Notes under the pieces: model-generated
What the model was told of the DNA's origin: nothing
The model's database searches: none
The model's input: the letters and a program-made list of their open reading frames with translations, nothing else
Source: an uncultured Anaerolineales bacterium
GTDB taxonomy: Bacteria; Chloroflexota; Anaerolineae; B4-G1
Assembly: GCA_964474655.1 (NCBI GenBank)
Contig: CAYYTU010000002.1
Span: forward strand, 64,095 to 128,094
Length of the DNA: 64,000 bases
Direction: 5' to 3'
Part shown: positions 1-64,000 of the stretch, piece after piece
How positions within the stretch are numbered: the stretch's first letter is position 1
How the letters are laid out: every line of letters starts with the position of its first letter
Made by a program: the position numbers and the translations under genes

Positions 1-345
1 GGCATCCTGAGCCTGAGAGAAGGTCTGCCACAGCAGCTTAGCCGCTTCGGCGTCGTCCACGTGCGGCATAAGCGTCTTCTCCAGAGCGGACACCACCTGC
101 AGTAACGACTCGGGGGCGAATCTATCGCCGAGCCGCTTGCCCGCATTCTCCCCGATGAACGTCACAAACGGGGCCGGGTTTTTCTCCTCCACGCACTTGA
201 TGATGAGTTGTAAATCGTATCGCGCAGCCTCGATTCTTTCGCTGGCGGGTAAATCGCCATAACCAACCACATTCCGCAGGCGAGCGCCATAGGCCTCCGC
301 CAGCGCGTCGATAGTCGCTCTAAACTTCGATGCGAGTTCCTTCAT
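1..345 (-). CDS. Hypothetical protein, N-terminal fragment (gene continues beyond the window start). Start ATG at 345.
   Basis: Open frame on the minus strand from 345 to the window edge. Translation begins MKELASKFRATIDALAEAYGARL. It lies 48 nt downstream of the PAS/GAF gene on the same strand. No domain recognised. Confidence 0.45.
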   Translation of the reverse strand, partial: MKELASKFRATIDALAEAYGARLRNVVGYGDLPASERIEAARYDLQLIIKCVEEKNPAPFVTFIGENAGKRLGDRFAPESLLQVVSALEKTLMPHVDDAEAAKLLWQTFSQAQDA

Positions 346-393
346 AAATCACTCGCCCCTTTACAAAAACCAATCGTCATATGTAGCCAGTGG

Positions 394-3300
394 CTAATCT
401 TCCGCGGTCTCACCGTCGCCATCGCCGCCGTCTGTCGGCGGCTGGGATAGCTCCTGAGCGCTGCCCAGGCGAGCGAAGGTAGGCCGCCCCAAGGCCGTGC
501 CCAGCTCACGTACAGCCGCCCGCACGATGGCATCCGGGTCAGTAAAGCCACGCACGTGGGCCGTGATCTCGCGCAGCGTCTCCTCCCGGCGGGCGCGGGC
601 CTGCGCTCGCTCCAGCAGGCGACGGCTCGCAACAACAGGGGCGGCGAGTGTCACCAAGGCCCGGTAGATTTCCCGTTCCCGCTCGCTGAACTGGTGTGGC
701 TCATCCCAGGAAAGGGTCACAAGGCCCGCCCATCGCCCGACCTGCGTCAAAGGAATGATCGCCACCGCACGGACGCCGAATTGTTGGAGGAAACGCTTGA
801 CATCCCCATCAATTCGCTCGTCGTGCGCCAGATCAGAGACGAGCAGCGGGCTATGAGGCTCGCCTTCCCACAGACGGGTGACGGGGAACTCGGCGAGTGG
901 AAGATGCCGGCCCACCGACTCTTCCAGTGCTCCCCCTCGACGCCAGACGGCCACCGTAGTCAGGCCCGTGGGTTCGCCTTGCTCATCAAGGTCGACGTAA
1001 GAGAGTTTCGCATCAAAAGCGCCGGATTCGATGGCCGTCCGTGCCAAAGCTTGGAGCAGATCCTCTTTGGTATCGGCCTCGTTGAGCTCCCGGCTGATCT
1101 CGTACAACATCTCAGCTTCGGCCAGCGCATCCTGCGTCTGCTCAAACAAGCGAGCATTCTCAATCGCGGTAGCCACCTGATCGACCATCGTCTGGAAGAC
1201 AGTGACATCCTCCTCGGAGAAGGCGGCCGCCTCGGTGCTCTGAACGGTCAACGCGCCGATGATCTCGCCACGGGCGGTGATCGGAAGCGCCAGCTCGGAG
1301 CGCGTCTCCGGCAGATAAGGATTATCAAAGCGGGCAGCCTCGTCGCCCACGTCCAGCGCGATACGGGCTTCCCCCTCGGCGACGCAGCTACCGACCATTG
1401 AGTCGCCGCCGACCCGCAACTTATGCCCGTCCTCCAACATCTGGCGTCCGGCCTCGCCGGTGCCTGTGCGCAAGACGGCCCATTCGCCCGGCTCGCCCGT
1501 CCACTCACCGGTCTCATCGACCATAAAGAGCCCGACGTAGTAGAGGTCGAAGCGCTCACGGACCGTATCGGCCGTGCGCCGAATCAGTTCATCGGGGTCG
1601 AGGATGACGCCGGTCGAGCTAGCCACCTCGGCCACGGCTGCCAGCTGGCGTGCGCGCTTCTCAATCTGCTGAGCGGCCAAGCGCTGCTCGATGTAACTTT
1701 CGAGCCGCCGGACGACGCCCCCTAGCATAGCGCTCTCCTCGTCGATGAAATCCCGATCCTCTTCGTAAGCGACGTAGAGATGACCGGCAGTCTCGCCAGA
1801 GATTCGCAGCGCCGAGACGACGTGACACGACAGCTCAAGGGCCTGGGGCTGACCATACACTTGCTCCTCAAACTTGATGGCGGTCACGCAAACTTCCGGA
1901 TACCGCATCGCCGAAGGAATACGCCCAGCGACCCACTGGAGCAAGTCGGGGATCGAGGGCTCCTCGGCTATGTACTGGCCCACGTCAGTCAGGCAGTTGA
2001 GCTCCTTAACGCGTTCGTTGAGCATCTGCTCGGCGCGTACGCGCTCGGTGATATCCTTTGTAAATCCCAGGAAGCGCGTATCGGACAGTTTGACCGCATC
2101 CACAGTCCAGTATCTTTCGGCTCCATCCTTCCTGATGAACTTGAAATCTCCGGTGGCCTTGCCCGTCTCAGTGAGTTGCTGGAAATGGTCCCCCGCCTCC
2201 GCCATACTCTCAGGAGGTAACAGATCGACGATATGCATTTCCAGGAGTTCTTCGCGGCTGTACCCCGTAATACGACAGGCCGCCTCGTTGACCTCCAGGT
2301 ATCGCCCCTCCTCGTCGGAGATGAAAATGCCATCGGGAGCGTTGTCGATGTAGCTTCGGTATCGCTCCTCGCTCTGCTGCAGCGCCTTCTCAGTCTCCTT
2401 GAGGTCCGTGATGTCCAGGAAGGTGCCAATCAATCCGCCCACGCTGCCATCGGGGTTCCGGAACGTGGTCTTGTAGAATACAACATCCCGGATCGATCCA
2501 TCAGCGTACTCAATCGGGGCCTCATAAGATTCTGTGCACGGATTGTTAAGCATCTCCATATCCAACTCGTGATAGAGCTCGGCCATTTCTTGATCGGGGG
2601 TTATATCGTAGACCGTCTTACCTTTCACATCCTCACCGGGCATACCCAGATACTCCAGGAAAGCCTCGTTGCAGCCGAGGTAGACCCCCTCTGCATCCTG
2701 GTAAAAGATCGGATTGGGTATGTTGTCGACGATGGTGTCCAGGAACTGTTGGGATTCTTGGACTTCGGCGAGCAAGTTGGTGCTCTCAATCGCGCTGGCG
2801 ATCTGCCCGGCCAGACCAAGCAACATCACCTGATCCTCTTCGGTCAGGGCGCCGGCCTGGTCGCTTTGGACGTCGAGCACGCCCAGCACCTCGTCGCGCA
2901 ATTTGATCGGCACTGCCAGCTCGCCCTCCGTCTCCGGCAAGTCTGGATGCGGCTTCCAGTGCGGATCGGCGGTGACGTCGGAAGCCAGCATCGGCTCTCC
3001 GGTAGCGGCAGCGGTGCCGACGACCCCCTCCCCGTAGGGCAAATGGTGCTCGGCCGCCTTCATCTTATCGCCGATCTCTCCATAGCCCTCGACCACCCGC
3101 ATCGCTTCGAGGTCCTCATCGTAGCGGAAGATCTGGACGTGATAATAGCCCAAGCGTTCCTTGACCAGCGTGACGACACGCCTATAGAGCGAATCCAACG
3201 CCGGGGCCCCGGCAATCTCCTGCGCGATTTCGGTGGTGAGCTCCACCTGCTGAGCGCGGCGCTCCAACGACTCCTGAATCTGTCGCTCCAACTGTCGGCG

Positions 3301-5220
3301 CTCGGCGTTTGCCAGCACCTGCGCCACCTGATCGGCGATAGCCCCGGCAAAGCTCAATTCGTCGGGCCTCCACTCACGCGGTTCGCCAACGTGCTCGTGG
3401 CACACGACGCCGACCGTCTCGCCGGTCATCCGAATCGCCGAGTCCAGCATTGAGGTAATCCCTAGCGGTTCCAGATAATCCTCGGCAAACTCGCTGGTGC
3501 GCGGATCGGTGCGAGCGCGATCGGCGTCGATCGTCCGCTCAGTCGTCACTGCCGAGAAGTAAGCGGGGTAATCCTCCGCCTCAAGGACGACGCCCTCGGT
3601 GTGAGTTTCCGACGTGCGTTCGAAGAGATCCTGGCACGTTATCGCCCGCTGATTCTCATCCAGCATCCAGATACTGACCCGTTCGACGTCCATCGTTTCG
3701 GCCACTGTCTCCGTGATAGCTGATAGGGCCTCCTCCCAATCGCCGCTCACGACAGCGTCGTGGGTAGCCAACTCGGCGATAGCATGCTGTTGCCGCTGGA
3801 CGCGCTCCAATCGAGCCTGCTGCGCTCTCTCCGTCCGCTTGCGATCAAGGGCGCTGACAAACGTTTCGCCCACCAGATGGAGAAGGGTCGCGTCATCCTC
3901 AGACCAGGCCCGCTCCTCCTCCACCGCGTCAAACCCCAGGAATCCCACCAACTCACCCTGGTACATAGCGGGGACGACGATGAGCGATTGAATGCCCTCC
4001 GATTCAAACTCCGCCTTCTCGATCCTGGCTTCGTCGGGCATATCGGCCACGCGAGGCACCAGAACATCCTCATGGTTACGAAGCTTCTCCATCAGCCATG
4101 GGAACTGGTCGCTGGGCACTTCCTGCAAGTCGTCAATGGCGGACGCAATACCTTCAGCGCACCATTCGTGAGTATTGCTCATCTGCTCCCCATCCTCGGA
4201 GAATAAGAAGAGATAGCTGCGATCCGCCTCCGTGAACTTCCCAATATCCCGCATGGCCCGGTCGATCTCGACATCCACCGCCTGCGGCTTTACATTGACG
4301 AACCGCGTGGAGATGTTGGCGATGAGGTCCTCGAATTCAGCGCGGTACTCCAACGACCGCTCCGCTTGTTTGCGCTCGGTCACGTCGCGGATGATGGCCA
4401 GCACTTCATCCTCGCCGCTGACGACCATTCGGGCTTCGTAGTCGCGCAGCACATCGTCTTCCATACGGGGCAACCGGTACTCATAGATCGCCGGTTGACC
4501 CGAAGCCAGAACTTTCTCTATATGCTCATTGGTGAGCTGAGCGACGTGCGGAGGCAGAACGTCCTCTATATTCTGCCCCAGGAAAGCCCTCGGGGGCAAG
4601 GCCAGATCGCCTCTGCCAGCGTGGAAGTCGATGAAGACCCCCTCCCGATTCAGTCGGAACATCAAGTCGGGAATAGCCTCAAGCAATGTCTCCATCTGGG
4701 CCTGGCTCTGCTGCAACTCCTCTTCCGCCCGACTACGTTCGGTGATATCGGAGATGAAGCCCTCCAGGGCCACCAGCTCGCCGTCGTCCGAGAAGACACC
4801 CTGCCCGCGCTCCCAGACCCAGCGGGGCTCACCTTCAGCGTCTCTGATGCGATAGGTGACCTGGAAAGGCTCTTTTTTCTCAACGCCAGCCTGGACTACC
4901 TCCCACACGAGGTCCTGGTCGTCCGGATGGATCAAATCGCCATAAGCCACCAGACGGCTACCGATCAAATCCTCAGGGGCATAGCCGGTCAAGTCCTCGG
5001 CCCCTTCGCTGACGAACGCCATCGGCCAATCGGGCTCGTTGCGGCAGCGGTACGCCATGCCCGGCAAGTTGCTCATCAGCCTCGAAAGCCGACGATGGCT
5101 TTCCAACAACTTTTCCCTCGTCAATTCGCGCCCGGTGAGCTCTTCGGTCATACTTTCCTCCTCGATGGGGCCGGAGCCCTCATTCCGAACTTCCCGTTCA
5201 GGCCTCTCATTATCCATCAT
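394..5220 (-). CDS. Large cytoplasmic multi-PAS / multi-GAF signalling protein (1608 aa) with no recognisable output domain. Carries the conserved C-terminal tail module shared with the GAF paralog array.
   Basis: Six-frame ORF. Several PAS-like segments at the N-terminus, for example LMFRLNREGVFIDFHAG and DITERKQAE. Several GAF domains with the LDVQS / NARLFEQ signature. C-terminus reads REETLREITAHVRGFTDPDAIVRAAVRELGTALGRPTFARLGS followed by a DG-rich tail. Start ATGATG has GGGAG 8 nt upstream. Confidence 0.8.
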   Translation of the reverse strand: MMDNERPEREVRNEGSGPIEEESMTEELTGRELTREKLLESHRRLSRLMSNLPGMAYRCRNEPDWPMAFVSEGAEDLTGYAPEDLIGSRLVAYGDLIHPDDQDLVWEVVQAGVEKKEPFQVTYRIRDAEGEPRWVWERGQGVFSDDGELVALEGFISDITERSRAEEELQQSQAQMETLLEAIPDLMFRLNREGVFIDFHAGRGDLALPPRAFLGQNIEDVLPPHVAQLTNEHIEKVLASGQPAIYEYRLPRMEDDVLRDYEARMVVSGEDEVLAIIRDVTERKQAERSLEYRAEFEDLIANISTRFVNVKPQAVDVEIDRAMRDIGKFTEADRSYLFLFSEDGEQMSNTHEWCAEGIASAIDDLQEVPSDQFPWLMEKLRNHEDVLVPRVADMPDEARIEKAEFESEGIQSLIVVPAMYQGELVGFLGFDAVEEERAWSEDDATLLHLVGETFVSALDRKRTERAQQARLERVQRQQHAIAELATHDAVVSGDWEEALSAITETVAETMDVERVSIWMLDENQRAITCQDLFERTSETHTEGVVLEAEDYPAYFSAVTTERTIDADRARTDPRTSEFAEDYLEPLGITSMLDSAIRMTGETVGVVCHEHVGEPREWRPDELSFAGAIADQVAQVLANAERRQLERQIQESLERRAQQVELTTEIAQEIAGAPALDSLYRRVVTLVKERLGYYHVQIFRYDEDLEAMRVVEGYGEIGDKMKAAEHHLPYGEGVVGTAAATGEPMLASDVTADPHWKPHPDLPETEGELAVPIKLRDEVLGVLDVQSDQAGALTEEDQVMLLGLAGQIASAIESTNLLAEVQESQQFLDTIVDNIPNPIFYQDAEGVYLGCNEAFLEYLGMPGEDVKGKTVYDITPDQEMAELYHELDMEMLNNPCTESYEAPIEYADGSIRDVVFYKTTFRNPDGSVGGLIGTFLDITDLKETEKALQQSEERYRSYIDNAPDGIFISDEEGRYLEVNEAACRITGYSREELLEMHIVDLLPPESMAEAGDHFQQLTETGKATGDFKFIRKDGAERYWTVDAVKLSDTRFLGFTKDITERVRAEQMLNERVKELNCLTDVGQYIAEEPSIPDLLQWVAGRIPSAMRYPEVCVTAIKFEEQVYGQPQALELSCHVVSALRISGETAGHLYVAYEEDRDFIDEESAMLGGVVRRLESYIEQRLAAQQIEKRARQLAAVAEVASSTGVILDPDELIRRTADTVRERFDLYYVGLFMVDETGEWTGEPGEWAVLRTGTGEAGRQMLEDGHKLRVGGDSMVGSCVAEGEARIALDVGDEAARFDNPYLPETRSELALPITARGEIIGALTVQSTEAAAFSEEDVTVFQTMVDQVATAIENARLFEQTQDALAEAEMLYEISRELNEADTKEDLLQALARTAIESGAFDAKLSYVDLDEQGEPTGLTTVAVWRRGGALEESVGRHLPLAEFPVTRLWEGEPHSPLLVSDLAHDERIDGDVKRFLQQFGVRAVAIIPLTQVGRWAGLVTLSWDEPHQFSEREREIYRALVTLAAPVVASRRLLERAQARARREETLREITAHVRGFTDPDAIVRAAVRELGTALGRPTFARLGSAQELSQPPTDGGDGDGETAED

Positions 5221-5270
5221 CCCTCAACTCCCTACGTTAAACGCGACATCACTGCGTGGGCCAGCGACGA

Positions 5271-7049
5271 TCAATCGTCCCTCCCGTTTCCATCCCGCTG
5301 CGATGCGTCCTCGCTCCCCAGCCGCGCGAAGGTCCGCGACGTGCCCAGAGCCTTATAAAGCTCATCCAACGCTGTCTGCACGATGCCCTCCACGGTAGAG
5401 GCGCGCCGCATTTGATCCGTGATCTCACGGGTCAATCGCTCCCGGGCGGCGCGGCGCTGGGTGCTTTGATAGAGCCGCGCACTTTCCAGGGCCGCCCCTA
5501 ACTGTTCCGTCAGCGCTTCTAGCAATGAAGTCTCTTCTTTGGACCAATGCGTATCGTCGGGCGACTTGTGCGCTTTGACGGTCCCGATGACCTGATCGCG
5601 CACGACGACGGGGATGGAAAACTCCGGCAAATCCTCTTGAGCCTCATCCATCTGACGACTTCCAGCCGAGAAGACACCCTCTGCATCACAATAATAACTC
5701 AACTCAGCGCGGGCCCGCAATATCTCCGCCCACGCCTCACGGCTCAGATCACCGTAGGCCCGCTGGACCCGCTCCAGGTTTTCCTGTGCTTGCTGGTAAA
5801 GCCGGGTGTTGCTGATCGCCATTGCCACCTGATCGGCCATCGTCTGAAGCACGGTCACGTCACTTTCGGTAAAGGCATCTACCTCGGTGGACTGGACATC
5901 GAGGACGCCAATGATCTCGCCACGCGCCCGCAGGGGCAACGCCGCCTCCGCCCGTACATCAACCCGGTCCGTATCATGGACGAAGAAAGGATCGTCGATC
6001 ACGTCTTGCGCCACGTAGGCCTCTCCCGTTTCGGCGACGTGACCCACCGTGCCCTCCTCCCCCACCCGGAGCCGGAAGTCCTGCTCCAGCGTCTCCCCCA
6101 CGGTCGCACCGGACGCAGCGTGGAGCACAGCCCACTCGCCGGTATCGTCCATCAGGAAAATACCCTGGCGGGAAAAGTCGAACCGCTCGTCGATCAACGT
6201 CACCACGCGTTCCATCAGCGCCGGCACGTCGAGCTCGACCGCAGCGCTGTGGGATACATCGGCGGCGGCTTGAAGATGCCGAGCGCGCTTCGCTTCGACC
6301 GCCATCTGGCGTTCCAGATCGCCATAAAGCTCTTGGAAAGCCCTCCGCATCCGATCCAGGGCCTGCCCAAGCGCCACCACTTCCGACGAGCCTCGAATTG
6401 GAATCGACGTGTCCAGATTCCCATGCCCAATGGCTTCGGCGGCGGCGCCCAGCTCCTTGAGCGACGACGTAGCACGCCGGGTCAAGAGAGCGGTGGTCAG
6501 GACGCCACCCGCGACAACCGCGACGATGGTAAGGACCATCTGGACGATCATCGGCCTAAACGAGGCCCAAAACGGCGTCAGATCAATGACGATCTCCAAC
6601 GTCCCCAGCTGGTCCGTACTCGTAGCAATAGGGCCACACAAAACCAAGTAATTTCTGCTTTCTTGCTGAACTATGTCGCCGCTGGCAAGCGCCTGGGCAG
6701 CCAGGTCCCGGCCAACGTGCTCGTCTAGAGCGGGGTCGAAGTCCTCTATCGCAGCTTCGACGATACTCTCACCCGTCTCATCCCGCACCTCAGCCCGAAC
6801 GGCGTTGACCTTTCCCACCAACTGGCTCAACATGCGCTCCAATTTCAGGTGGTCGGACTCGTAGAGGGGATCAACCATCAACTCAGACGAAAGGGAGAGC
6901 AGGGTACGATTATTCTCCTCCAGCCGTTGCCGACTGGAAAGACGCCCCGCGCGTAAGCCGACAATCAGGAAGACGCCAAGACCCACCACGAGAATACCCC
7001 CCACAACCCAGGAGGCTATCGTGATGAGGCTAAATCGTTTATGCTCCAT
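5271..7049 (-). CDS. Membrane sensor-like protein: 2 TM helices with a periplasmic domain, HAMP, GAF, a half-GAF and the conserved C-terminal tail. No kinase or other output domain.
   Basis: ORF 5271..7070. The tool start is TTG; the first ATG (MEHKRF) is at 7049 and has a GGAG upstream. TM segments are LITIASWVVGGILVVGLGVFLIV and IVQMVLTIVAVVAGGVLTTALL. GAF signature PLRARGEIIGVLDVQSTE. Tail is QRRAARERLTREITDQMRRASTVEGIVQTALDELYKALG. Confidence 0.72.
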   Translation of the reverse strand: MEHKRFSLITIASWVVGGILVVGLGVFLIVGLRAGRLSSRQRLEENNRTLLSLSSELMVDPLYESDHLKLERMLSQLVGKVNAVRAEVRDETGESIVEAAIEDFDPALDEHVGRDLAAQALASGDIVQQESRNYLVLCGPIATSTDQLGTLEIVIDLTPFWASFRPMIVQMVLTIVAVVAGGVLTTALLTRRATSSLKELGAAAEAIGHGNLDTSIPIRGSSEVVALGQALDRMRRAFQELYGDLERQMAVEAKRARHLQAAADVSHSAAVELDVPALMERVVTLIDERFDFSRQGIFLMDDTGEWAVLHAASGATVGETLEQDFRLRVGEEGTVGHVAETGEAYVAQDVIDDPFFVHDTDRVDVRAEAALPLRARGEIIGVLDVQSTEVDAFTESDVTVLQTMADQVAMAISNTRLYQQAQENLERVQRAYGDLSREAWAEILRARAELSYYCDAEGVFSAGSRQMDEAQEDLPEFSIPVVVRDQVIGTVKAHKSPDDTHWSKEETSLLEALTEQLGAALESARLYQSTQRRAARERLTREITDQMRRASTVEGIVQTALDELYKALGTSRTFARLGSEDASQRDGNGRDD

Positions 7050-7086
7050 AAAATGATTCTCCGTCCTCAAACGCCATCAGGTTGGG

Positions 7087-9588
7087 CTAGCGCCCATCGG
7101 TCTCGTTCAGCTGAACTGTGACATCATGCAGATCCAACGCCTCACGCATTTCGCGCACGGCGGTCTTTAATACGCTTTCCATATCCAGCGTCTGGCGCAT
7201 GCGGGCCGTAGCCTCACTCGTCAGACGCTCGCGGGCGGCCCGACGCTGGGTCTCCTCGTATAATCGCGCTCGCTCCAGCGTCACGTTCAAGCGCTCAGTC
7301 ACGATTTCCATTAACGCTATCTCCTCCTCAGACCAGGCGCCGTCCTCGTCCGATTTGCGCAGCCGTATCGCTCCCACGACGTTTCCACGAATCCTGATCG
7401 GGATAGCCAGAGTGGTTCCGGCTTGCTGAACTGTGCTTCTCTCCTGGCTCACCATCTCCATGACAGAAGGTGGAACTCCCTCAACCGGTCGCACGCCCTT
7501 GACGTCACTGGCGTAGCCCAGATGGGCCTGTCTCTGGACCATCTCCTGCCAGGCGCGACGACTGAGCTCACCGTGAGCGCGCCGCTCCGCCTCCAGGCTC
7601 TCCTGCGCTTGCTGGAAGAGCTGCGCGTTGCTGATCGCCAGCGCCACTTGATCGGCCAGCACCTGCAACACCGCGGTATCCTCCTCCGTAAACGCCTGCG
7701 CCTCCATGCTCTGCACGTCGAGGGCGCCGATGATCTCTCCCCGGGCTCGCAGCGGCAAGGTCATGGCCGAACGCGTCTCCGGAAGGTCTGGATTGTCGAA
7801 GAAGACGGCGTCTTCGCCCACGTCCAGCGCGACGCGAGGCTCTCCGTGCGCCGTCACATACCCCACGGTGCCCGTCTGGCCCACCTTCAAACGGTGTCCC
7901 CGCTCCAACATTCGCGCCCCACCCGCGCTGGAGGCGGCCCGGAGCACGGCCCATTCCCCCGTCTGATCGAGCAAGAAAAGGCCCGAATGGTAGAACCCGA
8001 ACCGATCACTGATCAGCCGTACCACGCGGGAGAGCAGATCGTCGAGATCCAACTCAGAAGCTGCATCGCGCGCCACCTCGGCGGTGGCTTCCAGGTAACG
8101 GGCGCGCTCCTCCAGATCCTGGGTGCGTTCCTCCACTCGCTCCTCCAGGGACTCGATCAAATCGCGCAAACGGGCTGCCATCTCATTGAACACGGTGGCC
8201 AGCTGCCCCAGCTCGTCATTGGAGCTTATCTCCTGAGGGAAAGTGGACGCCTCGGCCGCGGTACTCTCCGCCAAGTTGCCGATGCCGCCGCCGGAGCGCA
8301 CCGGGACGCGATAATCCAGATCGCCAGCGGCGATCCGTTCCACGCCCTCCGTGAGCACCTCCAAAGGGCGTCCCACGATGTAACGGAGGCTGAAGTAGAC
8401 GACGAGACCGACCAGCAAGGTTCCCATCACTGCCGTGAGCCAGATGCGAGACAACAAGCGTCGGGTCACCTGCTCCACCTCCACGACAGGGCTCAAGACG
8501 ACAGCCCGGAGATCGGCGGCAGCCCCCCCCAATGAAGCCCCGGATAGAGCCAACGGTTCCTGCGCGTAGTAGAACTCGGTCTCGTCCAGCGTTAAGGTCG
8601 TCTGGCCTTGCTCCAGCATCCTTGCCGCCCCAAGCCCTCCGTCGCCGTCCAGGCTGGTGTTCAACAGTCGTCCGCCTCGCGCCAGCCCCACGTCCAATCC
8701 CAGCTGGTTCTTGAGCCGCGTCATCATAGCGGCGTCGAACTTCTGCTCTACCAATATCAATCCCACCGACGCTACCTCTTCCTCCCAGGTCTCCGGGTGA
8801 GCAACCGGCCCCTTCACCGGATACCACGTCTGCAAGATCGGGATATTCCCTTCGACGACTATCTCCGAACGCGGTGGGGCATCCGGCTCCCAATCTCGTG
8901 GGAAGAATTCATAGGCAATCACCCTCTCCACCCGGGTGAAGTTCTGATCGGCGTAGAATTGGGCCGGAGGCGCCGAGTAGGCCGCACTGATGTCGAAGTA
9001 ACCGGGCTCTGGAGCGCGGAACGCCTCCGCATCGATGCTGTATGTCATACGCGAGTCCAGGTCGACCTTGCTGGTGAACCGATTCAGCACAATCTCATCC
9101 TCACCGAGACGAAAAGCCAGCACCGGTCTGACGTCAGAGACGACGTCGAATGGCGAAATCAAATAAAAGCTGATCGCCGTCAGATCGTTCAACCGCTGCG
9201 CCGAGCGCAAGAGCTGGACGAGATTGAGCTGGGCCTGAAAGGCATAGATCTGACTAGCGGGCTCGATGGGCTCGTCCGAACGCACGAGGGCTTCTCCAAA
9301 AGAGGATCCGGGGTCGGCGTAATAAGGGCCCAGATTGGTCAGGAGCTGGATCTCCTCGACCATAGACTCGTTCTCCTCCATACTCATTCCGGTCACCGCT
9401 GCGTTCTGCTCCATCTCAGCGATGCGCCTGGCGAAGATCTGCGACATACGCGCCAGCTCATCCTGTTTGACCGCCTCCAGGTCACTGGAGCTGGAGCTGC
9501 CCACCACAAACGAGATTCCGGCGGCGAACAGCAGGAAGATAACGCCCACGACGACCATCAATTTTTGACCAACGCCCCATCTAGACAT
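7087..9588 (-). CDS. Membrane sensor-like protein: large ~330-aa periplasmic domain, HAMP, GAF, half-GAF and conserved tail. No output domain.
   Basis: 833-aa ORF. TM segments MVVVGVIFLLFAAGISFVV and IWLTAVMGTLLVGLVVYF. HAMP motif IAAGDLDYRV. GAF signature LPLRARGEIIGALDVQSMEAQAFTEED. Tail is QRRAARERLTSEATARMRQTLDMESVLKTAVREMREALDLHDVTVQL. Confidence 0.75.
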   Translation of the reverse strand: MSRWGVGQKLMVVVGVIFLLFAAGISFVVGSSSSSDLEAVKQDELARMSQIFARRIAEMEQNAAVTGMSMEENESMVEEIQLLTNLGPYYADPGSSFGEALVRSDEPIEPASQIYAFQAQLNLVQLLRSAQRLNDLTAISFYLISPFDVVSDVRPVLAFRLGEDEIVLNRFTSKVDLDSRMTYSIDAEAFRAPEPGYFDISAAYSAPPAQFYADQNFTRVERVIAYEFFPRDWEPDAPPRSEIVVEGNIPILQTWYPVKGPVAHPETWEEEVASVGLILVEQKFDAAMMTRLKNQLGLDVGLARGGRLLNTSLDGDGGLGAARMLEQGQTTLTLDETEFYYAQEPLALSGASLGGAAADLRAVVLSPVVEVEQVTRRLLSRIWLTAVMGTLLVGLVVYFSLRYIVGRPLEVLTEGVERIAAGDLDYRVPVRSGGGIGNLAESTAAEASTFPQEISSNDELGQLATVFNEMAARLRDLIESLEERVEERTQDLEERARYLEATAEVARDAASELDLDDLLSRVVRLISDRFGFYHSGLFLLDQTGEWAVLRAASSAGGARMLERGHRLKVGQTGTVGYVTAHGEPRVALDVGEDAVFFDNPDLPETRSAMTLPLRARGEIIGALDVQSMEAQAFTEEDTAVLQVLADQVALAISNAQLFQQAQESLEAERRAHGELSRRAWQEMVQRQAHLGYASDVKGVRPVEGVPPSVMEMVSQERSTVQQAGTTLAIPIRIRGNVVGAIRLRKSDEDGAWSEEEIALMEIVTERLNVTLERARLYEETQRRAARERLTSEATARMRQTLDMESVLKTAVREMREALDLHDVTVQLNETDGR

Positions 9589-9630
9589 AGCCAGCCTCTC
9601 TCATCCCCAACTCACCCAAGACTAAATCGC

Positions 9631-11373
9631 TCACTCGCTCTCGCTCGCCCAGCGTTCGATCAGCTCATCATATTCAACTGTCTGTGGCTGCTCAGGAAGA
9701 CGCGCCGACTTGGGCGCGCCGGGCGCCGCCAACCATTCGTAGGGGTCGCGGTAGGTATTAAGCCGAGGTGAATACTTCGCCATCCGCATACGGCTCATCG
9801 CCTCATCCATCTGCCGGGCGATAGCATCCATCGCCTGCTGCGGCATCACGTCCCCCTCGAGCGCCCGGGCGATATTCGGCCACCAGTATCCAGATAATTC
9901 GGGGTAATCAGGCACGTTCGGGCCTGTGTCCGTCCACTTATCCTCCTCATCCGAGCGATAGAACTCGATCAACCCGCCCCATTGTTCCTTACGCTCCGTG
10001 AGATAATCCGAAAAGATCGTGGAGTGGCGCACCGGTGTGCCGCCCTCCAGGAACTTCTGCAGGGCCACCGTCTTAGAGACACAGAACTGGGCCCAAAGCC
10101 AGGCCATCGCCCGCCGCTGCCCTTTGACGTTCCTGGGAATGGTCCAGCTGCCAGCGTCCTGGTAGCCGACCTTCATCCCCTCATCCCAGTAGCGTCCGTG
10201 CGGCGTCGGCGCCACGCGCCACAAGCGATTACCGTCTTTGTCCACTACCGGGCTACCCGGCTCGTGGAAAGATTCATCGGAAAGCCAGGTGATATACTGG
10301 AATATCTTCTGCGCGATATCACCCCGCGAGGCCTTCGGACCAGCGTCGACCCAGCGCCAGTCCAGGGCCTCCGGCGGTGCATACTCCTCCAGCCACTTGA
10401 TGTAAGTTGACAGAGCGTAGACGGCAGCCGGCCCATTGGTCGCGCCGCCGCGGGCCACAGAGGCACCTACCGGAACCTTGTCTTCAACCCGAATGCCCCA
10501 CTCATCGACGGGCAAACCATTGGGCAAGCCCCTGTCGCCCACGCCAGCGATCGAGAGCCAGGCATCGGTAAAACGCCAGCCGAGGGAGGGCGATTTCTTG
10601 CCATAGTCCAAGTGTCCATAGACCATCTGCCCTTCAATCTCCCGTCCAGTGAAGAAGGTTGCAATATCCTCGTAGGCAGCCCAGTTGAGCGGCACACCCA
10701 GCTCGTAGCCGTACTCCTCCTCGAAGGCAGCTTTGATCTCGGGATCGGTGAACCAATCGTAGCGGAACCAATAGAGATTGGCAAACTGCTGATCGGGCAG
10801 CTGGAGCTGGTTGCCATCGTAATCCTGTCCAAACTCCAGGTTCAAGAAATCATCCAAATCCAGATCGGGGTTTGTAAATCGCTGGCCCTCACCGACCATA
10901 TACGCACTCAGGTCGACTACGCTCTGGCTACGCAGGTGCGTACCCACCAGATCGGCATCGTTGACGTAGATGTCGTAAATGATGCGCCCGGTGCTTTGCT
11001 GCTCCACCAACCGCTCGACGACCGTGCCCTCGCCCACAATCTCGTGCTCCACGTGGATACCGGTGAGCTCCTCAAAGGCCTCCGCCAACACCTCACTCTC
11101 CCAGAAGTGCGTGTTGATGTCCTCCGCCACGGAGGTGATACTACGCCCCCGAAACGGCTCAGAGGCTTCAACAAACCAACGCAGCTCAGACACACGCTCC
11201 TGCCGGGAAAGGACGGACGGCTCGAACACGTCGGCCCACTTCTGAACTGCCTCCTCGTATGCATCATCGGACACAGTGGACTGGGCCATAGCCGGCCCTG
11301 CGGTCCACAAAACCAACGAAACGCAGACGCCGAAGATCAACCCCTTCGTCAGCATCGGGACACCCGCTCTCAC
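9631..11373 (-). CDS. ABC-transporter-type extracellular solute-binding protein (family 1-like). Orphan: no permease or ATPase gene is present in the window.
   Basis: 580-aa ORF with a signal peptide MLTKGLIFGVCVSLVLWTAGPAMAQ. The GTG start at 11373 overlaps the stop of the upstream GAF gene (GTGA) and follows GGAGGAGGA. An alternative ATG is at 11355. The protein is Trp/Tyr-rich, as is typical of sugar-type solute-binding proteins. Confidence 0.7.
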   Translation of the reverse strand: MRAGVPMLTKGLIFGVCVSLVLWTAGPAMAQSTVSDDAYEEAVQKWADVFEPSVLSRQERVSELRWFVEASEPFRGRSITSVAEDINTHFWESEVLAEAFEELTGIHVEHEIVGEGTVVERLVEQQSTGRIIYDIYVNDADLVGTHLRSQSVVDLSAYMVGEGQRFTNPDLDLDDFLNLEFGQDYDGNQLQLPDQQFANLYWFRYDWFTDPEIKAAFEEEYGYELGVPLNWAAYEDIATFFTGREIEGQMVYGHLDYGKKSPSLGWRFTDAWLSIAGVGDRGLPNGLPVDEWGIRVEDKVPVGASVARGGATNGPAAVYALSTYIKWLEEYAPPEALDWRWVDAGPKASRGDIAQKIFQYITWLSDESFHEPGSPVVDKDGNRLWRVAPTPHGRYWDEGMKVGYQDAGSWTIPRNVKGQRRAMAWLWAQFCVSKTVALQKFLEGGTPVRHSTIFSDYLTERKEQWGGLIEFYRSDEEDKWTDTGPNVPDYPELSGYWWPNIARALEGDVMPQQAMDAIARQMDEAMSRMRMAKYSPRLNTYRDPYEWLAAPGAPKSARLPEQPQTVEYDELIERWASESE

Positions 11374-13232
11374 GTCTCATCCTCCTCCAAGGCAGTCTGC
11401 ATAATCCGCACCTCGGCCTCCTCCAGATCCAACGCCGTACGCATCTCACGAACAGCGGTCTGGAGCACGTCCTCCACGTCAAGCGACTGGCGCATATGCG
11501 TGGTAATCTGACCGATCAACTGCTCGCGCTGAGCCCGGCGCCGGGTCTCCTCCAGCAGACGAGCGTTCTCCAGCGCCAGCGCGATCTGATCGCTGATTTC
11601 CTCCATCAGCGCTACCTCCTCCGGCGACCAAGGCTCTTCGTCCGGACCTTGCTTTAAGAGAATCGATCCGATGTTCTGGCCCCGCAGCTGGATGGGCGCG
11701 GCCAGCTGACGACCGTTCCTTTCCTGGATGACCTTCGCCTCGCCAACCGTCTCCGTCAGTTCGGGCGACTCGGCTTCCTGGACGCCCATGTGGGTATAAT
11801 GGTAGGCTGAGCTGCGCGCGATGGATGGACGCTGCCACGCCTCGCGCACCCGCTCCCCATAAAGCCGTTCCAGCTCTCTCAAGGCCCGCCCACTTTCCTC
11901 AAGCAAGCGTGCATTTTCGATGGCGAGAGCGATCTGGTCGGCCAGGGACTTGATGATGGCCACATCCTGGTCGCTGAAGGCTCCCTTCTCCTTCGATTGA
12001 ATATCTATCACACCGATGATCTCGCCCCGCAACTCCATCGGCACCGCCACCTCTGAATGCGTCTCGGGCAGATCGGGGTTAGTAAAATGAACCGCGTCCT
12101 CGCCCACGTCCAGCGCCACACGCGTTGTGCCAGAGGCCGCCACCGCCCCCACAATCCCCTGACCCCCTACCTTCAGGCGATGGCCTCGCTCTAACATGCG
12201 GCGCCCACCCTCCGAAGACGCAGCCTGGATGACGGCGTACTCCTTATCCTCGTCCAATAGAAAGATGCCGGTATGGTAGAAGCCCAACAGCACGGACATC
12301 AGATGAGCAGTCTCGTCCAACAGTTGATCAACGTCACGGATAGAGGCCGCTTGCCTGGCCACCTGAGCAGCGCCTTCCAGCTCAAACAGGGTCTCCTCCA
12401 GCTCACGCGTACGCTCATTCACCCGCTGCTCCAGCTCTGACAACATCTCTTGTAATCGAGATGAGGTCTCGTTGAGCGTCCGAGCCAACATGCCGATCTC
12501 ATCGTGACGCTCCACTTCCACCCGCCGGGATAGGTCTCCCTGCTGAACAGCTTCGGCTGCATCCACCAGGGCCTCAATGGGCCGGGTGATACTGCCGGTA
12601 ACCATAAATACCATCCAAGAACCAATAAGGATCGCCCCCAGAGCTGCCAGGATCCAGTACCAACGGAGATTTCTCTGGATGCGCGTCGATTCGCCCATCG
12701 ACGCCTGGAGATCATGACGGAGACCATCCTCCAGGGCCTCCAAGTTCTCGTTGAAACGGCGCTCAAGCGTGGCCAGATCTGTGTGGCGCATTGTCTGAGC
12801 CCGAGACCAGCGGCCCGCGCGAGCCATAGTGGCCAATTCGGCCATCTGCTCAGCTAACTCCGCCCCCAACCTCCGAAGTGCCTCCACGGTCTCCGCATTC
12901 TGCCCGGTGATTGTAGCGGAGTCCCCGGTCGTTTCGTCCTGCAGCGCGTACAGCTCCTGATTGAGGGCCTGGAGGTCAGCGCTCAACCGATCCTCCGTCA
13001 CTCCCGTCTGACGGGTAAGCAATATCTGATCGACCGTGGACATCGCCTTCAGCCATTTTAACTTCAGATCGGCCAGCTGTTCGATTGAGACCCGGCGCTG
13101 ACGCGAGGCCTCGGACGCTCGCTCCATCTCTTGGATATAGATCAGCCCAGCTCCGCTGACGAACAAGCCCAGCACGATCATCACGCCAAAAGCGATTATC
13201 AGGCGCTGCCTTACGGATAGATTCAATCCCAT
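11370..13232 (-). CDS. Membrane sensor-like protein: periplasmic helical domain, HAMP, GAF, half-GAF and conserved tail. No output domain.
   Basis: ORF 11370..13244. The tool start is TTG; ATG (MGLNLS) is at 13232 with GGAGG 4 nt upstream. TM segments LIIAFGVMIVLGLFVSGAGLIYI and WYWILAALGAILIGSWMVFMV. GAF signature VAVPMELRGEIIGVIDIQS. Tail is RRRAQREQLIGQITTHMRQSLDVEDVLQTAVREMRTALDLEEAEV. Confidence 0.75.
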   Translation of the reverse strand: MGLNLSVRQRLIIAFGVMIVLGLFVSGAGLIYIQEMERASEASRQRRVSIEQLADLKLKWLKAMSTVDQILLTRQTGVTEDRLSADLQALNQELYALQDETTGDSATITGQNAETVEALRRLGAELAEQMAELATMARAGRWSRAQTMRHTDLATLERRFNENLEALEDGLRHDLQASMGESTRIQRNLRWYWILAALGAILIGSWMVFMVTGSITRPIEALVDAAEAVQQGDLSRRVEVERHDEIGMLARTLNETSSRLQEMLSELEQRVNERTRELEETLFELEGAAQVARQAASIRDVDQLLDETAHLMSVLLGFYHTGIFLLDEDKEYAVIQAASSEGGRRMLERGHRLKVGGQGIVGAVAASGTTRVALDVGEDAVHFTNPDLPETHSEVAVPMELRGEIIGVIDIQSKEKGAFSDQDVAIIKSLADQIALAIENARLLEESGRALRELERLYGERVREAWQRPSIARSSAYHYTHMGVQEAESPELTETVGEAKVIQERNGRQLAAPIQLRGQNIGSILLKQGPDEEPWSPEEVALMEEISDQIALALENARLLEETRRRAQREQLIGQITTHMRQSLDVEDVLQTAVREMRTALDLEEAEVRIMQTALEEDET

Positions 13233-13250
13233 CACCGCCTCCAAACGGGC

Positions 13251-15512
13251 CTAACCTCTCTCTACCACCTGCTCACCCAACGAGGAGCGACCTTCGTCGC
13301 CATCTCCCAACCGAATCCACGCCTCCGAGGCCCGCAAAGATTGTCCCAGCTCCCGAACCGCTGTGCGCAAGATGGCATCGATGTCGGAGGAAGCGCGCAC
13401 CTGGGATGTGATCTTGGCGGCCAAACGCTCCCGCTCGGCCCGCCGTTCCGTCTCCTCCAGCAGCCGTAACCCCTCAAGCGCTACCGCAATCTGATCGGCC
13501 AGGGTGCGGTAAAGTCGTATCTGGCGTTTGCTGAACGCGTAAGTCCCTTCCAAGGACTCGACGAGGAGCCATCCCAGGAACCGCTCGCCGGCGATTAGAG
13601 GTATCATAGCCATAGCATCAACCCCCAGCACATGCTGGAAGAAGTACTGAGAAGTCTCGTCCAGGGCCGACGATGTAGCCACATCCGCGATGACCAACGG
13701 GTCGGAGGACAGATCGGCCATAATAGGCGCTTGCGACATGCTCCAGCGGGTGCCGAGCAGGTCCGGTTGCTCGATGCCCGGCTCCCACGCAGCCCCGACT
13801 TCCACTACCCGATCGCCGCTGATAGTTTCGGGGCCGACGAAGGCCAAAACACAACGGTCTATCTGGGGCGGAATGACGTGGTTGGTGAAGGCCCGCAAAA
13901 TATCGGCGCGGGATTGAGCGGCCACGATGGCCCGACTGGCACGATAGAGCGCCTCCGTCTCCCCCAGCGCTCTCTGCGTCTCCTGGAAGAGCCGAGCGCT
14001 CTCCAGCGCCTGGCTCGCCTGGTCGGCCACGGACTTGACCAACGCTTCTTCCTCGGAAGTAAGTGGGCGCTCGCCCAGATCCAGATTCAGGCGTCCGATT
14101 GCCTCCCCCCGCACCCGGAGCGGGACAGTCGACTGGGGCTCCCGGCCCGGCAACTCCTCCGACTTGCGCGACGTGACATGCCCGCTATCGTAGATGTAGC
14201 CCCAGCCTGGTCGCTCCGCCACAGCCCGCTCCCAACCCTCCAGGCTCTCCTGGCGCAGCAGCGCCTTCACCTCTCGCACCCGGGCCTGAGCCTCCTCCAG
14301 CAAGCGCGTGTTATCAATGGCCAGCGCCACCTGATCGGCCATCGTCTGGAGGATAGAGATGTCCTCATCGTCGAAGGCCTGGGCCTCGGTGGACTGGACG
14401 TCCAGCACGCCGATAACCTCGCTGCGCACTTCCAGCGGCAACGCCATCTCCGACCGGGTAAGGGGAAGGTCAGGGTTATCGAAGAAGACCGCATCATCAC
14501 CCACGTCAAGGGCGATACGTGGCTCCGCAGCCTGGGCCACGTATCCCACAATCCCCTCCTGCCCGACCGCCAACCGGTGACCGCGCTTGAGCATCTGCTC
14601 CCCCCCCTCGGACGAAGCCGAGCGGAGGACAGCGTACTCCTGCAAATCATCCAGCAAGAAGAGACCAGCGTGGTAGAAGTCAAAGCGCTCCGAGATCAGG
14701 TTGACCACGCGCTCCAGCAATTGGTCCAGGTCGTGAATCGCGCTTGCCTCTCTGGCCACCAGGGCTGCAGTCTCCAGCTGGGTGGAACGCTGCCTCAGGT
14801 CAGCGGTGCGGTCGGACACCTGCTGCTCCAGAGAATGGCGGTGCTCATCAAGGGCATCCCGCGTGCTTCGCAGGCGATCTATCGTATCATGCAACGTGCG
14901 CATGTTCAGATACGTGAGTAAACCGACGGTGGTGACCAGCATCAACAACGTGAAGGCAAGCTGGGTAAACTCTCGACCGGCCGGTTCCAGTGTGAGAAGC
15001 GGCGCATAGAACCCCAGATGCTCAAGCCCGAACAGAACCGCAAAATAGCCGACCACCAATCCTGTCATAAGCAACGAATAACGAGGAGACAGCAGAACCC
15101 CGGCGATGGTAATCGTCCAGGCGTAGAGAATCCACGCCGGCGATCGTATGCCATCGAACGTGAAGGCCGCCGCCCCAATGCCCACGAAGTTGATCCAGAC
15201 GAAGAAGAGCAACATCGAACGGATGCGGCCGCGCTTGGCCTGGGTCATACAGAACAGAGAGAGGGGAATAAACCCCAGCGGGAAGGCGGCAGCGATCAAA
15301 GCAACAGAGCGCTCGGTCATCCCCAGCAGCCAGCTCGAGACAAACGTAAGGACCAGGGAAATTGTGATCCCGATACTGATCATCAGCAAGGTGTTGAAGA
15401 GACGACCCTGACGCGCCTTCTCATCATCAGGCACGTCAACCGCGACCAGTCGGTCCCACCTGGACGTAATGCGAGCCCAAACGTTCGTGGATTGCTCGTT
15501 CATATCATTCAT
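13251..15512 (-). CDS. Polytopic membrane protein (about 6-7 TM helices) with a coiled coil, GAF, half-GAF, a second GAF and the conserved tail. No output domain.
   Basis: 753-aa ORF. Hydrophobic N-terminal 200 aa. GAF signature LPLEVRSEVIGVLDVQSTEAQAF. Tail is ERRAERERLAAKITSQVRASSDIDAILRTAVRELGQSLRASEAWIRL. Confidence 0.75.
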   Translation of the reverse strand: MNDMNEQSTNVWARITSRWDRLVAVDVPDDEKARQGRLFNTLLMISIGITISLVLTFVSSWLLGMTERSVALIAAAFPLGFIPLSLFCMTQAKRGRIRSMLLFFVWINFVGIGAAAFTFDGIRSPAWILYAWTITIAGVLLSPRYSLLMTGLVVGYFAVLFGLEHLGFYAPLLTLEPAGREFTQLAFTLLMLVTTVGLLTYLNMRTLHDTIDRLRSTRDALDEHRHSLEQQVSDRTADLRQRSTQLETAALVAREASAIHDLDQLLERVVNLISERFDFYHAGLFLLDDLQEYAVLRSASSEGGEQMLKRGHRLAVGQEGIVGYVAQAAEPRIALDVGDDAVFFDNPDLPLTRSEMALPLEVRSEVIGVLDVQSTEAQAFDDEDISILQTMADQVALAIDNTRLLEEAQARVREVKALLRQESLEGWERAVAERPGWGYIYDSGHVTSRKSEELPGREPQSTVPLRVRGEAIGRLNLDLGERPLTSEEEALVKSVADQASQALESARLFQETQRALGETEALYRASRAIVAAQSRADILRAFTNHVIPPQIDRCVLAFVGPETISGDRVVEVGAAWEPGIEQPDLLGTRWSMSQAPIMADLSSDPLVIADVATSSALDETSQYFFQHVLGVDAMAMIPLIAGERFLGWLLVESLEGTYAFSKRQIRLYRTLADQIAVALEGLRLLEETERRAERERLAAKITSQVRASSDIDAILRTAVRELGQSLRASEAWIRLGDGDEGRSSLGEQVVERG

Positions 15513-15513
15513 C

Positions 15514-16173
15514 CTAGCCTACTAACGCAAAAGCCAGGGCGTAAGCTGCCCAGATCCAAAGTCCCTGGACACCCCCCAGAATCGGCGCCAGCCACCAGGG
15601 ACGCTCTTCCAATCGCCACACCAGGAGCACTGCCCCACCGGCGATCAAGAACTCTCCCATGATGATGTAAAGCGGAACCGGCCCCCACATTTGCGTCTGC
15701 TCATAAAACCACCACACGGCCCCCTTGGCCCACCATTCGTAGAGCGGAATCGTGGCAGCCCCCAACAATCCAGTCAGCACCACCGCCCATCCCAGATCGA
15801 TTTTTTGCGACAGTCGCCAGCCGATGTAGGCCGTCTGAACCAGGACAACGCCCCAGGCGAAGGGCATATAAAGCGGCGAGCGAACGACAAAAGGCCCGCC
15901 CGGGTGAAAGACCAGCGTCTCGGTCACATCCACCAGCCAGCGATCGGCCAACAGCTCCGTCCAGCCTGCCACCATAGCCAGAAGAAGGAGACGTCCCGTC
16001 AGGCGGTTCCGACTCCAGAGAAAATAGCCGATGAAGATAAGCCAGTTGAGGGCAGTGATGATACTAGCGCCGATCCAGCCCGGAGCCAGCAGCGAGCAGA
16101 GCCCATTCCAGAGAAGCGTCAGCGCCAAAGTGCCACCGATAATCCAGTCACGCGATCGCGGCATCGTCTCCAT
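15514..16173 (-). CDS. Hypothetical integral membrane protein (about 6 TM helices), embedded between two GAF genes.
   Basis: ORF 15514..16224. The preferred start METMPRS at 16173 has GGGGAGG 7 nt upstream. This start still overlaps the upstream gene end (16148) by 26 nt. The stop is 1 nt from the next gene start. Rich in Trp, Leu and Gly. No family recognised. Confidence 0.5.
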   Translation of the reverse strand: METMPRSRDWIIGGTLALTLLWNGLCSLLAPGWIGASIITALNWLIFIGYFLWSRNRLTGRLLLLAMVAGWTELLADRWLVDVTETLVFHPGGPFVVRSPLYMPFAWGVVLVQTAYIGWRLSQKIDLGWAVVLTGLLGAATIPLYEWWAKGAVWWFYEQTQMWGPVPLYIIMGEFLIAGGAVLLVWRLEERPWWLAPILGGVQGLWIWAAYALAFALVG

Positions 16174-19060
16174 TCCCGTCCTCCCCGTTATCGCTTTCAT
16201 CCGCTGCGCCATTGATCTCATCATCAGCGGTACGCCCCTCCTCGTCTACCGGGGCGCCATTCCCATCCGGACCGGTCATCTCGACGCTCACCATATCCGC
16301 CTGGAGCGCGCGGCCCAGCTCTCTGACCGTCGTCTCTAGAATCGCGTCCGGGTCCATTGAGCCCCTCAGCTGACCGGCGATTTCACCTACCAGCTGCTCA
16401 CGAGCAGCACGGCGCTGCGTCTCTCGATATAACCGTGCTCCTTCTAACGTGACCCCCAGCTGGTCCGCCACCGCTTCCAGCGTCCTTATTTCCTCCGGCG
16501 TCCAGGGATCGGCATCGCTGGGCTTATACGTATCCAGGACTCCCACCACCTGACCGCGCACTTTGATCGGCACAGAGAGAGGATGATTATTGCCAATGCG
16601 GTCCAACATCTCTCCGTGGGCCGGTTTGCCCGTGCGCACGGCCTCCTCCATAGCCGGTCGCCAGATATCGCCGACCTTGACCACGCCTCTTTCGTCGCTA
16701 TGATAACCCAGGTTCGGCTGAATCCGCAGCAGCTCGGCCCAGGATTCACGGCTCAACTCTCCGTAGGCCCGCTGGGCTGCCTCCAGCGCATCCTGCGACT
16801 CGGCGAAGAGGTACGCATTGTCCAGCGCCACCGCCACATAGTCGGCCATCGTTTGTAAGACGGTGACGACGTCTTCGTCAAAGGCGGACGGCTGGACGCT
16901 CTGGACAGTGATCGCGCCCAGGATTCGACCCCGGGAGCGGAGCGGCAGCGCCACCTCCGAGCGCGTTGACGGGAGCAACGGATTGTCAAAGTGGACCGGT
17001 TCGTCACCGACATCCAACGCGATGCGCGCCTCGCCCCGATCCACACATTGGCCGATCATCGATTCACCGCCTACTTTAAGCTTATGGCCCTGTTCCAGCA
17101 TCTGCTGTCCGGCCTCGCCGGTACCAGCCCGCAGCCGAGCCCAACCACCGGTCTCGTCCATCAGGAAAAGCCCGACATAGTAAAACCCGAACCGGCTGCG
17201 AATCAGATCGACCACGCTCTGGTTCAGCTCATCAACGTCCAGAATGGAGGAGGCGGCCCGTCCCACCTCAGCGGAAGCCTCCAGGTAGGCCGACCGGACC
17301 TCAAGATCGCGCGTGCGCTCGGCGACGCGTTGCTCCAGGTTGCCGATCAGCTCCCGCAGTCGCGCCGTCATACTATTAAACGCTTTCGCCAGAGCGCCGA
17401 TTTCATCCTGACGCTCCACACTCGCAGTGCGCTCCAGGTCGCCGGCGGCGATCTGCGAAGCCGTCTCCGAAAGGGTCTGGAGCGGTCGCCCGATGCTTTG
17501 TGCGATGAGCAACGAGACTAAGCCCGCAGCCGCAGCTGCTATCACAGCGATCCCAGCATTGGTCCAAACTGTCCTGTTGATGCCGCTCAGAGCCTCCGAT
17601 TGATCTTGCTCGGCGATCAAAGCCACCTGGAGACGAGGCAGCCAGTGGTAGACACCCACCACCGGCACCTCACGATAATCCAGGTAAAGTCCGGACCCGT
17701 CCATTTTGGTGGTTAGAGCAGTCTCGACCGCCTCCGTACGCACATAAACTCTCTCTTCATCTCCAAAACGCGAGGCCGTGATCATAGCGTTGTTGGCCCC
17801 GACGAGATAAGTCTCTCCCGTCTCGCCCAGGCCGGCTCGCTCCGACATAATCTTATCCAGCGTCTCCATACTGGCATAGCCAGCCAACACGCCCAGTAAA
17901 CGCCCATACTCGCCAAGCACTGGACGGGAAACCACCACCAACGTACGATCTAAAGAGGGGGAGTAAAATGGCGGCGTGATGTAGGATAACCGCCTGCCGC
18001 GCTGAAAAAATTCTTCCTGACGCCGGATTTGGCCCTCTTGGCTAGGCATGGTGGAGAGGATGATCTCACCATCGGGGTCCACTAAAAAAACCGTCTCAAG
18101 CAGCTGCTCCTGTTGCAATATCCGCTGGAAGTCGTTTAGGAGAATCTCGTACGATTCTTGATAGTCCGCCGAATCCTCCTGCGCATCGATCAATCTGCTC
18201 ACAACCTCGACCATCTCCGAATCCAGATACCGCAGATCCGAGGATTGCCGGACCGAGCTGGCCAAAACATCCTCAATGCTGGTCAGCCAGCGCTCAATCT
18301 CGGCCTCCTTCAGCGTGGCTACCGACTCCAGCTGATTGACGACCTGCTGGCGACCGCTGCGGGTGCCGGTGATCACCGACCCGGTGGCGACGGCCCCGGC
18401 CGTCAGCGTCACGGTGACGATGGAGGTAACAAGCATTCGATTACGGATACTCCGGAGGAGGAAGTCGCGTATAAGCCGCCACAGGACGAATCCGCCCACT
18501 AGCGCGGTGAGGGAGAAGACGAGATAGGGCACCAATCTCAATTGGGTCACATCGTAACGCGGCAGCAAATCAACCCGATTGACCAACCAAAACCAACCGC
18601 CCAGGAGCGCCAAAGCAGCGCCCCAGACCCACCACCTCTTCCACAAGATAGCGCGGGCCAGAACCAGAATCAAGAAGATGCCGCTCAGCAACAGATAGAG
18701 CGTAACTTCCTCCAACACCAGCTCGCCGCCGCCATAAGAGATCACGACGGAAAATAACAAGACGGCGCCGGCACGATCAGGGTTACCCCGTCGCAGCTGC
18801 CAGGCTGCCACAGCAACCCCGAGCAGGCTCAACGCAGCTAAGCCCATCACTACCAACATCTGCCAGGCCTGCGTCTGGAGGACAAACAGCGTATAAAAGA
18901 CGAAAACGACCAGATCGGTAAAGAGGCCAACGTGCAAAATACGCCTGATCCGTTCGCGCCGCTGCTCCTCCAGGATAGCGACATCGACCTGCGTCTCAAC
19001 GAGGCTGGCGTTACGAGCAGCGCTCGCTGGTTGCCGTTCAGCCTTCCTATCGTCAGTCAT
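16148..19060 (-). CDS. Membrane sensor-like protein: polytopic N-terminus, periplasmic Cache-like domain, HAMP, GAF, half-GAF and conserved tail. Its sensor module is homologous to that of the histidine kinase at 25329..27788, but it lacks the kinase core.
   Basis: 970-aa ORF. Cache-like block VVGVYHWLPRLQVALIAEQDQSEA matches VIGVYQWMPALELALVAEQKQETA in the kinase. HAMP motif IAAGDLERTASV. GAF signature LPLRSRGRILGAITVQS. Tail is QRRAAREQLVGEIAGQLRGSMDPDAILETTVRELGRALQADMVSVEM followed by a long acidic tail. Confidence 0.78.
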   Translation of the reverse strand: MTDDRKAERQPASAARNASLVETQVDVAILEEQRRERIRRILHVGLFTDLVVFVFYTLFVLQTQAWQMLVVMGLAALSLLGVAVAAWQLRRGNPDRAGAVLLFSVVISYGGGELVLEEVTLYLLLSGIFLILVLARAILWKRWWVWGAALALLGGWFWLVNRVDLLPRYDVTQLRLVPYLVFSLTALVGGFVLWRLIRDFLLRSIRNRMLVTSIVTVTLTAGAVATGSVITGTRSGRQQVVNQLESVATLKEAEIERWLTSIEDVLASSVRQSSDLRYLDSEMVEVVSRLIDAQEDSADYQESYEILLNDFQRILQQEQLLETVFLVDPDGEIILSTMPSQEGQIRRQEEFFQRGRRLSYITPPFYSPSLDRTLVVVSRPVLGEYGRLLGVLAGYASMETLDKIMSERAGLGETGETYLVGANNAMITASRFGDEERVYVRTEAVETALTTKMDGSGLYLDYREVPVVGVYHWLPRLQVALIAEQDQSEALSGINRTVWTNAGIAVIAAAAAGLVSLLIAQSIGRPLQTLSETASQIAAGDLERTASVERQDEIGALAKAFNSMTARLRELIGNLEQRVAERTRDLEVRSAYLEASAEVGRAASSILDVDELNQSVVDLIRSRFGFYYVGLFLMDETGGWARLRAGTGEAGQQMLEQGHKLKVGGESMIGQCVDRGEARIALDVGDEPVHFDNPLLPSTRSEVALPLRSRGRILGAITVQSVQPSAFDEDVVTVLQTMADYVAVALDNAYLFAESQDALEAAQRAYGELSRESWAELLRIQPNLGYHSDERGVVKVGDIWRPAMEEAVRTGKPAHGEMLDRIGNNHPLSVPIKVRGQVVGVLDTYKPSDADPWTPEEIRTLEAVADQLGVTLEGARLYRETQRRAAREQLVGEIAGQLRGSMDPDAILETTVRELGRALQADMVSVEMTGPDGNGAPVDEEGRTADDEINGAADESDNGEDGNGDDAAIA

Positions 19061-19096
19061 AATGGCTCCGTTCCAAACAACCTCCCAAACCCTCGC

Positions 19097-20104
19097 TTAC
19101 TCGGCCGCTCTCACAAACTCGTTGGTGAAAACGTTCAATACGCTCATCGGCGATTCAATCACGTCCTGACTCAGCAGTATATCCTGGGTGACGCGCCACG
19201 TGACCTCGTCCATCCAACCGAGAGGAGCATCTCCCGTATCAATAAAAGGGATCTGAGCCCTCATCGTTGCAGTCTGAATCTCGAGATCCAGCGAATCATC
19301 GTACGCCAGCGTCATATCCGCCGTCTCCTCCGGGTTAGAGATGGCATACTCATACCCCCGGAGCGTGGCCCGTACGACCCGCTCCACCAGCTCCGGCTCC
19401 TCCGCGATCAACGCATTGTTGGTGAAGATAGGGTTGACGTAGACGGGGACGCCGTAATCGCTGTAGAAGATAAGAGAGAGATCGTGACCATCCAGGCGAG
19501 CCTGCACGGGCTCATTGGTGGAAAAGAAACTACTCGCCGCATCCAGGCGACCGGAGGTCAACTCATTGGCGCCGTGATAATCCTCAATCGTCAGGAGCGT
19601 CATATCCTCGGGACTCATCCCCACATTATTCAACATCGCCAGGAATTGCATATCCCAGGTCGTATCCAGCTGCTCGGAGATGACGCCGACCTTCTTGCCT
19701 TCCAGATCCTGAGGGGCCTCAATGCCACTCTCCGCCAGGCTCATCACCACCAATGGGTTATGCCGGAAGATGCTGGCGATGCAGACCACGTCCTTACCTT
19801 CATCCCGCAGGCGAATGATAGTATCACCAGAGGCCAGGCCGAACTGGGCCTCGCCAGACAGCACCTCCTCGGCCACATTCACCTCCGGCCCACCTGGCAC
19901 CAGGGTTACGTCCAGGTTTTCATCGGCATAATAACCGAGCTGATCAGCGACGTAAAAGCCCGCAAACTCCACCGTCGGGAACCAGCTGAGCTGAACGGTG
20001 ACCTCTTCTGGCTCGGGGGTGGGTTTAGAGCCACCACAAGCCGTGAACGTCCCAACCAGAAGGGTCATCAACAAAATTCCAACCGACCAACGTCTCAGTT
20101 TCAT
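19097..20104 (-). CDS. NMT1/THI5-like (SsuA/TauA-type) ABC substrate-binding lipoprotein. Orphan: no permease or ATPase gene nearby.
   Basis: ORF 19097..20164. The true start is probably ATG at 20104 (MKLRRWSVGILLMTLLVGTFTACGG, with a lipobox Cys). The 20-codon tool extension is encoded by repeat copy B. GGGGGAAG lies 8 nt upstream of 20104. Confidence 0.72.
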   Translation of the reverse strand: MKLRRWSVGILLMTLLVGTFTACGGSKPTPEPEEVTVQLSWFPTVEFAGFYVADQLGYYADENLDVTLVPGGPEVNVAEEVLSGEAQFGLASGDTIIRLRDEGKDVVCIASIFRHNPLVVMSLAESGIEAPQDLEGKKVGVISEQLDTTWDMQFLAMLNNVGMSPEDMTLLTIEDYHGANELTSGRLDAASSFFSTNEPVQARLDGHDLSLIFYSDYGVPVYVNPIFTNNALIAEEPELVERVVRATLRGYEYAISNPEETADMTLAYDDSLDLEIQTATMRAQIPFIDTGDAPLGWMDEVTWRVTQDILLSQDVIESPMSVLNVFTNEFVRAAE

Positions 20105-20285
20105 AACACACTTCCCCCAGCCCGGCAATGGGCAAACGAAGCAATTCCAAAGCCTCGTAGACACATCAGATTACCTACAAACGCGTTTACCGAGCGTATC
20201 AACCCCAGCACCATTTACCTTCTTCGCACCTGAGCACACTCTGTGGCATTGAAGGCACTTTCGCAGACGATTCGCTTCGAAAACC
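20105..20285 (-). repeat. Copy B of a ~150-180-bp dispersed leader repeat (parts 1 and 2), in minus orientation immediately upstream of the NMT1-like solute-binding gene.
   Basis: The reverse complement aligns at about 85% identity with 29071..29225. Shared blocks are CGAATCGTCTGCGAA, GCCACAGAGTGTGCTCAG, GAT(A/G)CGCTCGGTAAACGCG and GGTGCTTTGGAA(C/T)TG(C/T)TTCG. Confidence 0.7.
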
Positions 20286-20316
20286 ATCGATTACGCCAGA
20301 ACTTCACGGGCCTGCT

Positions 20317-22068
20317 CTATCCACTCCCATCACTACCGTCCACATCTTCGCCGTCTCCGCGAGGCGCCAGCCGAACGGTGACCGCGGGAAGGTCCATCGC
20401 CTCACGCACCTCCTCGGCGGCGGACTTGAGGACGCTCTCCATATCCAAGGATTCACGCAGTCGAGAGGCAATGTCGCCGACCAGGCGCTCGCGCGCCGCG
20501 CGACGCTGCGATTCGTCCATCAAGCGCAAGTTCTCAATCGTCTGCGCTACTTGCTCAGCCACGGCCTCCGCCATCTCGATCTCCTCCGCCACCCACAGGC
20601 GATGAGGACGCGTATCCCTCAAGGCCATAGTGCCGATCACCTGCCCACGCAGCTTCAAAGGCACGACAAGAGCAGAACACTGAGGTTTGTCCATCGGACT
20701 CTCCGAACGGGCCTCCCCCACAACCACCACGTCGCCCCGTTGTACGACCTGCTCTCGGGCCTGGCGGAGCTCATCGCCAATCTCCAACTCCACGTCCGGC
20801 CGCGTATAATCAACCCGGCCCACCTCCCGATTGGTCAGGAAGCCCTGCCACTCTTCTGCCAAGTAACGCCGATGGATGGCCTCCACCTCTTCCAGCGCCG
20901 CCTCGGTGCGACTAAACAGCTGCGCGTTATCGATGGCAATCGCGACCTGGTCAGCCATCATCTGGAGGGTCTCAACGTCGTCCTCGCTAAAAGCAGCCTC
21001 CTGAGTACTCTGGACGCTCAAAGCGCCCAAAACTTCCCCCCGTGAGCGCAAGGGTAACGCAATTTCCGAATGCGTATGCTCCAGAAGCGGCGGAGCAAAC
21101 CGCGCTGTCTCGTCAACTTTCGGCGTCACTTGAGCCTCACGACGGATGATGGCTTGTCCCACTGTGGTCGTCCCGTCCAGCTGCAATTGATAGTTCATCT
21201 CCTGTAATTCCCGACCGGCCCGGCCGGTCGCCGCCGCTAACGTGACCCCGCTCTGCGCCTCGTCGAGCAAGAAGCAGCCCACGTAATAAACGCCCATCGA
21301 GCTAAACCCCGATTGAACGCGATGAACTACCTCGTCCAACAGACGGTCCGGATCCAGGATGGAAGAGCTGGCCTGAGTGACGCTGAGCGACGAGGCCAGC
21401 TGCTTTGCGCGATGGTGTAACTCGCGCGTGGTCTTTTCCAGATCTGCGGTACGATCTTGAAGGTCCTCCTTCACCTCACGAGCATCGGCCAGCGCTTGCC
21501 CCCACCACCGACTCAGCGTCTGTGTGCTTAGCAACAACGCCAGCACCACGATCAAAAAATCGCCCCCCTCGCCAACCCAGTAACCCAACGTGGTCGAATC
21601 GGAGACATGTAAAGGGACTTTCCCCCAGGCAACAAACAGGGTATTGGTCGCATAAATCACAAGACTTAACCCGGTAAAAGCTGTCCCCAATCTCCGTCCC
21701 AACAAGATGAAGGTCACTGTGGGAAGCAAAACTAACCAGAGCCGCCCGCTGCCCGCCATACCACTGCGGGTGAGGATGAAGGCGCTCATCGTGTAGCCTG
21801 CTATCAAGAACATCAAAGCCCGTGTGCGGTAGTATAAACTCCGCCAGACTAAGGCCACTAAGGCAAGAGCCCAGGCTACAAAGAAAGGCACCATAAAGGC
21901 CAGACGCGCCGATCTTTCAAGACCACCCAGAAAACCAGATCCGATGAAGAAGAGATAAGCCAGCAGAGCGCCCCCGCCGACAACGCCGAGCCACAACAAG
22001 CTGTTCAAGAGCTCGACCCGTCGCTGCTGAACGTCACTCCCCCACTGAGAAATACCTTGTGTGCTCAT
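20317..22068 (-). CDS. Polytopic membrane protein (about 8 TM helices) with GAF, half-GAF and conserved tail. No output domain.
   Basis: 583-aa ORF. GAF signature ALPLRSRGEVLGALSVQSTQEAAFSEDD. Tail is QRRAARERLVGDIASRLRESLDMESVLKSAAEEVREAMDLPAVTVRL followed by GDGEDVDGSDGSG. Confidence 0.75.
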   Translation of the reverse strand: MSTQGISQWGSDVQQRRVELLNSLLWLGVVGGGALLAYLFFIGSGFLGGLERSARLAFMVPFFVAWALALVALVWRSLYYRTRALMFLIAGYTMSAFILTRSGMAGSGRLWLVLLPTVTFILLGRRLGTAFTGLSLVIYATNTLFVAWGKVPLHVSDSTTLGYWVGEGGDFLIVVLALLLSTQTLSRWWGQALADAREVKEDLQDRTADLEKTTRELHHRAKQLASSLSVTQASSSILDPDRLLDEVVHRVQSGFSSMGVYYVGCFLLDEAQSGVTLAAATGRAGRELQEMNYQLQLDGTTTVGQAIIRREAQVTPKVDETARFAPPLLEHTHSEIALPLRSRGEVLGALSVQSTQEAAFSEDDVETLQMMADQVAIAIDNAQLFSRTEAALEEVEAIHRRYLAEEWQGFLTNREVGRVDYTRPDVELEIGDELRQAREQVVQRGDVVVVGEARSESPMDKPQCSALVVPLKLRGQVIGTMALRDTRPHRLWVAEEIEMAEAVAEQVAQTIENLRLMDESQRRAARERLVGDIASRLRESLDMESVLKSAAEEVREAMDLPAVTVRLAPRGDGEDVDGSDGSG

Positions 22069-22158
22069 CCCTTCACCCTCACTTCTTAACCCACAATATC
22101 TTCTTCAATTATCACACAACTCCAAACAGGCCTCCCAACCAGAAACCGAGGCCATAGC

Positions 22159-24159
22159 CTAACGCAACCTCGCATCCACCCTCTCGCTCCTGCCTGCTGC
22201 CGAACCGCCATCACCCTCCAGGTTCAATTCAATCGAGACCTGGGGCACCTTCATCACCCGCGAAAGCTCCTCGGCGGTCGTGTGGAGCGTCCGTTCTATC
22301 GTAGCGGAGCGGCGGATACGATCCACCACCCGCCGCGTCTGCTGCTCCCTTTCCGCACGCCGCCGGGCGTCCTCCAACAGACGCGCCCGTTCCAAAGCCA
22401 CCGAGGCTTGATCGCTGAGAGCCTCATATAGGCGTAACGCTGATTCGGAGAAGGGGCCAGCGGCGTCTCGCAGGACGACCACTTGCCCAATCACGCGCCC
22501 GTGGGTACGGAGCGGGATGTTGACCAGGGCTCGGACGCCGGTGGTCTCGAAGACCTGCTTGGCGCTGTTGGGCAGCCGATCATCATCCTGCACGTCGGAG
22601 ACGGCCCAGAAGCTGCTGACCAGATCAAGGGGAAAAGGGCTTTCTGAGATCGGGAGCCGCACGCCGGGCTGGAACTGGGGCGTGCGATCTCGCCGCCAGA
22701 CGTCCAGATAGAGCAAGGCCTCCGGCGATCCATCCGGTGAAAGCTCGAAAGCGACCACCAGACAGCCATCGGCCCCCGTATCAACCACGGAGGAGACCAC
22801 GGCGTCGGCCACCTCGGAGGGCGTCGTCGCCGTGGTCAGTCGACGGCTGACCTTGTACATCGGCCGCGTCGCCTCCAGCAAGGAGATGCGGCTGGAGATG
22901 CGCCGGGCGTTCTGGATGGCGACTGCGATCTGGTCCGCCAGGCTCTGCAACACCTGGACGTCGGTGGCGTCGAAGGCCGCCACCTGATCGGACTGCACGT
23001 CGAGAACGCCCAACATCTGATCTCCGACGCTCAACGGAAGGGTCACCTCAGAGGCAACATCGGGCAAGAGGGGATGGGGATGATGGATCGCATCCTCCTC
23101 CACGTTGCGCGCGATCCGCACTCGATGGTGGAGGGCGGTCCATCCCACCATACTCGTCTCTGCTACCGGCAAACGGAGCCCTTCGGTCATCAGCTTGGGA
23201 CCGCTCGCCCCGGCGGCGGCCTTCAAATCGACCTGTTCCCCACTCTCATCCAGCAGGAAAATGCTCGCGAAGTAGACATCCAGACGCTCGCATATCAAAT
23301 CCACCGTCTTATGCACCAGATGGTCGGCGTCAAAGATCGACGTAATCGCTTGCCCTACCTCAAAGCTGGCCTCCATCTGCGTCACACGACGACGCAGCAT
23401 ATGCGTGCGCTCCTCCAACCGGGCTTGATGGGCTTCCAAATCCTGCGCCAGCTTCTGGCTGCGGGCCAGCGCGTTCGCCATCCGGGGCACCAGGTAATTC
23501 TGCAACAGCAACAACAACGCGCCCACCAGAAGGAAAAGCAGACTGGTCATCACCCAGGAGGCAGCGTCGCCGGTCTCGCCCGGCGGCGGGACGACCATCC
23601 CCGTTGAATAGGCCCACCCAAATCCCACCAGCGTAAGAAGGGAAAGTCCAAAAGCGATCAGTCCACTTCGATGGTCAAAGAAGAAGGGCGCCACCAGGGA
23701 AAATGCCAGTAAAAAAAGAACACCCCCGCCGCTGCGACCAGCAGTGGATAAGGCCACAACGCCCAACCCATAGAGCACCGTCAACAACGTCCAGACTCGA
23801 ACGTCATAGGAAACGCGAGACCAGAACGTAATCACAGCCAGCCCCGCATATGTGAGCACGTAAACTGGAATCAGCCACAGCCGATCGGAGCGGTAAGCGT
23901 TATAGGTCCCAATGACTACGACCAGACCACTGATCAACAGTAAAATCCGCAGCGCACCGTAGATCAGCCACTCCCGCCACTCTTTCATATCCCCTTCGAC
24001 GCGCTTTCCCATCGCGGATAATAACCCGGCATCCAGGCCCGGCGAAGGCTCCTCTACCTCTGACGGCGGTCCTTCCAGATCCTCCTCGCTTTCTGGCTCC
24101 AGAGGGGGGAAATCGGAGAAAAGCGCCTCCATTGAGTTTTTCAGTCGATCGTCATCCAT
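22159..24159 (-). CDS. Polytopic membrane protein with an acidic N-terminal peptide (MDDDRLKNSMEALFSDFPPLEPE), GAF, GAF-like module and conserved tail. No output domain.
   Basis: 666-aa ORF with GGGAG 11 nt upstream of the ATG. GAF signature LPLSVGDQMLGVLDVQSDQVAAFDATD. Tail is ARRRAEREQQTRRVVDRIRRSATIERTLHTTAEELSRVMKVPQVSIEL. Confidence 0.75.
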   Translation of the reverse strand: MDDDRLKNSMEALFSDFPPLEPESEEDLEGPPSEVEEPSPGLDAGLLSAMGKRVEGDMKEWREWLIYGALRILLLISGLVVVIGTYNAYRSDRLWLIPVYVLTYAGLAVITFWSRVSYDVRVWTLLTVLYGLGVVALSTAGRSGGGVLFLLAFSLVAPFFFDHRSGLIAFGLSLLTLVGFGWAYSTGMVVPPPGETGDAASWVMTSLLFLLVGALLLLLQNYLVPRMANALARSQKLAQDLEAHQARLEERTHMLRRRVTQMEASFEVGQAITSIFDADHLVHKTVDLICERLDVYFASIFLLDESGEQVDLKAAAGASGPKLMTEGLRLPVAETSMVGWTALHHRVRIARNVEEDAIHHPHPLLPDVASEVTLPLSVGDQMLGVLDVQSDQVAAFDATDVQVLQSLADQIAVAIQNARRISSRISLLEATRPMYKVSRRLTTATTPSEVADAVVSSVVDTGADGCLVVAFELSPDGSPEALLYLDVWRRDRTPQFQPGVRLPISESPFPLDLVSSFWAVSDVQDDDRLPNSAKQVFETTGVRALVNIPLRTHGRVIGQVVVLRDAAGPFSESALRLYEALSDQASVALERARLLEDARRRAEREQQTRRVVDRIRRSATIERTLHTTAEELSRVMKVPQVSIELNLEGDGGSAAGRSERVDARLR

Positions 24160-24196
24160 AAGCCCAAGCTCCCAGCCTCAAAACCGTCCCGTGTCT

Positions 24197-24475
24197 CTAT
24201 CGGCGCAATTTGCCGTTTCCCGAATCGGATTGATCGTCATCCCCTCCCCGGGAAGCGAGGGTCTGCCAACCCTGGCGCCACACGCCGCCACTCTCGGCCG
24301 ATTTCTCAGCAGTATGTTCGCGCCCTTTTTCCTCGTCATCGCCGCCAGAGGCACCATGCTCAACCGATCCATCCTCACCATCCCGTGACGAAGCTTCACG
24401 CTCTACCTCCGGCTCCGGAGGGGCGAAGTCAGAAAATAATTGCTCAAGCGAGCGTTTCAGATCGTCCTTAGTCAT
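24197..24475 (-). CDS. Small acidic protein (92 aa). Its N-terminal 23 aa duplicate the N-terminal peptide of the downstream GAF protein.
   Basis: The ATG at 24475 overlaps the parA stop (ATGA). MTKDDLKRSLEQLFSDFAPPEPE aligns with MDDDRLKNSMEALFSDFPPLEPE at 22159..24159. The rest is low-complexity Asp/Glu/Gly/Ser. Confidence 0.4.
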   Translation of the reverse strand: MTKDDLKRSLEQLFSDFAPPEPEVEREASSRDGEDGSVEHGASGGDDEEKGREHTAEKSAESGGVWRQGWQTLASRGGDDDQSDSGNGKLRR

Positions 24476-25332
24476 AATTCAGCCTCGTTAATGCGTCGCC
24501 GGGCGGCCTCGGAAGCTTGCGAAGGGACCTCGGACATCGCAACGTCCCCACCCTCCTCGTCGGCAGGAGACGCGAATTTAGCGATCAATTCGCTGGCGAC
24601 GGCCCGGTACTGCCCCGCGGACCGCGTCTTGGGGGCATACTCGGTAACCGGCAGCCCATAGGCCGGTCCCTCTCGCAGACGGGTGTCCACCTGTATCATC
24701 GTCTCGAACATCGCATCCCCAAAGTGCTTACGGAGGTATTCCAGCACCATCGGGTGAACCTTATTCCGCATATCGTACATCGTCACCAACAGCCGATAGG
24801 CCAGCTGAGGGTTCGTCTTCCGGCGCACCAGCCGCGTCATATCAAGCATCTGGCGGAGCGACTGGATCGCGTAATACTCACACTGGACCGGGATGATGAG
24901 CAGATCGGCCGCCGTCAGCGCATTGACCATCAGGGTACCGAAAGTGGGCGGCGAATCCACCACCACAAAATTGTAAAGCTGATGTCGCGTCTGCGCCAGA
25001 CTTTTCCTCAGCCGATATTCGTAGCCGGGACGCTCATAAAGCACCTTATCCAACACCACTAGCTCCTGATTGGCCGGCGCCAAGTCCAACCCATAGACCT
25101 CGGTCTCGCGCGTGATGGAGGCCAAAGAGTCTTGCCCCACCACCGCATCAGCCACTGTGCCATGTATCGATTCGGGGTCAAAGCCCAAGGAGCCAGTCAA
25201 GTGAGCCTGGGGATCGAGATCCACCATCGTGACCAGCTGCTCTTGCTCCGCCAATGCTCCTCCCAGCGACAGACAAGTGGTCGTTTTAGCCACGCCGCCT
25301 TTGCTGTTTGCAACGGCGATCACGGTCGTCAT
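24472..25332 (-). CDS. ParA/MinD-family P-loop ATPase.
   Basis: Deviant Walker A motif VANSKGGVAKTT. Walker B motif is VVVDSPP. The length of 286 aa is typical. The start overlaps the kinase gene stop by 4 nt. Confidence 0.85.
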   Translation of the reverse strand: MTTVIAVANSKGGVAKTTTCLSLGGALAEQEQLVTMVDLDPQAHLTGSLGFDPESIHGTVADAVVGQDSLASITRETEVYGLDLAPANQELVVLDKVLYERPGYEYRLRKSLAQTRHQLYNFVVVDSPPTFGTLMVNALTAADLLIIPVQCEYYAIQSLRQMLDMTRLVRRKTNPQLAYRLLVTMYDMRNKVHPMVLEYLRKHFGDAMFETMIQVDTRLREGPAYGLPVTEYAPKTRSAGQYRAVASELIAKFASPADEEGGDVAMSEVPSQASEAARRRINEAEL

Positions 25333-27788
25333 CGTTCCTCCTCGCCTACACGGGCACCATCCAAGGCCTCACCTCGCTCAGAACGAGTTTCCACCGGCAA
25401 ACTAAACGTAAAAGTCGATCCTACTCCAACCTCGCTCTCAACCCAGATTTTGCCCCCGTGCATAGCCACAAACTCCTTGCTCAAGGCCAGCCCCAACCCA
25501 GCGCCATCAGGGCGCCGACCATCCCCCAGCTGCCCCTGCTCAAACCGCTCAAAGATGCGCTCCTGATCCTCCAGCGGGATGCCACGCCCGGTATCGCTGA
25601 CGCTGACCAATACCCGTCCATCCTCTGACCAGGCCCGCACGGTGATACTCCCCTGATCGGTGAAGTTGGCCGCGTTCGTCAGCAACTTCAACAAGACCTG
25701 GCGGATCCGCGTTACATCCGCCTGCACGATGGGCAGGTCGGGCTCTATCTCCTGGAGCAGATCGATCTCCTTATCGCGCACCAGAGCGCTGGCGGTCGAC
25801 ATCACGCTGTTGATCATCTCAGATAGATCGAGGTCCTGAAAGTGGAGCTCCATCAGCCCCGCTTCAATCTGGGAGATGTCCAACAAATCGTTGATCAAGC
25901 CCAGGAGGTGCTGGCTGTTGGCGTGGATGATCTTGACGTCCTTCCGCTGCTGATCGTTTAGATCGCCGTCCAGCCCTTTCAGCATCAGGCGAGAGAACCC
26001 GATGATGTTCGTCAGCGGCTCGCGCAACTCGTGGCTCATATGGCCCAGGAAGCGGGATCGGAAGCGTTCCGCCTCGCGCAGACGTCGGGCCGTCTCTTTC
26101 TCCTTCCGGTAGATGCGAGCGTTCTCCAAGGCGATGGTAATCTGATTGGCCACGTTGCGCAGGACAGAGATGGCATCCTCGTCCATCTCCTCCGACTCGG
26201 TGTCCAGGATGTCGAGCACGCCGACGGTCTCATCGCCCAGCTTGAGCGGCAGCGCCGCCTCCACCTGGATATAGGGAGAGCCGAACAAGCCATCGGCCCG
26301 ATCGGAGCCCCAGCGAACGATGCGCGGCTCACCCTTCAGCCCCGCCTCGCCCACTGCTGAACCCTCTCCAAGCGGGACCGGCGCCGCTTTGAGCTCTTTC
26401 ACCCTCTCCCCTCCGCCGGTTCCCTCGCGGAGAAAAGCCTGTTCCCCACTTTCATCCAGCAAGTAAACTCCCACGTAACAATAATCGAACCGATCGTGGA
26501 TCAAGCGCACCACCTCGTGCAAGAGTTTGCTCGGCTCCAGGATCGAGGTCGCCGCCTGGCTGACCTCGACCGTAGCGGCCAGTTGAATGGCGCGACGCTG
26601 AATCTGGTAGTTAGCCCGCTGCAACATCTCCGTACGCTGAGCCACCTTGGCCTCCAGATCGTCGTAGAGGCTTTTCAGATCCGCCGTCATCTTGTTAAAG
26701 ACGTAAGTCAGGATGCCAATTTCATCGCGCGAGGTGACGGGCACCTGCTGATCCAGCTCGCCCTCCGCCACGCTGAGCGCCGACTCCGTCAACCGCACGA
26801 CCGGACGCGTGATCTGCCGCGTCACCACCGCAGCGACGACGGCCGTCCCCAGGGCCACCAAGAGCGTGGCCCCGATGATGGCAGCAGCGACGTTGTCCGC
26901 CGGAGCAAAGGCGGTCTCCTGCTTCTGCTCGGCCACCAACGCCAGCTCCAACGCCGGCATCCATTGATAGACGCCAATGACCGGGTCGCCGGCGTAATCA
27001 TCATACAAGCCCGCCACCCGCTCGCCATCCAGCGCGGCCTCAATGCCCTCGCTGCTCACGACCTCCCCTTGCGGCAGCGCTATGCCATCCTCATCCACCA
27101 GATAGACCCGGCTATCTGATCCCAGCGCTTGGGCCGTACCTAGCTCCTGGGCCAGGTCATCCAGATCAAGCCACCCGACCAGGACGCCTTCGTCCACACC
27201 ATCTGGACCACCAATCTCCTTTGCGACCACAGCCCCTACCGACGCCTCCGGCTCCAGCGTGATCATCCGAAAGATGGTCGTCTCGTCAGGCGTCAACGCC
27301 GGGATAGACGTCTCAACCTCACCCTCCAGCGACGGGTCCGTGGCTACCAAGGTTCGCCCCTGGTCATCAAGGAGAGCCACGCACCGAAAGGCCGTATCTT
27401 GGTCTAGCAACGCGCTCAGGTGTTGGCGCAAGCTGTCGCGAGCGCGCGCTTCGTCGCCTTCTGAACCAGCCTCCGCGGGCGCGTTAGCTTCCAGCAGAGT
27501 CGAGGCTTGCTGCCGCACGCCCGGCACCGCTGCCAGAAGCGCCAGGTGCTCAAGATGGCCTTCGCCCCAACACTGGATCTGAGACTCAGTCAGCACGGCC
27601 ACAGAGGAAAGTTTGGCGATAACTTCACGGCGGAGGTCACGTCGTTCGCGTCGAGTGGCGTACCAACTGATCGCACTGAGAGGCACAATCGCCAGGAGCA
27701 AGAAGGCCGTCAGCAACGTCCGGCCCAGCCCCCCGCGCATCCCCGTGGTAGGTACGCGAGGCCCTTTTGTCGACTCCGGCGTTGCCAT
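25329..27788 (-). CDS. Sensor histidine kinase: 2 TM helices, periplasmic Cache-like domain, HAMP, GAF, HisKA and HATPase_c. It is the only kinase in the cluster.
   Basis: H-box is HMSHELREPLTNIIGF. ATPase motifs are DTGRGIP and GAGLGLALSKEFV. GAF signature is ALPLKLGDETVGVLDILDTE. The Cache block is shared with the gene at 16148..19060. Confidence 0.85.
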   Translation of the reverse strand: MATPESTKGPRVPTTGMRGGLGRTLLTAFLLLAIVPLSAISWYATRRERRDLRREVIAKLSSVAVLTESQIQCWGEGHLEHLALLAAVPGVRQQASTLLEANAPAEAGSEGDEARARDSLRQHLSALLDQDTAFRCVALLDDQGRTLVATDPSLEGEVETSIPALTPDETTIFRMITLEPEASVGAVVAKEIGGPDGVDEGVLVGWLDLDDLAQELGTAQALGSDSRVYLVDEDGIALPQGEVVSSEGIEAALDGERVAGLYDDYAGDPVIGVYQWMPALELALVAEQKQETAFAPADNVAAAIIGATLLVALGTAVVAAVVTRQITRPVVRLTESALSVAEGELDQQVPVTSRDEIGILTYVFNKMTADLKSLYDDLEAKVAQRTEMLQRANYQIQRRAIQLAATVEVSQAATSILEPSKLLHEVVRLIHDRFDYCYVGVYLLDESGEQAFLREGTGGGERVKELKAAPVPLGEGSAVGEAGLKGEPRIVRWGSDRADGLFGSPYIQVEAALPLKLGDETVGVLDILDTESEEMDEDAISVLRNVANQITIALENARIYRKEKETARRLREAERFRSRFLGHMSHELREPLTNIIGFSRLMLKGLDGDLNDQQRKDVKIIHANSQHLLGLINDLLDISQIEAGLMELHFQDLDLSEMINSVMSTASALVRDKEIDLLQEIEPDLPIVQADVTRIRQVLLKLLTNAANFTDQGSITVRAWSEDGRVLVSVSDTGRGIPLEDQERIFERFEQGQLGDGRRPDGAGLGLALSKEFVAMHGGKIWVESEVGVGSTFTFSLPVETRSERGEALDGARVGEEER

Positions 27789-27813
27789 ATCCCCTCAATT
27801 CACCGGCCCACAG

Positions 27814-28230
27814 CTAATCTAACGACCAGACAGATTCTCCTTGAAGAATGTCACGAACTTGATCGGGGAAACGATCGGGGTCGAGAGGTTTGCCGATGAA
27901 GCCGTCGAAGCCGGCCTCACGCGCACGCTCCATATTATCCATCGAAGCATCAGCCGTCACCGCGACGATAAGCGTATCCTCAAAGCGAGGATGGGAGCGT
28001 AATTCGCTCAATGCCTCGTAGCCATCCGCCTCCGGCAAGAAGATATCCATCAAGATCAAGTCAACTTTCGGAAGCGCGTCAGCAAACTCCAACACCTGCC
28101 ATCCGGAAGCTTTCCACTCACAATCCTTCACGCCCAAGTAGGCCAGCAGGCGCGTGATCAACACAAAATTCTGGAAGTTATCCTCGACGACGACAACCGT
28201 CGCATCCTCAGGTCGCACACTCATAATCAC
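27814..28230 (-). CDS. Single-domain response regulator (CheY-like receiver).
   Basis: Receiver motifs: VVVVEDN, LILMDIFLPEADG, and a conserved Lys in GFIGKP. The GTG start at 28230 overlaps the upstream regulator's stop. An alternative ATG is at 28224. Confidence 0.8.
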   Translation of the reverse strand: MIMSVRPEDATVVVVEDNFQNFVLITRLLAYLGVKDCEWKASGWQVLEFADALPKVDLILMDIFLPEADGYEALSELRSHPRFEDTLIVAVTADASMDNMERAREAGFDGFIGKPLDPDRFPDQVRDILQGESVWSLD

Positions 28231-28610
28231 CCACCGACCCGTTCCAGCGCCTCTTCAATCTGACGCGGAAGCCGATCGATGTCGATCGGCTTGGGGATGT
28301 AACCATCGCAACCGGCCTTTAACGTCTTCTCACGATCGCCTTTCATCACGTTGGCCGTAACGGCCAGGATGGGGACGCCCTCCAGCGCGGGCACCGCGCG
28401 AAAGCGCCCGGCCAGGTCATAACCGTCCACCTCCGGCAAGTTGATATCCAGCAGGATCAAATCGGGGTCCACCTGTGAAGCTTCCTCTAACCCAGAGCGC
28501 CCATCGACGGCCTCTAAGACAGTATATCCTTCCGCCTCCAACACCCGCCTCACTAACAACCGATTCTCCGGGTTGTCCTCCACATACAATATTCGAGCTT
28601 TATCGCTCAT
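28227..28610 (-). CDS. Single-domain response regulator (CheY-like receiver).
   Basis: Motifs are ILYVEDNPENR, LILLDINLPEVDG and GYIPKP. The preferred start MSDKARIL at 28610 has GGGAGAGG 6 nt upstream. The tool start at 28625 has no ribosome-binding site. Confidence 0.8.
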   Translation of the reverse strand: MSDKARILYVEDNPENRLLVRRVLEAEGYTVLEAVDGRSGLEEASQVDPDLILLDINLPEVDGYDLAGRFRAVPALEGVPILAVTANVMKGDREKTLKAGCDGYIPKPIDIDRLPRQIEEALERVGG

Positions 28611-28662
28611 CAACGCCTCTCCCATGCATCTGTTTCAGGCCGGCTTAAGGAATTCCAAAGCT

Positions 28663-28730
28663 TTAAGCGATTATATCAAATTAAGCAATCAGCGACAAGA
28701 GGTGGTTTGTTACAAATTAGTTACAATCAA
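28663..28730 (-). promoter_or_regulatory. Probable sigma-70-type promoter with an extended -10 (TTGTCG, 17-nt spacer, TGATATAAT) and upstream direct repeats TTGTAAC-N4-TTGTAAC. It drives the RR-RR-kinase-ParA-GAF operon.
   Basis: On the minus strand: -35 is the reverse complement of 28693..28698, extended -10 is the reverse complement of 28670..28678, and the repeats are at 28709..28726. This AT-rich island sits in a GC-rich context about 50 nt upstream of the regulator start. Confidence 0.55.
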
Positions 28731-28737
28731 GCCTCGC

Positions 28738-28959
28738 TCACGGGCCGCCTCGACCATCGTTCTGGTGTTTCTGCGCGTCGAGCCATTGCTCAAAATCGAC
28801 TTTTTCGACCCGCCACAGGCGTCCCACTTTGTAAGCAGGCAAAGTGCCCTCTTTGATCCAGCGACGCACCGTGTAGACCGAGACTTGTAACACATCGGAA
28901 ATATCTTGCGGGGTCATAAAAGGACGCTGTCCCGTATCTTCCAAGGTCGTGGTAGACAT
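28738..28959 (-). CDS. Small helix-turn-helix DNA-binding protein (excisionase/MerR-like HTH_17 type). Candidate regulator of the downstream signalling operon.
   Basis: Contains TPQDISDVLQVSVYTVRRWIKEGTLPAYKVGRLWRVEKVDFEQWL. The ATG (MSTTTLED) at 28959 has GGAGG 8 nt upstream. A plausible promoter TTGGAA-18-TATATT lies upstream. Confidence 0.65.
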   Translation of the reverse strand: MSTTTLEDTGQRPFMTPQDISDVLQVSVYTVRRWIKEGTLPAYKVGRLWRVEKVDFEQWLDAQKHQNDGRGGP

Positions 28960-29070
28960 CGAACGCCTCCTGAATGCAGTTACTGATGAACCTAGCAACA
29001 GTTAGTATAATATAGCATAAGACAACCTTACTTTCCAATAGGAGATTAGTACTATACCACCGCTGGGTTC

Positions 29071-29225
29071 TCGAAACGAATCGTCTGCGAAGGCACCTTC
29101 AACGCCACAGAGTGTGCTCAGATGCGAACAAGACAAACGAATCTGGGGGTGATGCGCTCGGTAAACGCGCCTCTCGGCAAGCTAATGCGTCCAGGGTGCT
29201 TTGGAACTGTTTCGTCTGTCCCCGC
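29071..29225 (+). repeat. Copy A of the dispersed leader repeat (part 1 at 29071..29172, part 2 at 29181..29225), in the 5' leader of the lipoprotein gene.
   Basis: Aligns with the reverse complement of 20105..20285 and with split copy C (33548..33575 and 33926..33990). It is in the same orientation relative to the downstream gene in all three cases. Confidence 0.7.
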
Positions 29226-29324
29226 TACGGCTGGTTTGCCGCCAAGAAAAATATGGTACAATAGCCAGCGTGTGAGACACCAACCGCATTCGCCACGGCG
29301 AACGATAGATACCAGGAGGTTCCT

Positions 29325-30035
29325 GTGCAAAAGAGACGTTTGCTCTTAGCTGCTGCCGCGCTCATCATCGTGACGTTGGCCTGTGGATTACCTGCCGCGC
29401 CAACAGTCACCCCTGAGGAAAGAGCCGGGACGGGAGAACCGACGCCCACGTCGCAGGCGACACCAGACCAACCTACGCCCAGCGACACCCCCGCTCCCAC
29501 CGAGACGGCCACGCCCACCGAACCGGCGACCGAAGCGCCTACCCCAACGCCTGAGCCCACGTCGGTGCTTTCCTGTACTATCGACATTGCCCCCGAGCTT
29601 GCGCCGCGGCTCAACGCTCACCCCGCCAAACTGCGGGCGCTGGGTTGCCCCATCGACCCCGCCCAACAGACCTGGGCCGCCGAGCAGCGCTTCCAGCTCG
29701 GGCGTATGTTCTGGCAAGAAGATACGGGAGAGATCCATCTGGTCTACGACGACGAAACGTACCAGATAGAGCCAAACCAGTACCAGGAATCTTCCGCCCA
29801 ATACCCGTGCCCGGAGGAAGGTCCACCGCCGCCCAGCCTGGAGATGCCCAAACGCGGCTTCGGCTGGCACTGGTGTAACACACCCAACGTCCAGGAGAAG
29901 ATTGGCTGGGCGCTGGAAGAGGAGATCGGCTACGAAGCCGCCTGGCAAACGTTCGAGAACGGCCACGCGCTATCCAGCCACCTCAACCACGTCTTCATCT
30001 TCTACAACGACGGCACCTGGGATTACATTGAGTAA
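29325..30035 (+). CDS. Secreted lipoprotein with a Pro/Thr-rich linker and a C-terminal Cys-containing domain of unknown function.
   Basis: GTG start with GGAGG 6 nt upstream. Signal peptide and lipobox LLAAAALIIVTLAC. TPEPT-type low-complexity linker. Probable extended -10 TGGTACAAT at about 29252..29260. Confidence 0.65.
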   Translation: MQKRRLLLAAAALIIVTLACGLPAAPTVTPEERAGTGEPTPTSQATPDQPTPSDTPAPTETATPTEPATEAPTPTPEPTSVLSCTIDIAPELAPRLNAHPAKLRALGCPIDPAQQTWAAEQRFQLGRMFWQEDTGEIHLVYDDETYQIEPNQYQESSAQYPCPEEGPPPPSLEMPKRGFGWHWCNTPNVQEKIGWALEEEIGYEAAWQTFENGHALSSHLNHVFIFYNDGTWDYIE

Positions 30036-30087
30036 CGACGGTGAAGCCCAGGTCCCGACGGACAAGCCAGTGGGACATGCCGACCCT

Positions 30088-30936
30088 ATGACCTCACAAG
30101 AATGGTTCCTGTATACGCTACGCTGCGCTGATGATACCTTCTATACCGGTATCACCACCGACCTCGCGCGTCGCGTGGCGGAGCACAACGCCGGACGAGG
30201 CGCCCGCTACACCACCGGTCGGCGCCCGGTCAAGCTGATCGGAGCCTGGCGCTTCCCCGACCGCAGCGCGGCCCAAAGCGCCGAGTTCGCTTTCAAGAAG
30301 CTCTCTCAAGCACGGAAGCTTTCAACGGTGGCCCGCGAACGTCCCTTCCGGAACGCCCCATTCCACCACGATAAGCAAGTACCCGAGGAGATGCGGGGCA
30401 CCATCCGCTTCTGCCCCCGCTGCGGGGGTCTGCTGCACGAGCGCAGAGAGCAGGCCCCTGCAAACGAGAGCCGAACCCGCCTCGTCTGCGCCGGCTGCGG
30501 GCGGATCCACTACCGCAACGCCAAGCCTTGCGCCGGCGCCCTGATCGTGCGCGACGGGAAAGTGTTGCTGATCAAACGCGCCATCCAGCCCTTTCGCGGT
30601 CACTGGGATATTCCCGGCGGCTTCCTGGAGGTAGACGAACATCCAGAGGACGGCGTCATCCGAGAAGTGGAGGAGGAAACCGGGCTGACCATCCGCCCAA
30701 CCGGGCTGTTTGGCTTCTATATGGACCGCTACGGCGAAGAGGGCGTCCATTGCCTCAACATTTACTTCACAGCTTGCGTCATCGGCGGTCAGGAGCACAC
30801 CAACGATGAAGTAACCGAGATAGCCTGGTTTGGCCCCGACGAATTGCCCGAGCGAATCGCCTTCAGCCATGCCCACGACGTCCTGAAAACCTGGGCCCAG
30901 TCGATGGAAGAGGCCTCATCAGCGAGCACGACGTGA
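30088..30936 (+). CDS. GIY-YIG nuclease-domain / C4 zinc-ribbon / NUDIX hydrolase fusion protein (NudC-like architecture).
   Basis: N-terminal block FLYTLRCADDTFYTGITTDLARRVAEHNAGRGARYT is a GIY-YIG motif. Zinc ribbon is CPRCGG...CAGCG. NUDIX box is GGFLEVDEHPEDGVIREVEEETGL. The ATG at 30088 is in-frame within tool ORF 29902..30936. Confidence 0.75.
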   Translation: MTSQEWFLYTLRCADDTFYTGITTDLARRVAEHNAGRGARYTTGRRPVKLIGAWRFPDRSAAQSAEFAFKKLSQARKLSTVARERPFRNAPFHHDKQVPEEMRGTIRFCPRCGGLLHERREQAPANESRTRLVCAGCGRIHYRNAKPCAGALIVRDGKVLLIKRAIQPFRGHWDIPGGFLEVDEHPEDGVIREVEEETGLTIRPTGLFGFYMDRYGEEGVHCLNIYFTACVIGGQEHTNDEVTEIAWFGPDELPERIAFSHAHDVLKTWAQSMEEASSASTT

Positions 30937-32600
30937 AACAAATCCCGCATCCCGCGCCCCAGGCCTTTCTGCAACGCACTCGTCACTTCCTGAGCGACCT
31001 ATACATCCACTTCTTGATCTCCGAGACGGTGGTGATGGTCACGCTGGCCCTCTTCGTGGGGCTGGGAGCAGGCTTCAGCGCCGTGGCCCTCCGCCGGCTG
31101 ATCGACCTCGCCCACCACTTCTTCTTCGGCACGCTGGGCCAATGGCTCAGCTTTATGGGCACTTACTACATCATCATCCTCCCCGCGCTGGGAGGCCTGC
31201 TGGTCGGCATATTGATCACCTTTTTGGCCCCAGAGGCCAGGGGCGCTGGTGTAGGCAACGTGATGGAAGCCATAGCCGGCTATGGGGGGCGAATTCGCCC
31301 CCTGGTGGCCGTCGTAAAGCCCGTCGCCACCGCACTCTGTCTCGGCAGCAGTGGATCGGCCGGCCGCGAAGGCCCCATCGTCCAGACCGGGGCTGCCATC
31401 GGCTCCAGCCTCGGGCAGGTGCTCCATCTATCCGACGAGCGAACCAAGAGACTGGCCGCCTATGGCGTGGCAGGCGGCATTGCTGCCACCTTCAACGCCC
31501 CGCTCACCGGCGCGATATTCGCGCTAGAGATCCTGCTGACCGAGTTCGGCTTGATGCAATTCAGCGGGGTAGTGGTCTCCTCCGTCACCGCCAGCGTGAT
31601 TGGACACGCTTATTTCGGGAACGTCCCGGCCTTTTCACTTCCCACCTCTTACTACAACCCCATTGCCGCCGGAGAGCTGCCGATCTACGGCCTGCTCGGC
31701 GTGATGGCCGCCTTCGTCGGCGTCGGTTTCACCCACACCTTCTACAAAATCGACCATCTCTTCCAATCCTGGTCCACCCCCTCATATCTCAAACCGATGA
31801 TCGGCGGGCTACTGGTTGGAGTGATCGGGTTCTGGTTCCCGCAACTCTTCGGCGTGGGGTACGAAACAATCGAGAACGTGCTTTCCGGCCGCTTCTCCCT
31901 CAACCTCATCGTCGTCCTGGGCACGCTCAAGATTTTGACCACAGGGCTCACCATCGGCTCCGGCAGCTCGGGTGGCGTCTTCGCCCCGCTGCTCTTCGTC
32001 GGCGCACTGCTCGGCGGCCTCTTCGAGCATATCGTGGCCCCGTGGCTCCCGACCAGCGCATCGACGTCGTCCCCCTACGTCCTCGTGGGTATGGCCGCCG
32101 TCTTCGGCGCCGCCAATCGCGCGCCCATCACGGCCATCCTGACGCTCTTCGAGATGTCACGCGGCTACCACGTGATCTTACCGCTTATGTTCTCCACCGT
32201 CATCAGTGCCACCATCGCCCACAACCTCTACGACCAGAGCATCTACACCGTCAACCTGGAGCATCACGAGATCGACATTCGACATCTGCGCGGGATGCTC
32301 CGCCGCGGCGACATCATCCAAGCCTACTCCCACACCCACCTGGACGAGCAAGCCCGGCTGGCCGCCCAGATCGTGGAGATCACCCTGCGAAACCATCACT
32401 ATGCAACCGGCAAGACGCTGAAGAAATTGAACTTGCCTTCGGACTGCCTCATCGCCTCGATCCGCCGGGGTAACCAGATACTCATCCCTCGCGGCGAGAC
32501 CCGCCTGGAAGCCGGCGACGTGATCGTTGCCCTGACCGCAGATGAGAACCAGACCGCACTGAGGACGCACCTGACCCATGGAGAAGAAAATGACTTCTGA
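30933..32600 (+). CDS. ClC-family chloride/proton channel with a C-terminal TrkA-C-like regulatory domain.
   Basis: ClC selectivity motifs GSAGREGP and GIFAP(L)LF, with about 10 TM helices. The GTG start overlaps the upstream stop (GTGA). The C-terminus GETRLEAGDVIVAL is TrkA-C-like. Confidence 0.8.
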   Translation: MKQIPHPAPQAFLQRTRHFLSDLYIHFLISETVVMVTLALFVGLGAGFSAVALRRLIDLAHHFFFGTLGQWLSFMGTYYIIILPALGGLLVGILITFLAPEARGAGVGNVMEAIAGYGGRIRPLVAVVKPVATALCLGSSGSAGREGPIVQTGAAIGSSLGQVLHLSDERTKRLAAYGVAGGIAATFNAPLTGAIFALEILLTEFGLMQFSGVVVSSVTASVIGHAYFGNVPAFSLPTSYYNPIAAGELPIYGLLGVMAAFVGVGFTHTFYKIDHLFQSWSTPSYLKPMIGGLLVGVIGFWFPQLFGVGYETIENVLSGRFSLNLIVVLGTLKILTTGLTIGSGSSGGVFAPLLFVGALLGGLFEHIVAPWLPTSASTSSPYVLVGMAAVFGAANRAPITAILTLFEMSRGYHVILPLMFSTVISATIAHNLYDQSIYTVNLEHHEIDIRHLRGMLRRGDIIQAYSHTHLDEQARLAAQIVEITLRNHHYATGKTLKKLNLPSDCLIASIRRGNQILIPRGETRLEAGDVIVALTADENQTALRTHLTHGEENDF

Positions 32601-33522
32601 GACCTCACCCCCTTCTCGGCCCATTCGCCTGATCGTTCACGGCGGCGCCTGGGACATTCCACCCGAGCTCCACCGACCACACGTCGAAGGCTGCACAGAG
32701 GCGGCAAGAGCAGCCCAGGAGGTGCTCGAGCGCGATGGAACCGCGCTGGAGGCCGTCGAGACCGCCGTGCGTCGGATGGAGGACGATCCCACCTTCGACG
32801 CCGGGCGTGGCTCCTTCCTCAACGCCGAGGGCGAGGCTGAGCTGGACGCTATTATTATGGACGGCCGCGATCTCAACCTGGGCGCGGTGGCGTCCGTGCG
32901 TCGCATCCGCCATCCGATCACCCTGGCGCGGCTGATTATGACCGAGTGTAAGCACGCGCTGCTCGTCAGCGAGGGCGCCGAGGCCTTCGCCCGTCAGCAC
33001 GGGCTGACGCTTTGCGCCAACCAGGATCTGATCACGACGCGCGAAAGGGAACGCTGGCGCGCCGAGCGCGACAGCGAGACCACACAGGACCTCTTCGGCG
33101 ACACCGTCGGGGCGGTGGCGCGGGACGCCTACGGGAACGTGGCGGTCGGCACCTCAACCGGCGGCACGTTCAAGAAACATCCGGGGCGCGTGGGCGATTC
33201 GCCCTTGATCGGCTGCGGGAGCTACGCCGACAACCGCATCGGCGCCGCCTCGGCCACCGGCGAAGGCGAGGCGCTAATGAAAGTGGTCATCAGCAAGACC
33301 GTGTGCGATCTGATGGCACAGGGACTGACGGCTCAGGAGGCCGCCGACGCTGCCATCCAGCTGCTGATCGAACGCACTGGCGGGCGTGGCGGCCTGATCG
33401 TGCTGGGCACACGCGGCGACATCGGCCTTGCGCACAACACGCCATACCTCGCTCACGCCCACGTCACCACCGACGGCGACATCGCAGCCGGCCTCATGTC
33501 CTCTCCGGAGGCCCAGCTGTGA
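32590..33522 (+). CDS. iaaA: Isoaspartyl peptidase / L-asparaginase (Ntn-hydrolase, plant-type asparaginase family).
   Basis: Contains HGGAW, the autoproteolysis site GTVGAVARD and GDSPLIGCG. The preferred start MTSET at 32590 has GGAGAAG upstream. The tool start is 32578. Confidence 0.8.
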   Translation: MTSETSPPSRPIRLIVHGGAWDIPPELHRPHVEGCTEAARAAQEVLERDGTALEAVETAVRRMEDDPTFDAGRGSFLNAEGEAELDAIIMDGRDLNLGAVASVRRIRHPITLARLIMTECKHALLVSEGAEAFARQHGLTLCANQDLITTRERERWRAERDSETTQDLFGDTVGAVARDAYGNVAVGTSTGGTFKKHPGRVGDSPLIGCGSYADNRIGAASATGEGEALMKVVISKTVCDLMAQGLTAQEAADAAIQLLIERTGGRGGLIVLGTRGDIGLAHNTPYLAHAHVTTDGDIAAGLMSSPEAQL

Positions 33523-33615
33523 GACCCAAGTGCTGCGCCCCCTTCGGCTGAAGTCTGATACGCTCGGTAAACGCGCCTGTAGAATTTTGATAGACGAAAT
33601 CGGTAACGAGGTTGA

Positions 33616-33824
33616 GGCACGGTCAGGAGACCGGCCCCAGCGGGTAAAAGTGCATTAGGGTAAAAGTCGCACCTAATCGCTCAAAGCCACCGTCTCGGGG
33701 GCGTCCGACACGATTTTTGTGCCCTAAACGCCCTCGGGGACGAGGGCTGTGAACAGTGGAAAAGTCGGTGTGTCACTTTTACCTCAATGCGTAAAAGTGC
33801 TCTGGCCGGTCTCCCGACCGTGCC
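33616..33824. ncRNA. Candidate structured non-coding RNA domain (about 210 nt) closed by a 21-bp long-range helix.
   Basis: GGCACGGTCAGGAGACCGGCC (33616..33636) is the reverse complement of GGCCGGTCTCCCGACCGTGCC (33804..33824) with one mismatch. Internal complementary pairs include GGTAAAAGTG / CACTTTTACC, CGGGGGCGT / ACGCCCTCG and GCCCTC / GAGGGC. It lies in a 1.1-kb ORF-poor lower-GC intergenic region. The strand is undetermined. Confidence 0.4.
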
Positions 33825-34620
33825 AGCGGTACTCTCGACAGAAATGAAACACAACCCAATCAATCTAATCTGACGAAAGAAATCACGTCTTTACCGAACT
33901 TGAACGTCAAAACTCATTAGGCAATCGATTGCGTCTAGGGTGCTTGGGAACTGCTTCGCTTGCCCATCCGACAGGCTTCGGCCTGAGCCCAGCCGAACGG
34001 CTCAGGATGACTATCGAGGGATCAACTTCGTTGAAATCCCGTTGTAGTGCTAAGGAACCTCGTAATAACCTCCCCCTTTTCAGATTGAGCCAAAATTACC
34101 CTCCGACGAGCTTCGGATGATTTTGGCGACCTCCGAGTGCAAAGCCACTCGAAATCGCCCTTCGACGCTCAGGGCAATTTCTCGCTAGACAGTGAGCAAG
34201 AAAGTCATCTGCTCGTCGTTCCTAAAGATGGTACCATAGTACCATCTTGACCCCGTAACTACGCCCCCTCTCTGTCCGTTAGTCAAAATGAATAGGTCGA
34301 CAATGGCAACATAACATTCCGGGTCTCCAGGATTTCGCTGGCCGGCAACTCGGGCTAGCTCAGAGGGGGTGTTCCACCCCCGTATCGGGTCCGAAATTGG
34401 GCCTGGCCCCCAGATATGGGACGCGGGTGACACACCCGCTGTGAGCACCCTTGAGCACCACGCAAAATCCCAAAGAGCCAACATTCCAAGCCACCAGCGA
34501 TCAAATACTGAGGAACGCGTCTCCCCCTATGGGACCCTATCACAAAACTTAAAACACGCGCCCAAGTAGATTTGGGTCGAAAAGACCCCGCACCAAGAAG
34601 TAAAAGATAAGGAGGATCAG

Positions 34621-35556
34621 ATGACAACGGTATTGATTGTACTGACAATCGCGTCCTTGGTCGGAGGAGGCCTGGTTCAAGTGGCCGACGAATCCGGCCC
34701 AGGCAGCCCGCTCTATGAGCTGAATCGAAGAATCGAGGCGGTCCAGATCGAGATGACGACCAATCCCACGGCCAGGACCGAGCTCCAGACGAATCTGGCC
34801 GAAGAGCGACTAGAAGAGGCCGAAGCATTAGCCCAAGCGGGTGAAATAGAAAACGCTCGCCAGGCCCTGCAGATCTATGATGAGCAGGTCTCTCACACCA
34901 CACAGACCGACGAAGTCGATGAAGCTGCGTTGCTTGGGTCCCTCGCCAACCACGAGGAACAGTTGGACCGAATATACAACGCCTTAGCAGATCGCGCCAG
35001 AGAGGACGATACCTCCGGACAGCCCGATAACGAACCCCCAAATCAGGAAGAAGAGGAAGGGGAAGGGGAAGAAGAAGAAGAGAACGAAAGTGAGCTCCCC
35101 ACCGATTCACCCTGGTGCACCGGTGAATGGGAACATCCCGTAGCCAGCCAGATGGCCTCCTACCACGACGTGAGCTACAACGAAGTCATCGGGTGGTTCT
35201 GCAACGAGGGCTACGGCCTCGGCGAAATCAAATTGGCGTTGCAAACGAGCCAACTGCTCGGATCCACAGACGTACTGACCGACACCAGCGCCGGTGCGCT
35301 TCTGACGATGAAGAGGGAGCTAGGTGGCTGGGGAGACGTATGGCAAGATTTCGATCTGATCGGTCAGCCCGATGAGGCTGCCCCCCCCGAAGAAGTCGGT
35401 CCACCCGAGGAAGTCGGGCCTCCAGATGAAGCTGGCCCACCTGACGACGCCGGCCCTCCCGACGAAGCCGGGCCCCCAGACGAAGCTGGCCCACCTGACG
35501 GCGCTGGCCCACCTGACGACGCCGGGCCCCCCGCTAAAGGCGGTCCCAATAACTGA
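34621..35556 (+). CDS. Membrane-anchored protein with a coiled coil, an acidic stretch, a Cys-containing domain and C-terminal GPPDEA hexapeptide tandem repeats.
   Basis: AAGGAGG lies 7 nt upstream of the ATG. N-terminal TM segment VLIVLTIASLVGGGLV. Eight 18-bp DNA tandem repeats at 35395..35545 encode (E/D)(E/A)(V/A)GPP-type repeats. Confidence 0.6.
   Translation: MTTVLIVLTIASLVGGGLVQVADESGPGSPLYELNRRIEAVQIEMTTNPTARTELQTNLAEERLEEAEALAQAGEIENARQALQIYDEQVSHTTQTDEVDEAALLGSLANHEEQLDRIYNALADRAREDDTSGQPDNEPPNQEEEEGEGEEEEENESELPTDSPWCTGEWEHPVASQMASYHDVSYNEVIGWFCNEGYGLGEIKLALQTSQLLGSTDVLTDTSAGALLTMKRELGGWGDVWQDFDLIGQPDEAAPPEEVGPPEEVGPPDEAGPPDDAGPPDEAGPPDEAGPPDGAGPPDDAGPPAKGGPNN
35395..35545 (+). 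repeat. About 8 tandem 18-bp repeats inside the coding sequence (GG(C/G)CC(A/C)CC(T/C)GA(C/G)GA(A/C)G(C/T)(C/T)).
   Basis: Direct read: ggtccacccgaggaagtc / gggcctccagatgaagct / ggcccacctgacgacgcc and so on. Confidence 0.8.
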
Positions 35557-35602
35557 GCGGGACGCCAGACCGGGACGCGAGGAGCCTATAACACGAGGAG
35601 GT

Positions 35603-38410
35603 ATGATGAAGAACATCACACACCCCCGACACGCCTACCTGAGCGCTGCCTTGATCGTTGCTACTCTTCTGACAGGAACGCTGCTTCTACTCCTGAACAG
35701 CAACCCGCCAGTAGTAAACGCCGACCCGATCCCACCAGAAGAGGGCGGATACCCCAAGTTTAACACCTCGATCAAGACCGTGACGCCCACGCTGGCTCAC
35801 ACCGGCGGGGAAACGCTGCGCTACCTCATCGAGATTCGCAACACCGGCGCTTACACCGCCGCCGACACCACGCTGACCGACGCCATTCCTGACGGCACCA
35901 GCTACAACGACGACGCCCAGGCCAGCGTGCCTTCTACTTTCACTGAGGAAGAGGACAAGCTGACGTGGGAAGGCGACGTCGGCTTCGACGAAAGTGTGGT
36001 GATCAGCTTCAGCCTCACCGTCGACGATAACTTCAGCGGCGTAGTGCGCAACTCGGCAGTCATCAGCCATCCGCGCATCGCCGAGCCGGTCACGAGGACC
36101 GCCGAGACCGCGGTCACCGACGAGCCGATTCTGGTCATCGACAAGACGTCAGCCCCCGCTCAGCCCGGCGCCGAAAAGCCACTGACCTACACGCTCACCG
36201 TCGCCAACCAGGGCCAACCGGCGCACGACTTGTCCCTCACCGTCACTGACCAGGTGCCGGACGACACCACCGTGAGAGACGTGGGGGCCGACGGCGATAC
36301 CGACGGCGATACCGTCACCTGGACCCGCTCCGTCACGCTGGATCTGGGGGAGACCACCAAGTTCACCTTCAGCGTCGACGTGAACGACGTGCCCAGCGGC
36401 ACGGTCATCACTAATGATGACTACCAGGTCGACAGCCCCGCTACAAGCGTCGCCGCCGGCGAACCGTACACCGTCACCATCGTCGATCCCATCTTCCGGC
36501 TCTCCAAACACGTCTGGCCCGACCCACCCGGCTCCAACCGCGAGATGACCTACACCCTCGAGCTGCTCAACAAGGGCTCGCTGGCGACGGATCTAGTCAT
36601 CACCGATCGGGTGCCGGCCGGCGTCGAATATCGGCGCGGCGGTTCGGAAACCGATGGACTCGTCTCGTGGACGTTGGATGAGCTCGATACGGGCGAGTCC
36701 GCGGCCTTCACCTTCACCGTCTACGTCAGCGACGTGCTGAACGTGCCCATCGTCAACGACGACTACGCCGTCTGCGCCCAAGGCGAGGATGTCTGCCAGA
36801 CCGGCGAGGTGCTGACCAGTGTGGTGCGCGGGCCGCATTTCGCCGCCTCGGCCGAGCTGGATCCCTTCGTCCATCAGCCCGGCGGCGGTCAAAGCCGTGT
36901 CACCCCCACCCTGAAGGTGCGCAACCTCGGTCCGGGCAACGCCCTAGATGCTCAAGCGCTCCTCTACTTTGATAACATCAACGTCCGCAATATCGATGAC
37001 GTAGATGTCATCCCCGACAAGGGTTCGCTGAGCGAGGGCCCAGACTGCGGCGACACCTGTAAGGCTTTCGTCTGGGTAGGAGACCTCAACGTTCAGGAAA
37101 TCGTGACTTTCACGACAACCTATGATCCAATGTGGGGGCACAGAGGACGGAACACCGAAGGGAGCCATCCTTTCACCACCACCATCGTCATCACCGACAG
37201 CCTCGACAACGGAACCACGGATCCCATCAGCGCAACCGCGGAGGGCTTCGCCACGGAATCGGCCGATCTGGTCGTGAGTAAATCGGCCCCGCCCGTGATC
37301 GGCCGTGGGCAATTGATGACCTATCACGTCCGGGTGCGAAACAACGCCCTGAGCACCGATGATAACCCCTGGCTGACGGATACGGTGCCCTTCAGCACCT
37401 CGCTGGTGAGCATCAGCGACGGGGGCGTGAGCCAAACCGTGGACAGCTCGACCGTCATCTCCTGGACGCTGCCGGAGATGGACCCCGCGGATGAGGTGCG
37501 CCGCTCCTTTAGCGTGCGCGTGGACGGCGATCTGGTCAGCGGCACTAGAATCGTCAATCAAGACTACAGCGTGTATTGGACGGAATCAGAGACCGAGACA
37601 CTATCCCACACCGGAGACCCGGTGACCACCACGGTCAAAGAGGTTGGTCTGATCGACTCCTACAAGGAGGTCACGCCCACGCTGACCCCGCCGGGACCGG
37701 GCAACGTGCTGACCTACTTCCTCCACATCGTCAATTCGGGGCCCCTGACGGCCACGGACGTCTCCGTCTATGATTATCTACCCTGGGAGTCCAGCACCTA
37801 TCAGCGCGACGCCGTCGCCAGCGCCGGCGAGGTCATAAGCGACATCATCAGCCTGGAGTGGACGGGCGAGGTGGGCGCGTTCTCGTCCGAGATAGTGACC
37901 TTCACCATACTCGTCGACGAGGATTATCAAGGCCCGATCACCAACACCGCCACTATCACCCATCCTGACCTGCTTAGCGAGGTTGAAGTGCAGGCCGTGG
38001 CCTACGTCACAGAGAAGCCTGTGCTGGAGATCGCCAAGCAGGCCTCACGCGATGAGGTGGAGGACGGCAACGTCCTGGAATACACCATCCGCGTGAACAA
38101 TCGGGGCCAACAGGCGACTGACCTGGTAATCACCGACACATTGCCCCAGAATACCACCTATATCCCAGATAGCGGTGGAAAGCTGGTTGATGGAGAGCTT
38201 CGCTGGAGCGCTGCTGTGCTGGAACCCGGCGGAAGCTGCGAGTTTGGATTTGCGGTGACGGTAACACAGCAAAGCAACTGGGAAGTCGCCAACGAGCGGT
38301 ATGGTGTAAGCTGCGAGGAAGGCGTCGTCGCCACAGGCGAACCAGTGGTGACGAAAATTTCCGGGGGCGGTCAGATCTACTTGCCGCTGGTGCTGAAGCA
38401 ATACAATTGA
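35603..38410 (+). CDS. Large secreted or surface protein with about 7 DUF11 ('conserved repeat domain') repeats. Adhesin-like.
   Basis: The ATGATG start at 35603 has GAGGAGG upstream. N-terminal TM or signal segment AALIVATLLTGTLLLLL. Recurring DUF11-type blocks include LTYTLTVANQGQPAHDLSLTVTDQVPDDTTV and MTYTLELLNKGSLATDLVITDRVPAGVEY. The tool ORF start at 35372 is a spurious extension. Confidence 0.75.
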   Translation: MMKNITHPRHAYLSAALIVATLLTGTLLLLLNSNPPVVNADPIPPEEGGYPKFNTSIKTVTPTLAHTGGETLRYLIEIRNTGAYTAADTTLTDAIPDGTSYNDDAQASVPSTFTEEEDKLTWEGDVGFDESVVISFSLTVDDNFSGVVRNSAVISHPRIAEPVTRTAETAVTDEPILVIDKTSAPAQPGAEKPLTYTLTVANQGQPAHDLSLTVTDQVPDDTTVRDVGADGDTDGDTVTWTRSVTLDLGETTKFTFSVDVNDVPSGTVITNDDYQVDSPATSVAAGEPYTVTIVDPIFRLSKHVWPDPPGSNREMTYTLELLNKGSLATDLVITDRVPAGVEYRRGGSETDGLVSWTLDELDTGESAAFTFTVYVSDVLNVPIVNDDYAVCAQGEDVCQTGEVLTSVVRGPHFAASAELDPFVHQPGGGQSRVTPTLKVRNLGPGNALDAQALLYFDNINVRNIDDVDVIPDKGSLSEGPDCGDTCKAFVWVGDLNVQEIVTFTTTYDPMWGHRGRNTEGSHPFTTTIVITDSLDNGTTDPISATAEGFATESADLVVSKSAPPVIGRGQLMTYHVRVRNNALSTDDNPWLTDTVPFSTSLVSISDGGVSQTVDSSTVISWTLPEMDPADEVRRSFSVRVDGDLVSGTRIVNQDYSVYWTESETETLSHTGDPVTTTVKEVGLIDSYKEVTPTLTPPGPGNVLTYFLHIVNSGPLTATDVSVYDYLPWESSTYQRDAVASAGEVISDIISLEWTGEVGAFSSEIVTFTILVDEDYQGPITNTATITHPDLLSEVEVQAVAYVTEKPVLEIAKQASRDEVEDGNVLEYTIRVNNRGQQATDLVITDTLPQNTTYIPDSGGKLVDGELRWSAAVLEPGGSCEFGFAVTVTQQSNWEVANERYGVSCEEGVVATGEPVVTKISGGGQIYLPLVLKQYN

Positions 38411-38436
38411 CGATCAGACGCCAATTATCACAGACA

Positions 38437-38478
38437 GACCAACAATCCCCCTGAATCACTCAGGGGGATTTTCCATTG
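38437..38478 (+). terminator. Probable intrinsic (Rho-independent) terminator for the DUF11 gene.
   Basis: Hairpin ATCCCCCTGA-atcac-TCAGGGGGAT followed by TTTTCC. Confidence 0.6.
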
Positions 38479-38593
38479 GTAGGAAACGCCGCCGGCGCAG
38501 AAAACCGCCCGCGGAAGCGCCCTACACCCAGCGCGAGCTGATGAGCCCGAATCAGATTAACGGGAGGTCGTAGGGCATCCGTCTATACCCGAA

Positions 38594-39883
38594 TCAATCC
38601 CTTAGACGCCATAACACCTCTCGCGCTGCCTCCACCGTGCGCTCGATATCCTCGTCGGAGTGAGCCAGGGAGATAAACCCGGCCTCGAACTGCGACGGCG
38701 CGATGTAGACGCCGCGCTCCAGCATCGCGTGGAAGTAACGCCCGAAGCGCTCCGTATCCGACACCTTGGCGCTCTCGTAATCGGTCACCGGCTCCGGGCT
38801 GAAGAAGTTGGAGAACATCGTGCCCACGCGCGTCTGGTAGATCGGCACGCCGGCCTCCTCGGCGGCCTCGCCGACGCCCGCGGCCAGCTTCGCCGCCTTC
38901 TGCTCAATCTCGTCGAAGACACCCAGCTCGCGCAGCACCTTCAGCGTCTCAATGCCGGCCGTCATCGCCAACGGATTTCCGGAGAGCGTACCCGCCTGAT
39001 ACATCGGCCCGGCCGGCGCCACCGTCTCCATAATCTCTCGCTTGCCCGCGTAGGCCCCGACGGGCAGCCCGCCGCCGATCACCTTGCCCAGCGTCGTCAC
39101 GTCCGGCTCGATGTCGTACAGCTCCTGCGCGCCGCCGTAGGCCACGCGGAAGCCCGTCATCACCTCGTCGAAGATCAACACCGCGTCGTGCGCCTCGGTC
39201 AACGCCCGCAGCCCCTCCAAGAAGCCCTCCTCCGGCGGGACGACGCCCATATTCCCGCCCACCGGCTCCACGATGACCGCCGCGATCTCCTCTGGGTATG
39301 TCTCGAAGGCCGCCTCCACCGCCTCCAAGTCGTTGAAGGGCGCGGTGAGCGTATCCTGCGCCGTGCCCGCCGGCACGCCCGGGCTATCCGGCAGGCCGAG
39401 CGTCGCCACGCCGGAGCCAGCCTGCACCAGCAGGAAGTCGGCGTGGCCGTGGTAGCAGCCCACGAACTTGACGATCTTGTCGCGCCCGGTGTAGGCCCGG
39501 GCCAGGCGCAGAGCGCTCATCGTGGCCTCGGTGCCGGAGTTGACGAAGCGCACCATCTCCACCGCTGGCATGGCCTCGATCACCAGCTCGGCCAATTCCG
39601 TCTCCAGCTCGGTCGGCGCGCCGTAACTGGTGCCGCGCTCCACGGCCCGCTTGAGCGGCTCGGCCACCCGGGGGTGCGCGTGCCCCAAAATCAACGGTCC
39701 CCACGAGAGGACATAATCGACGTACCGGTTGCCGTCGGCGTCGTAGACGTACGGCCCCTCGCCGCGCTCAATGAAGAGCGGCTGCCCACCGACGGCGCTG
39801 AACGCCCGCGCGGGGCTATCCACCCCACCGGGAATGACCCGCTGGGCCTCATCGAAAAGCTCTACCGATCGTTGAATCTCCAT
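38594..39883 (-). CDS. hemL: Glutamate-1-semialdehyde 2,1-aminomutase.
   Basis: Class-III aminotransferase motifs, including the PLP-lysine region [21 protein letters not shown] (MEIQRS) at 39883 has AGGAGAG upstream. The tool's 5' extension is spurious. Confidence 0.9.
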
Positions 39884-39893
39884 TCTCTCTCCT

Positions 39894-39940
39894 AACTTGC
39901 TTACTTGCCACTTGCAAACTTGCACACTTGCAGACTTGCT
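39894..39940 (-). repeat. Six tandem octamer repeats (mRNA sense GCAAGUNN) filling the ahbAB-hemL intergenic space immediately 5' of the hemL Shine-Dalgarno sequence.
   Basis: Plus strand reads aacttgc ttacttgc cacttgc aaacttgc acacttgc agacttgc. Minus-strand sense reads GCAAGUCU GCAAGUGU GCAAGUUU GCAAGUG GCAAGUAA GCAAGUU followed by AGGAGAG and the ATG. Confidence 0.85.
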
Positions 39941-40937
39941 ACTCTTCCACGAAATACCGCACGCGCTCCTTCTTGAACTCCCGCTGGCTGTAAAGGATGG
40001 TGTGTTCGAGCGGGCCAATCTCGCGGATGGACATCATCCGTAGACGAATCTGCTCGACGATCGTCTCCACCTCCTCCTTCGATTGTCCGTGAACCATCGT
40101 GAACAGGTTGTACGGCCAGCGCGGCGGACAGGCCGGGCGCTGATAGCAGTGGCTGACGGCCGGGAAGGCTGCCGCCGCCTGCCCCGCCTCCACGATCCGC
40201 TCCTCCGGCACCACCCAGCAGGCCATCCCGTTGGCCGTGAAGCCGGCCCGTCGATGCTTGAGCACCGCGCTGAAGCGCCGCATCACGCCTCGCCGGTCCA
40301 TATCACGCGCCGCCTCCAAAAGTTCTTCCTCCAGCACGCCGAGCTGAGCGGCTGCCTCCTCGAAGGGCCGCTTCACCAGCGGCATGTGGCCCTGCAGGAC
40401 GCGCACCACGTCGCGATCGAAGTCGGTGAGCGTGACCGCATCTTCGGAGCCCTGGGGCGCACTCTCCGCCTTCGCCCGGCGCTTATCCCGCGACATATCG
40501 AAGTGCACGCCGAGCTTGAAGAGCCGCAGCGAGGGCAGGTTGAGCCAATCGCCCACGCCACCATCTTCGGCCAGTCGAGCGATCTCCTCCTCCAGAACTT
40601 GCTCCGGCGGCAGGGTCAGCGTGAACCAGAGGTTGTAGTAGTGATTCCGCGAGTAGTTGTGGCTGACGCCCGGGTGCGTGCTGACCATCGCGGCCACCTC
40701 GTCGAGGCGCTCCGGCTCCACGCGAAAGGCCACCAGCGTGCTCTGGTAGCCCAGGCGGCGCGAGGAGAAGATCGGCCCAATCTGGCGGATGATGTTTTCC
40801 TCCTTCAGCCGCCGGACCCGTCGCAGCACCTCATCCTCGCTCAGACCTAACGTCTCACCCAGCGCCGCGAAAGGCCGCGGCACCAGCGGGACGGCCTCCT
40901 GTAGCGCATCCAGCAGTTGACGATCAACGGTGTCCAT
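39939..40937 (-). CDS. ahbAB: Fused siroheme decarboxylase (AhbA/AhbB, NirD/NirL-like) with two Lrp/AsnC-type modules. Alternative haem biosynthesis pathway.
   Basis: Two repeated halves, each with an HTH-like N-terminus ([30 protein letters not shown] / [27 protein letters not shown]) and the NirDL-type RAM-like domain motifs GVSHNY / AVSHCY. Confidence 0.72.
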
Positions 40938-41020
40938 GACTTGTTTCCCAATGCTCCAGGCGGGTCTGCCACCCGCGTCTCTTCAGCGGCGGGGTTACAA
41001 CCCCCGCCGGAGCAGAAAAA

Positions 41021-42088
41021 TCACGATGGCTCATACAGGCAGTACGGCTCCTCGGCCATATAATCGCCGGTCAGGCTGTAGGCGCGGGCGCGGCAGCCGC
41101 CGCAGCGATGCACAAACGCACACTCGCCGCACTTCCCCTCCAGCTGGCTCAGATCGCGCAACTTACGGAACACGGGCGACTCCTGGTAGATGGTCCCGAA
41201 GTCCTGCTCGCGCACGTTGCCCGCCAGCACCGGCAGGTAGCCGCAGGGATAGACCTCGCCCCGATGCGAGATGAAGCAGTAGCCCATCCCAGCCAGACAG
41301 CCGCGGCTCATCCGATCCAGCCCGCGCTGACGCCCCACCAGGTTCGGCGGCGTCTCCGATTCCTTCTGGCGCGTCAGCACCAAGCGCATAAACTGCGGCC
41401 CACAGGTCACCCGCAGCGGGATGGGCGAATCGAGCGCCGCGTCGTAGATCCAGTTGAGGATCGACTCGTACTCCTCCGGCGACAGCTCATCGTCCACCTG
41501 ACCGCGCCCGGTCGGCACGAGCATAAAGACGTGCCAGGCCGCCGCCCCCAGCGCGACGGACAGGTCGTGAATCGCCTCCAGATCGTCCACGTTCTGGCGC
41601 ATCACCGTGGTGTTGATCTGAAAGGGCAGCTCCCCCTCAGCACAATACCGGATGCCGCGCACGGCCTCGTCGAAGGCGCCGGGCACGCCGCGGATAGCGT
41701 CGTGACGCTCGTCGCAGGAGCCATCAATGCTAACCGAGACCCGCTTGATCCCCACATCCTTCATCCGCTCCACAATCGCCGGCGTGATCAGCGTGCCGTT
41801 GGGGGAGATCGCCACGCGCAGGCCCTGCTCGTTGGCGTAGGCCGCGATGTCGAAGACGTCCGCGCGCATCAGGGGCTCGCCGCCGCTGATGATGAAGATC
41901 GGCCTGGACAGCGTCGCGATCTCGTCGATCAGGCCCATCACCTCGTCGGTGGTCAATTCGTCGGGGGCTGGGTCGCGCTGGGCGCTGGCCCGGCAGTGGC
42001 GGCAGACCAGGTTGCAGGCCCTCGTTGATTCCCAGGCGATGACGCGCGGGGCCGGGCCGATGGCGTCGCTTCCGAATGGATGGGGCAT
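41021..42088 (-). CDS. Radical-SAM/SPASM enzyme of the AhbC/AhbD (NirJ-like) family.
   Basis: Radical-SAM cluster CNLVCRHC. C-terminal auxiliary cluster cysteines CGECAFVHRCGGCRARAY. Sits in the hem/ahb context. Confidence 0.7.
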   Translation of the reverse strand: MPHPFGSDAIGPAPRVIAWESTRACNLVCRHCRASAQRDPAPDELTTDEVMGLIDEIATLSRPIFIISGGEPLMRADVFDIAAYANEQGLRVAISPNGTLITPAIVERMKDVGIKRVSVSIDGSCDERHDAIRGVPGAFDEAVRGIRYCAEGELPFQINTTVMRQNVDDLEAIHDLSVALGAAAWHVFMLVPTGRGQVDDELSPEEYESILNWIYDAALDSPIPLRVTCGPQFMRLVLTRQKESETPPNLVGRQRGLDRMSRGCLAGMGYCFISHRGEVYPCGYLPVLAGNVREQDFGTIYQESPVFRKLRDLSQLEGKCGECAFVHRCGGCRARAYSLTGDYMAEEPYCLYEPS

Positions 42089-42091
42089 CGG

Positions 42092-43126
42092 CTACCTCCC
42101 CTCGCTCAGCCAACGGGCGGCGTCCTTGGCCCAATAGGTCAGGATCACGTCGGCGCCGGCCCGCTTGATGGAAGTGAGCGCCTCCAGCGCCACGGCCCGC
42201 TCGTCGATCCAGCCCTTCTGTGCCGCGGCCTTGATCATCGAGAACTCGCCGCTGACGCTGTAGGCCGCCACCGGGTAATCGAAAGTCTCCCGCACCCGCC
42301 GAATGATGTCGAGATACGGCAGCGCTGGCTTGACCATCACGATGTCGGCGCCCTCGTCGATATCGAGCGCCACCTCGCGCAGCGCCTCGCAGGCGTTGGG
42401 CGGGTCCATCTGATGGCTGCTGCGGTCGCCGAACTGCGGCGGCGACTGACAGGCATCCCGAAACGGGCCATAGAAACTGGAAGCGTACTTGGCGGCGTAG
42501 GAGAGGATGCTCACGTGCGCGTAGCCAGCCCCGTCCAGCGCCTCGCGGATCGCGCCCACCATCCCGTCCATCATCCCCGAGGGGGCCACCATATCGGCGC
42601 CGGCCTCGGCGTGCGAGACGGCGACCTTGGCCAGGACGTCCAGTGTCTCATCGTTCAAGATGTAGCCATCGGGCAGGCCGCAGCTTTCGGGACGGAGGTC
42701 GTGCCCGCCCCACTGCCCCCCTTTGATCAGGCCGCAGTGGCAACACTCGGTGTACTCGCAGAGGCAGACGTCGGTGATGACCGTCAGATCGGGCACGGTG
42801 TCCTTGATGGCACGGATGGCCTGCTGGACGATGCCGTGCTCGGCGAAGTTCTCTCGGCCGATGGGGTCCCGTTCCGCTGGCAGGCCGAAGAGGATCACGG
42901 CTGGGATGCCCAGGTCCGCGATCTCCTCCACCTCCGCCGGCAGCCGGTCAATGGACCAGTGGTAGTTGCCCGGCATCGACGGTATCTCGCGCTTCACGTC
43001 CTCGCCGTGGACGGCGAAAAGCGGATAGATCAGGTCAGATGGTGCAAGCGTCGTCTCCCGCACCATCCGGCGGACGTTCTCACTGATCCGCAGCCGGCGC
43101 AGTCGATAGGCAGGGAAATGACTCAT
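42092..43126 (-). CDS. hemB: Porphobilinogen synthase (delta-aminolevulinic acid dehydratase).
   Basis: Cys-rich zinc site [14 protein letters not shown] and the active-site Lys region [12 protein letters not shown] ([13 protein letters not shown]) at 43126 has GGAGGAG upstream. The tool start is a TTG extension. Confidence 0.9.
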
Positions 43127-43278
43127 AAAATACTCCTCCAGAGAAACCAATGCGGCTCCTATGAAATGGGGAAACCTCTAATCCCCAGTCATAACTCGCT
43201 CGAGGTCACGTGCAGAGGTGCAGAAAACACTAGCTGCGAGGGGAAGCGCCATACATTTAGAGATGGATGACCAGTGGA

Positions 43279-43662
43279 TCATCTGACATACGGCTCAAGC
43301 ACCTCAAGGCCAGAGAAATTCCGGTAATGCTTGAGGTTAAACGTATAGAGCGGCGCGTCGCGCTCCAACGCCATAGCCGCGATGATACAATCGGGAGCCT
43401 CAACGCCAAATTCAAGCCGATAGGTCACCAATAAATCGAATGCCCGCTCAAATTCGCTGGCTTCGGGCCAAATCACGTTGAAGCGACGGATGAACGCTTG
43501 CACACGTTCCAGATCGGCCTTGTCTCGACACCCGGCGACCAACTCCATCGCTACAACGCCAGGGATCCCGAAGACCCGGTCCGAGGAGTGACGCAACCAC
43601 CTGTCGGCTGACGCTAAGCCGCGCAGACAGTCGATCAAAACGTCAGTATCGAGCAGTATCAT
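43279..43662 (-). CDS. vapC: PIN-domain toxin (VapC-like).
   Basis: MILLDTDVLID carries the PIN acidic residues. Length 127 aa. Its start overlaps the upstream antitoxin's stop. Confidence 0.8.
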   Translation of the reverse strand: MILLDTDVLIDCLRGLASADRWLRHSSDRVFGIPGVVAMELVAGCRDKADLERVQAFIRRFNVIWPEASEFERAFDLLVTYRLEFGVEAPDCIIAAMALERDAPLYTFNLKHYRNFSGLEVLEPYVR

Positions 43663-43922
43663 CGCTCAGAACGCTTCCAGGTTTCTTCACGAAGGGTGCG
43701 AGCGAGCGCAGGACTGGCAGGCAGATCATCACGCTCCTCCCACATACCGAAGAACTCCGATTCTCGCAGATCGCCCAGTGTGGAATGGCGCTCCGATGCG
43801 GTTTCGGTGGGTGCGAATACGATGATGACCTCCATCGAGCCAGCCGGCACATCTTCTGGAACCCGAAGGGTAAGCGTGCGTTCGGGGGTGACTGTGGTCT
43901 TGAATTTGACAAGGCGTATCAT
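43659..43922 (-). CDS. vapB: Antitoxin partner of VapC (VapB-like).
   Basis: Small ORF translationally coupled to vapC. The preferred start MIRLVKF at 43922 sits directly behind GGAGGTGAGG. The tool start is 43937. Confidence 0.55.
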   Translation of the reverse strand: MIRLVKFKTTVTPERTLTLRVPEDVPAGSMEVIIVFAPTETASERHSTLGDLRESEFFGMWEERDDLPASPALARTLREETWKRSER

Positions 43923-43935
43923 CCTCACCTCCGCC

Positions 43936-43953
43936 ATCTATGGTACCATAGAT
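43936..43953. promoter_or_regulatory. Perfect 18-bp palindrome ATCTATGGTACCATAGAT just upstream of vapB. Probable toxin-antitoxin operator.
   Basis: The sequence is self-complementary. It is positioned at -14 to -31 relative to the vapB start. Its core ATGGTACCATAG recurs at 34228 and, as ATGGTACAATAG, at 29250. Confidence 0.6.
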
Positions 43954-44021
43954 CGATAGTTATACCAATGTGCAAGTCGCATAGGGAAAGTCTACAGCTC
44001 CAAGTGAAACAGGGTTCACCA

Positions 44022-45200
44022 TCACATACCAATTTCTTCATCGGTCAGATAGCAGGCCGGGTCCGGCGCCCAGACGTCGCCGTGGACCGCCTCGGCGCGC
44101 ACCCGGAAGTTGCCGTTGCAGATGTCCAGGTACTGGCACTCGGCGCAGCGCCCCTTGAGCAACGGCTTGCGGTCCTTCAGCCCCGCCATCAGCGGATCGG
44201 ACGTGTCGGTCCAGATCTCGCCAAAGGGTCGCTCGCGCACGTTGCCGAACGAATGATGCTGCCAGAACTGGTCGGGGTGGACGTTCCCCAGGTGATCCAC
44301 CGCCGCGATGCCAACGCCGGAGGCATTGCCACCGTTGGCCTGCAGCAGCGAGAGCACCTCCTCGTACCGCTCCGGCTGCTCGCGCCTCACGCGCTCCAGG
44401 AGGTACGGCGCGTCGGCGTGGTTGTCGACGGTCAGGATCTCGATGTCCACCCCCTGGCGGTGAAACGCCATCGCGCGGTCGAAGATCATATCGACGGCGG
44501 CGCGGGTCTCCTCCAGCGTCAGGTCGTCGGCCCGCATACGCTCGCCGCGTCCGGCGTAGACCAGGTGATAGAAACAGGCCCGCGGGATGCCCTCGTCGCG
44601 CAGCAAGTCCAGGATGGCGGGAAGATCCTCGACGTTATGCTTATTGAGCGTCAGTCGCAGCCCTGTGCGCACGCCGACCGCCTGACAGCGATGGAAGCCC
44701 TCCAGCGCCGCGTCGAAGGCGCCGTCCACCCCGCGGAAGCGATCGTTGGTCTCGCCGATGCCGTCGAGCGAGATGCCAACGTAGGAAAAGCCCGCGTCCC
44801 GGATGCGCTGGGCGTTGGCGCGGTTGATCAACGTGCCATTGGTGGAGATCACCGTGCGCAGCCCCCGCTCGACGGCATAGGCGCCCAGCTCGAACAGATC
44901 GCCGCGCATCAGCGGCTCGCCGCCAGAGAAGAGCAGCACCGGCACGCCGAAGTCGGCCAGGTCGTCGATGAAGCCTTTCGCTTCGACGGTGCTCAGCTCA
45001 TTAGGCGCAGGCTCGGCCTTGGCGGTGTAATAGCAATGCACGCAGCGCAAGTTGCACGCCTTGGTCGAGTTCCAGACCACGATCGGTTTTCGGCTCAAAT
45101 TGGCCTCTCGGCGACTGGCGTACTCCTTCTCCCGCCACTTGTAACGCAGACGGTCCTGAGGACCAATCTGATCGCAGAGAAGCCGGGTAACACTGATCAT
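44022..45200 (-). CDS. Radical-SAM/SPASM enzyme of the AhbC/AhbD (NirJ-like) family. Second copy.
   Basis: Radical-SAM cluster CNLRCVHCY. C-terminal cysteines CAECQYLDICNGNFR. GGAGAGGA lies upstream of the ATG. Confidence 0.7.
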   Translation of the reverse strand: MISVTRLLCDQIGPQDRLRYKWREKEYASRREANLSRKPIVVWNSTKACNLRCVHCYYTAKAEPAPNELSTVEAKGFIDDLADFGVPVLLFSGGEPLMRGDLFELGAYAVERGLRTVISTNGTLINRANAQRIRDAGFSYVGISLDGIGETNDRFRGVDGAFDAALEGFHRCQAVGVRTGLRLTLNKHNVEDLPAILDLLRDEGIPRACFYHLVYAGRGERMRADDLTLEETRAAVDMIFDRAMAFHRQGVDIEILTVDNHADAPYLLERVRREQPERYEEVLSLLQANGGNASGVGIAAVDHLGNVHPDQFWQHHSFGNVRERPFGEIWTDTSDPLMAGLKDRKPLLKGRCAECQYLDICNGNFRVRAEAVHGDVWAPDPACYLTDEEIGM

Positions 45201-45227
45201 CCTATCCTCTCCATCATCTTTTGTGCG

Positions 45228-45262
45228 TTTATCAATTTTACGCTACAATCAGACCATAAGTC
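45228..45262 (+). promoter_or_regulatory. Near-consensus sigma-70 promoter TTGTGC-17-TACAAT for the small plus-strand gene.
   Basis: ttgtgc gtttatcaattttacgc tacaat sits in an AT-rich divergent region between ahbC-like (minus) and 45285..45599 (plus). Confidence 0.6.
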
Positions 45263-45284
45263 CCAATCGCGAAAGAGGTGGTGT

Positions 45285-45599
45285 ATGGCTCTATCTCCTA
45301 CAGTCGTCTCCAAGCCGGCTCAAAAAGTGCTCAAGGAACTAACGGGAGAGACGCGCCCCGACTTGGCGCTTCCCCTGGCCTTGAAAGATCTGGTGCAACT
45401 GCGCTTGGAAGCTGCAGAATCCAAAATCGCTGCTTTCGAAGAAAAGTACAGTATGGACTTCGCCCAGTTCAAAGAGGCCTGGGAGCGCGGCGACATTGAC
45501 GCCCCTTACTCCTACGCCGTAGAAAAAGACTACTGGGAATGGGAAGCCGCGATAACTGACAAGGCCAAACTCGAAGAGCTACAAGACGCGCTGATTTGA
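45285..45599 (+). CDS. Small hypothetical protein (105 aa), independently transcribed and convergent with cobA-hemD.
   Basis: ATG with AAGAGGTGG upstream and a strong promoter. The protein is MALSPTVVSKPAQKVLKELTGETRPDLALPLALKDLVQLRLEAAESKIAAFEEKYSMDFAQFKEAWERGDIDAPYSYAVEKDYWEWEAAITDKAKLEELQDALI. The rest of tool ORF 43785..45599 is antisense artefact. Confidence 0.5.
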   Translation: MALSPTVVSKPAQKVLKELTGETRPDLALPLALKDLVQLRLEAAESKIAAFEEKYSMDFAQFKEAWERGDIDAPYSYAVEKDYWEWEAAITDKAKLEELQDALI

Positions 45600-45671
45600 G
45601 CACCTCCGAATTCCTCTTCTGCTGCTCCCGCAATCGTACGAGATCGCCGTCAAGAGACGCCTCCCACAAAG

Positions 45672-45708
45672 CCTACAACTTGCAACTTGCAACCTGCTAA
45701 CCTGTAAC
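45672..45708 (-). repeat. Tandem heptamer/octamer repeats (mRNA sense GCAAGUUG / GCAGGUUA) immediately 3' of the cobA-hemD stop codon.
   Basis: Plus strand reads caacttg caacttg caacctg ctaacctg. They share the GCAAGU core with the repeats upstream of hemL. Confidence 0.8.
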
Positions 45709-47235
45709 TTCTTTTTGATACGTCACCAACGCGTTGAGCAGCCCCTCAATCGTGTGCTCGCTGGCGCTGACGTGCACCGGCAGGCCCAGCTCCCGCGCCG
45801 TCCCCGCCGTGATGGGCCCGATGCAGGCGACGACGATGCCCTCCGGAAGCTCCGGCAGCGGCTCCAGCGCCGCCACGAAGTTACGCACGGTCGAGGAACT
45901 GGTGAAGGTCAGGACGTCGATCTCGCCCGCCGCCAGCAACTCGCGGATTCGCTCCGCATCCTCGGCATCGGCCGACACCGTCCGGTAGGCCGCGATCTCG
46001 TCGACGTCGGAGCCAGCATCAATCAACCCGTCGGCAAGCGCCGGGCGGGCGATGTCGGCCCGCGGCAGCAGCACGCGCTGCCCCTCCACCGCGCCGATCT
46101 CGTCCAGGATCGCCTCCGCAACGTACTGATCGGGCACCAGGTCGGCCCGCAGGCCGTGACGGGCCAGCTCCCCGGCGGTGACCGGGCCGATGGCGCCCAA
46201 GCGCGCGCCGGCGAAGGCCCGCGCGTCCTTCCCCAACGCCTCCAACCGCCGCCAGAAGAACCGCACCCCGTTGGTGCTGGTGAAGATGGTCCAATCGTAG
46301 TGACCGCTCGCCAGCCGCTCAATCGCCGCATCCAGCGCTGCCCAATCCTCCGGCGGGCGGATCTCAATGGTCGGGAAGATAACCGGAGCGGCGCCCAGTT
46401 CCCGCAGCCGCGCCGCGGTCCCCCCGGCCTTCTCGCGAGGCCGCGTGACCAGCACCCGCTGCCCAAACAACAGCCGCGTATCGAACCAGCGCAGCTCGTC
46501 CCGCAGCGCCGCCACGCCGCCCACCACGAGCACAGCCGGCGGTCGCAACTCGGCCTCCCGGGCCCGCTCGGCGATGGTTTCCAGCGTACCGGCCACCGCC
46601 TCCTGCCGGGGCGTCGTCCCCCAGCGAATGAGGGCCGCGGGCGTCTGCGGATCGCGCCCCGTCGCCAGCAGCTCCCGCGCGATGACCGGCAGGTTGCCCA
46701 CGCCCATCAGCACGATCAGCGTGTCCATCCGCGCCAGGGCGTCCCAATCGAGCCCCAGGCCCTCGTCGGCGCCCTCGCCGCCCTTGCGCCGGTGACCGGT
46801 GACCACGGCGAAGTTCGAGGCCACGTCCCGATGAGTGACGGGAATCCCGGCGTAGGCCGGGACGGCGATCGGGCTGGTGATGCCCGGCACCACCTCGAAG
46901 GGAACCCCGGCCGCCGATAAAACCTGGGCCTCCTCGCCGCCGCGCCCGAAGACGAAGGGATCGCCGCCCTTGAGCCGCACTACCCTCAGCCCGGCCCGCG
47001 CCTTCTCCACCAGCAAGTCGTTGATCTCCTGCTGCGACAGTTTGTGCTTGTGCGCCGACTTGCCGACGTAGATCAGCTCCGCGTCCGGCCGCGCCGCATC
47101 CAGCAGATCATCGCCGATCAGACGATCGTAGAGCACGACGTCGGCCCGCGCCAGGCAATCGCGCCCGCGCACGGTGATCAGGCCCGGATCGCCCGGCCCG
47201 GCGCCGATGAGGTAGACAATGCCAATGTTGGTCAA
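45697..47235 (-). CDS. cobA-hemD: Bifunctional uroporphyrinogen-III C-methyltransferase / uroporphyrinogen-III synthase.
   Basis: N-terminal SAM-methyltransferase motifs VYLIGAGPGDPGLITVRG and VVRLKGGDPFVFGRGGEE. The C-terminal half is HemD-like. The start is TTG with AGGAGGG 6 nt upstream and an in-frame TGA just beyond. Confidence 0.85.
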   Translation of the reverse strand: MTNIGIVYLIGAGPGDPGLITVRGRDCLARADVVLYDRLIGDDLLDAARPDAELIYVGKSAHKHKLSQQEINDLLVEKARAGLRVVRLKGGDPFVFGRGGEEAQVLSAAGVPFEVVPGITSPIAVPAYAGIPVTHRDVASNFAVVTGHRRKGGEGADEGLGLDWDALARMDTLIVLMGVGNLPVIARELLATGRDPQTPAALIRWGTTPRQEAVAGTLETIAERAREAELRPPAVLVVGGVAALRDELRWFDTRLLFGQRVLVTRPREKAGGTAARLRELGAAPVIFPTIEIRPPEDWAALDAAIERLASGHYDWTIFTSTNGVRFFWRRLEALGKDARAFAGARLGAIGPVTAGELARHGLRADLVPDQYVAEAILDEIGAVEGQRVLLPRADIARPALADGLIDAGSDVDEIAAYRTVSADAEDAERIRELLAAGEIDVLTFTSSSTVRNFVAALEPLPELPEGIVVACIGPITAGTARELGLPVHVSASEHTIEGLLNALVTYQKEVTG

Positions 47236-47283
47236 AATCGCCCTCCTGATTCAAAACGTGTTGCGTAGTGCGCAACCTTTCTG

Positions 47284-47316
47284 CTTACGCCTTACGTTTT
47301 TACGTTTTACGTTTCA
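47284..47316 (-). repeat. Four tandem heptamer repeats (mRNA sense AACGUAA) spanning the hemC stop codon.
   Basis: Minus-sense sequence gaaACGTAAaACGTAAaaACGTAAggCGTAAgc gives several in-frame TAA codons. Confidence 0.75.
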
Positions 47317-48238
47317 ACAAGTCGCCCGCGCCGCGCCCCAGCAGATCCTCGGCCACGGCCTCGCCTACTGCCTCCGCCTGCTCCATCGGACCGCGCCGCT
47401 CGTTGCGGATCATCCTCTGCCCGTCGTGGCTGGCGACCAGGCCGCGCAGCCACACGTCGCCCTCGTCGATCACGGCGTAGGCCGCGGCGGGCACGTGGCA
47501 GCCGGCGCCCAGACGAGCCATAAAGCTCCGTTCGGCGGCGGCAGCGGCCCAACTCGACGGGTGATTGACCGGCGCGACCAGCGTACGCGTCTGCTCGTCG
47601 TCCGCGCGGATCTCCACCGCAAGCGCACCCTGCCCCGCCGCCGGCAGCAGCGTCTCCGGCGGCAGCACCTCGGTGATCGCATCCTCGCGCTCCAGCCGGG
47701 TCAGCCCGGCGGCCGCCAGGACGACCGCATCGTAATCGGCCCCCTCGGCCTTGCGCAGGCGCGTATCCACGTTACCGCGGATGCCCACCACCTCCAGATC
47801 GGGACGCCGATTCAGCAGCTGCGCCTTGCGGCGCGGCGAGCCAGTGCCGACTCGCGCTCCGGCCGGCAGCTCCAGCAGCGAAGCGCCCGCGGGCGAGACC
47901 AGCACATCGCGCGGATCGGCTCGCTCCGGCACAGCAGCGAGCGCCAGCGCTGGCGGTACTCGACTGGGCATATCCTTCAGGCTATGAACCGCCAGGTCGA
48001 TCGCGTCGTCCAACAGCGCAACCTCCAGCGCCTTAACGAACAACCCCACACCTCCCGCTCGATGGAGCGGCGTCTTCCGGTCCCGATCGCCTTGGGTGGT
48101 AACCTCGACGATCTGGAAGCGAACGTCGGGATGATGGGCCTGCAACCGATCCATCACCCACCGCGCCTGCCAGAGCGCCAGATCGCTGCCGCGCGTACCG
48201 ACGCGGACGGTCGTCTGCTCATCGCTCTTCAGCGTCAC
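47300..48238 (-). CDS. hemC: Hydroxymethylbilane synthase (porphobilinogen deaminase).
   Basis: N-terminal motif VRVGTRGSDLALWQA and the dipyrromethane cofactor Cys region. Overlaps hemA by 4 nt. Confidence 0.9.
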   Translation of the reverse strand: MTLKSDEQTTVRVGTRGSDLALWQARWVMDRLQAHHPDVRFQIVEVTTQGDRDRKTPLHRAGGVGLFVKALEVALLDDAIDLAVHSLKDMPSRVPPALALAAVPERADPRDVLVSPAGASLLELPAGARVGTGSPRRKAQLLNRRPDLEVVGIRGNVDTRLRKAEGADYDAVVLAAAGLTRLEREDAITEVLPPETLLPAAGQGALAVEIRADDEQTRTLVAPVNHPSSWAAAAAERSFMARLGAGCHVPAAAYAVIDEGDVWLRGLVASHDGQRMIRNERRGPMEQAEAVGEAVAEDLLGRGAGDLLKRKT

Positions 48239-49557
48239 GTCGAGCGCTCCTTGACGCTCCCGTTGCCACCGTGTCCATTGCCGCCCAGGCCAAACAGATC
48301 GCGGGCCACCTCGGCGTAGTGGTAGCCATCGTCGCAGCCGGCGTGCTCCTTGAGGCAGACGGTGGGGTGATGCAAAATCTTGTTTACCAATCGCTTCGTC
48401 ATCGCCTGAATGATCTCGCGCTCGCGCTCAGAAAGGCCGTTCACGCGCCGCAGTGCTCGCTCGACCTCGGCCTGCCGCAGACCGTGAATCTCCCTCCGCA
48501 GATCGATGATGGTGGGCACCACATCCAGCGACCGGTGCCAGCTCAGAAACTCCTCTTGCACCTGTCCGATGATCGTCTCGACTCTCGGCACCTCCTGACG
48601 GCGGCGGGTCTTGTTCTGCTCGACCACGGCCTGCAAGTCGTCGATGTCGTAGAGGTAGACGCCATCCAGGCTGCCCACCGCCGGCTCGGCGTCGCGCGGC
48701 ACGGCGATATCGATCAGAAAGAGCGGGCGGTCACAGCGCGCCGTCATCGCCTGTTGGACGTTTTCCAGATGGACGATGGCATGCGGCGCCGCCGTCGAGG
48801 TGATGACGATGTCGGCCCACGAGAGCGCCTCATCCATCCGCTCCCAGCCCAACGCGCGGGCGTCGAACTGCGCCGCCAGCCGCTCGGCCCGGGCTCGGGT
48901 GCGGTTCAGGATGGAAAGATCCTCGGCGCCGGCCCCCACCAGCGCCTCGACCGTCAATTCCGCCATCTCCCCGGCGCCGATCACCAGCACCCGGCACGCC
49001 GACAGATCGCCGAAGACATCCTCCGCCAGATCGACCGCCACGTGACCGATCGAGGTCACGCCCTGGCTGATGTTCGTCTCGGTGCGGGCCCGTTTGCCCG
49101 CCTCAATGGCGTGCCGGAAGAGCGCCGCCAGCACCTTGCCGGCCGCGCCCAGCGAAAGCGCCGTCTCCATCGCATCGGTAACCTGGCCCAGTACCTCGTG
49201 CTCGCCCAGGACCATCGAATCGAGCCCGGCCGCCACGGAGAAGAGATGCTCGACCGCCTCCTCATCGGCGTAGGTGTAGAGATAGGGCTCGAACGCCTCG
49301 CGAGGCTCCCCGTGGCAATCCTCCAGCAGCCGACAGACGGCCTCGTAGCCCTCGTCGCGGGAGGAGGCCACGGTGTAGACCTCCAGGCGATTGCAGGTGG
49401 AGAGGATGACGCCCTCCGCGCCGTAAGGACACGAGCCGTTGCCGGACCGGTAGCGGGCCAGCGCCTCCTCCAGGGATCGCCTGTTGAACGCCAGTGTCTC
49501 TCGCACCTCAACCGGCGCGACCTTGTGATTGAGGCCCACAACCACGATTCGTTTCAT
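48235..49557 (-). CDS. hemA: Glutamyl-tRNA reductase.
   Basis: MKRIVVVGLNHKVAPVEVRE, the active-site Cys in ILSTCNRLEVY, and the NADPH-binding site VLVIGAGEMAEL. ATG at 49557 overlaps the sirC-like stop (TGATG). The tool's 5' extension to 50067 is spurious. Confidence 0.9.
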   Translation of the reverse strand: MKRIVVVGLNHKVAPVEVRETLAFNRRSLEEALARYRSGNGSCPYGAEGVILSTCNRLEVYTVASSRDEGYEAVCRLLEDCHGEPREAFEPYLYTYADEEAVEHLFSVAAGLDSMVLGEHEVLGQVTDAMETALSLGAAGKVLAALFRHAIEAGKRARTETNISQGVTSIGHVAVDLAEDVFGDLSACRVLVIGAGEMAELTVEALVGAGAEDLSILNRTRARAERLAAQFDARALGWERMDEALSWADIVITSTAAPHAIVHLENVQQAMTARCDRPLFLIDIAVPRDAEPAVGSLDGVYLYDIDDLQAVVEQNKTRRRQEVPRVETIIGQVQEEFLSWHRSLDVVPTIIDLRREIHGLRQAEVERALRRVNGLSEREREIIQAMTKRLVNKILHHPTVCLKEHAGCDDGYHYAEVARDLFGLGGNGHGGNGSVKERST

Positions 49558-50204
49558 CAGTCGCCTCCAGCTATCGTCTGATCCAAAATCTCCCGAGCGC
49601 GATGACGAGCTGCGATCTCGTCGCCGGAAGCCAATAATGCCAGCACATCCGATTGGAAAACCCGTTTCCAGAAGATGCGTCGCTCGGCAAGCGCCAGTTC
49701 GTCGACGGCCCGCCCGCGCAGCTCGCCCAGCAGCTCGACGTAATCGGCGTAGGCTGGGCCGAACTCCTGCTCCAGATGCTTTCGCAGATGACGGGAGAAG
49801 GCAGGGCAATAGCCACTGGTGGAGATGGCCAGCGTCAGCGAGCCGCGCCGCACCACGCTGGGCGCGATGAAGGTGCAATGCGCCGGATCGTCCACCACGT
49901 TGACCGGCATACCACGCTCCTGCGCCTCCTCCCACACCCGCCGGTTGACCTCGGGATCGTCGGTGGCGGCGATGGCGAGCGCCGCGCCCTCCAGATCGCC
50001 CCGACGGTAGGCCCGTCGCACGACCTCGACAGCGTCGCTCGCGGCCAGTTCCTCCAGCCGGTCGCACAGCTGGGGGCTGATCACCACCACCCGCGCGTCG
50101 GCCTTGCGCAGCCCGCTCACCTTGCGGGCTGCCACCTTGCCGCCGCCCACGACCACGCAGCGGGCGCGGTCCAGGTGGACCAGGAAGATGGGATAGCCTT
50201 TCAC
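49557..50204 (-). CDS. sirC: Precorrin-2 dehydrogenase / sirohydrochlorin ferrochelatase (siroheme synthase N-terminal domain type).
   Basis: Rossmann motif VVVGGGKVAARK. The length of 215 aa is typical for SirC/CysG-N. Overlaps the upstream regulator gene by 4 nt. Confidence 0.72.
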   Translation of the reverse strand: MKGYPIFLVHLDRARCVVVGGGKVAARKVSGLRKADARVVVISPQLCDRLEELAASDAVEVVRRAYRRGDLEGAALAIAATDDPEVNRRVWEEAQERGMPVNVVDDPAHCTFIAPSVVRRGSLTLAISTSGYCPAFSRHLRKHLEQEFGPAYADYVELLGELRGRAVDELALAERRIFWKRVFQSDVLALLASGDEIAARHRAREILDQTIAGGD

Positions 50205-50872
50205 TGCGAGGACCTCGAGGTCACTTGTTCGCGCAGCGTCCGCTCGTAGGCGTCCATCGCGGCGCAGAAGACCTCGTCCAGGAACTCCTGGAGGCTGCGA
50301 TGGATGTGAGTATCCTCCGCGTCGTGCGCCCCCGCAGGCCCCGGAAGGGCCGCGCGGACGAGCGTCTCGCGAAAGAAGAGGAAGGCCTGGGCCGTATCCG
50401 CCAGCGACAGACCGCGTTCTGCGGCGTCTTTTCCATAATCCCAGCCGATGCTCCGCCCTTCTCTGAGCACCGCCGCTCGCCCGGTGCTGCGAGACGTGTA
50501 GCGAATCGCCAGCCCCAGAAGTCGGCGACCGCTCTCACGCCGCGCGGCGCGCTCGGACGCGTCGAATGCAGCGCGCCAGGGCTTCTGATCCAATCTCTCA
50601 GCCGCCATCTCGTGGCGCGTATGACGGATCAGCGTATCCGCCAGGGCGTCAGGGGACGCTACGACACCACCGTGATCGCTCGAAGCCAGAAACGCTTGCA
50701 GATCACTCTCGAGGAAACGTCGGTGACCACCTGGTGTGCGCATACAGCGCAGATCGCCGTCATTGGTCCAGCGACGCACGGTGGAAGGGTGAACACCAAG
50801 ACGCTGAGCAGCTTCGCTCAGCGTCAACCAACGAGGCTGATTGGAGGGGATAGAGAGTTCTCGCCCGTTCAT
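50201..50872 (-). CDS. HTH (excisionase/MerR-like) transcriptional regulator with a C-terminal helical domain. First gene of the regulator-sirC-hemA-hemC-cobA/hemD operon.
   Basis: HTH segment LTLSEAAQRLGVHPSTVRRWTNDGDLRCMRTPGGHRRF. Translationally coupled to sirC. Confidence 0.6.
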   Translation of the reverse strand: MNGRELSIPSNQPRWLTLSEAAQRLGVHPSTVRRWTNDGDLRCMRTPGGHRRFLESDLQAFLASSDHGGVVASPDALADTLIRHTRHEMAAERLDQKPWRAAFDASERAARRESGRRLLGLAIRYTSRSTGRAAVLREGRSIGWDYGKDAAERGLSLADTAQAFLFFRETLVRAALPGPAGAHDAEDTHIHRSLQEFLDEVFCAAMDAYERTLREQVTSRSSQ

Positions 50873-50894
50873 AAAGCAACCAAAACAGTATAAA

Positions 50895-50950
50895 GTTATG
50901 CAAACCTATGCAAGGCGAGATTATATCAGGACCCTCGAACCGCGTCAAGT
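50895..50950 (-). promoter_or_regulatory. Consensus sigma-70 promoter TTGACG-17-TATAAT with a direct repeat TTGCATA-N3-TTGCATA over the transcription start.
   Basis: On the minus strand: -35 is the reverse complement of 50943..50948, -10 is the reverse complement of 50920..50925, and the repeats are the reverse complement of 50897..50913. Confidence 0.65.
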
Positions 50951-50979
50951 ACAGAGCACGCTGGGAAATCGCAGCGGCC

Positions 50980-52491
50980 TTATTCGCATCCGACGAGCGC
51001 GTCCAGCGCCGCCATATCCAGCGCCGCCTCGACGGTATCGGCCAGGCGGTCGAAAGCTGCCTCGTGCCGCGCCGAGAGGGCGGGCTTTTCGCCGCGATAG
51101 TCCCAGCCCAGCGTCGCAAGCCAGGCTCGACGCAGGCCCTCGTTTTCGAACAAGCCGTGGAGATAGCAGCCCCACACGCGTCCATCGCCGCTGGCGGCTC
51201 CGTCGGCCACGCTGACGGCGGCCCCGCTCCGCTCGGTGAGCTCCAGCCACGGCTCCCCGCCCCAGGTGCGGCCCATATGGATTTCGTAGCCGCGGACGCG
51301 TTGGCCTTCAAGCGCAGAAAGCCAGCCGCCCCCGCCGGTCACCCGTGCTCGAGCGCGATGGGTCGCCTTCTCGCCCGCGAAGGTCGTCTCTATCGGCAGC
51401 AGCCCGAGGGCCGCCACCTCGTCCACCGAGGCCTCGACGTGCTCGGGATCGCGGATCACGCGCCCCAGCATCTGATACCCGCCGCAGACGCCGACGACGG
51501 CCACGCCAGCCTCGGTCAGATGCTCCAGCGCTCGGGCGAAGCCCTGCTCTTGCATCCAAAGCAGATCGGCCACGGTGCTCTTGGTGCCGGGGATGATCAC
51601 GGCGTCCGGCTCGCCCAGCTCCTGCACCGTGGAGACGTAGCGCACCGCCACGCCCGGCTCGGCCTCCAGCGGATCGAAATCGTCGAAGTTGGAGATGCGC
51701 GGCAGCTTGATCACGGCGATGTCCACATCGGCCTCGTCCCCATATCGACGACTGGCGTCCGGCACCTCCAGCGCCACGCCATCCTCCTCCGGAATGTCGA
51801 GCGCGGGCAGGTAGGGCACCACACCCAGCACCGGCACGCCGCCGCGCTCCTCCAGGATGTCCACACCGTCGGCGAAGAGCGCCAGATCACCCCGGAACTT
51901 GTTGACGATCAGACCTGCCACCAGGACCTGCTCCTCCGGCTCCAGCAGCCAGAGCGTGCCGAGCAGCTGCGCGAAGATGCCGCCGCGGTCGATGTCGCCG
52001 ACCAGCAGCACTGGCGCCTGGGCATAGCGGGCCACAGCCATATTGACGATGTCGCCGTCCTTCAGGTTCAGCTCGACCGGGCTTCCGGCGCCCTCGACGA
52101 TCACCAGCTCGTACCGCTCGCGCAGCCGATCCAGCGCGTCGGTGACCGCGGACCAGAGCTGCTGTTTGCGCTGGTAGTACGACCGCGCCGATTCGGTGCG
52201 CACCGGGCGGCCCATCAGCACCACCTGCGAGCGCGAATCGGCCTCGGGCTTGAGCAGCACCGGGTTGATGTCGGCCGTCGGCTCGATCCCGGCGGCGGCG
52301 GCCTGCACCGCCTGCGCCCGCCCGATCTCAGCGCCGTCGGGGCAGACGGCCGCGTTGTTCGACATATTCTGCGCCTTGAAGGGCGTCACGCGCACGCCGC
52401 GCCGGGCGTAGATGCGACACAGCGCCGTCACCAGCAGGCTCTTACCCGCCGAGGACGACGTGCCTAGAACGACAATGACGTTTGCCGACAT
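50980..52491 (-). CDS. cobQ: Cobyric acid synthase.
   Basis: N-terminal P-loop GTSSSAGKS and a C-terminal glutamine amidotransferase with [13 protein letters not shown] (MSANVIVV) at 52491 has GAGAGGA upstream. Confidence 0.85.
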
Positions 52492-52573
52492 AAAATCCTC
52501 TCTACCAATCAACAAGCGTAAGTGAGCGAATATGGAAGCCTCAAGTGAGAAAGCAGCCTATTGAAAACGCGTC

Positions 52574-53557
52574 TCAAAGCCCGCCGCCCCGCAGCGCGTG
52601 GCGAGCGATCGTCACCTCTCGCGGCATTCTGCGGGCCAGGAAGTCCAGCGCGGCCGGCACGTCGGCCTGCGCCGGATCGAACAACAGCCCCAACAGGGTG
52701 CCGCTGTGCGCCCGACAGACGCCCAAGGCCCCTACCTCCCGTGCCAGCTCCAACACTGGCTCAAGCAGCGGATTTGGCAGAATGGCCTGATGCACGCAGG
52801 CGCTGAGCGTGGCCGCCTCGCCGACGGCGTGCCAATCGTCGGTTTCCAGACCCTCAAATAGCAGCTCAAACGCCTCGCGATGGGAAGGCGCCAGTCGCCT
52901 CAGTACCTCGCGGTGATCCAGCCGATTGAAGGCCAACGTGTCCACCTCGCCGCCCGGGTCGATCAGTGCCACCGCCAGGGGAGGCGCTGGCCCCAGCCGT
53001 CGCCAGAAACTGCCCGTCCGATGATCGAACAGCGCCAGCCCGGGGAAGATGGTGCTGTCGCTGGGCTCGATGCTCACGGCCAGCCGGGCTACCTCCTCCG
53101 GCGCCATCGGCTGGCCCAACGCCTGTCTCAGCGCGTAGAGCGTGGCCCCCACGTCGGCGGTGCTGGAGGCGTACCCGCGCCCGCAGGGCAGCTCCGACGC
53201 AATCCGCAGGCGAACGCGAGCGACGGTCTCGCGCAGCTCGGCCCGCGCCTGCCGCAGACCCACGCGCAGCGCCTCGACGGCCTTGGGCGTGTCCGTGGGG
53301 ACGTCCCAGTGGCGCGAACCGTTCCCCTGCCCGCAATCGCCAGGCGGCTCGGCCCCAAGGGCAACCTCGGCGACAGCGTAGCGGTCGATGGGGCACGAGA
53401 CCAGGCAGCGCACGCCGTCCAGCGTCCCCTGCACCAGCTCGCCGCAGGCGGCCGGCAGCGCCGCTCGCCCGATCCGCACGCCGGAGGCCCGCGCGACGCG
53501 CTCCCTCGTCGCACACGGCACCGGAACGTCGACCCGTGCCTGCTGCAATCGCGCCAT
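52574..53557 (-). CDS. GHMP-family kinase in a cobalamin context. Putative L-threonine kinase (PduX-like).
   Basis: GHMP motif PCGRGYASSTADVGATLYAL. Located between cobO and cobQ. Confidence 0.6.
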   Translation of the reverse strand: MARLQQARVDVPVPCATRERVARASGVRIGRAALPAACGELVQGTLDGVRCLVSCPIDRYAVAEVALGAEPPGDCGQGNGSRHWDVPTDTPKAVEALRVGLRQARAELRETVARVRLRIASELPCGRGYASSTADVGATLYALRQALGQPMAPEEVARLAVSIEPSDSTIFPGLALFDHRTGSFWRRLGPAPPLAVALIDPGGEVDTLAFNRLDHREVLRRLAPSHREAFELLFEGLETDDWHAVGEAATLSACVHQAILPNPLLEPVLELAREVGALGVCRAHSGTLLGLLFDPAQADVPAALDFLARRMPREVTIARHALRGGGL

Positions 53558-54093
53558 CAGAACTCGATCCCGCGCTGTGCGCCCACGCCGCGCTTCAGGG
53601 GATGCTTCACCGCCCGCATCTCGGTGACCAGATCGGCGAAGGCGACCAGCACAGGCGGCGCGTCGCGCCCGGTGATGACCACGTGGAGCGTCGGCGGCTT
53701 ATGCTCGCGCAGCCAGGCGATCGCGTCAGCCGCGTCGATCCAGCCGTACTTCAACGGGTAGGTGAACTCGTCCAGAATGATCAGATCGTACTGCCCGCCG
53801 GCGATCTTCTCCCGCGCCAACGCCCAGGCGTGGCGTGCCTTGTCCGCGCTCGCATCCAAATCGTCGGAGAGACGGGTGAAGCCGTCGCCCATCTGATGCC
53901 ACTCAATACCCATCCGCTTCGCCGCCTTTACCTCCCCCAGGTTCTTCGACCGCCCCTTGATGAACTGGATCACGCACGCCCGCATACCGTGGCCCCAGGC
54001 GCGCATCAGCACCCCGAACGCGGCCGTCGTCTTCCCCTTGCCACGCCCGGTGTTGACGATGACGAGTCCCTTCTTCTGTTTCCTATCGCTCAT
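53557..54093 (-). CDS. cobO: ATP:cob(I)alamin / cob(I)yrinic acid a,c-diamide adenosyltransferase (CobO/BtuR type).
   Basis: P-loop GRGKGKTTAAFG. Length 178 aa. The motif DEFTYPLKYGWID is typical. Confidence 0.85.
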   Translation of the reverse strand: MSDRKQKKGLVIVNTGRGKGKTTAAFGVLMRAWGHGMRACVIQFIKGRSKNLGEVKAAKRMGIEWHQMGDGFTRLSDDLDASADKARHAWALAREKIAGGQYDLIILDEFTYPLKYGWIDAADAIAWLREHKPPTLHVVITGRDAPPVLVAFADLVTEMRAVKHPLKRGVGAQRGIEF

Positions 54094-54859
54094 CGCGTCT
54101 TCCTGCTCTCTCGCGTGAGGCGATCCGCCATACTGCAGAAAGGCCGATTCGGGCCATCAACGCCTCGTCAGCCAGCAGCTCGTCGGGGCTGCCGGCGAAC
54201 GCGGCCTGCCCGCCGTCCATCACCACCACGAAGGTGGCCCAACGTCGCACGACGTCCAGGTTATGCGTGGCCAGCATCAGCGTCTTGCCCCGCCGGTGCA
54301 AGCGATGGAAAATATCCAGGATACTCAAGCGCACCCACGGATCGAGATTCGCCAGCAGCTCGTCGGCGACGAGTACCTGCGGGTCCATCGCCAACACGCC
54401 GGCCAGGGCGACCCGCGCCTTCTCGCCGCCGCTGAGGGCGTGCGTGGGGCGCTCCAACAAGTCACTGATCTCGCACAACTGGGCCGCCATCTGCACCCGC
54501 CGACGCACCTCGCGCTCCTCCAGGCCCAGGTTGAGCGGGCCGAAGCTGATGTCCTGCCGCACGCTGGCGCTGAAGAGCTGGTCGTCGGGGTTCTGGAAGA
54601 CGATGCCCACCTGCTGACGGAGCCGACGCAGTGACCTGCGGTCGTATTCTACCACGCTTCCCTCGAAACACACGACGCCGGTCTGAGGCTGATAAAGCCC
54701 GTTGCAATGGAGAAAGACCGTCGATTTCCCCGACCCGTTCCGCCCGATGAAGGCGATCCGCTCGCCCGCGGGCAACGCCAGCGTGAAGCCGTGTAGCGCA
54801 AATGTCTCCTGCCCCGGGTAGCGGTAGTAGACATCTTCGAACGCCAATATGGGCGTCAT
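54083..54859 (-). CDS. cbiO: Cobalt ECF/ABC transporter ATP-binding protein.
   Basis: Walker A GRNGSGKST, ABC signature LSGGEKARV, Walker B LVADE. ATG (MTPILAF) at 54859. The tool's 5' extension to 55534 is spurious. Confidence 0.85.
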   Translation of the reverse strand: MTPILAFEDVYYRYPGQETFALHGFTLALPAGERIAFIGRNGSGKSTVFLHCNGLYQPQTGVVCFEGSVVEYDRRSLRRLRQQVGIVFQNPDDQLFSASVRQDISFGPLNLGLEEREVRRRVQMAAQLCEISDLLERPTHALSGGEKARVALAGVLAMDPQVLVADELLANLDPWVRLSILDIFHRLHRRGKTLMLATHNLDVVRRWATFVVVMDGGQAAFAGSPDELLADEALMARIGLSAVWRIASRERAGRRDER

Positions 54860-55632
54860 ACCGCCGTCCACGCCAGGAACTGACTGGCGACCACGGCCAC
54901 GCTCGCCAGCATCATCGTCGGATCGCGCCGGTAGCGCGAGGGAAGCACGCGCAGCTCGCGCTCGTAGCCGCGCGATTCCAGCGCCGTCTGCAGCTGCTGA
55001 CTGCGCTGGTAGGCGTCGATGAAGAGGCGGCTCGCCAGCAGGCCAGCGCTCCGAATGCCGCGCCGGAACGATCCGTAGCCCAATCGGCTCTCCTGGGCCG
55101 CCTGCATCCGCTCCAGGCTTTCCAGCAGGATGAAGATGAAGCGATACATCACCGTCATCAGATCGATCAGCAGCGGTGGCACGCCCAGGCGCCGAAAGAG
55201 ATCCACGATATCGACCAGGGGCGTCGTCAGGGCCAGGAAGTTCATCGCCGCCGTGCCGCCCAGCGTGCGCGTGATGAGCCGAAAGGCCAGCGCCAACGCC
55301 TCCATCGAGCTGGAGACCCAGAGCGGGCCGACGCGCCAGATCCAATCGCCCGCCGTCGGCGCCCGGGTGTTGATGCTGACGGCGACGCCGACCGTCGTCA
55401 GGAGCAGAAAAGCCGCCTCGGCCAGCAGGATGCGCCCGAAGACCTCGAACGGCAATCCCGCCAGCAGCGTCGCCAGGCCCCACATCCACGCCACGGCCAG
55501 CAACCCTACCACGGGCTCGTTTAGCGCCAGGCACAACAGCAGCACCACCATCGCCAGGCCCGCCTTGTGGGCCGGGTCGACGGAGCGGATGCGATTGGTG
55601 TACGCGTAACGGTCAATGATTTGCATAGCCAC
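54856..55632 (-). CDS. cbiQ: Cobalt ECF transporter transmembrane (T) component.
   Basis: Polytopic 258-aa protein with an EcfT-like pattern. Lies between cbiN and cbiO. Confidence 0.8.
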   Translation of the reverse strand: MAMQIIDRYAYTNRIRSVDPAHKAGLAMVVLLLCLALNEPVVGLLAVAWMWGLATLLAGLPFEVFGRILLAEAAFLLLTTVGVAVSINTRAPTAGDWIWRVGPLWVSSSMEALALAFRLITRTLGGTAAMNFLALTTPLVDIVDLFRRLGVPPLLIDLMTVMYRFIFILLESLERMQAAQESRLGYGSFRRGIRSAGLLASRLFIDAYQRSQQLQTALESRGYERELRVLPSRYRRDPTMMLASVAVVASQFLAWTAV

Positions 55633-55709
55633 CTCGGCAGATGAGTGGGCAAAGCGGGCAACGGACGCTTTCGCCGACGCCCATCGCCCGCTTGCCCGAA
55701 GCGATCACG

Positions 55710-56006
55710 TCAGCTCTGAGACTCGCGGTGATCGCTTCGCTTCAGCCCAAAGAAATAGCCGATCACGCCGGCCCCCAGCGCCGCCTGGAGCCCGAACAGC
55801 AGGCTCTCGGTCTCGCCGCCCGGCGGTTCCCAGATGGGATCGAACCAGGGCTCGGTTTCGGGGGCAACCTCGGTAATCGTCTCCTCGGCCATACCGTCCG
55901 CCCCGCCGAACTCCGATTCCGGGTTCAGGAAGAGCGGCACAATCGCCAGCACCACGACCAGCGCCAACAGCAACCACGTCGTGCCACCTTGTTTTCTCTC
56001 TGTCAT
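55710..56006 (-). CDS. cbiN: Cobalt transport protein CbiN.
   Basis: 98 aa with two TM helices. Immediately downstream of cbiM. Confidence 0.75.
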   Translation of the reverse strand: MTERKQGGTTWLLLALVVVLAIVPLFLNPESEFGGADGMAEETITEVAPETEPWFDPIWEPPGGETESLLFGLQAALGAGVIGYFFGLKRSDHRESQS

Positions 56007-56007
56007 C

Positions 56008-56769
56008 TTACACCTCCACGCCCAAAACCTGCATCTCCGCCGGTGCGTTGCTGCGGAGCGCGTTGAAGATCACGACCGTCAGCAGCCCCTCGCTGATCGC
56101 CAGGGGGACCTGCGTGACGGCGAAGACGGCCCCGAACTTGAGGAACGAGGCCATAAAGCCGCCCGTCGGGTCGGGATAGGCCAGCGCCAGCTGCACCGAG
56201 GTCACGACGTAAGTGGCCCAGTCGGCGAAGGCCGCGGCCAGGAACACCGCCACGCCGCGGGGTAGATTCCCCTTCAGCGCACGCCAGATCGCCGCGGCGA
56301 CCAGCGGTCCGGCGATGGCCATACTGAACGCGTTGGCGCCCAACGTCGTCAGGCCGCCGTGGGCCAGCAGGAGCGCCTGGAACAACAGCACGATGGAGCC
56401 CAGCACGCTCATAATCGTCGGCCCGAAGAGCACGGCTCCCAGCCCGGTGCCGGTGGGATGACTGCTGGAACCGGTGACGCTGGGGATCTTCAGTGCGCTG
56501 AGCACGAAGGCGAAGGCCCCGCTGAGCGCCAGCAGCAGCCGCGATTCCGGCTTCTCAGCCACCGTGCGGCGCAGGCGGATGAAGCCCACTACCCAGAACG
56601 GGATCGTCACCGCGAACCAGAAGATGGCCCAGCCCGGCGGCAGATACCCTTCCATAATGTGCATTTCTGGTGGGGCAGCGACCGTGCGAGCCCAGGCCAC
56701 GCGCACCCCGGCCAGCAACAGCGCCGCAAGGCCCACCAGACACCAACGCGTCATCCGTTTCTTTGACAT
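56008..56769 (-). CDS. cbiM: Cobalt transport substrate-capture component CbiM.
   Basis: Signal peptide, then the CbiM N-terminal motif MHIMEGYLP and seven TM helices. AAGGAGAG lies upstream. Confidence 0.85.
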
Positions 56770-57052
56770 TGTTTCTCTCCTTTACCTTGATCTTGTGAGT
56801 ACACTTTGCAGTTGCGTGGCGCTCACGAGCCAGGTTGCGCACCGGCTCCGAGCGTCACGTCCGAACCATCCTTGAGATAGAGCGATGCGTGCCCTCTACG
56901 ATCCATCAGGGCAGCGCACCCAACGCTGCATAGACGATCACCTCCTCGATACACGATGAACGCGCAGCAGGGCAGGATATGACCGTCTCGTCGCCGTGCA
57001 GCGTCTCTCAGGACAGCCCGACCGTCTTCATAATCGAGATGATCGAGCGGAG

Positions 57053-57095
57053 AAACAGAAACCCCTTGCCAGTTCGATGCTCGGCAAGGGGCAGG
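57053..57095 (-). terminator. Intrinsic terminator hairpin forming the expression platform of the cobalamin riboswitch.
   Basis: Minus-sense hairpin CCCCTTGCC-gagcatcgaact-GGCAAGGGG followed by TTTCTGTTTCT. Confidence 0.55.
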
Positions 57096-57099
57096 CGCA

Positions 57100-57275
57100 A
57101 GAATCTCGGCTGCTCCCACTCCCTTCCGCGAGGATGTGTGGAGCCGATGGCGGCGGGCGATCTGACTTCCTGGTCGAGCCAGGTTACAGCTGCGGGACAA
57201 CGCCGGACTCTCACCGGCTTCGCCGTTGCCACCCGGGCCATCCGGAGCCGCGGGTACCGCCATCGCTCGTTTCAA
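57100..57275 (-). ncRNA. Probable cobalamin (B12) riboswitch aptamer upstream of cbiMNQO.
   Basis: Minus-sense sequence contains GGTGAGAGTCCGG (consensus GGTGAAAATCC), CCCGCAGCTGTAA (consensus CCCGCAACTGTAA) and a B12-box-like AGTCAGATCGCCCGCC. Upstream of a cobalt transporter is the classical position. Confidence 0.6.
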
Positions 57276-57299
57276 TTGTCAACGTCAGTAAACCAGTAG

Positions 57300-57490
57300 G
57301 ACGGGATTGCTAACTGACTGGACTTTGGACAAATCTTGTTTGAACCTTCCCGAAAGCTTTCCAGTGTGATGAAACTGGCTGAGAATTGCTTGAAAGTGGG
57401 CCTTTCTGACCTTTTAGGCTGTTCTTTTCAGCTTTCGGGAAGGTTGTTGGCGAAAATCTGAGCTTTATCCAAAGTCCAGTAACTGACTAC
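57300..57490. repeat. About 190-bp lower-GC imperfect inverted-repeat element. A candidate MITE or structured RNA.
   Basis: Outer arms CTGGACTTTGGA (57318..57329) and TCCAAAGTCCAG (57469..57480). Inner arms ACCTTCCCGAAAGC (57344..57357) and GCTTTCGGGAAGGT (57431..57444). The 73-nt centre carries three short hairpins. Confidence 0.5.
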
Positions 57491-58893
57491 TATCGTCGGT
57501 CTTGGCCTTCCCGCCAGCGCACGCAGGCCTGGACGAAGTTGGGCGCCAGCACGGACGAGGACCCGAAGTGCAAATGAACGTAGGAGGCCAGCAGGTTGCC
57601 GACTGCGAAGCCCTCCTGGCGCATCTCCTCCCCGCGCCGAGGCACAATCTCGTATGCGTAGGGCAGCTCGGCTGGGCGCTCCACCCAGTCCGAATAGTGG
57701 AACTCGTGCCCGCGGGTCCGCTCGCCCCGATCCAGAAGCAGCGTATCGCGTCGCGCCGTCACCTGCCGGTAGCCCATCCGCAGCCGCTCCCGCATCCGCG
57801 AGCGACCGGGCACCACGCCGACCATCGGGTACGTCCGTCCCTCCAGGTCCGTGATGCTCTCGGTCAGCACCATCAGCCCGCCACATTCGGCGTAGATCGG
57901 CATGCCGGCCTCGTGCGCCGCGCGGATGGCCGCCAGCAGCGGCTCGTTGCGGGCCAATCGCGCCGCGTAGAGCTCCGGATACCCGCCGCCCAGGTAAAGC
58001 CCGGCCACGTCCGCTGGCAGGCGATCATCATTCAGCGGGCTGAACGCCACGATCTCGGCCCCAGCCGCCCGCAGCAAATCAAGGTTGTCCTCGTAGTAAA
58101 AGCAGAACGCCTCGTCACGTGCCACGGCCAGTCGCACCAGCGCGTCCGGCGCCGCGGCCGGGGGCGAGAGCGCTCCTCCGCCCGCCAGTGGCCCGACGTC
58201 GCCGGCGATAGCCCACAATCGCGCCAGATCGACGTGCCGCGTCACCAGCGCGGCCGCGTGCTCCAAGAACGCTTCGACCTCGACCGCGCGCTCGACGGCG
58301 GTGTGCAACCCCAGATGCCGCTCCGGGATCACGATCTCGGGCGACTTCGGCAGGCAGCCCAGCACCGGCAGCCCCACCCCCTCGACGGCCTCAGTCACCC
58401 AACGCGCGTGCCGCTCGCTGCCCACCTGATTGCAGATCACGCCGGCGACGTTCAGCGCGGGATCGAAGTCGCGGTATCCCAGGGCCATCGCCCCGGCGCT
58501 GCGCGCCATCTTGCCCACGTCCAGCACCAGGATCACCGGTGCGCCGAGCAGCTTGGCGACCTCGGCGGTGCTGCCGCTTTCCGTAGTGGCGCCGTGCCCG
58601 TCGAACAGCCCCATCACGCCCTCGACGACGGCGATGTCGGCGTCGGAGGCCGCGCGGACGACGGTGACTTGCACCTGCGCCTGAGGGACCATCCACGTAT
58701 CGAGGTTGCGCGAGGGCCGTCCGGTGGCCTGGGTGTGATACATCGGATCGATGTAGTCGGGGCCGACCTTGAAGCCCTGCACGACGTGGTCGCGGGCGAG
58801 CGCCGCCATCAGCCCGGTGGCGACGGTGCTCTTGCCGCTGCCGCTGGCCGGCGCCGCGATCACCAGCCGCGGCACGTCGATGCGCTCGCTCAC
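57490..58893 (-). CDS. cbiA: Cobyrinic acid a,c-diamide synthase.
   Basis: N-terminal P-loop APASGSGKST and a C-terminal GATase domain with YAECGGLMVL. Confidence 0.85.
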   Translation of the reverse strand: MSERIDVPRLVIAAPASGSGKSTVATGLMAALARDHVVQGFKVGPDYIDPMYHTQATGRPSRNLDTWMVPQAQVQVTVVRAASDADIAVVEGVMGLFDGHGATTESGSTAEVAKLLGAPVILVLDVGKMARSAGAMALGYRDFDPALNVAGVICNQVGSERHARWVTEAVEGVGLPVLGCLPKSPEIVIPERHLGLHTAVERAVEVEAFLEHAAALVTRHVDLARLWAIAGDVGPLAGGGALSPPAAAPDALVRLAVARDEAFCFYYEDNLDLLRAAGAEIVAFSPLNDDRLPADVAGLYLGGGYPELYAARLARNEPLLAAIRAAHEAGMPIYAECGGLMVLTESITDLEGRTYPMVGVVPGRSRMRERLRMGYRQVTARRDTLLLDRGERTRGHEFHYSDWVERPAELPYAYEIVPRRGEEMRQEGFAVGNLLASYVHLHFGSSSVLAPNFVQACVRWREGQDRR

Positions 58894-59639
58894 GTTGGCC
58901 TCCCATCGCGCCCGCCGCGCACAATCAGCAGCGAAAGGTAGTGAATCGCCGCCCCGCGCAGCGTGCGCACGTCTCGCACCACGCGCCCCGCCTCGTGCGA
59001 GGCACGTTCGATCAGCACCGCCTCGTCGAGCAGACGCATCGCCGCCAACAGATCAAGCAGCTGGTCGAGCACGCGATGGACCTTGAGCAGCACCACCGTG
59101 TCAAAGTCACGCAGCACGCGCCGCAGCTCGTCCATCGCCTCGAACGTGGCTGGCATCAGCGCCAGCCGTTGATCGCCGTTCACCAGCGGGACCGGGACCT
59201 GAGCCGCCGCCGCCATCACCGAGCTGACCCCCGGCACGACCGTCACCGGCAGCTCCTCCGGCAGATGACGCAGCACGTAGATGAAGGTACTGTGGAGCAG
59301 CGGATCGCCCTCGGTGAGGAACGCGACGTCGTGCCCGGCGCGTAACGTCTCGGCCACCGCTCGCGCCGCCGCGCGCCGATGCAGCTCCCGCGCCTCGACG
59401 CTCCGGATCATCGGGAAGTGGAGGCGCAATACCTCCGGGCGAGCCCCCGGCTCAGCACGCAGCAACGGCTCAGCGATGGTCAGCGCGTAGCTATCGCCGT
59501 CCTTCTGCGCCACCGGCACGGCCAGCACGTCCACCTCGCGCACCACCCGGGCCGCCTTGAGCGTCATCAGCTCGGGATCGCCCGGCCCGACGCCCAGGCC
59601 GTAAAGGGTGCCCGGCGTCGATGTGTCACGAGCGGTCAT
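58890..59639 (-). CDS. cbiL: Cobalt-factor-2 / precorrin-2 C20-methyltransferase.
   Basis: Tetrapyrrole methylase motifs LYGLGVGPGDPELMT and VAFLTEGDPLLHS. Confidence 0.85.
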   Translation of the reverse strand: MTARDTSTPGTLYGLGVGPGDPELMTLKAARVVREVDVLAVPVAQKDGDSYALTIAEPLLRAEPGARPEVLRLHFPMIRSVEARELHRRAAARAVAETLRAGHDVAFLTEGDPLLHSTFIYVLRHLPEELPVTVVPGVSSVMAAAAQVPVPLVNGDQRLALMPATFEAMDELRRVLRDFDTVVLLKVHRVLDQLLDLLAAMRLLDEAVLIERASHEAGRVVRDVRTLRGAAIHYLSLLIVRGGRDGRPT

Positions 59640-60849
59640 TGGTTACCTTCCCCTTCAGGATAAACACCGGATTGAGCGGCGCCAGGCGCGTGCGTCCGGC
59701 GATGGCTCGCCCGTGCGCTACGCTCACCTGCGAGACCTGTGGCGCCCAGCCCAGCGCGTCCATCACGCCCATCGCCTGGTGCAGATTCTCCAACGTCGCC
59801 AGGTTCATCACGACCCGACAGCCGGGGCGCGCCACGTCGTCAACGTAGTTCAGGATCGGCTCCAACACACCCCCGGTGCCGCCTACGAAGACGGCCGACG
59901 GGCGCGACAGGTCCTCCAGCGCCGCCGGCGCCCGGCCCGCCACCACGGCGACGTTGAGTGCGCCGAAGCGGGCGACGTTCTCCCGGATGTAGCCCAGGTT
60001 CTCCGCATCTTTCTCGACGGCGAAGACCCGACCGCGCCAGGCGAGCTGGGCCATCTCGATGCTCACCGCGCCGCTTCCGGCGCCCACGTCCCAGACCGTG
60101 TCCGTCTCGCTCAGCGCCAGGCGCGTCAGGCTCAAGGCGCGGACGTCGGCCTTGGTGATCAATCCGCCGCGATGGGCGTAGGCCGCGTCGGGCCGCGGGG
60201 CGATGATCGGCTGCGGTCGCCAATTCGCGTCGCGAATCAGGAGCAGCACGTTCAACGGCGCGAACGACGAGCCGGGCAGGGCCGCCAGGCGCGTATCGAC
60301 GATGCGCTCGTCGGAGCAGCCCAGGTTTTCGGCCACGATGGCCCGGCAATCGCCTGTGCCAGCCTCCAGCAGCGCCTCCGCGATGACTGACGGTGTGTGC
60401 TCACGATCAGTGAGGATACCAAGCTTGGGCGCTCGCCGGGCCCAGCCGACCACCTCGGCCAGCGGGCGGGCGTGCGCGCTGGTGAAGATCGCATCGCTCC
60501 AACCGAGCCCAGCGCGGGCGAACGCCAGCTGCAGCGCGCCGACGTGCGGCACGATCTCCAGCGTGTCCGGCGGGAGATAGCGCAACAGGGTCTCGGCGAT
60601 GCCGTAGAACCCGGGATCGCCGGACGCCAGCACCACGGTCCGGGCCTCGCCGCGCTGGCGCAGCCGCTCGATCAGCGCCGGGATGTTCGCCCCGATGGTT
60701 ACCTTCTCGGCCGGATGATCGGGCCAGTGGGCCAGCAGCCGATCCCCGCCGATCAGCAGCTCGGCCCGCGCGATGCGCTCCCGCAGCTCGGGCGTGAGTC
60801 CGGCGGGGCCGTCGCCCCCCACGCCGATCACCAGCACCGGATCGCTCAT
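59626..60849 (-). CDS. cbiET: Precorrin-6Y C5,15-methyltransferase (decarboxylating), fused CbiE/CbiT.
   Basis: N-terminal tetrapyrrole-methylase fold VLVIGVGGDGPAGLT and VVLASGDPGFYG. C-terminal SAM-methyltransferase VWDVGAGSGAVSIE. Confidence 0.85.
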   Translation of the reverse strand: MSDPVLVIGVGGDGPAGLTPELRERIARAELLIGGDRLLAHWPDHPAEKVTIGANIPALIERLRQRGEARTVVLASGDPGFYGIAETLLRYLPPDTLEIVPHVGALQLAFARAGLGWSDAIFTSAHARPLAEVVGWARRAPKLGILTDREHTPSVIAEALLEAGTGDCRAIVAENLGCSDERIVDTRLAALPGSSFAPLNVLLLIRDANWRPQPIIAPRPDAAYAHRGGLITKADVRALSLTRLALSETDTVWDVGAGSGAVSIEMAQLAWRGRVFAVEKDAENLGYIRENVARFGALNVAVVAGRAPAALEDLSRPSAVFVGGTGGVLEPILNYVDDVARPGCRVVMNLATLENLHQAMGVMDALGWAPQVSQVSVAHGRAIAGRTRLAPLNPVFILKGKVTNDRS

Positions 60850-61982
60850 AGTGTGCCCTCCTTGCTTCCGATCGCCAGCAGGTCGCCGCCGATGTCGAAG
60901 AGCAGCACCTCGACGTCGAACGCGCCGTCGACCCAGGCATAGGCCCGCTCGGCCGCCAGCTGCGCCAGTCGCTCCTCCAGGCCGGCGATGCCGGCCTCGC
61001 GTAGCAGCATCTGGACGTGGCGAGCGGTGTTCGCCCGACCGATCCGGGCCAGCAGCGGCGCGTCGACGTCCAGCTGCTCGACCAGCCCGGTCAGGAAGTC
61101 GAAATCGACCCCGCCCTCGCTGACGTGGGTCTGCATCCGCCCCTGGGCCAGCTTGGAGAGCTTGCCCACCATCCCGGCCACGACCACCATCGGGAACCCC
61201 AGCCGCCGCGCCTTACGGAGCGCGTAGCCCATATGATCCCCCACCTGCACGAAGCCAAGCGCGGGCCAATCGGCGTGATGGGCCATTGCATACTCCTCGC
61301 TGCGGCTCCCGGTGGTCAGCACGGCGTGGCGCAGGCCATCCTCGGCGGCCACGTTCAGCTCGAAGTAGATGCTGGCCCGATAGGCCGCCTTCGAGAACGG
61401 CTTGACGATCCCCGTCGTGCCCAGGATCGAGATACCGCCCACGATGCCCAGCCGCGGGTTGAGCGTCTCCTGGGCGATAGCCTCGCCGCCGGGCACCGTG
61501 ATGGTGACCTGGAGCCCCTCCCCGCGCCCGGAGCGGCCCCGGTGCTCGTCGACCTCGTCAGTCACGGCCTCGGTGATCAGCCGGCGCGGGACGGGGTTGA
61601 TGGCCGGCTGGCCGATCTCGACCGGGAGCCCCGGCTTGGTGACGACGCCGACACCCTCGCCGCCAAGCAGCGTCACGCCAGGCTCGTCAGTCCATTCGAC
61701 CGTGGCCTGGATCTCGGTGTCGTCGGTGACGTCGGGATCGTCGCCGGCGTCTTTGATCGTGCCACAGGTCACGCGATCCGCCGAACGCTCGCAGCGCGTC
61801 ATCTGGAACGTGACGCCGCTCTCCCCCGGCAGGTCGATGGTGACCTGACGCACGGCCCGCTCGCCGACGAGCGCCCGGGTCGCCGCCGCCGCGGCCGCCG
61901 TCGCGCAGGCGCCGGTGGTGTAGCCGTGCCGTAAGTTCGGCCGACGGTGATGGCGTCGTGGCTTACGCGCGTGAGCCGTCAT
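60846..61982 (-). CDS. cbiD: Cobalt-precorrin-5B C1-methyltransferase.
   Basis: CbiD motifs GYTTGACATAAA and ILGTTGIVKPFS. ATG (MTAHARK) at 61982. The tool's 5' extension is spurious. Confidence 0.85.
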   Translation of the reverse strand: MTAHARKPRRHHRRPNLRHGYTTGACATAAAAAATRALVGERAVRQVTIDLPGESGVTFQMTRCERSADRVTCGTIKDAGDDPDVTDDTEIQATVEWTDEPGVTLLGGEGVGVVTKPGLPVEIGQPAINPVPRRLITEAVTDEVDEHRGRSGRGEGLQVTITVPGGEAIAQETLNPRLGIVGGISILGTTGIVKPFSKAAYRASIYFELNVAAEDGLRHAVLTTGSRSEEYAMAHHADWPALGFVQVGDHMGYALRKARRLGFPMVVVAGMVGKLSKLAQGRMQTHVSEGGVDFDFLTGLVEQLDVDAPLLARIGRANTARHVQMLLREAGIAGLEERLAQLAAERAYAWVDGAFDVEVLLFDIGGDLLAIGSKEGTL

Positions 61983-62613
61983 CGTCCCCTTCCGCCAGCC
62001 GCAGCAGCGCGTTGACAATCGAAGCCGCCACCGTTGAGCCGCCCTTGCGACCGACCGCCGTGATCGTCGGCACGTCAACGTCTAAGTCTAGCAGCGCATC
62101 CTTCGATTCGACAGCGTTGACGAAGCCGACCGGCACGCCGACGATCAGCGCCGGGCGCACGTCCTCCTCTTGCACCAGGCGGATCACCTCCAGCAGCGCT
62201 GTGGGCGCGTTGCCAATCGCCACGATGCCGCCGTCGATGACCTCGACGTTGCGCCGCATCGCCAGCGTCGAGCGCGTGACGCCCAGCGCCGCGGCCTGCT
62301 CGCGCACCTCGGGGTGAGCGATGTCGCACGCCGTCCGCCCGCCCAGCGCGGCAAGTCGCCGCGAGGAGATGCCCACCTCGACCATCCGCACGTCGGTGAC
62401 GACCGTGCAACCGCGCCGCAGCGCCGTCACGCCCGCCTCTACCGCCTGGGGATGGAAGCGCAGCGTATCCTGGAAATCGAAGTCAGCCGTGGCGTGGATC
62501 ACGCGCACCGCCACCGCCAGCTCGCCCGCGGAAAAATCGTGGGCGTCCATCTCGTCGAGCACGATGTGAAAGCTCTCCCGCTCAATCTCGTGTGGTAACA
62601 CGTTACCTCTCAT
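61963..62613 (-). CDS. cbiC: Cobalt-precorrin-8 methylmutase.
   Basis: CbiC/CobH motifs IHATADFDF and VAIGNAPTAL. Confidence 0.85.
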   Translation of the reverse strand: MRGNVLPHEIERESFHIVLDEMDAHDFSAGELAVAVRVIHATADFDFQDTLRFHPQAVEAGVTALRRGCTVVTDVRMVEVGISSRRLAALGGRTACDIAHPEVREQAAALGVTRSTLAMRRNVEVIDGGIVAIGNAPTALLEVIRLVQEEDVRPALIVGVPVGFVNAVESKDALLDLDVDVPTITAVGRKGGSTVAASIVNALLRLAEGDDDGSRA

Positions 62614-62665
62614 TGCTCTAGGCGGACGTCCGTCCGCGCCTTAACCTCTGCCGCCAGCCAAAGGG

Positions 62666-63421
62666 CTACTCACCGTCCAGGGCATACTTACGATCGTACC
62701 CCCGCGGCGTCACCATCTTCCCATCGTGGACGAACGTGCGGCTGTTGCCCACGACGACCAGCGTCAGCATATCGACGTCAGCCTGGGGCAGCTCGGCCAG
62801 TCTGATGAGCTCGACTCGCTGACCGGCGCGATAGGCCGCTCGCACGATGCCCACCGGCGTCTCCGGCGCGCGGTGCTGCGCCAGCACCTCACAGGCCCGT
62901 TCGAAGGGCTCAGTCCGGCGGCGGCCCTTGGGGTTATAGAGGCAGACCACGAAGTCGGCCTGGGCCGCCAGAACGAGCCGCCGCAGAATCGTCTCCCGCG
63001 GGATCAGGTGATCGCTGAGGCTGACGACGGCGAAGTCGGTCATCAGCGGCGCGCCCAGCAGCGAGGCCGCCGCGTTCAGCGCCGAGACGCCGGGCACGAC
63101 CTCGACCGACACGTCCTCGTCGCGCTCCCGCAACACCTCGTAGACCAGGCCTGCCATCCCGTAGACCCCGGCGTCGCCGCTGGAGACCAGGGCCACGCGC
63201 TGCCCCGAGCGTGCCAGCTCGACGGCGCGGTGGACGCGTTCGACTTCCTGGCCCATCCCGCTCGCTTCGCGCGGGACGCCCGGTGCCAGCGCCTCGATCA
63301 GCTCCAGGTACGTCCTGTAACCCAGGATCACGTCGGCGTGCTCGATGGCCTGCCGCGCCGCCGCCGTCATCTGCGCCGTCGCCCCCGGCCCGAGCCCCAC
63401 CACAGTGATGGCGCCGCTCAT
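62666..63421 (-). CDS. cbiH: Cobalt-factor III / precorrin-3B C17-methyltransferase.
   Basis: Methylase motifs ITVVGLGPG and VALVSSGDAGVYGM. Confidence 0.85.
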   Translation of the reverse strand: MSGAITVVGLGPGATAQMTAAARQAIEHADVILGYRTYLELIEALAPGVPREASGMGQEVERVHRAVELARSGQRVALVSSGDAGVYGMAGLVYEVLRERDEDVSVEVVPGVSALNAAASLLGAPLMTDFAVVSLSDHLIPRETILRRLVLAAQADFVVCLYNPKGRRRTEPFERACEVLAQHRAPETPVGIVRAAYRAGQRVELIRLAELPQADVDMLTLVVVGNSRTFVHDGKMVTPRGYDRKYALDGE

Positions 63422-64000
63422 TTGGCCTCCTCGCTGCGCAGCGCCAGGGCCACGGTCACGTTGCGAAACTTACGTTTCTCCACCAGCAGCGTCTCGGCCT
63501 CGGCCGCCAGCAACGCCGAAGGCTCCGCCACGCCCGGCACGCCCAGCACCCGCTCCGCCCAGACCGAAGGATTCGGCACCTCCTCGACCTGCGACACCGC
63601 CTCCCGGCTGAAGATCCGCAGCGACCAGCCGCGTGCCTCGCACGCTTCAATGAGGCCCTCCTCGTCGGCCTTGTCCTCGATGGTCGCCACGCAGCAGACG
63701 CTCGCCGCCGCCAGCCCGGCCTCGTCCAGCGTGCGGTCGATGCCGCCGAGAATCTCGTCGGCCGGCGTGTCCCGATTGCAGCCCACGCCCACGGCCAGGC
63801 AAGGCGGGCGGTAGATCACCGCGTGCGGCACGACGTCCAGCACGTCATTAGGCACATGGCGCGGCGTGATCAGCAAGGCCGCCGGCGGCGACGCCTCTCG
63901 TAGCGCATCCAGCGTCGCATAGCGGACGAGGTTCTCTGGCGTTGGATCGGGCCACCAGCTGGCGTCGCCGGCCTCCTGCACCACGCCGACCGGCTCGCCG
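63418..64000 (-). CDS. cbiG: Cobalt-precorrin-5A hydrolase (CbiG), C-terminal part. The gene continues beyond the window end.
   Basis: The CbiG C-terminal domain pattern AVGVGCNRDTPADEI fits its place in the cbiGHCDETLA series. The open frame runs to the window edge. Confidence 0.7.
   Translation of the reverse strand, partial: GEPVGVVQEAGDASWWPDPTPENLVRYATLDALREASPPAALLITPRHVPNDVLDVVPHAVIYRPPCLAVGVGCNRDTPADEILGGIDRTLDEAGLAAASVCCVATIEDKADEEGLIEACEARGWSLRIFSREAVSQVEEVPNPSVWAERVLGVPGVAEPSALLAAEAETLLVEKRKFRNVTVALALRSEEAK

Follow-up and report, generated by a model that had tools for sequence, protein, structure and literature searches.

The paralogs of the stressosome are thought to co-assemble and to control one kinase, and GAF domains are classical binders of small molecules. 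Anaerolineae abound in sediments, sludge, and hot springs; how they perceive their environment is, to our knowledge, almost wholly unknown. Proteins that partner ParA/MinD ATPases make contact by way of an N-terminal peptide, described as positively charged in the known cases, and their genes adjoin the ATPase gene; the genes of ParC/PpfA lie in chemotaxis operons, and the proteins position the receptor arrays (PMC10241942). The window analyzed here is a stretch of 64,000 nucleotides from an uncultured Anaerolineales bacterium, and its exact sequence was found only in Logan assemblies of SRR7048219. It carries an operon that seems to encode a multi-receptor signalling system not described before; a sequence-only reading had already judged the architecture unlike any described system, and no account of the family or of the operon was found in the open-access literature.

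Every gene from 28959 to the left edge of the window is on the minus strand and the array is uninterrupted in the ORF map, confirming the co-directional arrangement with tight spacers and overlaps that had been proposed. Overlaps of 4 nt join REC1 to REC2, the histidine kinase to ParA, ParA to orf92, and T624 to SBP580; the remaining intergenic gaps are mostly 1-50 nt and reach 90 and 152 nt at the widest. Taken by itself, this spacing suggests co-transcription of the array genes, and no terminator-like sites were found between them in the region scanned. The promoter previously placed near 28663 corresponds to the best sigma-70-like match within 19-29.4 kb, at 28698-28670 on the minus strand, which scores 10 of 12 matches. 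The array had been thought to end at 394, but a further gene on the same strand starts at 345 and runs off the window, and three genes within the array had been overlooked (HTH_17 at 28738-28959, orf92 at 24197-24475, and a DUF6989 membrane protein at 15514-16224). The left 46 kb of the window are somewhat poorer in GC. The promoter-like site, the receivers, the kinase, and the gene at the left edge are:

28670..28698, minus strand: promoter-like site upstream of REC1, TTGTCG-17-TATAAT with a TG extension (sigma-70 consensus match only)
28227..28625, minus strand: REC1, a stand-alone CheY-like receiver (Pfam Response_reg, E=1.9e-26)
27814..28230, minus strand: REC2, a stand-alone receiver with a GTGA overlap with REC1 (Pfam Response_reg, E=2.6e-19)
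25329..27788, minus strand: sensor histidine kinase of 819 aa, with 2-TM dCache, HAMP, GAF, HisKA, and HATPase_c (Pfam, NCBIfam, hydropathy)
1..345, minus strand: 5' part of a further array gene, cut by the window edge (homologues)

Homologues of the gene at the left edge are PAS/GAF proteins of 1000-1300 aa with the stub described below; as a candidate RsbR/photoglobin-type sensor it had no Pfam match, and the photoglobin paper holds no direct link to it. The kinase has HisKA (E=5e-19) and HATPase_c (E=1.5e-29) domains with a visible H-box, MSHELREPL. The two receivers form distinct conserved ortholog groups, each followed across 21 loci: REC1 keeps ED, DLILMDIN, AVTAN, and KP, REC2 keeps CEWK.SG and GKPLDPDRFPDQ, and both conserve the acidic pocket, the phospho-acceptor Asp, the Thr/Ser, and the Lys. 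Pfam thus agrees with the earlier description of one Cache/HAMP/GAF histidine kinase, two stand-alone receivers, and a ParA ATPase.

The remainder of the array is dominated by sensor paralogs, here called T proteins:

22159..24159, minus strand: T666, MASE11 polytopic sensor, GAF, GAF, terminal stub (Pfam, alignment, hydropathy)
20317..22068, minus strand: T583, MASE11/MASE6-like polytopic sensor, GAF, reduced GAF, stub (Pfam, alignment)
16148..19060, minus strand: T970, polytopic N-terminus, dCache_1, TM, HAMP, GAF, reduced GAF, stub, acidic tail (Pfam, hydropathy)
13251..15512, minus strand: T753, sensor with 5-6 TM, GAF, reduced GAF, third GAF, stub (Pfam, hydropathy)
11370..13244, minus strand: T624, 4HB_MCP sensor, HAMP, GAF, reduced GAF, stub (Pfam, alignment)
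7087..9588, minus strand: T833, 2-TM, periplasmic domain of about 350 aa without assigned family, HAMP (interrupted), GAF, reduced GAF, stub
5271..7070, minus strand: T599, 2-TM, periplasmic domain of about 135 aa, HAMP, GAF, reduced GAF, stub (Pfam, hydropathy)
394..5220, minus strand: T1608, cytoplasmic protein with four to five PAS and five GAF domains and the terminal stub of the family (Pfam, hydropathy)

The family thus has eight members in the window, seven membrane paralogs (599, 833, 624, 753, 970, 583, and 666 aa) and the cytoplasmic T1608 of 1608 aa, where eight membrane paralogs had been counted before. All follow one plan, in which a variable input module (4HB_MCP, dCache, MASE11, other polytopic or 2-TM domains, or cytoplasmic PAS) leads through HAMP or a coiled coil to a full GAF domain, then a reduced or extra GAF domain, and finally a stub of about 55 aa. 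The window paralogs are 30-50% identical across the cytoplasmic part and have in common the GAF subtype LP.TRSE.ALPL..RGE.IG.LDVQS; the HAMP and GAF content and the single GAF subtype reported earlier are borne out by Pfam and alignment, and hydropathy supports the 2-TM, polytopic, and cytoplasmic sensor classes. In an AlphaFold2 (AF2) model of the cytoplasmic part of T599 (pLDDT 78), a coiled coil is followed by a GAF domain, a long helix, a four-stranded reduced GAF domain, and further helices, first a long and then a short one. The nearest folds of GAF1 in a structure search are the GAF domains of fRMsr, PtsP, and cAMP-binding Lcd1. An fRMsr-like enzyme, as the top structural matches might suggest, was ruled out because the catalytic Cys is not conserved in alignments, and neither a cNMP-type nor a Cys-based catalytic motif was seen in the aligned GAF1 sequences.

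No kinase, GGDEF/EAL, HD-GYP, STAS, MCPsignal, or DNA-binding domain was found by Pfam in any GAF paralog of the window, and NCBIfam searches with all window proteins disclosed no hidden output domain in the T proteins. Pfam likewise found no output families in a random sample of 64 family members, drawn from 64 genome loci; GAF was present in all 64, with HAMP, dCache, MASE11, Peripla_BP, PAS, and 4HB_MCP among the inputs. Pfam and NCBIfam in the window and Pfam in the 64 relatives thus gave no sign of a hidden output domain, and the claim that the paralogs have no recognizable output domain holds for both. The C-terminal 150-200 aa or so are not empty: no known output domain was found in them, but they hold the reduced second or a full third GAF domain and the terminal stub, located as follows:

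5301..5486, minus strand: terminal stub of T599, ESARLYQSTQRRAARERLTREITDQMRRASTVEGIVQTALDELYKALGTSRTFARL (alignment, PDB profile search)
442-627, 7090-7275, 11385-11570, 13290-13475, 16259-16444, 20350-20535, and 22207-22392, minus strand: the other stubs

Eight residues (R, L, R, A, R, E, R, and E) are invariant in the alignment of the eight window stubs; the stub is strongly conserved among homologues, and the median distance from its end to the stop codon is 12 aa over 458 ORFs. A profile of the stub matches the N-termini of the GAF domains of SyB-Cph1 and cyanobacteriochromes in the PDB (E=1e-12 to 3e-7), aligning only with residues from about 8 to 53 of these domains, and a search of 1.84 billion proteins also found it at inter-GAF junctions in tandem-GAF proteins. 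By these matches, the stub is homologous to the first helices and strand (α1, α2, β1) of a phytochrome/cyanobacteriochrome-type GAF domain and derives from them. It contains no complete GAF fold, chromophore pocket, or bilin-attaching Cys, the protein ending soon after, and nothing suggests bilin binding or light sensing by the T proteins. AF2 is only moderately confident of the stub (pLDDT 58-68, falling below 50 thereafter) and does not build its third element as a strand. A stub that completes the reduced GAF2 as a circularly permuted domain was also considered and rejected: the GAF domain before the stub is another, complete one in T753, T666, and T1608, and in the AF2 model the stub prolongs the last helix with no fold-back. 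As a fragment of a GAF domain, the stub is kept as a separate module by strong selection.

The sequence-only reading had offered decapitated kinase paralogs as an alternative, but what the conserved C-terminus resembles is the helices at the start of phytochrome/cyanobacteriochrome GAF domains (PDB profile, E=1e-12 to 1e-7), and it has no HisKA/DHp match; a DHp/HisKA remnant was ruled out by PDB profiles, by Pfam up to an E-value of 5, and by the 1.84-billion-protein search. A related proposal, which goes back to the second alternative of that reading, is that T proteins are kinase-derived decoys, which would lower kinase activity in response to many inputs by forming inactive HAMP-GAF heterodimers with the kinase. 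The kinase and the T proteins are indeed 30-34% identical over sensor, HAMP, and GAF (30% over 540 aa for T970), and the T proteins are more numerous than the kinase. Against this, besides the match of the T C-terminus to GAF N-termini and its lack of a HisKA match in Pfam (E up to 5), the reduced GAF2 and the stub are missing from the kinase, so that the helical registers past GAF1 differ, and some lineages keep T proteins without a 5' kinase; we regard decoys as improbable. Decaying, independently transcribed kinase pseudogenes, for which the lack of an output domain is the only argument, have almost no claim to belief. The eight window genes are long intact ORFs, the 458 ORFs are intact and carry the stub close to their stop codon, orthologues of the single paralogs match over the full length at 42-64% identity, and the intergenic space is too small to hold lost domains; this conservation refutes the pseudogenized kinase remnants that had been named as a possible undoing of the system. 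The same orthologues show sensor types of long standing that have been kept.

Arrays orthologous to that of the window, which it had seemed worth looking for in related genomes, do occur there: 458 stub-bearing ORFs were found in 77 Chloroflexota genome loci (81 loci counting all), with 4-11 T genes per approximately 20 kb. The operon is spread through Anaerolineae/Thermoflexia and related Chloroflexota with 7-14 paralogs per operon; the best relatives in the genome scan are 46-50% identical, and one syntenic locus reads REC-REC-HK-Tx5-ParA-Tx3 at 47% identity. REC1-REC2 is at the 5' end in 23 of the 77 loci and ParA is within the array in 21. In some lineages a family member of about 1300 aa takes the place of the 5' kinase, REC1-REC2 being followed directly by this T protein, with no 5' kinase, in about ten loci. 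The single transmitter noted earlier is therefore true of the window but not general, since other lineages add a terminal multi-GAF hybrid kinase.

The T proteins may be independent sensors that do not converge on the operon kinase, each with a small molecule or second messenger as ligand of its conserved GAF domain or with partners encoded elsewhere, the array reflecting only tandem duplication and co-regulation; we think this rather unlikely. Two adjacent loci on one contig (L017 and L053) carry 14 T genes with no kinase over approximately 40 kb, the GAF domain is classically a small-molecule binder with fRMsr, PtsP, and cAMP-binding Lcd1 as nearest folds, and the coupling of T proteins to a kinase is itself inferential. 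However, REC1-REC2 always opens the array and a kinase flanks the array on one or both sides in every case where its ends can be seen, all 77 loci are fully co-directional and tightly coupled, and GAF1 lacks any cNMP-type or Cys catalytic motif that could be seen. Furthermore, the conserved stub and the near-uniform GAF1 are carried on unrelated input domains, which argues for one common downstream partner. The conservation of the stub could instead reflect a structural capping role, as opposed to partner binding.

The ATPase gene, the features just downstream of it, and the separate HTH_17 gene are:

24472..25332, minus strand: ParA/MinD-class ATPase of 286 aa, with an ATGA overlap with the kinase (Pfam AAA_31, E=2.5e-45; CbiA, ParA)
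24197..24475, minus strand: orf92, an acidic, low-complexity ORF of 92 aa with the N-terminus MTKDDLKRSLEQLFSDF (Logan contig, HMM)
24085..24159, minus strand: N-terminal peptide of T666, MDDDRLKNSMEALFSDFPPLEPE, where the ParA-associated motif occurs a second time (sequence, HMM)
28738..28959, minus strand: HTH_17 (excisionase/MerR-like) DNA-binding protein of 73 aa, the first gene of the strand (Pfam HTH_17, E=5e-17)

The peptide adjacent to ParA, to which no attention had been paid before, is the strongest mechanistic clue at the locus. The ATPase has a deviant Walker A motif with the signature lysine (SKGGVAKTT in the window; nqKGGVAKTT conserved across 19 loci). A peptide of the form L..xL[ED]xLF[SA]D opens the gene after ParA in 21 of 21 ParA loci and is followed by a disordered acidic linker; as a regular expression it has 25 matches in 1.3 M residues, 21 of them adjoining ParA, and with an HMM trained on ten loci the held-out cases rank at the top among 7,977 ORFs. 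It is hydrophobic and acidic, with few and non-conserved Lys/Arg, unlike the positively charged partner peptides described for ParA/MinD ATPases, which counts against binding to ParA. In the window, orf92 is translationally coupled to ParA and begins with this peptide. An HMM built from other loci places it eighth among the 7,977 ORFs, and it resembles a truncated copy of the 5' part of the T666 gene. The motif may well mark a partner of ParA.

If the ATPase were instead a partition ATPase or, with HTH_17, a mobile-element remnant, then it and its peptide would have no relation to signalling and their location in the array would be chance. The best NCBIfam matches are indeed plasmid partition ATPases (RepA, ParA_partition), all below the cut-off, and NCBIfam established no orthology of the window ParA to a characterized ParA subfamily; HTH_17 has an excisionase-type fold, and the lower GC content of the left 46 kb could be read in the same way. 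This explanation is nonetheless very doubtful. ParA is co-directional within the arrays, and often translationally coupled, in 21 loci of many lineages at varying positions, the next gene is always an array member with the special N-terminal peptide, and ParB, integrase, and replication genes are absent from the cluster. HTH_17, also called in Logan contig L003, has homologues in just 3 of 81 loci and is a lineage-specific accessory. A mobile element or defence island was likewise rejected, with no integrase, ParB, or replication gene present and HTH_17 rare among the loci.

Three other genes of the array encode exported or membrane proteins:

19097..20164, minus strand: NMT1/SsuA-like periplasmic solute-binding lipoprotein of 355 aa (Pfam NMT1, E=1.2e-56; NCBIfam SsuA_fam)
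9631..11373, minus strand: SBP580, an exported protein of 580 aa, distantly SBP-like (SBP_bac_8, E=0.004, below the Pfam cut-off; PDB 5iai, E=1.7e-8)
15514..16224, minus strand: DUF6989 membrane protein (Pfam DUF6989, E=3.9e-33)

The true start of the NMT1 protein is probably the internal Met21 (MKLRRW...TAC), and its homologues lie within arrays in 13 of 81 loci, while those of SBP580, whose PDB match 5iai is a sugar ABC transporter SBP, are found in three. Both had been described as orphan solute-binding proteins: no transporter permease or ATPase genes were found beside them in the array by Pfam and the NMT1 assignment stands, but that of the 580-aa protein is only weakly backed. The DUF6989 gene was found in the window locus only, among 81 loci; its longest ORF shares 77 nt with T970, which makes a start site further downstream probable.

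The reading that we tentatively favour, short of confidence, is that the array is a multi-receptor system which signals by protein contacts to the kinase and receivers of the operon and is positioned by ParA. T proteins would be parallel dimeric receptors, and contacts through the shared GAF-stub module would be their sole signalling route; the target would be the dCache-HAMP-GAF histidine kinase of the operon, acting on REC1 and REC2, and elsewhere also, or instead, the terminal multi-GAF hybrid kinase. ParA would bind the N-terminal L..xL[ED]xLF[SA]D of the downstream protein (here orf92 and T666) and thereby position or partition the receptor cluster, as ParC/PpfA do with chemoreceptor arrays, and the exported solute-binding proteins would probably act as ligand-presenting co-sensors for the adjoining receptors. 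Gene and domain content, the lack of known outputs, the homology of the stub, the conserved operon, and the peptide beside ParA are observed, whereas we infer all of these interactions and the direction of signal flow, including the many-sensors, one-kinase assembly proposed earlier. A bolder version, which is speculative and on balance unlikely, is that the T proteins form a third bacterial multi-receptor lattice besides chemoreceptor arrays and stressosomes, in which GAF-GAF-stub replaces the MCP hairpin for lattice and kinase coupling, the stub, a domesticated piece of a phytochrome-type GAF domain, serves as a common dock, and a dedicated ParA positions and partitions the lattice along Anaerolineae filaments through a short N-terminal peptide on one receptor.

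Able to exceed 30 kb and encoding 7-14 receptors per genome, the operon is probably one of the main sensory systems of Anaerolineae. If the receptors do converge on one kinase and ParA positions them, then evolution would have solved multi-input integration independently here, with GAF domains in place of the chemoreceptor hairpin, and the system would add a new class of ParA/MinD cargo with a readily testable recognition peptide. Even if convergence fails, hundreds of membrane receptors for which no output is known pose the question of how signals leave the sensor.

Among known systems, chemosensory arrays offer several likenesses: paralogous receptors with 4HB_MCP, dCache, sCache, PAS, and HAMP on one non-enzymatic cytoplasmic module, one kinase with single-domain CheY-like receivers in the same operon, and a ParA-class ATPase gene inside the signalling operon (ParC/PpfA in that case). 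However, the array described here is without MCPsignal, CheA, CheW, CheB, and CheR, its conserved module is GAF-GAF-stub, its kinase, of the classical membrane HisKA type, has a sensor of its own, and motility is not implied; Pfam found no MCPsignal in the window proteins or in 64 family members, and no CheA or CheW in the window operon or in syntenic loci with precomputed Pfam annotation. The stressosome (RsbR paralogs, RsbS, and RsbT) also joins variable sensing ends to a conserved C-terminal assembly domain, but the T proteins are without STAS (no Pfam match in window proteins or 64 family members), have no RsbT-type serine kinase, are mostly membrane-bound, and are accompanied by parts for His-Asp phosphotransfer. 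In tandem-GAF phytochromes and cyanobacteriochromes, the junction and the first 45 or so residues of the GAF domain are homologous to the GAF-to-stub junction and the stub, but here the stub stands alone, always at the end of the protein, with no chromophore pocket or conserved Cys. ParA/MinD pairs such as ParAB, McdAB, MinDE, and PomXYZ have the deviant Walker A ATPase and a downstream gene with an N-terminal peptide, and orf92 is close in size and composition to McdB and other small disordered adaptors; the peptide here, however, is hydrophobic/acidic, not clearly basic, and the presumed cargo is a polytopic membrane receptor. Finally, branched two-component pathways with auxiliary or kinase-less sensors (SBP-dependent LuxPQ/TorTS, kinase modulation of the RetS-GacS type) have a separate histidine kinase modulated by direct contact and orphan periplasmic binding proteins encoded beside the sensors, but their auxiliaries are few and are usually kinase-like or simple binding proteins, whereas here they are a GAF-stub family of 7-14 members.

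The minus strand carries an unbroken series of open reading frames (ORFs) from 28959 to the left edge of the window. The series includes several receptor-like GAF proteins without a known output domain, here called T proteins and numbered by length in amino acids. In order of transcription, the genes are:

28738-28959, minus strand: HTH_17 protein, 73 aa (Pfam)
28227-28625, minus strand: REC1, stand-alone CheY-like receiver (Pfam)
27814-28230, minus strand: REC2, stand-alone CheY-like receiver (Pfam)
25329-27788, minus strand: kinase, dCache-HAMP-GAF-HisKA-HATPase_c (Pfam)
24472-25332, minus strand: ParA/AAA_31 ATPase (Pfam)
24197-24475, minus strand: orf92, 92-aa ORF, called in Logan contig L003
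minus strand: T666, MASE11-GAF (Pfam)
minus strand: T583, MASE11-GAF (Pfam)
19097-20164, minus strand: NMT1 solute-binding protein (Pfam)
minus strand: T970, polytopic, with dCache, HAMP and GAF
15514-16224, minus strand: DUF6989 membrane protein (Pfam), four transmembrane helices
minus strand: T753, polytopic, with three GAF domains
minus strand: T624, with 4HB_MCP, HAMP and GAF
minus strand: 580-aa exported protein with weak similarity to solute-binding proteins
minus strand: T833, two transmembrane helices, HAMP and GAF
minus strand: T599, two transmembrane helices, HAMP and GAF
minus strand: T1608, cytoplasmic PAS/GAF protein
1-345, minus strand: further array gene, starting at 345 and cut by the window edge

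Gene spacing is tight, with four 4-nt overlaps and other gaps mostly of 1-50 nt, the largest being 90 and 152 nt. The site most like a promoter lies at 28698-28670. No terminator-like sites were found between array genes, and the counts of such sites did not exceed shuffle expectation. In the right flank (29.3-45 kb) there are unrelated genes on the plus strand, so the array begins at the HTH_17/REC1 end. The sequence-only reading had described the array essentially correctly, and hydropathy agrees with its topology classes, but its gene count was wrong: three genes and the leftward continuation were overlooked. Its eight membrane GAF paralogs are seven, with T1608 as the eighth family member, and T1608 does not close the array, which leaves the window through the gene starting at 345. 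Elsewhere in the window, GC content is 0.57-0.64 in 1-46000 versus 0.66-0.71 in 46000-64000. A 1012-aa surface protein with DUF11/CARDB repeats is encoded at 35372-38410 (plus strand). At 38594-42088 (minus strand) lie three neighboring genes, for a class-III aminotransferase, for a tandem AsnC/NirDL-like protein of the siroheme-decarboxylase type and for a radical-SAM/SPASM enzyme; the second and third suggest alternative haem biosynthesis.

Several genes of the array are accessory. The HTH_17 protein is of the excisionase/MerR-like type and heads the operon with its own promoter-like site (29038-29009). Because only one other lineage (locus L065) has a homologue, the gene counts as a lineage-specific addition and may be a local regulator. 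The DUF6989 gene sits as an insertion between T970 and T753; its true start is probably internal, because the longest ORF shares 77 nt with T970, and the protein was not found in the other 80 loci. In the longest ORF of the NMT1 protein, 20 codons precede a typical lipoprotein signal (MKLRRWSVGILLMTLLVGTFTAC); translation probably starts at Met21, in which case the spacer to T583 grows to about 210 nt and exceeds every other in the array. Homologues of the gene at the window edge are PAS/GAF proteins of 1000-1300 aa from the same family as the T proteins. Its first ~115 residues form a domain conserved N-terminally in PAS/GAF/stub proteins of four other loci (L045, L024, L006 and L009); Pfam gave no match to this segment, a candidate for a new sensor domain of cytoplasmic type.

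The eight T proteins are 30-50% identical across their cytoplasmic parts, and their first GAF domain is nearly uniform (motif LP.TRSE.ALPL..RGE.IG.LDVQS). Pfam detected no kinase, cyclase, phosphodiesterase, STAS, MCPsignal or DNA-binding domain in any of them, and no output domain in 64 T proteins chosen at random from 64 loci, which bears out the earlier proposal that these paralogs lack outputs. All 64 have GAF domains; their inputs include HAMP (29), dCache_1 (16), MASE11 (12), periplasmic-binding-protein domains (4), dCache_3 (4), Cache_3-Cache_2 (3), PAS (2) and 4HB_MCP (1). NCBIfam has no family model for T proteins, and the more than 500 family matches among scored candidates, from Chloroflexota/Anaerolineae metagenome bins, are named only "GAF domain-containing protein." In the AF2 model of the T599 cytoplasmic part (mean pLDDT 78), a coiled coil leads into a complete GAF, which a long helix separates from a reduced GAF of four strands; another long helix then enters the conserved C-terminal sequence of ~55 aa (the stub) and is followed by a short second helix and disorder. 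Confidence in the stub is only moderate. The GAF fold was confirmed by Foldseek and a PDB profile search, neither of which points to a ligand. That the T proteins are independent small-molecule sensors is unlikely, though it is the strongest of the rival explanations.

Full-length orthologues of T599 are 42-64% identical, and one lies in a syntenic operon with two receivers, a dCache/HAMP/GAF kinase, five T genes, ParA and at least three more T genes. A scan of one genome per species gave at least 535 matches. The 77 loci listed are all from Anaerolineae, Thermoflexia or unclassified Chloroflexota, with one bin each of Anaerolinea thermophila and Thermoflexus among them, and all 77 multi-gene loci are co-directional, so that orthologous arrays do exist in related genomes. 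Six-frame ORFs from these loci, L001-L003 and the window were compared with a stub profile and window queries, giving 458 stub-bearing ORFs, 4-11 per ~20-kb locus. REC1 then REC2 open the array in 23 loci, followed by a kinase (the 5' kinase) in about half and by a ~1300-aa T protein in the remainder; that T proteins are heterodimerizing decoys of the kinase is improbable. NMT1 binding proteins recur in 13 loci. Catalytic residues of REC1, REC2 and ParA are kept across loci, and the notion that the T genes are pseudogenes is effectively refuted by conservation. In several lineages the array ends with a multi-GAF hybrid kinase (three to five GAF domains, HisKA, HATPase_c, REC, REC). In three loci this kinase is followed by a fusion of a PLP-dependent enzyme (PALP family) to a C-terminal receiver (L064:18427-20154 and L030:14183-15979, by Pfam; L051:8755-10164, 470 aa, by position and receiver match only). 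The pathway might have an enzymatic output in this fusion, which is absent from the part of the array within the window. Two loci on contig CAZCAI010000005.1 (L017 and L053, ~40 kb) have fourteen stub-bearing genes in a row and no kinase, receiver or ParA in the region examined, showing the extent of the family's expansion and that transmitters can be distant.

The stub ends all eight T proteins (consensus RL.EEtQRRAaRErL..eIt..mR.slD.e.vL.TAVREl..aL....v.v.L) and, across 104 homologues, ranks among the best-conserved regions of the family. In the PDB, a profile built from the eight window copies matches the GAF domains of phytochromes and cyanobacteriochromes over their first ~45 residues (SyB-Cph1 8w26, E = 1.3e-12; 6oap, 1.3e-10; 2lb5, 2.4e-9; NpR6012g4 6bhn, 3e-7) and also the GAF-to-PHY junction of 8w26. 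Among 1.84 billion representatives it matched 11,873 proteins; the best are tandem-GAF proteins 1300-2800 aa long with 6-12 internal matches each, which fall on the junction and the beginning of every subsequent GAF, the single named example being from the cyanobacterium Leptolyngbya. Because the profile matches GAF N-termini and inter-GAF junctions, the terminus is, on sequence grounds, a stub of a GAF domain (alpha1, alpha2, beta1), homologous to phytochrome-type GAFs yet not a photoreceptor domain. A DHp remnant was rejected on the same GAF matches and because Pfam gave no HisKA match even at E up to 5. What precedes the stub in T753, T666 and T1608 is not the reduced GAF but another, complete one, so the stub behaves as an independent terminal module rather than the missing piece of the reduced GAF. 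The median distance from stub to stop codon in the 458 ORFs is 12 aa; T970 has a 36-aa acidic extension, and a few members have 85-110 residues beyond the stub (L012:12247-14562, L016:11055-13040, L027:17166-19964 and L054:12059-14080).

ParA lies within the array in 21 loci, and in all 21 the gene that follows it, which often overlaps the ParA stop codon, begins with a conserved peptide (for example MTNKDLSSQLEGLFAD, MKEEELNRSLESLFSD and MADNDLTDQIEDIFSD). A regular expression for the peptide gave 25 matches in 7,977 ORFs (1.3 million residues), 21 of them adjoining ParA. Since the expression was composed after the sequences were seen, an HMM was also trained on ten loci; held-out cases ranked 8, 14, 16, 18, 20, 22 and 24 of all ORFs, and three divergent variants were missed. 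That ParA is unrelated to the array, or a mobile element, is very improbable. Most carriers are polytopic T proteins, and some are PAS proteins or the hybrid kinase; being on whatever gene succeeds ParA, the peptide behaves as a portable tag. The window has it twice, in T666 and in orf92, which is acidic, Gly-rich and translationally coupled to ParA. The first ~25 residues and a W-R-Q motif of orf92 copy the T666 N-terminus; in homologues this motif stands before the first membrane helix, and because it too is present orf92 looks like a truncated 5' duplicate. It may be either such a duplication or a small, soluble adaptor for ParA that resembles McdB in its size and composition. ParA/MinD ATPases recognize cargo by the N-terminal peptide of an adjacently encoded partner protein, and chemoreceptor arrays are positioned by ParC/PpfA, encoded in chemotaxis operons (PMC10241942). 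However, the peptide of the array is acidic and hydrophobic, not clearly basic, which is a point against simple analogy with known partner peptides.

T proteins join inputs typical of sensor kinases and chemoreceptors to a single common GAF-stub module and, because this module is output-less, would have to signal by contact. The likely targets would be the array kinase(s) and the two single-domain receivers, the only transmitters consistently co-encoded with T proteins, and ParA with its tagged neighbor suggests receptors in a positioned cluster. A multi-receptor system signaling by contact to array kinase(s) or receivers in a ParA-positioned cluster is the most economical reading; it is put forward tentatively, because we infer the interactions and the 5' kinase is not universal.

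Full-text searches of open-access literature turned up no description of the T family, the stub or the operon. The closest known systems in working would be the chemosensory array and the stressosome. The operon lacks the MCPsignal, CheA and CheW that define a chemosensory array and the STAS that defines a stressosome. It seems rather unlikely that the T-protein system is a categorically new receptor lattice. Both the two-component core and the ParA-class ATPase of the operon are bona fide, and it is classified as a two-component operon distinguished by a novel receptor family and by ParA coupling.

Follow-up and report, generated by a model that had tools for sequence, protein, structure and literature searches.

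GAF domains have a complete α/β fold, in which a five- or six-stranded antiparallel sheet is accompanied by flanking helixes. Tandem and multi-GAF signalling proteins are parallel dimers on a helical spine. In the Tlr1612-family c-di-GMP phosphodiesterase and in the tandem GAFs of PDE2A and CyaB2, an α5-linker-α1 junction motif repeats between the GAFs, and the junction is always followed by a complete GAF and then by an enzymatic output. Signalling helixes (S-helixes) are coiled-coil linkers, ~40 residues long, that lie between sensor and output domains and have a conserved polar motif in their middle. The HisKA (DHp) hairpin directly prolongs the helix of a sensor domain. In the chemoreceptors (MCPs), membrane sensors with diverse inputs share one membrane-distal helical hairpin, the signalling tip, and chemoreceptor arrays are positioned by ParA-like ATPases (ParC, PpfA). 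The proteins described here carry the same α5-linker-α1 motif as the tandem GAFs, but they end inside the junction, with no output domain.

The window analyzed is a stretch of 64,000 nucleotides from an uncultured Anaerolineales bacterium (Chloroflexota). Eight proteins, all encoded on the minus strand within positions 394–24159, end in a C-terminal module of ~55 aa and a short acidic, Gly-rich tail. The multiple alignment of C-termini proposed by the first-pass annotation was made, and the eight proteins align over the whole module. The consensus is L[YL][EQ][ED]TQRRAARE[RQ]L-x3-I-x3-MR-x-[ST]LD-x3-VL-x-TA-x-x-E-x4-L-(4-5 aa)-V-x-V-R-L, followed by the variable tail. All eight modules score 64–90 bits with the module profile HMM; therefore, the likeness is not due to chance. 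That annotation had assigned the module to nine proteins, i.e., eight GAF paralogs and a PAS/GAF protein. The assignment holds for eight, the PAS/GAF protein and seven membrane GAF paralogues. The remaining GAF protein is a histidine kinase (25329..27788), encoded outside 394–24159 and lacking the module.

The PAS/GAF protein is p394 (gene 394..5220, 1608 aa), for which hydropathy predicts no TM segment; its module (451..618, residues 1535–1590, 66 bits) is followed by an 18-aa acidic tail. Two proteins consist of 2 TM segments, HAMP, GAF-A, and a compact GAF domain, GAF-h, before the module: p5271 (gene 5271..7070, 599 aa; module 5304..5474, residues 533–589, 80 bits) and p7087 (gene 7087..9588, 833 aa; module 7093..7263, residues 776–832, 90 bits). 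p11370 (gene 11370..13244, 624 aa; module 11391..11558, residues 563–618, 83 bits) has a 4HB_MCP-like sensor, HAMP, GAF-A, and GAF-h. p13251 (gene 13251..15512, 753 aa; module 13293..13463, residues 684–740, 80 bits) is a multi-TM protein with GAF-A, GAF-h, and a full GAF-C. p16148 (gene 16148..19060, 970 aa; module 16262..16432, residues 877–933, 86 bits), also multi-TM, has dCache_1, HAMP, GAF-A, and GAF-h, and its module is followed by a 37-aa acidic tail. The remaining two have MASE11-type membrane regions: p20317 (gene 20317..22068, 583 aa; module 20359..20523, residues 516–570, 81 bits) has a MASE11-like membrane domain, GAF-A, and GAF-h, and p22159 (gene 22159..24159, 666 aa; module 22216..22380, residues 594–648, 64 bits) has MASE11, GAF-A, and a full GAF-C. 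The module is the only element common to all of these architectures, whichever GAF precedes it. None of the eight proteins matches MCPsignal (PF00015), the one MCP-type match being the 4HB_MCP_1 input domain of p11370.

Searches of PDB sequences with the module profile match 8w26 (1e-12), 6oap (4e-10), 2lb5 (2e-8), and 6bhn (4e-7). Every match falls on the N-terminal helix-helix-strand or on the GAF-to-PHY junction. In solved GAF domains of phytochromes and cyanobacteriochromes, the matched part is the N-terminal linker helix, α1, and β1; module positions 7–50 align with the first ~45 residues of the PDB domains. These segments and junctions, 6oza among them, are the closest known relatives of the module. 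The matches bear out the earlier proposal that the TAVRE segment is a GAF α1-β1 and that the proteins stop there. It is well supported that the module is a GAF start of the phytochrome, cyanobacteriochrome, and multi-GAF type, i.e., linker helix, α1, and β1, with all later parts absent. Unlike the phytochrome and cyanobacteriochrome GAFs, it stops after β1 and lacks a sheet, an α5, and a pocket for ligand or chromophore; with two helixes and at most one strand, it falls short of the GAF fold. The D46-R47 motif of canonical GAF starts is also absent. Compared with the phytochrome GAF start, the module has the terminal-specific residues Q6, R7, R8, A10, R13, T34, A35, and R51, plus the acidic tail. 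Isolated modules give no match to the Pfam GAF families (PF01590, PF13185, PF13492) even at E ≤ 10, only the upstream domains matching, and neither Pfam nor NCBIfam has a family for the module. In the conservation logo of 411 sequences, helix 1 carries a conserved R-E-R-L motif, the strand has conserved alternating hydrophobic residues (V48, V/I50, L52), and no His is conserved. Set beside the S-helix linkers, the module has R-E-R-L in its first helix, but no output domain lies downstream.

When one genome per species was scanned, 234 matches were confirmed; 69 loci were kept, every one from Chloroflexota. The module marks a large family, found here only in that phylum. The profile itself matches 10,663 proteins at E ≤ 1e-3, with hundreds of internal GAF starts among the matches: in multi-GAF proteins, weak copies occur internally in large numbers, and a full GAF comes after each. 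Truncation after the module is the rule in the family. Of 423 module genes whose 3′ end is complete, from the 69 loci and the window, 411 stop within 60 residues past the module, and all of the homologues from protein searches end 1–55 residues past it. The tail has a median length of 15 aa and is rich in E, G, D, S, and P; a net negative charge is found in 84% of cases, in agreement with the conserved acidic Gly/Asp-rich tail described from the window. Terminal copies score 45–98 bits, versus 10–48 bits for internal GAF starts in multi-GAF proteins and 8–27 bits for internal starts in the same Chloroflexota proteins. The terminal modules form a sharply distinct and more conserved class than the internal junctions of the same organisms. 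The conserved charged or polar residues specific to the terminal class are Q6, R7, R8, R13, T34, and R51. A9, R11, E12, R23, D27, and E38 are conserved at ordinary GAF junctions too and so may be purely structural. Family members have input and relay domains (Cache, 4HB, MASE, PAS, HAMP, and GAF) and, in those examined, no enzymatic output; Pfam searches of the eight window proteins and six long homologues (to 2263 aa) reported only PAS, Cache, HAMP, and GAF.

The first-pass annotation placed a half-GAF immediately upstream of every module. For five window proteins, the description is apt at the sequence level, where GAF-h matches only Pfam GAF profile positions 79–133 and its hhalign alignment with GAF-A is limited to the hairpin and α5. 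In the other three (p394, p13251, and p22159), a full-size GAF directly precedes the module, and in p13251, this whole GAF stands between GAF-h and the module. AF2 monomer models were made for two proteins with different preceding domains, p7087 (m1217850985ea) and p13251 (m830eb2fd6eb9), with mean pLDDT of 89 and 87. In the p7087 model, GAF-h (7258..7590, minus strand, about residues 667–777) has a helix, two short strands, a helix, and three strands, followed by α5 (DSSP E200–203, E206–209, H215–223, E227–229, E234–241, E244–252; pLDDT 81–93). This model thus predicts that GAF-h is a complete GAF, compact and five-stranded, that has an N-terminal helix of its own and is "half" at the sequence level only.

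Both models agree on the path of the chain beyond this domain: α5 continues into helix 1, a turn at the SLD motif leads to helix 2, and the strand is unplaced. In p7087, helix 1 prolongs α5 to module position 24, helix 2 spans positions 28–43, and strand positions 48–52 join nothing; in p13251, H157–202 and H206–221 are followed by coil, with pLDDT falling from 63 to 41. In the two models, the terminal strand is coil (pLDDT 39–69) and joins no sheet. Direct-coupling analysis (DCA) of 541 sequences gives contacts between helixes 1 and 2 (R23-V31, z 6.2; R23-T34, z 4.8; R21-E38, z 3.7) and between the strand and its own turn (V48-L26, z 4.3; R51-V28, z 3.4), the strand being coupled most strongly within the module, to its turn and helix 2. 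As a positive control, the β4-β5 ladder of the upstream GAF is recovered at z of about 5. In the same 541 sequences, no ladder joins the terminal strand to the upstream hairpin, and nothing couples it to α5. In the models and in coevolution, the module behaves as a helix-turn-helix complete in itself, with the last strand folded back on the module's turn and second helix.

These results bear on two readings that would complete a GAF from the parts. The first is a circularly permuted GAF, as proposed earlier: in cis, the upstream hairpin, α5, and the terminal α1-β1 would form one domain, and β1 would pair with the last strand of the half-domain. The restriction of the upstream match to profile positions 79–133 is consistent with it, as are homologues with repeated [hairpin-α5-module] units and one isolated coupling, V50-G15 (z 3.2); moreover, permutation is geometrically easy because the N and C termini of GAF domains are close together. 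Nevertheless, the reading is very improbable. As modelled in p7087, the upstream region already closes with its own helix and five strands, leaving the terminal strand outside any sheet, and the strand is equally coil in the model where a full-size GAF precedes it. A full GAF stands before the module in three of the eight proteins, the strand-hairpin ladder is missing from a DCA that does recover β4-β5, and the internal module of the repeat proteins is most simply the normal N-terminus of the next unit. Completion in trans is a better prospect, if still unlikely: the amphipathic β1 would pair with a dimer partner, a paralogue, or an unrelated protein, and the stub would be ordered only in the complex. 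The alternating hydrophobic pattern of the strand fits such pairing, and the failure of both monomer models to place the strand leaves room for it. Weak within-strand couplings (97–103 and 97–102, z 2.8–2.9, at separations of 5–7 residues) could reflect antiparallel self-pairing; however, they occur at canonical GAF starts as well and so may be alignment-end artefacts. DCA would also show homomeric contacts, and the absence of any strand-hairpin or strand-α5 coupling argues against completion by the same hairpin across a homodimer, the top couplings of the strand being internal to the module. Nor do the 69 related loci contain a gene for an N-terminally truncated GAF that might serve as a partner.

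A different reading makes the stub a structural relic that only ends or stabilizes the dimeric spine of the last GAF, with signalling elsewhere, e.g., through HAMP/GAF-A hetero-oligomers with the paralogous kinase or through ligand sequestration. Kinase and sensors do have a HAMP and GAF-A core in common, and many residues conserved in the module are those of GAF junctions in general. Modules also lack concerted evolution within genomes: for 93% of them, the nearest relative is found in a different genome, and identity is only slightly higher within genomes (44.5%) than between them (43.2%); therefore, there is no sign of co-adaptation to a genome-specific partner. We nonetheless find the relic doubtful, since terminal copies so far outscore the internal junctions of the same organisms, many of their conserved residues are charged or polar and particular to these copies, and the module is the one element that all architectures share, no matter which GAF lies in front of it. 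Finally, the hairpin could be a histidine-less HisKA homologue that forms mixed bundles with the operon kinase. Both hairpins directly prolong GAF α5, and the operon does encode a GAF-HisKA kinase; the likeness in sequence is a loose visual one around ERL/ERF...M. Yet hhalign of the 411 modules against the DHp of the operon kinases gives a probability of 0.4%, Pfam HisKA (PF00512) is not matched, and the significant homology points to GAF starts. Unlike HisKA, the module also has no H-box histidine and no ATPase domain. Homology to HisKA/DHp was rejected on these grounds, and a pseudo-DHp role is hardly credible.

Hundreds of Chloroflexota sensors without enzymatic output conserve the stub, which thus is probably the signalling end that they have in common and not a rearranged GAF fold. 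We give roughly even credence to a GAF-derived stub kept as a common C-terminal transmitter or docking end. The sensors would be parallel dimers in which the signal runs down the helical spine of the HAMP and GAF domains. At the end of the spine, the stub would form a cap, a helical hairpin that probably becomes a four-helix bundle in the dimer. The contact site may be the conserved polar surface made up of T5, Q6, R7, R8, R11, E12, R13, R23, D27, T34, E38, and R51, together with the flexible acidic tail, and many different sensors could act through it on one partner. Counting against this reading, the modules show no concerted evolution within genomes, and several residues of the surface are conserved at ordinary GAF junctions as well.

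The operon offers candidates for that partner. Reading from its head, the minus strand encodes a single-domain response-regulator receiver (27814..28230, 138 aa; Pfam Response_reg, 2.6e-19), the histidine kinase (25329..27788, 819 aa; Pfam dCache_1, HAMP, a GAF-A-type GAF, HisKA, and HATPase_c), and a ParA/MinD-like P-loop ATPase (24472..25332, 286 aa; Pfam AAA_31, 2.5e-45, CbiA, BcsQ-like), the ATPase gene sharing the operon with the module genes. Within the cluster, an enzymatic output is confined to the kinase. The likeliest partner would be the kinase and receiver pair, with the ParA-like ATPase as the alternative; docking to the kinase or the ATPase, as the first-pass annotation suggested, would fit the conserved operon. 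A more ambitious proposal, which we regard as speculative and on balance improbable, is that the module is the kinase-control (or ParA-binding) tip of an undescribed, Chloroflexota-specific system. In it, arrays of 6–10 or more HAMP-GAF membrane sensors, output-less and with different input domains, would use a GAF-derived hairpin to converge on a single histidine kinase and on CheY-like receivers, with a dedicated ParA-like ATPase to position the arrays. If so, the architecture would be like that of a chemoreceptor array but made of GAF parts in place of MCP, CheA, and CheW. The likeness to the chemoreceptors is one of logic only: as there, membrane sensors with diverse inputs have one helical hairpin in common, and their genes lie with those for one kinase, for single-domain receivers, and for a ParA-like ATPase. 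Unlike MCP systems, the cluster has no MCPsignal domain, CheA, or CheW, and its kinase is a classical HisKA protein.

The arrangement of the genes recurs in the related loci. Module genes are co-directional, on a single strand, in 69/69 loci, with a median of 6 per 20-kb locus and a median gap of 16 nt. At least one of the candidate partners (histidine kinase, single-domain receiver, ParA-like ATPase) was seen in 21 of the 69 loci, each capped at about 20 kb: ParA-like orthologues are embedded in the arrays in 14, kinase genes occur in 10, and one or two receiver genes lie upstream of the arrays in 8. The kinase orthologues adjoin the arrays, mostly at the head and, in two loci, at the far end.

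The genes of interest all lie on the minus strand of the window, and eight of their products end in the same C-terminal module of about 55 residues. These are one PAS/GAF protein and seven paralogues, each named by its gene start coordinate. p394 (394..5220), of 1608 aa, has PAS and GAF domains and no predicted membrane segments. The paralogues p5271 (599 aa), p7087 (833 aa), p11370 (624 aa), p13251 (753 aa), p16148 (970 aa), p20317 (583 aa), and p22159 (666 aa) have membrane segments and varied input domains, i.e., dCache_1, 4HB_MCP-like, and MASE11. All seven contain a well-conserved GAF domain, GAF-A, and most contain HAMP. The first-pass annotation had counted nine module-ended proteins; the ninth GAF protein is a nearby dCache-HAMP-GAF-HisKA-HATPase kinase (25329..27788), which lacks the module.

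The last 60-95 residues of the eight proteins align without difficulty, and the shared module proposed earlier is borne out. Its pattern is L-[YL]-[EQ]-[ED]-T-Q-R-R-A-A-R-E-[RQ]-L ... I ... M-R-x-[ST]-L-D ... V-L-x-T-A ... E ... L-(4-5 aa)-V-x-V-R-L, and the tail beyond it varies. With A1, a profile built from the window module sequences and six homologues, all eight proteins score 64-90 bits. The tail, taken over 423 family members, measures 15 aa at the median beyond the strand; E, G, D, S, and P are enriched in it, and 84% of tails carry a net negative charge, in agreement with the acidic, Gly-rich tail described from the window alone. Pfam gave zero matches to the module by itself, NCBIfam gave none above cut-off to the whole proteins, and protein cluster names offered nothing beyond generic "GAF domain-containing protein" labels.

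The module is homologous to the start of a GAF domain. A1 significantly matches solved structures, always at the N-terminal helix-helix-strand, including the SyB-Cph1 GAF (8w26 at 1e-12, 2lb5 at 2e-8), the dual-sensor kinase cyanobacteriochrome 6oap (4e-10), NpR6012g4 (6bhn, 4e-7), and others. Module positions 7-50 correspond to roughly the first 45 residues of these domains, as expected from the earlier assignment of the segment to α1-β1. The GAF-to-PHY junction of 8w26 is matched as well. By profile or by fold, the module is no GAF domain; it is a conserved fragment of one.

When 1.84 billion representative proteins were searched with A1, 10,663 matched at E<=1e-3. The highest scores go to very large multi-GAF proteins, in which 6-12 weak copies (10-48 bits apiece) lie internally, each followed by a complete GAF. 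C-terminal copies score 45-98 bits and have at most about 55 residues beyond them. The module and canonical internal starts share L1, Y2, A9, R11, E12, L14, I18, R23, S25, L26, D27, E38, L43, V/I50, and L52. Q6, R7, R8, A10, R13, T34, A35, and R51 are conserved in the terminal class alone, whereas the D46-R47 motif of canonical internal starts has been lost from it. Internal GAF starts in the same Chloroflexota proteins reach only 8-27 bits; thus, the terminal features are not merely typical of the lineage, and at the level of sequence the terminal class is clearly distinct from the internal starts of the same organisms. The RRAARE stretch was considered as a unique docking motif. That idea is weakened by a similar basic-x-A-E/A-R-E pattern at canonical junctions.

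What precedes the module bears on how it might be completed. The first-pass annotation saw half a GAF domain there and proposed that the protein ends in either a circularly permuted GAF or one split and completed in trans. By sequence, the half-domain stands in five proteins, where the Pfam GAF profile was matched at positions 79-133 only. In hhalign, the region aligned to GAF-A over the β-hairpin and α5 alone (probability 98.7%, 58 columns). It does not stand as a structural statement or for the other three proteins. AlphaFold2 modelled the region in p7087 (residues 493-833, 101-sequence alignment, mean pLDDT 89.2) as a closed, compact GAF, as follows: a long linker plus α1 helix (H143-194), two short strands (E200-203 and E206-209), a helix (H215-223), three strands (E227-229, E234-241, and E244-252), and then α5. 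A full-size GAF, GAF-C, precedes the module in p22159 and p394, and p13251 has the order GAF-A, compact GAF, GAF-C, module. It follows that the module is not tied to a half-domain.

Two independent AlphaFold2 models agree on the fold, a helix-turn-helix with the terminal strand left as coil. In p7087, α5 extends unbroken up to module position 24 (H262-307), the chain turns at the SLD motif, and helix 2 (H311-326) covers module positions 28-43; the final 15 residues, strand included, are coil with pLDDT falling from 69 to 39. The model of GAF-C plus module in p13251 (40 sequences, pLDDT 87.4) has helixes H157-202 and H206-221 and then coil, with pLDDT falling from 63 to 41. Mean-field direct-coupling analysis was applied to the hairpin, α5, and module of 541 non-identical terminal sequences (effective number 463), internal and terminal copies being kept as separate classes. 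The β4-β5 ladder of the upstream GAF, a positive control, was recovered (2-19, 4-16, and 6-15; z 5-5.5). Within the module, helix 1-helix 2 couplings (R23-V31 z 6.2, R23-T34 z 4.8, and R21-E38 z 3.7) indicate an antiparallel hairpin. For the strand, the couplings are with the turn and helix 2 of the module itself (V48-L26 z 4.3, R51-V28 z 3.4, and positions 45/46-G40 z 4.3-5.1). Among the same 541 sequences, strand-α5 couplings reach at most z 1.5, and strand and hairpin form no ladder, a lone pair (V50-G15, z 3.2) being all that links them. Models and couplings together thus show the module as a predicted helix-turn-helix with a self-associated strand.

A permuted GAF in cis would have the terminal strand packed against the upstream hairpin. 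The half-domain profile matches invite this reading and the V50-G15 pair is the one coupling in its favor, but both monomer models leave the strand as coil, the ladder is missing, and the module also follows full GAFs; the reading is rejected. Homomeric contacts are detectable by direct coupling, so the missing ladder argues against completion by the same hairpin across a homodimer as well as in cis. For completion by a separate partner, no gene for an N-terminally truncated GAF was found in the 69 related loci kept from a genome scan. The helical hairpin also raised the idea of a pseudo-DHp, and this too was rejected: hhalign shows no homology between the module and the kinase DHp (probability 0.4%). 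We therefore prefer the reading of the module as a truncated GAF start, and our confidence in this structural and evolutionary identity is high.

Word-indexed searches at the protein level yielded 95 and 51 homologues, all of which end right after the module; where a name is given it is "GAF domain-containing protein", and most of the named ones come from metagenome bins of Anaerolineae or Chloroflexi. When one genome per species was scanned, 234 matches were confirmed. Each of the 69 kept loci belongs to Chloroflexota, namely Anaerolineae and Anaerolineales, Thermoflexia and Thermoflexales, and Ca. Aquidulcis, as recovered with family-specific search patterns that may miss other taxa. Of the 423 module genes with a complete 3′ end in these loci and the window (eight genes), 411 stop within 60 residues past the module, in line with what the first reading noted for the window proteins. 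No enzymatic output domain was found in six long homologues of up to 2263 aa, which have only PAS, Cache, HAMP, and GAF. The module stands in the usual place of the output domain.

Five homologues (P0119, P0133, P0129, P0174, and P0175) have an internal module, then a shortened GAF body, then a second, terminal module. In P0119, 14 residues after the internal module's strand lead directly into hairpin plus α5. The body there is hairpin and α5 alone, amounting to a three-stranded mini-GAF unit. On the simplest reading, the internal module is the ordinary N-terminus of the next GAF unit, and the family arose when the last GAF unit was truncated just after β1. A 1491-aa ORF in locus L066 (8405-12880) also has two modules, one at 542-595 and one C-terminal; it has the look of a fusion of two neighboring sensor genes, whether real or due to an assembly or frameshift error.

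Module genes occur in arrays. Each ~20-kb locus has a median of 6 (maximum 9), all on one strand in 69 of 69 loci; they take up 79% of the DNA at the median and are separated by a median of 16 nt. Loci with visible flanks commonly run, in order, from one or two single-domain receivers through a HAMP-GAF-HisKA-HATPase kinase, five or six module genes, and a ParA-like ATPase gene to more module genes. NMT1/THI5-like binding-protein genes are often interspersed. In the window (minus strand), the receiver is at 27814..28230, the kinase at 25329..27788, and the ParA-like gene at 24472..25332, with the sensor array after it. A super-operon of receiver(s), HAMP-GAF-HisKA kinase, and 5-9 or more co-directional sensor genes, with the ParA-like ATPase gene embedded and periplasmic binding-protein genes interspersed, recurs in Chloroflexota (window 394-28230, minus strand, and L001, L009, L012, L016, L022, L028, L042, L048, and L062). 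Receivers directly precede the module genes in two loci, and in two others the kinase is at the far end of the array. Far-end kinases in L027 (14710-18573) and L036 (12793-17817) have 5-8 GAF hairpin-α5 units, spaced ~120-170 aa, before HisKA.

HAMP and tandem-GAF proteins are generally parallel dimers, and the sensors may be so too. The stub would then cap the helical spine as a hairpin, probably forming a four-helix bundle in the dimer, and its conserved polar surface and acidic tail could be a common contact of many sensors with one partner. The operon kinase with its receivers would be the most economical partner; failing these, it would be the ParA-like ATPase. The modules of a genome were compared for concerted evolution, sought as a signature of a common partner, and none was seen: in 93% of cases the nearest neighbor is in another genome. 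This result, conservation that is partly generic to GAF junctions, and the lack of kinase-DHp homology counsel caution, and we offer shared docking only tentatively, as rather less probable than otherwise. For GAF-derived identity and shared docking taken together, the balance is about even.

The module is not a member of the MCP signaling domain. It resembles the MCP tip in logic only, that is, one conserved distal hairpin common to many receptors, which are accompanied by one kinase, CheY-like receivers, and a ParA-like ATPase. The family is currently known in databases by the generic GAF label alone, and we found no paper describing the module and nothing relevant on permuted GAFs, GAF/HAMP in Anaerolineae, output-less GAF sensors of Chloroflexi, or MASE11. 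To our knowledge, output-less sensor proteins are common in genome annotations and usually ignored, and nobody knows by what route they signal. A sharply conserved, GAF-derived stub in place of the output domain in hundreds of sensors, arrayed beside a single kinase, single-domain receivers, and a ParA-like ATPase, gives a concrete handle on them. Should the stub be a shared contact site, it would be a new domain family, now annotated merely as "GAF domain-containing protein", and a new wiring by which many inputs feed one two-component pathway. Part of a common fold can evidently persist and specialize alone, which matters for domain annotation because half-domain profile matches are easily mistaken for permutations or pseudogenes. 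As a domain finding this is of moderate weight; it would be greater if the array proves to be a GAF-based multi-receptor system.

Three further minus-strand genes lie inside the window's array: a secreted-looking 580-aa protein (9631-11373) with no Pfam or NCBIfam match and >1000-bit orthologues in 7 loci, a DUF6989 membrane protein (15514-16224) seen in the window only, and an NMT1/THI5-like binding protein (19097-20164) present in 21 loci. They may be co-sensors of the adjoining receptors. A 92-aa ORF (24197-24475, minus strand) separates the ParA-like gene from the first sensor gene. Its first 46 residues resemble the p22159 N-terminus (local alignment score 84), and the remainder is acidic and of low complexity. 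The ORF is not conserved across the 69 related loci and is probably a duplicated 5′ fragment of p22159. Over the window (1-64000), G+C is about 0.60 in the sensor array and climbs to 0.66-0.70 past about 44 kb. A plus-strand gene at 29902-30936 encodes a GIY-YIG nuclease domain fused to a zinc-ribbon and a NUDIX hydrolase domain.

What the first reader, a model, noticed from the sequence alone, without database searches (positions are those of the whole stretch)
9631..11373. Orphan family-1-like solute-binding protein translationally coupled (GTGA overlap, GGAGGAGGA) to the upstream GAF sensor gene
A 580-aa solute-binding protein with a signal peptide is embedded between sensor genes. No permease or ATPase is present anywhere in the 64-kb window. 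The start overlaps the stop of the preceding GAF gene, which implies stoichiometric co-expression. This is the arrangement expected for solute-binding-protein-dependent ligand sensing, as in LuxP/LuxQ or TorT/TorS, here by sensors with large periplasmic domains.
Basis: inference. Interest (0 to 1): 0.55.

Follow-up and report, generated by a model that had tools for sequence, protein, structure and literature searches.

The report
Glycerol-type binding protein paired with sensor
This gene encodes a secreted nutrient-binding protein of the glycerol-transporter type that has no transporter nearby and is almost always found just upstream of one particular, undescribed membrane sensor, so it most likely acts as that sensor's detachable ligand detector.

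Summary
The ORF is real: 9631..11373 (-), 580 aa, signal peptide, GTG start overlapping the upstream TGA, GGAGGAGGA 6 nt upstream. It is a family-1 (MalE-like fold) solute-binding protein (SBP), a full-length homologue (50-55% identity) of GlpV, the SBP of glycerol ABC importers (glpSTPQUV).

It belongs to a separate clade (62-89% identity). That clade's conserved neighbour is the DOWNSTREAM gene 7087..9588, not the translationally coupled upstream gene. The downstream protein's 400-aa N-terminus is a rare extracytoplasmic domain with no Pfam family, predicted to be dCache-like.
- All 26 loci found with that domain have this SBP directly upstream.
- 10 of 11 SBP relatives examined have the domain directly downstream.
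- The pairing holds across Chloroflexota, Thermodesulfobacteriota, Candidatus Magnetomorum and an Osedax symbiont, while the output changes (histidine kinase, GAF-only, SpoIIE, MCP).
- In four loci glp-type ABC genes lie next to the clade-A SBP (three also carry the sensor).

The overlap is ordinary operon packing. "No ATPase in the window" is literally wrong, because a CbiM/CbiO cobalt transporter is present. This is a new variant of a known kind. Binding, ligand and the output of the kinase-less receptor remain untested.

The parts
9631..11373 (-). Gene for a 580-aa GlpV-like family-1 solute-binding protein of the sensor-linked clade A
   Evidence: ORF. More than 8000 homologues, several named 'glycerol transport system substrate-binding protein' by JGI. 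AlphaFold2 model has pLDDT 70; best folds are 5iai, TMBP 1eu8 and MalE. 52-55% identical to SBPs of canonical glp operons. Falls in the sensor-linked clade of an NJ tree.
11284..11373 (-). Signal peptide (aa 1-30, AMA|Q cleavage motif; no lipobox)
   Evidence: Read from the sequence. The motif is conserved in orthologues. The model shows a helix at residues 8-30.
11370..11388 (-). Junction: GGAGGAGGA (11388..11380), 6-nt spacer, GTG start (11373..11371) overlapping the upstream TGA (11372..11370)
   Evidence: The same GGAGG...(G/A)TGA junction is found in L003, L006 and L005/L012.
9589..9630 (-). 42-nt spacer between the SBP stop and the downstream sensor start, carrying GAGAGAGG before the ATG; no terminator
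   Evidence: sequence. One search finds no terminator-like or promoter-like site at the SBP borders, and counts are no higher than in shuffled sequence.
7087..9588 (-). Proposed partner: 833-aa membrane receptor (TM1, about 345-aa extracytoplasmic domain, TM2, HAMP, GAF, half-GAF, conserved tail) with no kinase or other enzymatic output
   Evidence: Pfam finds only HAMP and GAF. Orthologues always follow the SBP gene.
8389..9588 (-). N-terminal 400 aa of the receptor: a sensor domain with no Pfam family (predicted dCache-like) flanked by two TM helices
   Evidence: No Pfam family. Only 44 clusters among 1.84 billion representative proteins. AlphaFold2 pLDDT 83. Foldseek matches sensor-kinase ectodomain 8w7p, dCache chemoreceptor domains and the LuxQ periplasmic domain. 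An HMM of the domain hits only this ORF in the window.
11370..13244 (-). Upstream 4HB_MCP-HAMP-GAF receptor whose stop overlaps the SBP start; not the conserved neighbour
   Evidence: Pfam. The gene in this position varies among relatives.
19097..20164 (-). Second SBP in the array (NMT1/THI5 type), directly upstream of a dCache-HAMP-GAF receptor
   Evidence: Pfam. The same order is seen in L003, L005 and L008.
16148..19060 (-). dCache-HAMP-GAF receptor that follows the NMT1-type SBP (second SBP-then-sensor cassette)
25329..28625 (-). The only transmitter set of the array: dCache-HAMP-GAF-HisKA-HATPase kinase (25329..27788) and two single-domain response regulators (27814..28230, 28227..28625)
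   Evidence: Pfam. The same kit (sensor-HAMP-GAF-HisKA-HATPase plus two response regulators) follows the SBP in L038 and L041.

Best explanation
The protein is a secreted paralogue of GlpV, the binding protein of glycerol ABC importers. It serves as the extracellular ligand-binding subunit of the membrane receptor encoded immediately downstream (7087..9588).

Proposed mechanism:
1. The SBP is exported through its signal peptide.
2. It binds a small polyol, most likely glycerol or a close relative.
3. In the closed, loaded form it docks on the receptor's dCache-like extracytoplasmic domain.
4. The signal passes through TM2 and the HAMP domain into the cytoplasmic GAF module.

In relatives the same SBP and sensor domain are wired to a histidine kinase plus response regulators, sometimes next to glp-type ABC genes, so the ancestral job is probably control of polyol uptake. 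In this Anaerolineae-type window the kinase part is absent. The receptor is one of eight output-less GAF receptors in a single co-directional array. It presumably passes its state on by protein contact, perhaps to the array's single kinase (25329..27788) and two response regulators.

Shown: the gene, the SBP fold and family, the clade split, and the near-invariant SBP-then-sensor-domain synteny with changing outputs.
Inferred: physical binding, the ligand, and the output route.
For: 1. SBP identity. Fold matches to carbohydrate SBPs 5iai, 1eu8 and MalE have target-normalised TM-scores of 0.69-0.74 for the four best matches. Identity to SBPs sitting in glpD-glpS-glpT-glpP-glpQ-DUF2160-SBP-glpK operons of Azospirillum and Thalassospira is 52-55% over 92-99% of the length. 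That layout is the one described for glpSTPQUV (PMC7912956, citing Ding 2012).

2. Distinct clade. Sensor-linked SBPs are 62-89% identical to each other and at most 58% identical to transporter-linked ones. The NJ tree separates the two groups. Nineteen fixed differences cluster at residues 177-190, 339-341 and 363-365.

3. Synteny tested in both directions.
- Starting from the sensor domain, 16 of 16 genome loci and 10 of 10 metagenome loci have the SBP directly upstream on the same strand. The gap is 100 nt or less in 22 of them.
- Starting from SBP homologues, 10 of 11 have the domain directly downstream (HMM E of 1e-113 or better).

4. The pairing survives changes of output and of phylum.
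- Among 37 proteins carrying the domain, Pfam finds HAMP in 33, HATPase_c in 23, HisKA in 17, GAF in 12, response-regulator receiver in 6, SpoIIE in 2 and MCPsignal in 1.
- Hosts include Anaerolineae, Caldilineaceae, Promineifilaceae, Thermodesulfobacteriota, Candidatus Magnetomorum and an Osedax symbiont.
- The window's domain is 36% identical over 399 aa to the N-terminus of a Thermodesulfobacteriota kinase.

5. The sensor domain is predicted dCache-like, with matches to the LuxQ periplasmic domain. This is the fold class of many SBP-stimulated receptors (PMC8050422).

6. In L038 and L041 the order is SBP, sensor-HAMP-GAF-HisKA-HATPase, two response regulators, then GlpS/GlpT-like ATPases. 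In L024 the pair lies next to a phosphorelay, a LuxR-type response regulator and Glp-type ATPases.

7. No terminator separates the SBP from its neighbours, and no cognate permease is in the window.

8. The theme recurs locally. NMT1-type SBP followed by a dCache receptor is seen in this window and in L003, L005 and L008. An ABC_sub_bind-GAF fusion is present in L005.
Against: - No physical interaction, ligand binding or expression was tested. All support comes from gene neighbourhood and predicted folds.
- The SBP model is only moderate (pLDDT 70). The sensor-domain fold matches have low TM-scores (0.5 or less), so 'dCache-like' is tentative.
- One clade member (P0111 in L010) sits at the end of a full glp ABC operon with no such sensor nearby. 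Glp ATPases adjoin the pair in three other loci. The SBP may therefore also, or instead, feed a transporter.
- The rest of this genome could not be searched for glpSTPQ.
- The receptor here has no recognisable output domain, so the downstream path is conjecture.
- The tree has no bootstrap support.
- Three of the SBP-first and sensor-first loci are the same contigs (L005=L012, L006=L011, L007=L015).
Confidence: 0.7

Rival explanations
1. It is an ordinary transport SBP. The protein delivers glycerol or a similar solute to a GlpSTPQ-type ABC importer encoded elsewhere in the genome, and its position among sensor genes has no functional meaning.
For: It is a full-length GlpV homologue. P0111, a member of the same clade, lies in a glp ABC operon. 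Glp-type ATPases lie near the pair in L024, L038 and L041. Orphan SBPs that share a distant transporter are common (general knowledge).
Against: 26 of 26 sensor-first and 10 of 11 SBP-first tests show a fixed SBP-then-sensor-domain order across several phyla, although flanking genes and output domains change. Transporter-linked GlpVs form a separate clade at 58% identity or less, and all four examined follow glpS-glpT-glpP-glpQ-DUF2160. In L010 the transporter already has its own clade-B SBP.
Confidence: 0.08
2. It has a dual role, like MalE, ChvE or GltB. The SBP both loads a glp-type ABC importer and activates the downstream sensor. This is compatible with the best explanation but adds a transport role.
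For: Glp-type ABC genes are adjacent in L010, L024, L038 and L041. Of 225 positions invariant in clade A, 165 are identical in all four transporter-linked sequences. Dual-use SBPs are documented (PMC8050422).
Against: L010 keeps a separate clade-B SBP next to the permeases. Most loci, including this 64-kb window, have no glp permease nearby. The fixed differences cluster in a few surface-sized patches, which would fit a change of docking partner. That reading is an inference.
Confidence: 0.2
3. The partner is the upstream 4HB_MCP-HAMP-GAF receptor (11370..13244), to which the SBP gene is translationally coupled, or the SBP serves several receptors of the array.
For: There is a 4-nt overlap with a strong Shine-Dalgarno sequence, kept in close orthologues. 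Four-helix-bundle domains do bind SBPs in Tar, LytS and GlnX (PMC8050422).
Against: The upstream gene is a different protein in L005, L007 and L008, and no long same-strand ORF precedes the SBP in L009, L013/L014 (contig edge), L020, L021, L024 and L026. The sensor-domain HMM hits only 7087..9588 in the window. Overlaps occur at other junctions of the array.
Confidence: 0.07

Closest known systems
CuaD-CuaS-CuaR three-component system of Ruminiclostridium cellulolyticum (PMC10384115)
   Same: A second SBP is dedicated to signalling and encoded next to a sensor. The sensor has two TM helices, an unannotated ectodomain of about 270 aa and a HAMP domain. The system controls an ABC importer that has its own SBP (CuaA). 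That is the layout seen in L010, L038 and L041.
   Different: CuaD is a 410-aa lipoprotein specific for cellobiose, whereas this is a 580-aa GlpV-type protein with a type-I signal peptide. CuaS is a histidine kinase with a YesN/AraC-type regulator. The receptor here has no kinase. No sequence relationship to CuaD or CuaS was tested.
GlpV of the glpSTPQUV glycerol ABC importer (Rhizobium leguminosarum; Ding 2012 as cited in PMC7912956)
   Same: Full-length homology at 50-55% identity, the same unusual length (about 560-585 aa), and the same family name in JGI annotation.
   Different: It belongs to a separate clade. It does not follow glpS-glpT-glpP-glpQ-DUF2160. No glpD or glpK gene was recognised among the window ORFs scanned against Pfam. 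It is followed instead by a sensor gene.
GltB-GtrS and NspS-MbaA (family-1/8 SBPs that stimulate a sensor kinase or a GGDEF-EAL protein; PMC8050422)
   Same: An SBP_bac_1/8-class SBP is encoded next to a signalling protein whose ectodomain is unannotated (GtrS) or dCache-like (MbaA).
   Different: The SBP subfamily, ligand and sensor domain family differ. The outputs are kinase or c-di-GMP enzymes, whereas here the output is GAF-only.
LuxP-LuxQ and TorT-TorS
   Same: An SBP without a transporter is encoded beside its sensor. The LuxQ periplasmic domain is among the fold matches of the sensor domain.
   Different: LuxP and TorT are Peripla_BP_4 and Peripla_BP_1 type SBPs, not family 1. The TorS sensor is an all-helical bundle. 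Both sensors are hybrid kinases.

Membership tests
Family-1 (SBP_bac_1/SBP_bac_8, MalE-like) solute-binding proteins | Match to the Pfam family models above the curated threshold | tested here: not met
   SBP_bac_8 scores 17.4 bits against a cut-off of 27, and SBP_bac_1 is not reported. Some close homologues carry precomputed PF01547 or PF13416 hits.
Family-1 (SBP_bac_1/SBP_bac_8, MalE-like) solute-binding proteins | Two-lobe periplasmic-binding-protein fold of the MalE/TMBP type | tested here: met
   The AlphaFold2 model (pLDDT 70) matches 5iai, 1eu8, 6dtq and MalE structures, with E down to 2e-15 and target-normalised TM-score up to 0.74. phmmer against 5iai gives E=1.7e-8.
Family-1 (SBP_bac_1/SBP_bac_8, MalE-like) solute-binding proteins | Export signal | tested here: met
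   The n-region, h-region and AxA pattern is read from the sequence and conserved in orthologues. No signal-peptide predictor was available.
GlpV (SBP of the glpSTPQUV glycerol importer) | Full-length sequence homology to SBPs encoded in glp operons | tested here: met
   53% identity over 97% of the length to the Azospirillum B510 SBP, which lies between DUF2160 and glpK. 53.5% identity to the Thalassospira SBP. 52% identity to the transporter-adjacent SBP of L010.
GlpV (SBP of the glpSTPQUV glycerol importer) | Gene lies with glpS, glpT, glpP, glpQ and the DUF2160 gene | tested here: not met
   No GlpP, GlpQ or DUF2160 homologue is in the 64-kb window. The only ABC ATPase is CbiO.
GlpV (SBP of the glpSTPQUV glycerol importer) | Groups with transporter-linked GlpVs in a tree | tested here: not met
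   The NJ tree places it in the sensor-linked clade A. Mean identity is 54.5% between clades and 73-74% within clades.
GlpV (SBP of the glpSTPQUV glycerol importer) | Binds glycerol | not testable with these tools
   Needs ITC or thermal shift on purified protein. No liganded structure of a close relative exists (best PDB match is 19% identical).
SBP-dependent sensors (three-component systems) | SBP gene adjacent to the sensor gene, conserved across lineages | tested here: met
   26 of 26 sensor-first loci and 10 of 11 SBP-first loci.
SBP-dependent sensors (three-component systems) | Sensor has an extracytoplasmic domain between two TM helices | tested here: met
   The model has helices at residues 6-72 and 368-399 flanking two alpha/beta modules. 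Fold matches are to sensor ectodomains.
SBP-dependent sensors (three-component systems) | Ligand-loaded SBP binds the sensor ectodomain and changes its output | not testable with these tools
SBP-dependent sensors (three-component systems) | Sensor carries a transmitter (kinase, MCP, GGDEF/EAL or Ser/Thr kinase; the four classes listed in PMC8050422) | tested here: not met
   The window protein has only HAMP, GAF, a half-GAF and a tail. Relatives of the same sensor domain do carry HisKA/HATPase, SpoIIE or MCPsignal.
dCache sensor domains | Match to Pfam dCache models | tested here: not met
   No Pfam family reaches significance for residues 1-400; the only listed match is DUF438, E=0.22.
dCache sensor domains | Long N-terminal helix followed by two PAS-like alpha/beta modules | tested here: inconclusive
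   The secondary-structure order fits. Foldseek lists dCache domains and LuxQ, but with TM-scores of 0.5 or less.

The most novel reading that the evidence does not exclude
The SBP-stimulated receptor here is a transmitter-less HAMP-GAF protein. It would be a fifth class beside the chemoreceptors, kinases, c-di-GMP enzymes and Ser/Thr kinases known to be driven by SBPs.

It would work as one channel of an array longer than 28 kb. The array holds eight paralogous kinase-less receptors with different input domains, two of which are fed by their own SBP. All share a GAF, half-GAF and conserved 55-aa tail module. Together they would converge by protein contact on a single kinase and two response regulators, forming a chemoreceptor-like multi-input integrator in Anaerolineae.
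Probability: 0.2. Interest if true: 0.75.

Novelty: new variant of a known kind. Interest (0 to 1): 0.5.

Why it matters
- SBP-dependent sensing is thought to be widespread but has been shown in few systems, none of them in Chloroflexota (PMC8050422). This locus defines a two-gene module that can be recognised by sequence: a GlpV-paralogue SBP plus an undescribed ectodomain. It spans several phyla and would let annotators separate 'signalling' from 'transport' GlpV-like proteins.
- The module gives a concrete candidate ligand class (glycerol or related polyols) for an orphan sensor family.
- It links that sensor family to glp-type ABC importers as the likely regulated target.
- The kinase-less version in this window raises the question of how arrays of output-less HAMP-GAF receptors in Anaerolineae transmit signals.

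Tried and rejected
- The word-indexed homologue search with the sensor ectodomain returned only 2 hits and was uninformative. The exhaustive HMMER search replaced it.
- The 16-sequence domain alignment A3 was too diverse for the locus scan. The 5-sequence alignment A4 worked.
- NCBIfam has no model for the SBP.
- The hybrid kinase upstream of the glp operon in L010 shows no similarity to the sensor domain (BLASTP, tblastn and HMM found nothing).
- The chemoreceptors beside the canonical glp operons of Azospirillum and Thalassospira have helix-rich periplasmic regions (judged from sequence). The domain HMM does not hit them.
- The idea that the conserved C-terminal tail of the GAF paralogues is the missing N-terminal part of a circularly permuted GAF was tested with hhalign. 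The half-GAF aligns to the C-terminal half of GAF1 at 97.8% probability. The tail aligns to the GAF1 N-terminus in the expected register but without significance (P=0.036, 1.4% probability). This is left unproven.
- A lipoprotein anchor was rejected. The Cys at residue 17 lies within the hydrophobic core, is not preceded by a lipobox, and is absent in several orthologues.
- The 1.8-kb gap between SBP and sensor in L017 is an inserted DNA methylase/Mrr gene, not a break in the association.
Full report
**The observation**

The minus strand carries an ORF at 9631..11373 of 580 aa starting with GTG. Read on the minus strand, the junction is ...TTGGAGGAGGATGAGACGTGAGAGCGGGTGTCCCGATGCTG.... The upstream gene (11370..13244) ends ...E-E-D-E-T-TGA. 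The GTG at 11373..11371 shares three bases with that TGA and overlaps the upstream gene by 4 nt. GGAGGAGGA lies at 11388..11380, 6 nt upstream.

Public gene calls on two identical short-read contigs chose the ATG six codons further in (574 aa). I favour the GTG for three reasons:
- The ATG has no comparable Shine-Dalgarno sequence.
- Orthologues at 85-89% identity (L003, L006) have no ATG near the junction.
- Those orthologues keep the same TGGAGG...GACGTGA junction, and L005/L012 have GGAGGAGGGCGACGTATGATG.

The N-terminus (MRAGVPMLTKGLIFGVCVSLVLWTAGPAMA|QS) has the shape of a type-I signal peptide, and the AxA motif is conserved in orthologues. There is no lipobox.

A 4-nt overlap is the commonest overlap in bacterial operons (general knowledge). 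It recurs at two other junctions of this same array, so it is not remarkable in itself.

The statement that no permease or ATPase occurs in the window is not literally true. An ABC ATPase (54083..55534) and CbiM (56008..56769) belong to an ECF-type cobalt transporter inside a haem/cobalamin cluster. ECF transporters do not use SBPs (general knowledge). No homologue of the cognate permeases was found.

**What the protein is**

Pfam alone is inconclusive: SBP_bac_8 scores 17.4 bits against a threshold of 27. NCBIfam has nothing. The wider evidence is clear:
- The homologue search returned 8000 proteins at E of 0.001 or below (the scoring cap). The 120 listed are 63-89% identical over nearly the full length.
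- Several are named 'glycerol transport system substrate-binding protein' by JGI.
- The best solved relative is the sugar SBP 5iai.
- An AlphaFold2 model (pLDDT 70, pTM 0.64) matches 5iai, the trehalose/maltose-binding protein 1eu8 and many MalE structures (E down to 2e-15; target-normalised TM-score 0.69-0.74 for the four best matches).

Against annotated plasmids, 369 records match and all are below 60% identity. In Azospirillum sp. B510 and Thalassospira marina the matching gene (53% identity) is the SBP of glpD, two ATPases, two permeases, DUF2160 and SBP (followed by glpK in Azospirillum). This is the glpSTPQUV layout described for the Rhizobium leguminosarum glycerol importer (PMC7912956, citing Ding et al. 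2012). The protein is therefore a GlpV-type family-1 SBP.

**Surroundings in the window**

From about 28.6 kb down to 0.4 kb every gene is on the minus strand with short gaps. In order of transcription:
- two single-domain response regulators (28227..28625 and 27814..28230)
- a dCache-HAMP-GAF-HisKA-HATPase kinase (25329..27788)
- a ParA-like ATPase (24472..25332)
- two MASE11-GAF proteins (22159..24159 and 20317..22068)
- an NMT1/THI5-type SBP (19097..20164)
- a dCache-HAMP-GAF protein (16148..19060)
- a DUF6989 protein (15514..16224)
- a multi-TM GAF protein (13251..15512)
- a 4HB_MCP-HAMP-GAF protein (11370..13244)
- the SBP (9631..11373)
- an 833-aa HAMP-GAF protein with a large unassigned N-terminal domain (7087..9588)
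- a HAMP-GAF protein (5271..7070)
- a 1608-aa PAS/GAF protein (394..5220)

None of the eight GAF proteins has a kinase, cyclase or other output domain. No terminator-like or promoter-like site lies at the SBP's borders, and the counts equal those in shuffled sequence.

**The conserved neighbour is the downstream gene**

I looked up the genomic context of eleven SBP homologues at 67-100% identity.
- In relatives of the Anaerolineae type (L003, L005, L006, L007, L008) the gene upstream of the SBP differs. It is 4HB-HAMP-GAF, a 1024-aa GAF protein, a 1471-aa PAS/GAF protein, or dCache-HAMP-GAF.
- The gene downstream is always an 811-833-aa HAMP-GAF protein.
- In a Thermodesulfobacteriota genome (L009), in Candidatus Magnetomorum (L028) and in two further assemblies (L029, L030), the SBP is followed by HAMP-containing histidine kinases of 719-1225 aa.

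The first 400 residues of the window's downstream protein are 36% identical over 399 aa to the N-terminus of the L009 kinase (E=2.5e-81). An HMM of this region hits the gene after the SBP in every one of these loci (E between 1e-113 and 1e-160) and only one ORF in the window.

The exception is P0111 (L010). It lies at the end of a complete glp-type ABC operon that already has its own 583-aa SBP.

**The reverse test**

- The 400-aa region has no Pfam family.
- It is rare, with 44 clusters among 1.84 billion representative proteins.
- Of 37 full-length carriers, Pfam finds HAMP in 33, HATPase_c in 23, HisKA in 17, GAF in 12, a receiver domain in 6, SpoIIE in 2, Hpt in 2 and an MCP signalling domain in 1. 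It therefore behaves as a modular sensor domain.
- Scanning species-representative genomes with an alignment of the domain gave 16 loci from Anaerolineae, Caldilineaceae, Promineifilaceae and an Osedax symbiont. Scanning metagenome contigs gave 10 more.
- In all 26 loci, tblastn finds the GlpV-like SBP (63-85% identity) directly upstream on the same strand. The gap is 100 nt or less in 22 of them.
- The larger gaps are a 1.8-kb DNA methylase/Mrr insertion in L017 and a roughly 200-aa unassigned ORF in the Osedax symbiont loci.
- Three genome loci are the same contigs as three SBP-first loci (L005=L012, L006=L011, L007=L015).

**Two clades of SBP**

A neighbour-joining tree of 28 SBPs separates the sensor-linked proteins (including P0111) from four transporter-linked ones. 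All four transporter-linked proteins follow glpS-glpT-glpP-glpQ-DUF2160.
- Mean identity is 73-74% within clades and 54.5% between them.
- Of 225 positions invariant in the sensor-linked clade, 165 are identical in all four transporter-linked sequences.
- Nineteen are fixed differences, clustered at residues 177-190, 339-341 and 363-365.

The tree has no bootstrap, but the identity gap is wide.

**The sensor domain**

The AlphaFold2 model (pLDDT 83, pTM 0.77) shows a long N-terminal helix running out of TM1, two alpha/beta modules, and a C-terminal helix running into TM2. Foldseek against the PDB returns a sensor-kinase ectodomain (8w7p), dCache chemoreceptor domains (TlpA, PctA, PctC, McpX) and the LuxQ periplasmic domain from the LuxP-LuxQ complex (2hj9, 1zhh, 3c38). 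TM-scores are 0.5 or less, so 'dCache-like' is a tentative description. It is nevertheless the fold class that the review of SBP-stimulated receptors lists for LuxQ, VirA, ChiS, MbaA, ScrC, BasT and CosT (PMC8050422).

**Link to transport**

- In L038 and L041 the order is SBP, sensor domain-HAMP-GAF-HisKA-HATPase, two receiver proteins, a GlpS-like MalK-type ATPase, a GlpT-like ATPase, and then the contig ends.
- In L024 the pair lies back to back with a receiver-HisKA_3-HATPase protein, a LuxR-type response regulator and Glp-type ATPases.

These loci look like classical three-component systems placed beside the importer they probably control. The same arrangement holds in Ruminiclostridium cellulolyticum, where the signalling SBP CuaD works with CuaS and CuaR to induce cuaABC, whose transporter has its own SBP, CuaA (PMC10384115).

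**Mechanism proposed**

The exported SBP binds glycerol or a close polyol. The ligand is inferred only from family membership. The loaded SBP docks on the dCache-like ectodomain of the 7087..9588 receptor and switches HAMP and the GAF module.

In the window the HisKA-HATPase part present in L038 and L041 is replaced by a half-GAF and a conserved tail of about 55 aa (RRAARERL..EI....R.S.D.E.IL.TAV.E...AL......V.L). All eight paralogues share this tail. How this module signals is unknown. I suggest contact with the array's single kinase and two response regulators, a kit that mirrors the one in L038 and L041, but this is conjecture.

**Comparison and novelty**

SBP-dependent sensing is a known kind. 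The review lists four receptor classes and hosts from Proteobacteria, Actinobacteria, Firmicutes and Archaea (PMC8050422). New here:
- the specific pair, a GlpV paralogue plus an uncurated ectodomain family
- its presence in Chloroflexota, Thermodesulfobacteriota, Candidatus Magnetomorum and an Osedax symbiont
- in this window, a receptor without any transmitter domain

My literature searches found no description of this pair, but the searchable library is incomplete. I rate it a new variant of a known kind, with moderate interest (0.5). My confidence that the SBP is the co-sensor of the downstream receptor is about 0.7. A pure transport role is unlikely (about 0.08). An additional transport role remains open (about 0.2).

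Noticed in passing
window 394..28625 (minus strand): One co-directional array holds eight paralogous GAF proteins that lack any enzymatic output and have different input modules: PAS, HAMP only, the new ectodomain, 4HB_MCP, multi-TM, dCache, and MASE11 twice. The array also holds two SBPs, a DUF6989 protein, a ParA-like ATPase, one histidine kinase and two single-domain response regulators. Similar arrays occur in L005, L006, L007 and L008.
   Followed up: partly
window C-termini of 394..5220, 5271..7070, 7087..9588, 11370..13244, 13251..15512, 16148..19060, 20317..22068, 22159..24159: All eight GAF paralogues end in the same tail of about 55 aa (RRAARERL..EI....R.S.D.E.IL.TAV.E...AL......V.L). 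In 7087..9588 the region before the tail matches only the C-terminal half of the GAF model (Pfam GAF positions 79-133), and hhalign supports the same half-GAF across seven paralogues. This may be a circularly permuted GAF. hhalign supports the half-GAF (97.8% probability) but not the tail (P=0.036).
   Followed up: partly
window 19097..20164 and 16148..19060: A second SBP-then-sensor cassette: an NMT1/THI5-type SBP directly upstream of a dCache-HAMP-GAF receptor. The same order is seen in L003, L005 and L008, where the receptor in L008 is a kinase.
   Followed up: partly
L005 19990..21722; L007 14297..18674; L005 14440..15615; L006 11325..12488: Other SBP types sit inside GAF-receptor arrays of relatives. 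They include an ABC_sub_bind-GAF fusion protein, four tandem ABC_sub_bind SBPs, a Peripla_BP_4 SBP and a Peripla_BP_6 SBP. This suggests SBP-fed sensing is a general habit of this lineage.
   Followed up: no
P0049 (833 aa) and P0075 (838 aa): These are GlpV-like SBPs at 70-72% identity that are about 250 aa longer and carry a Phosphonate-bd (PF12974) domain, so two SBP modules are fused.
   Followed up: no
L027 572..2776 (Azospirillum B510) and L032 8971..11202 (Thalassospira marina): Canonical glycerol operons (glpD, the ABC genes, DUF2160 and the SBP) carry an adjacent methyl-accepting chemotaxis protein with a helix-rich periplasmic region of about 330 aa (judged from sequence). That region is not related to the sensor domain here. 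It hints that transporter-type GlpV may also feed chemotaxis.
   Followed up: partly
L017 4274..5788: A DNA methylase plus Mrr-type restriction-endonuclease fusion gene is inserted between the SBP and its sensor gene in Anaerolineaceae bacterium 4572_78.
   Followed up: yes
L025 5305..5913 and L026 1936..2538: In the Osedax symbiont loci, a conserved ORF of about 200 aa lies between the SBP and the sensor gene; the L025 copy has no Pfam family (the L026 copy was not scanned).
   Followed up: no
window 38594..63984: A haem, sirohaem and cobalamin biosynthesis cluster: glutamyl-tRNA reductase (GlutR/HemA type), porphobilinogen deaminase (HemC type), a methylase-HemD fusion, delta-aminolevulinic acid dehydratase (ALAD/HemB type), CbiC, CbiD, CbiG, CobQ/CobB-type amidotransferases and a CobA/CobO/BtuR-type adenosyltransferase. 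It also holds a CbiM/CbiO cobalt ECF transporter. GC content rises from about 0.60 to about 0.68 beyond 46 kb.
   Followed up: partly
window 43785..45599 (+): A 604-aa ORF has no Pfam or NCBIfam match. It lies between the ALAD gene and the uroporphyrinogen methylase/HemD gene.
   Followed up: no
window 29902..30936 (+): An unusual fusion of a GIY-YIG nuclease domain, a Nudix zinc ribbon and a NUDIX hydrolase domain in one 344-aa ORF.
   Followed up: no
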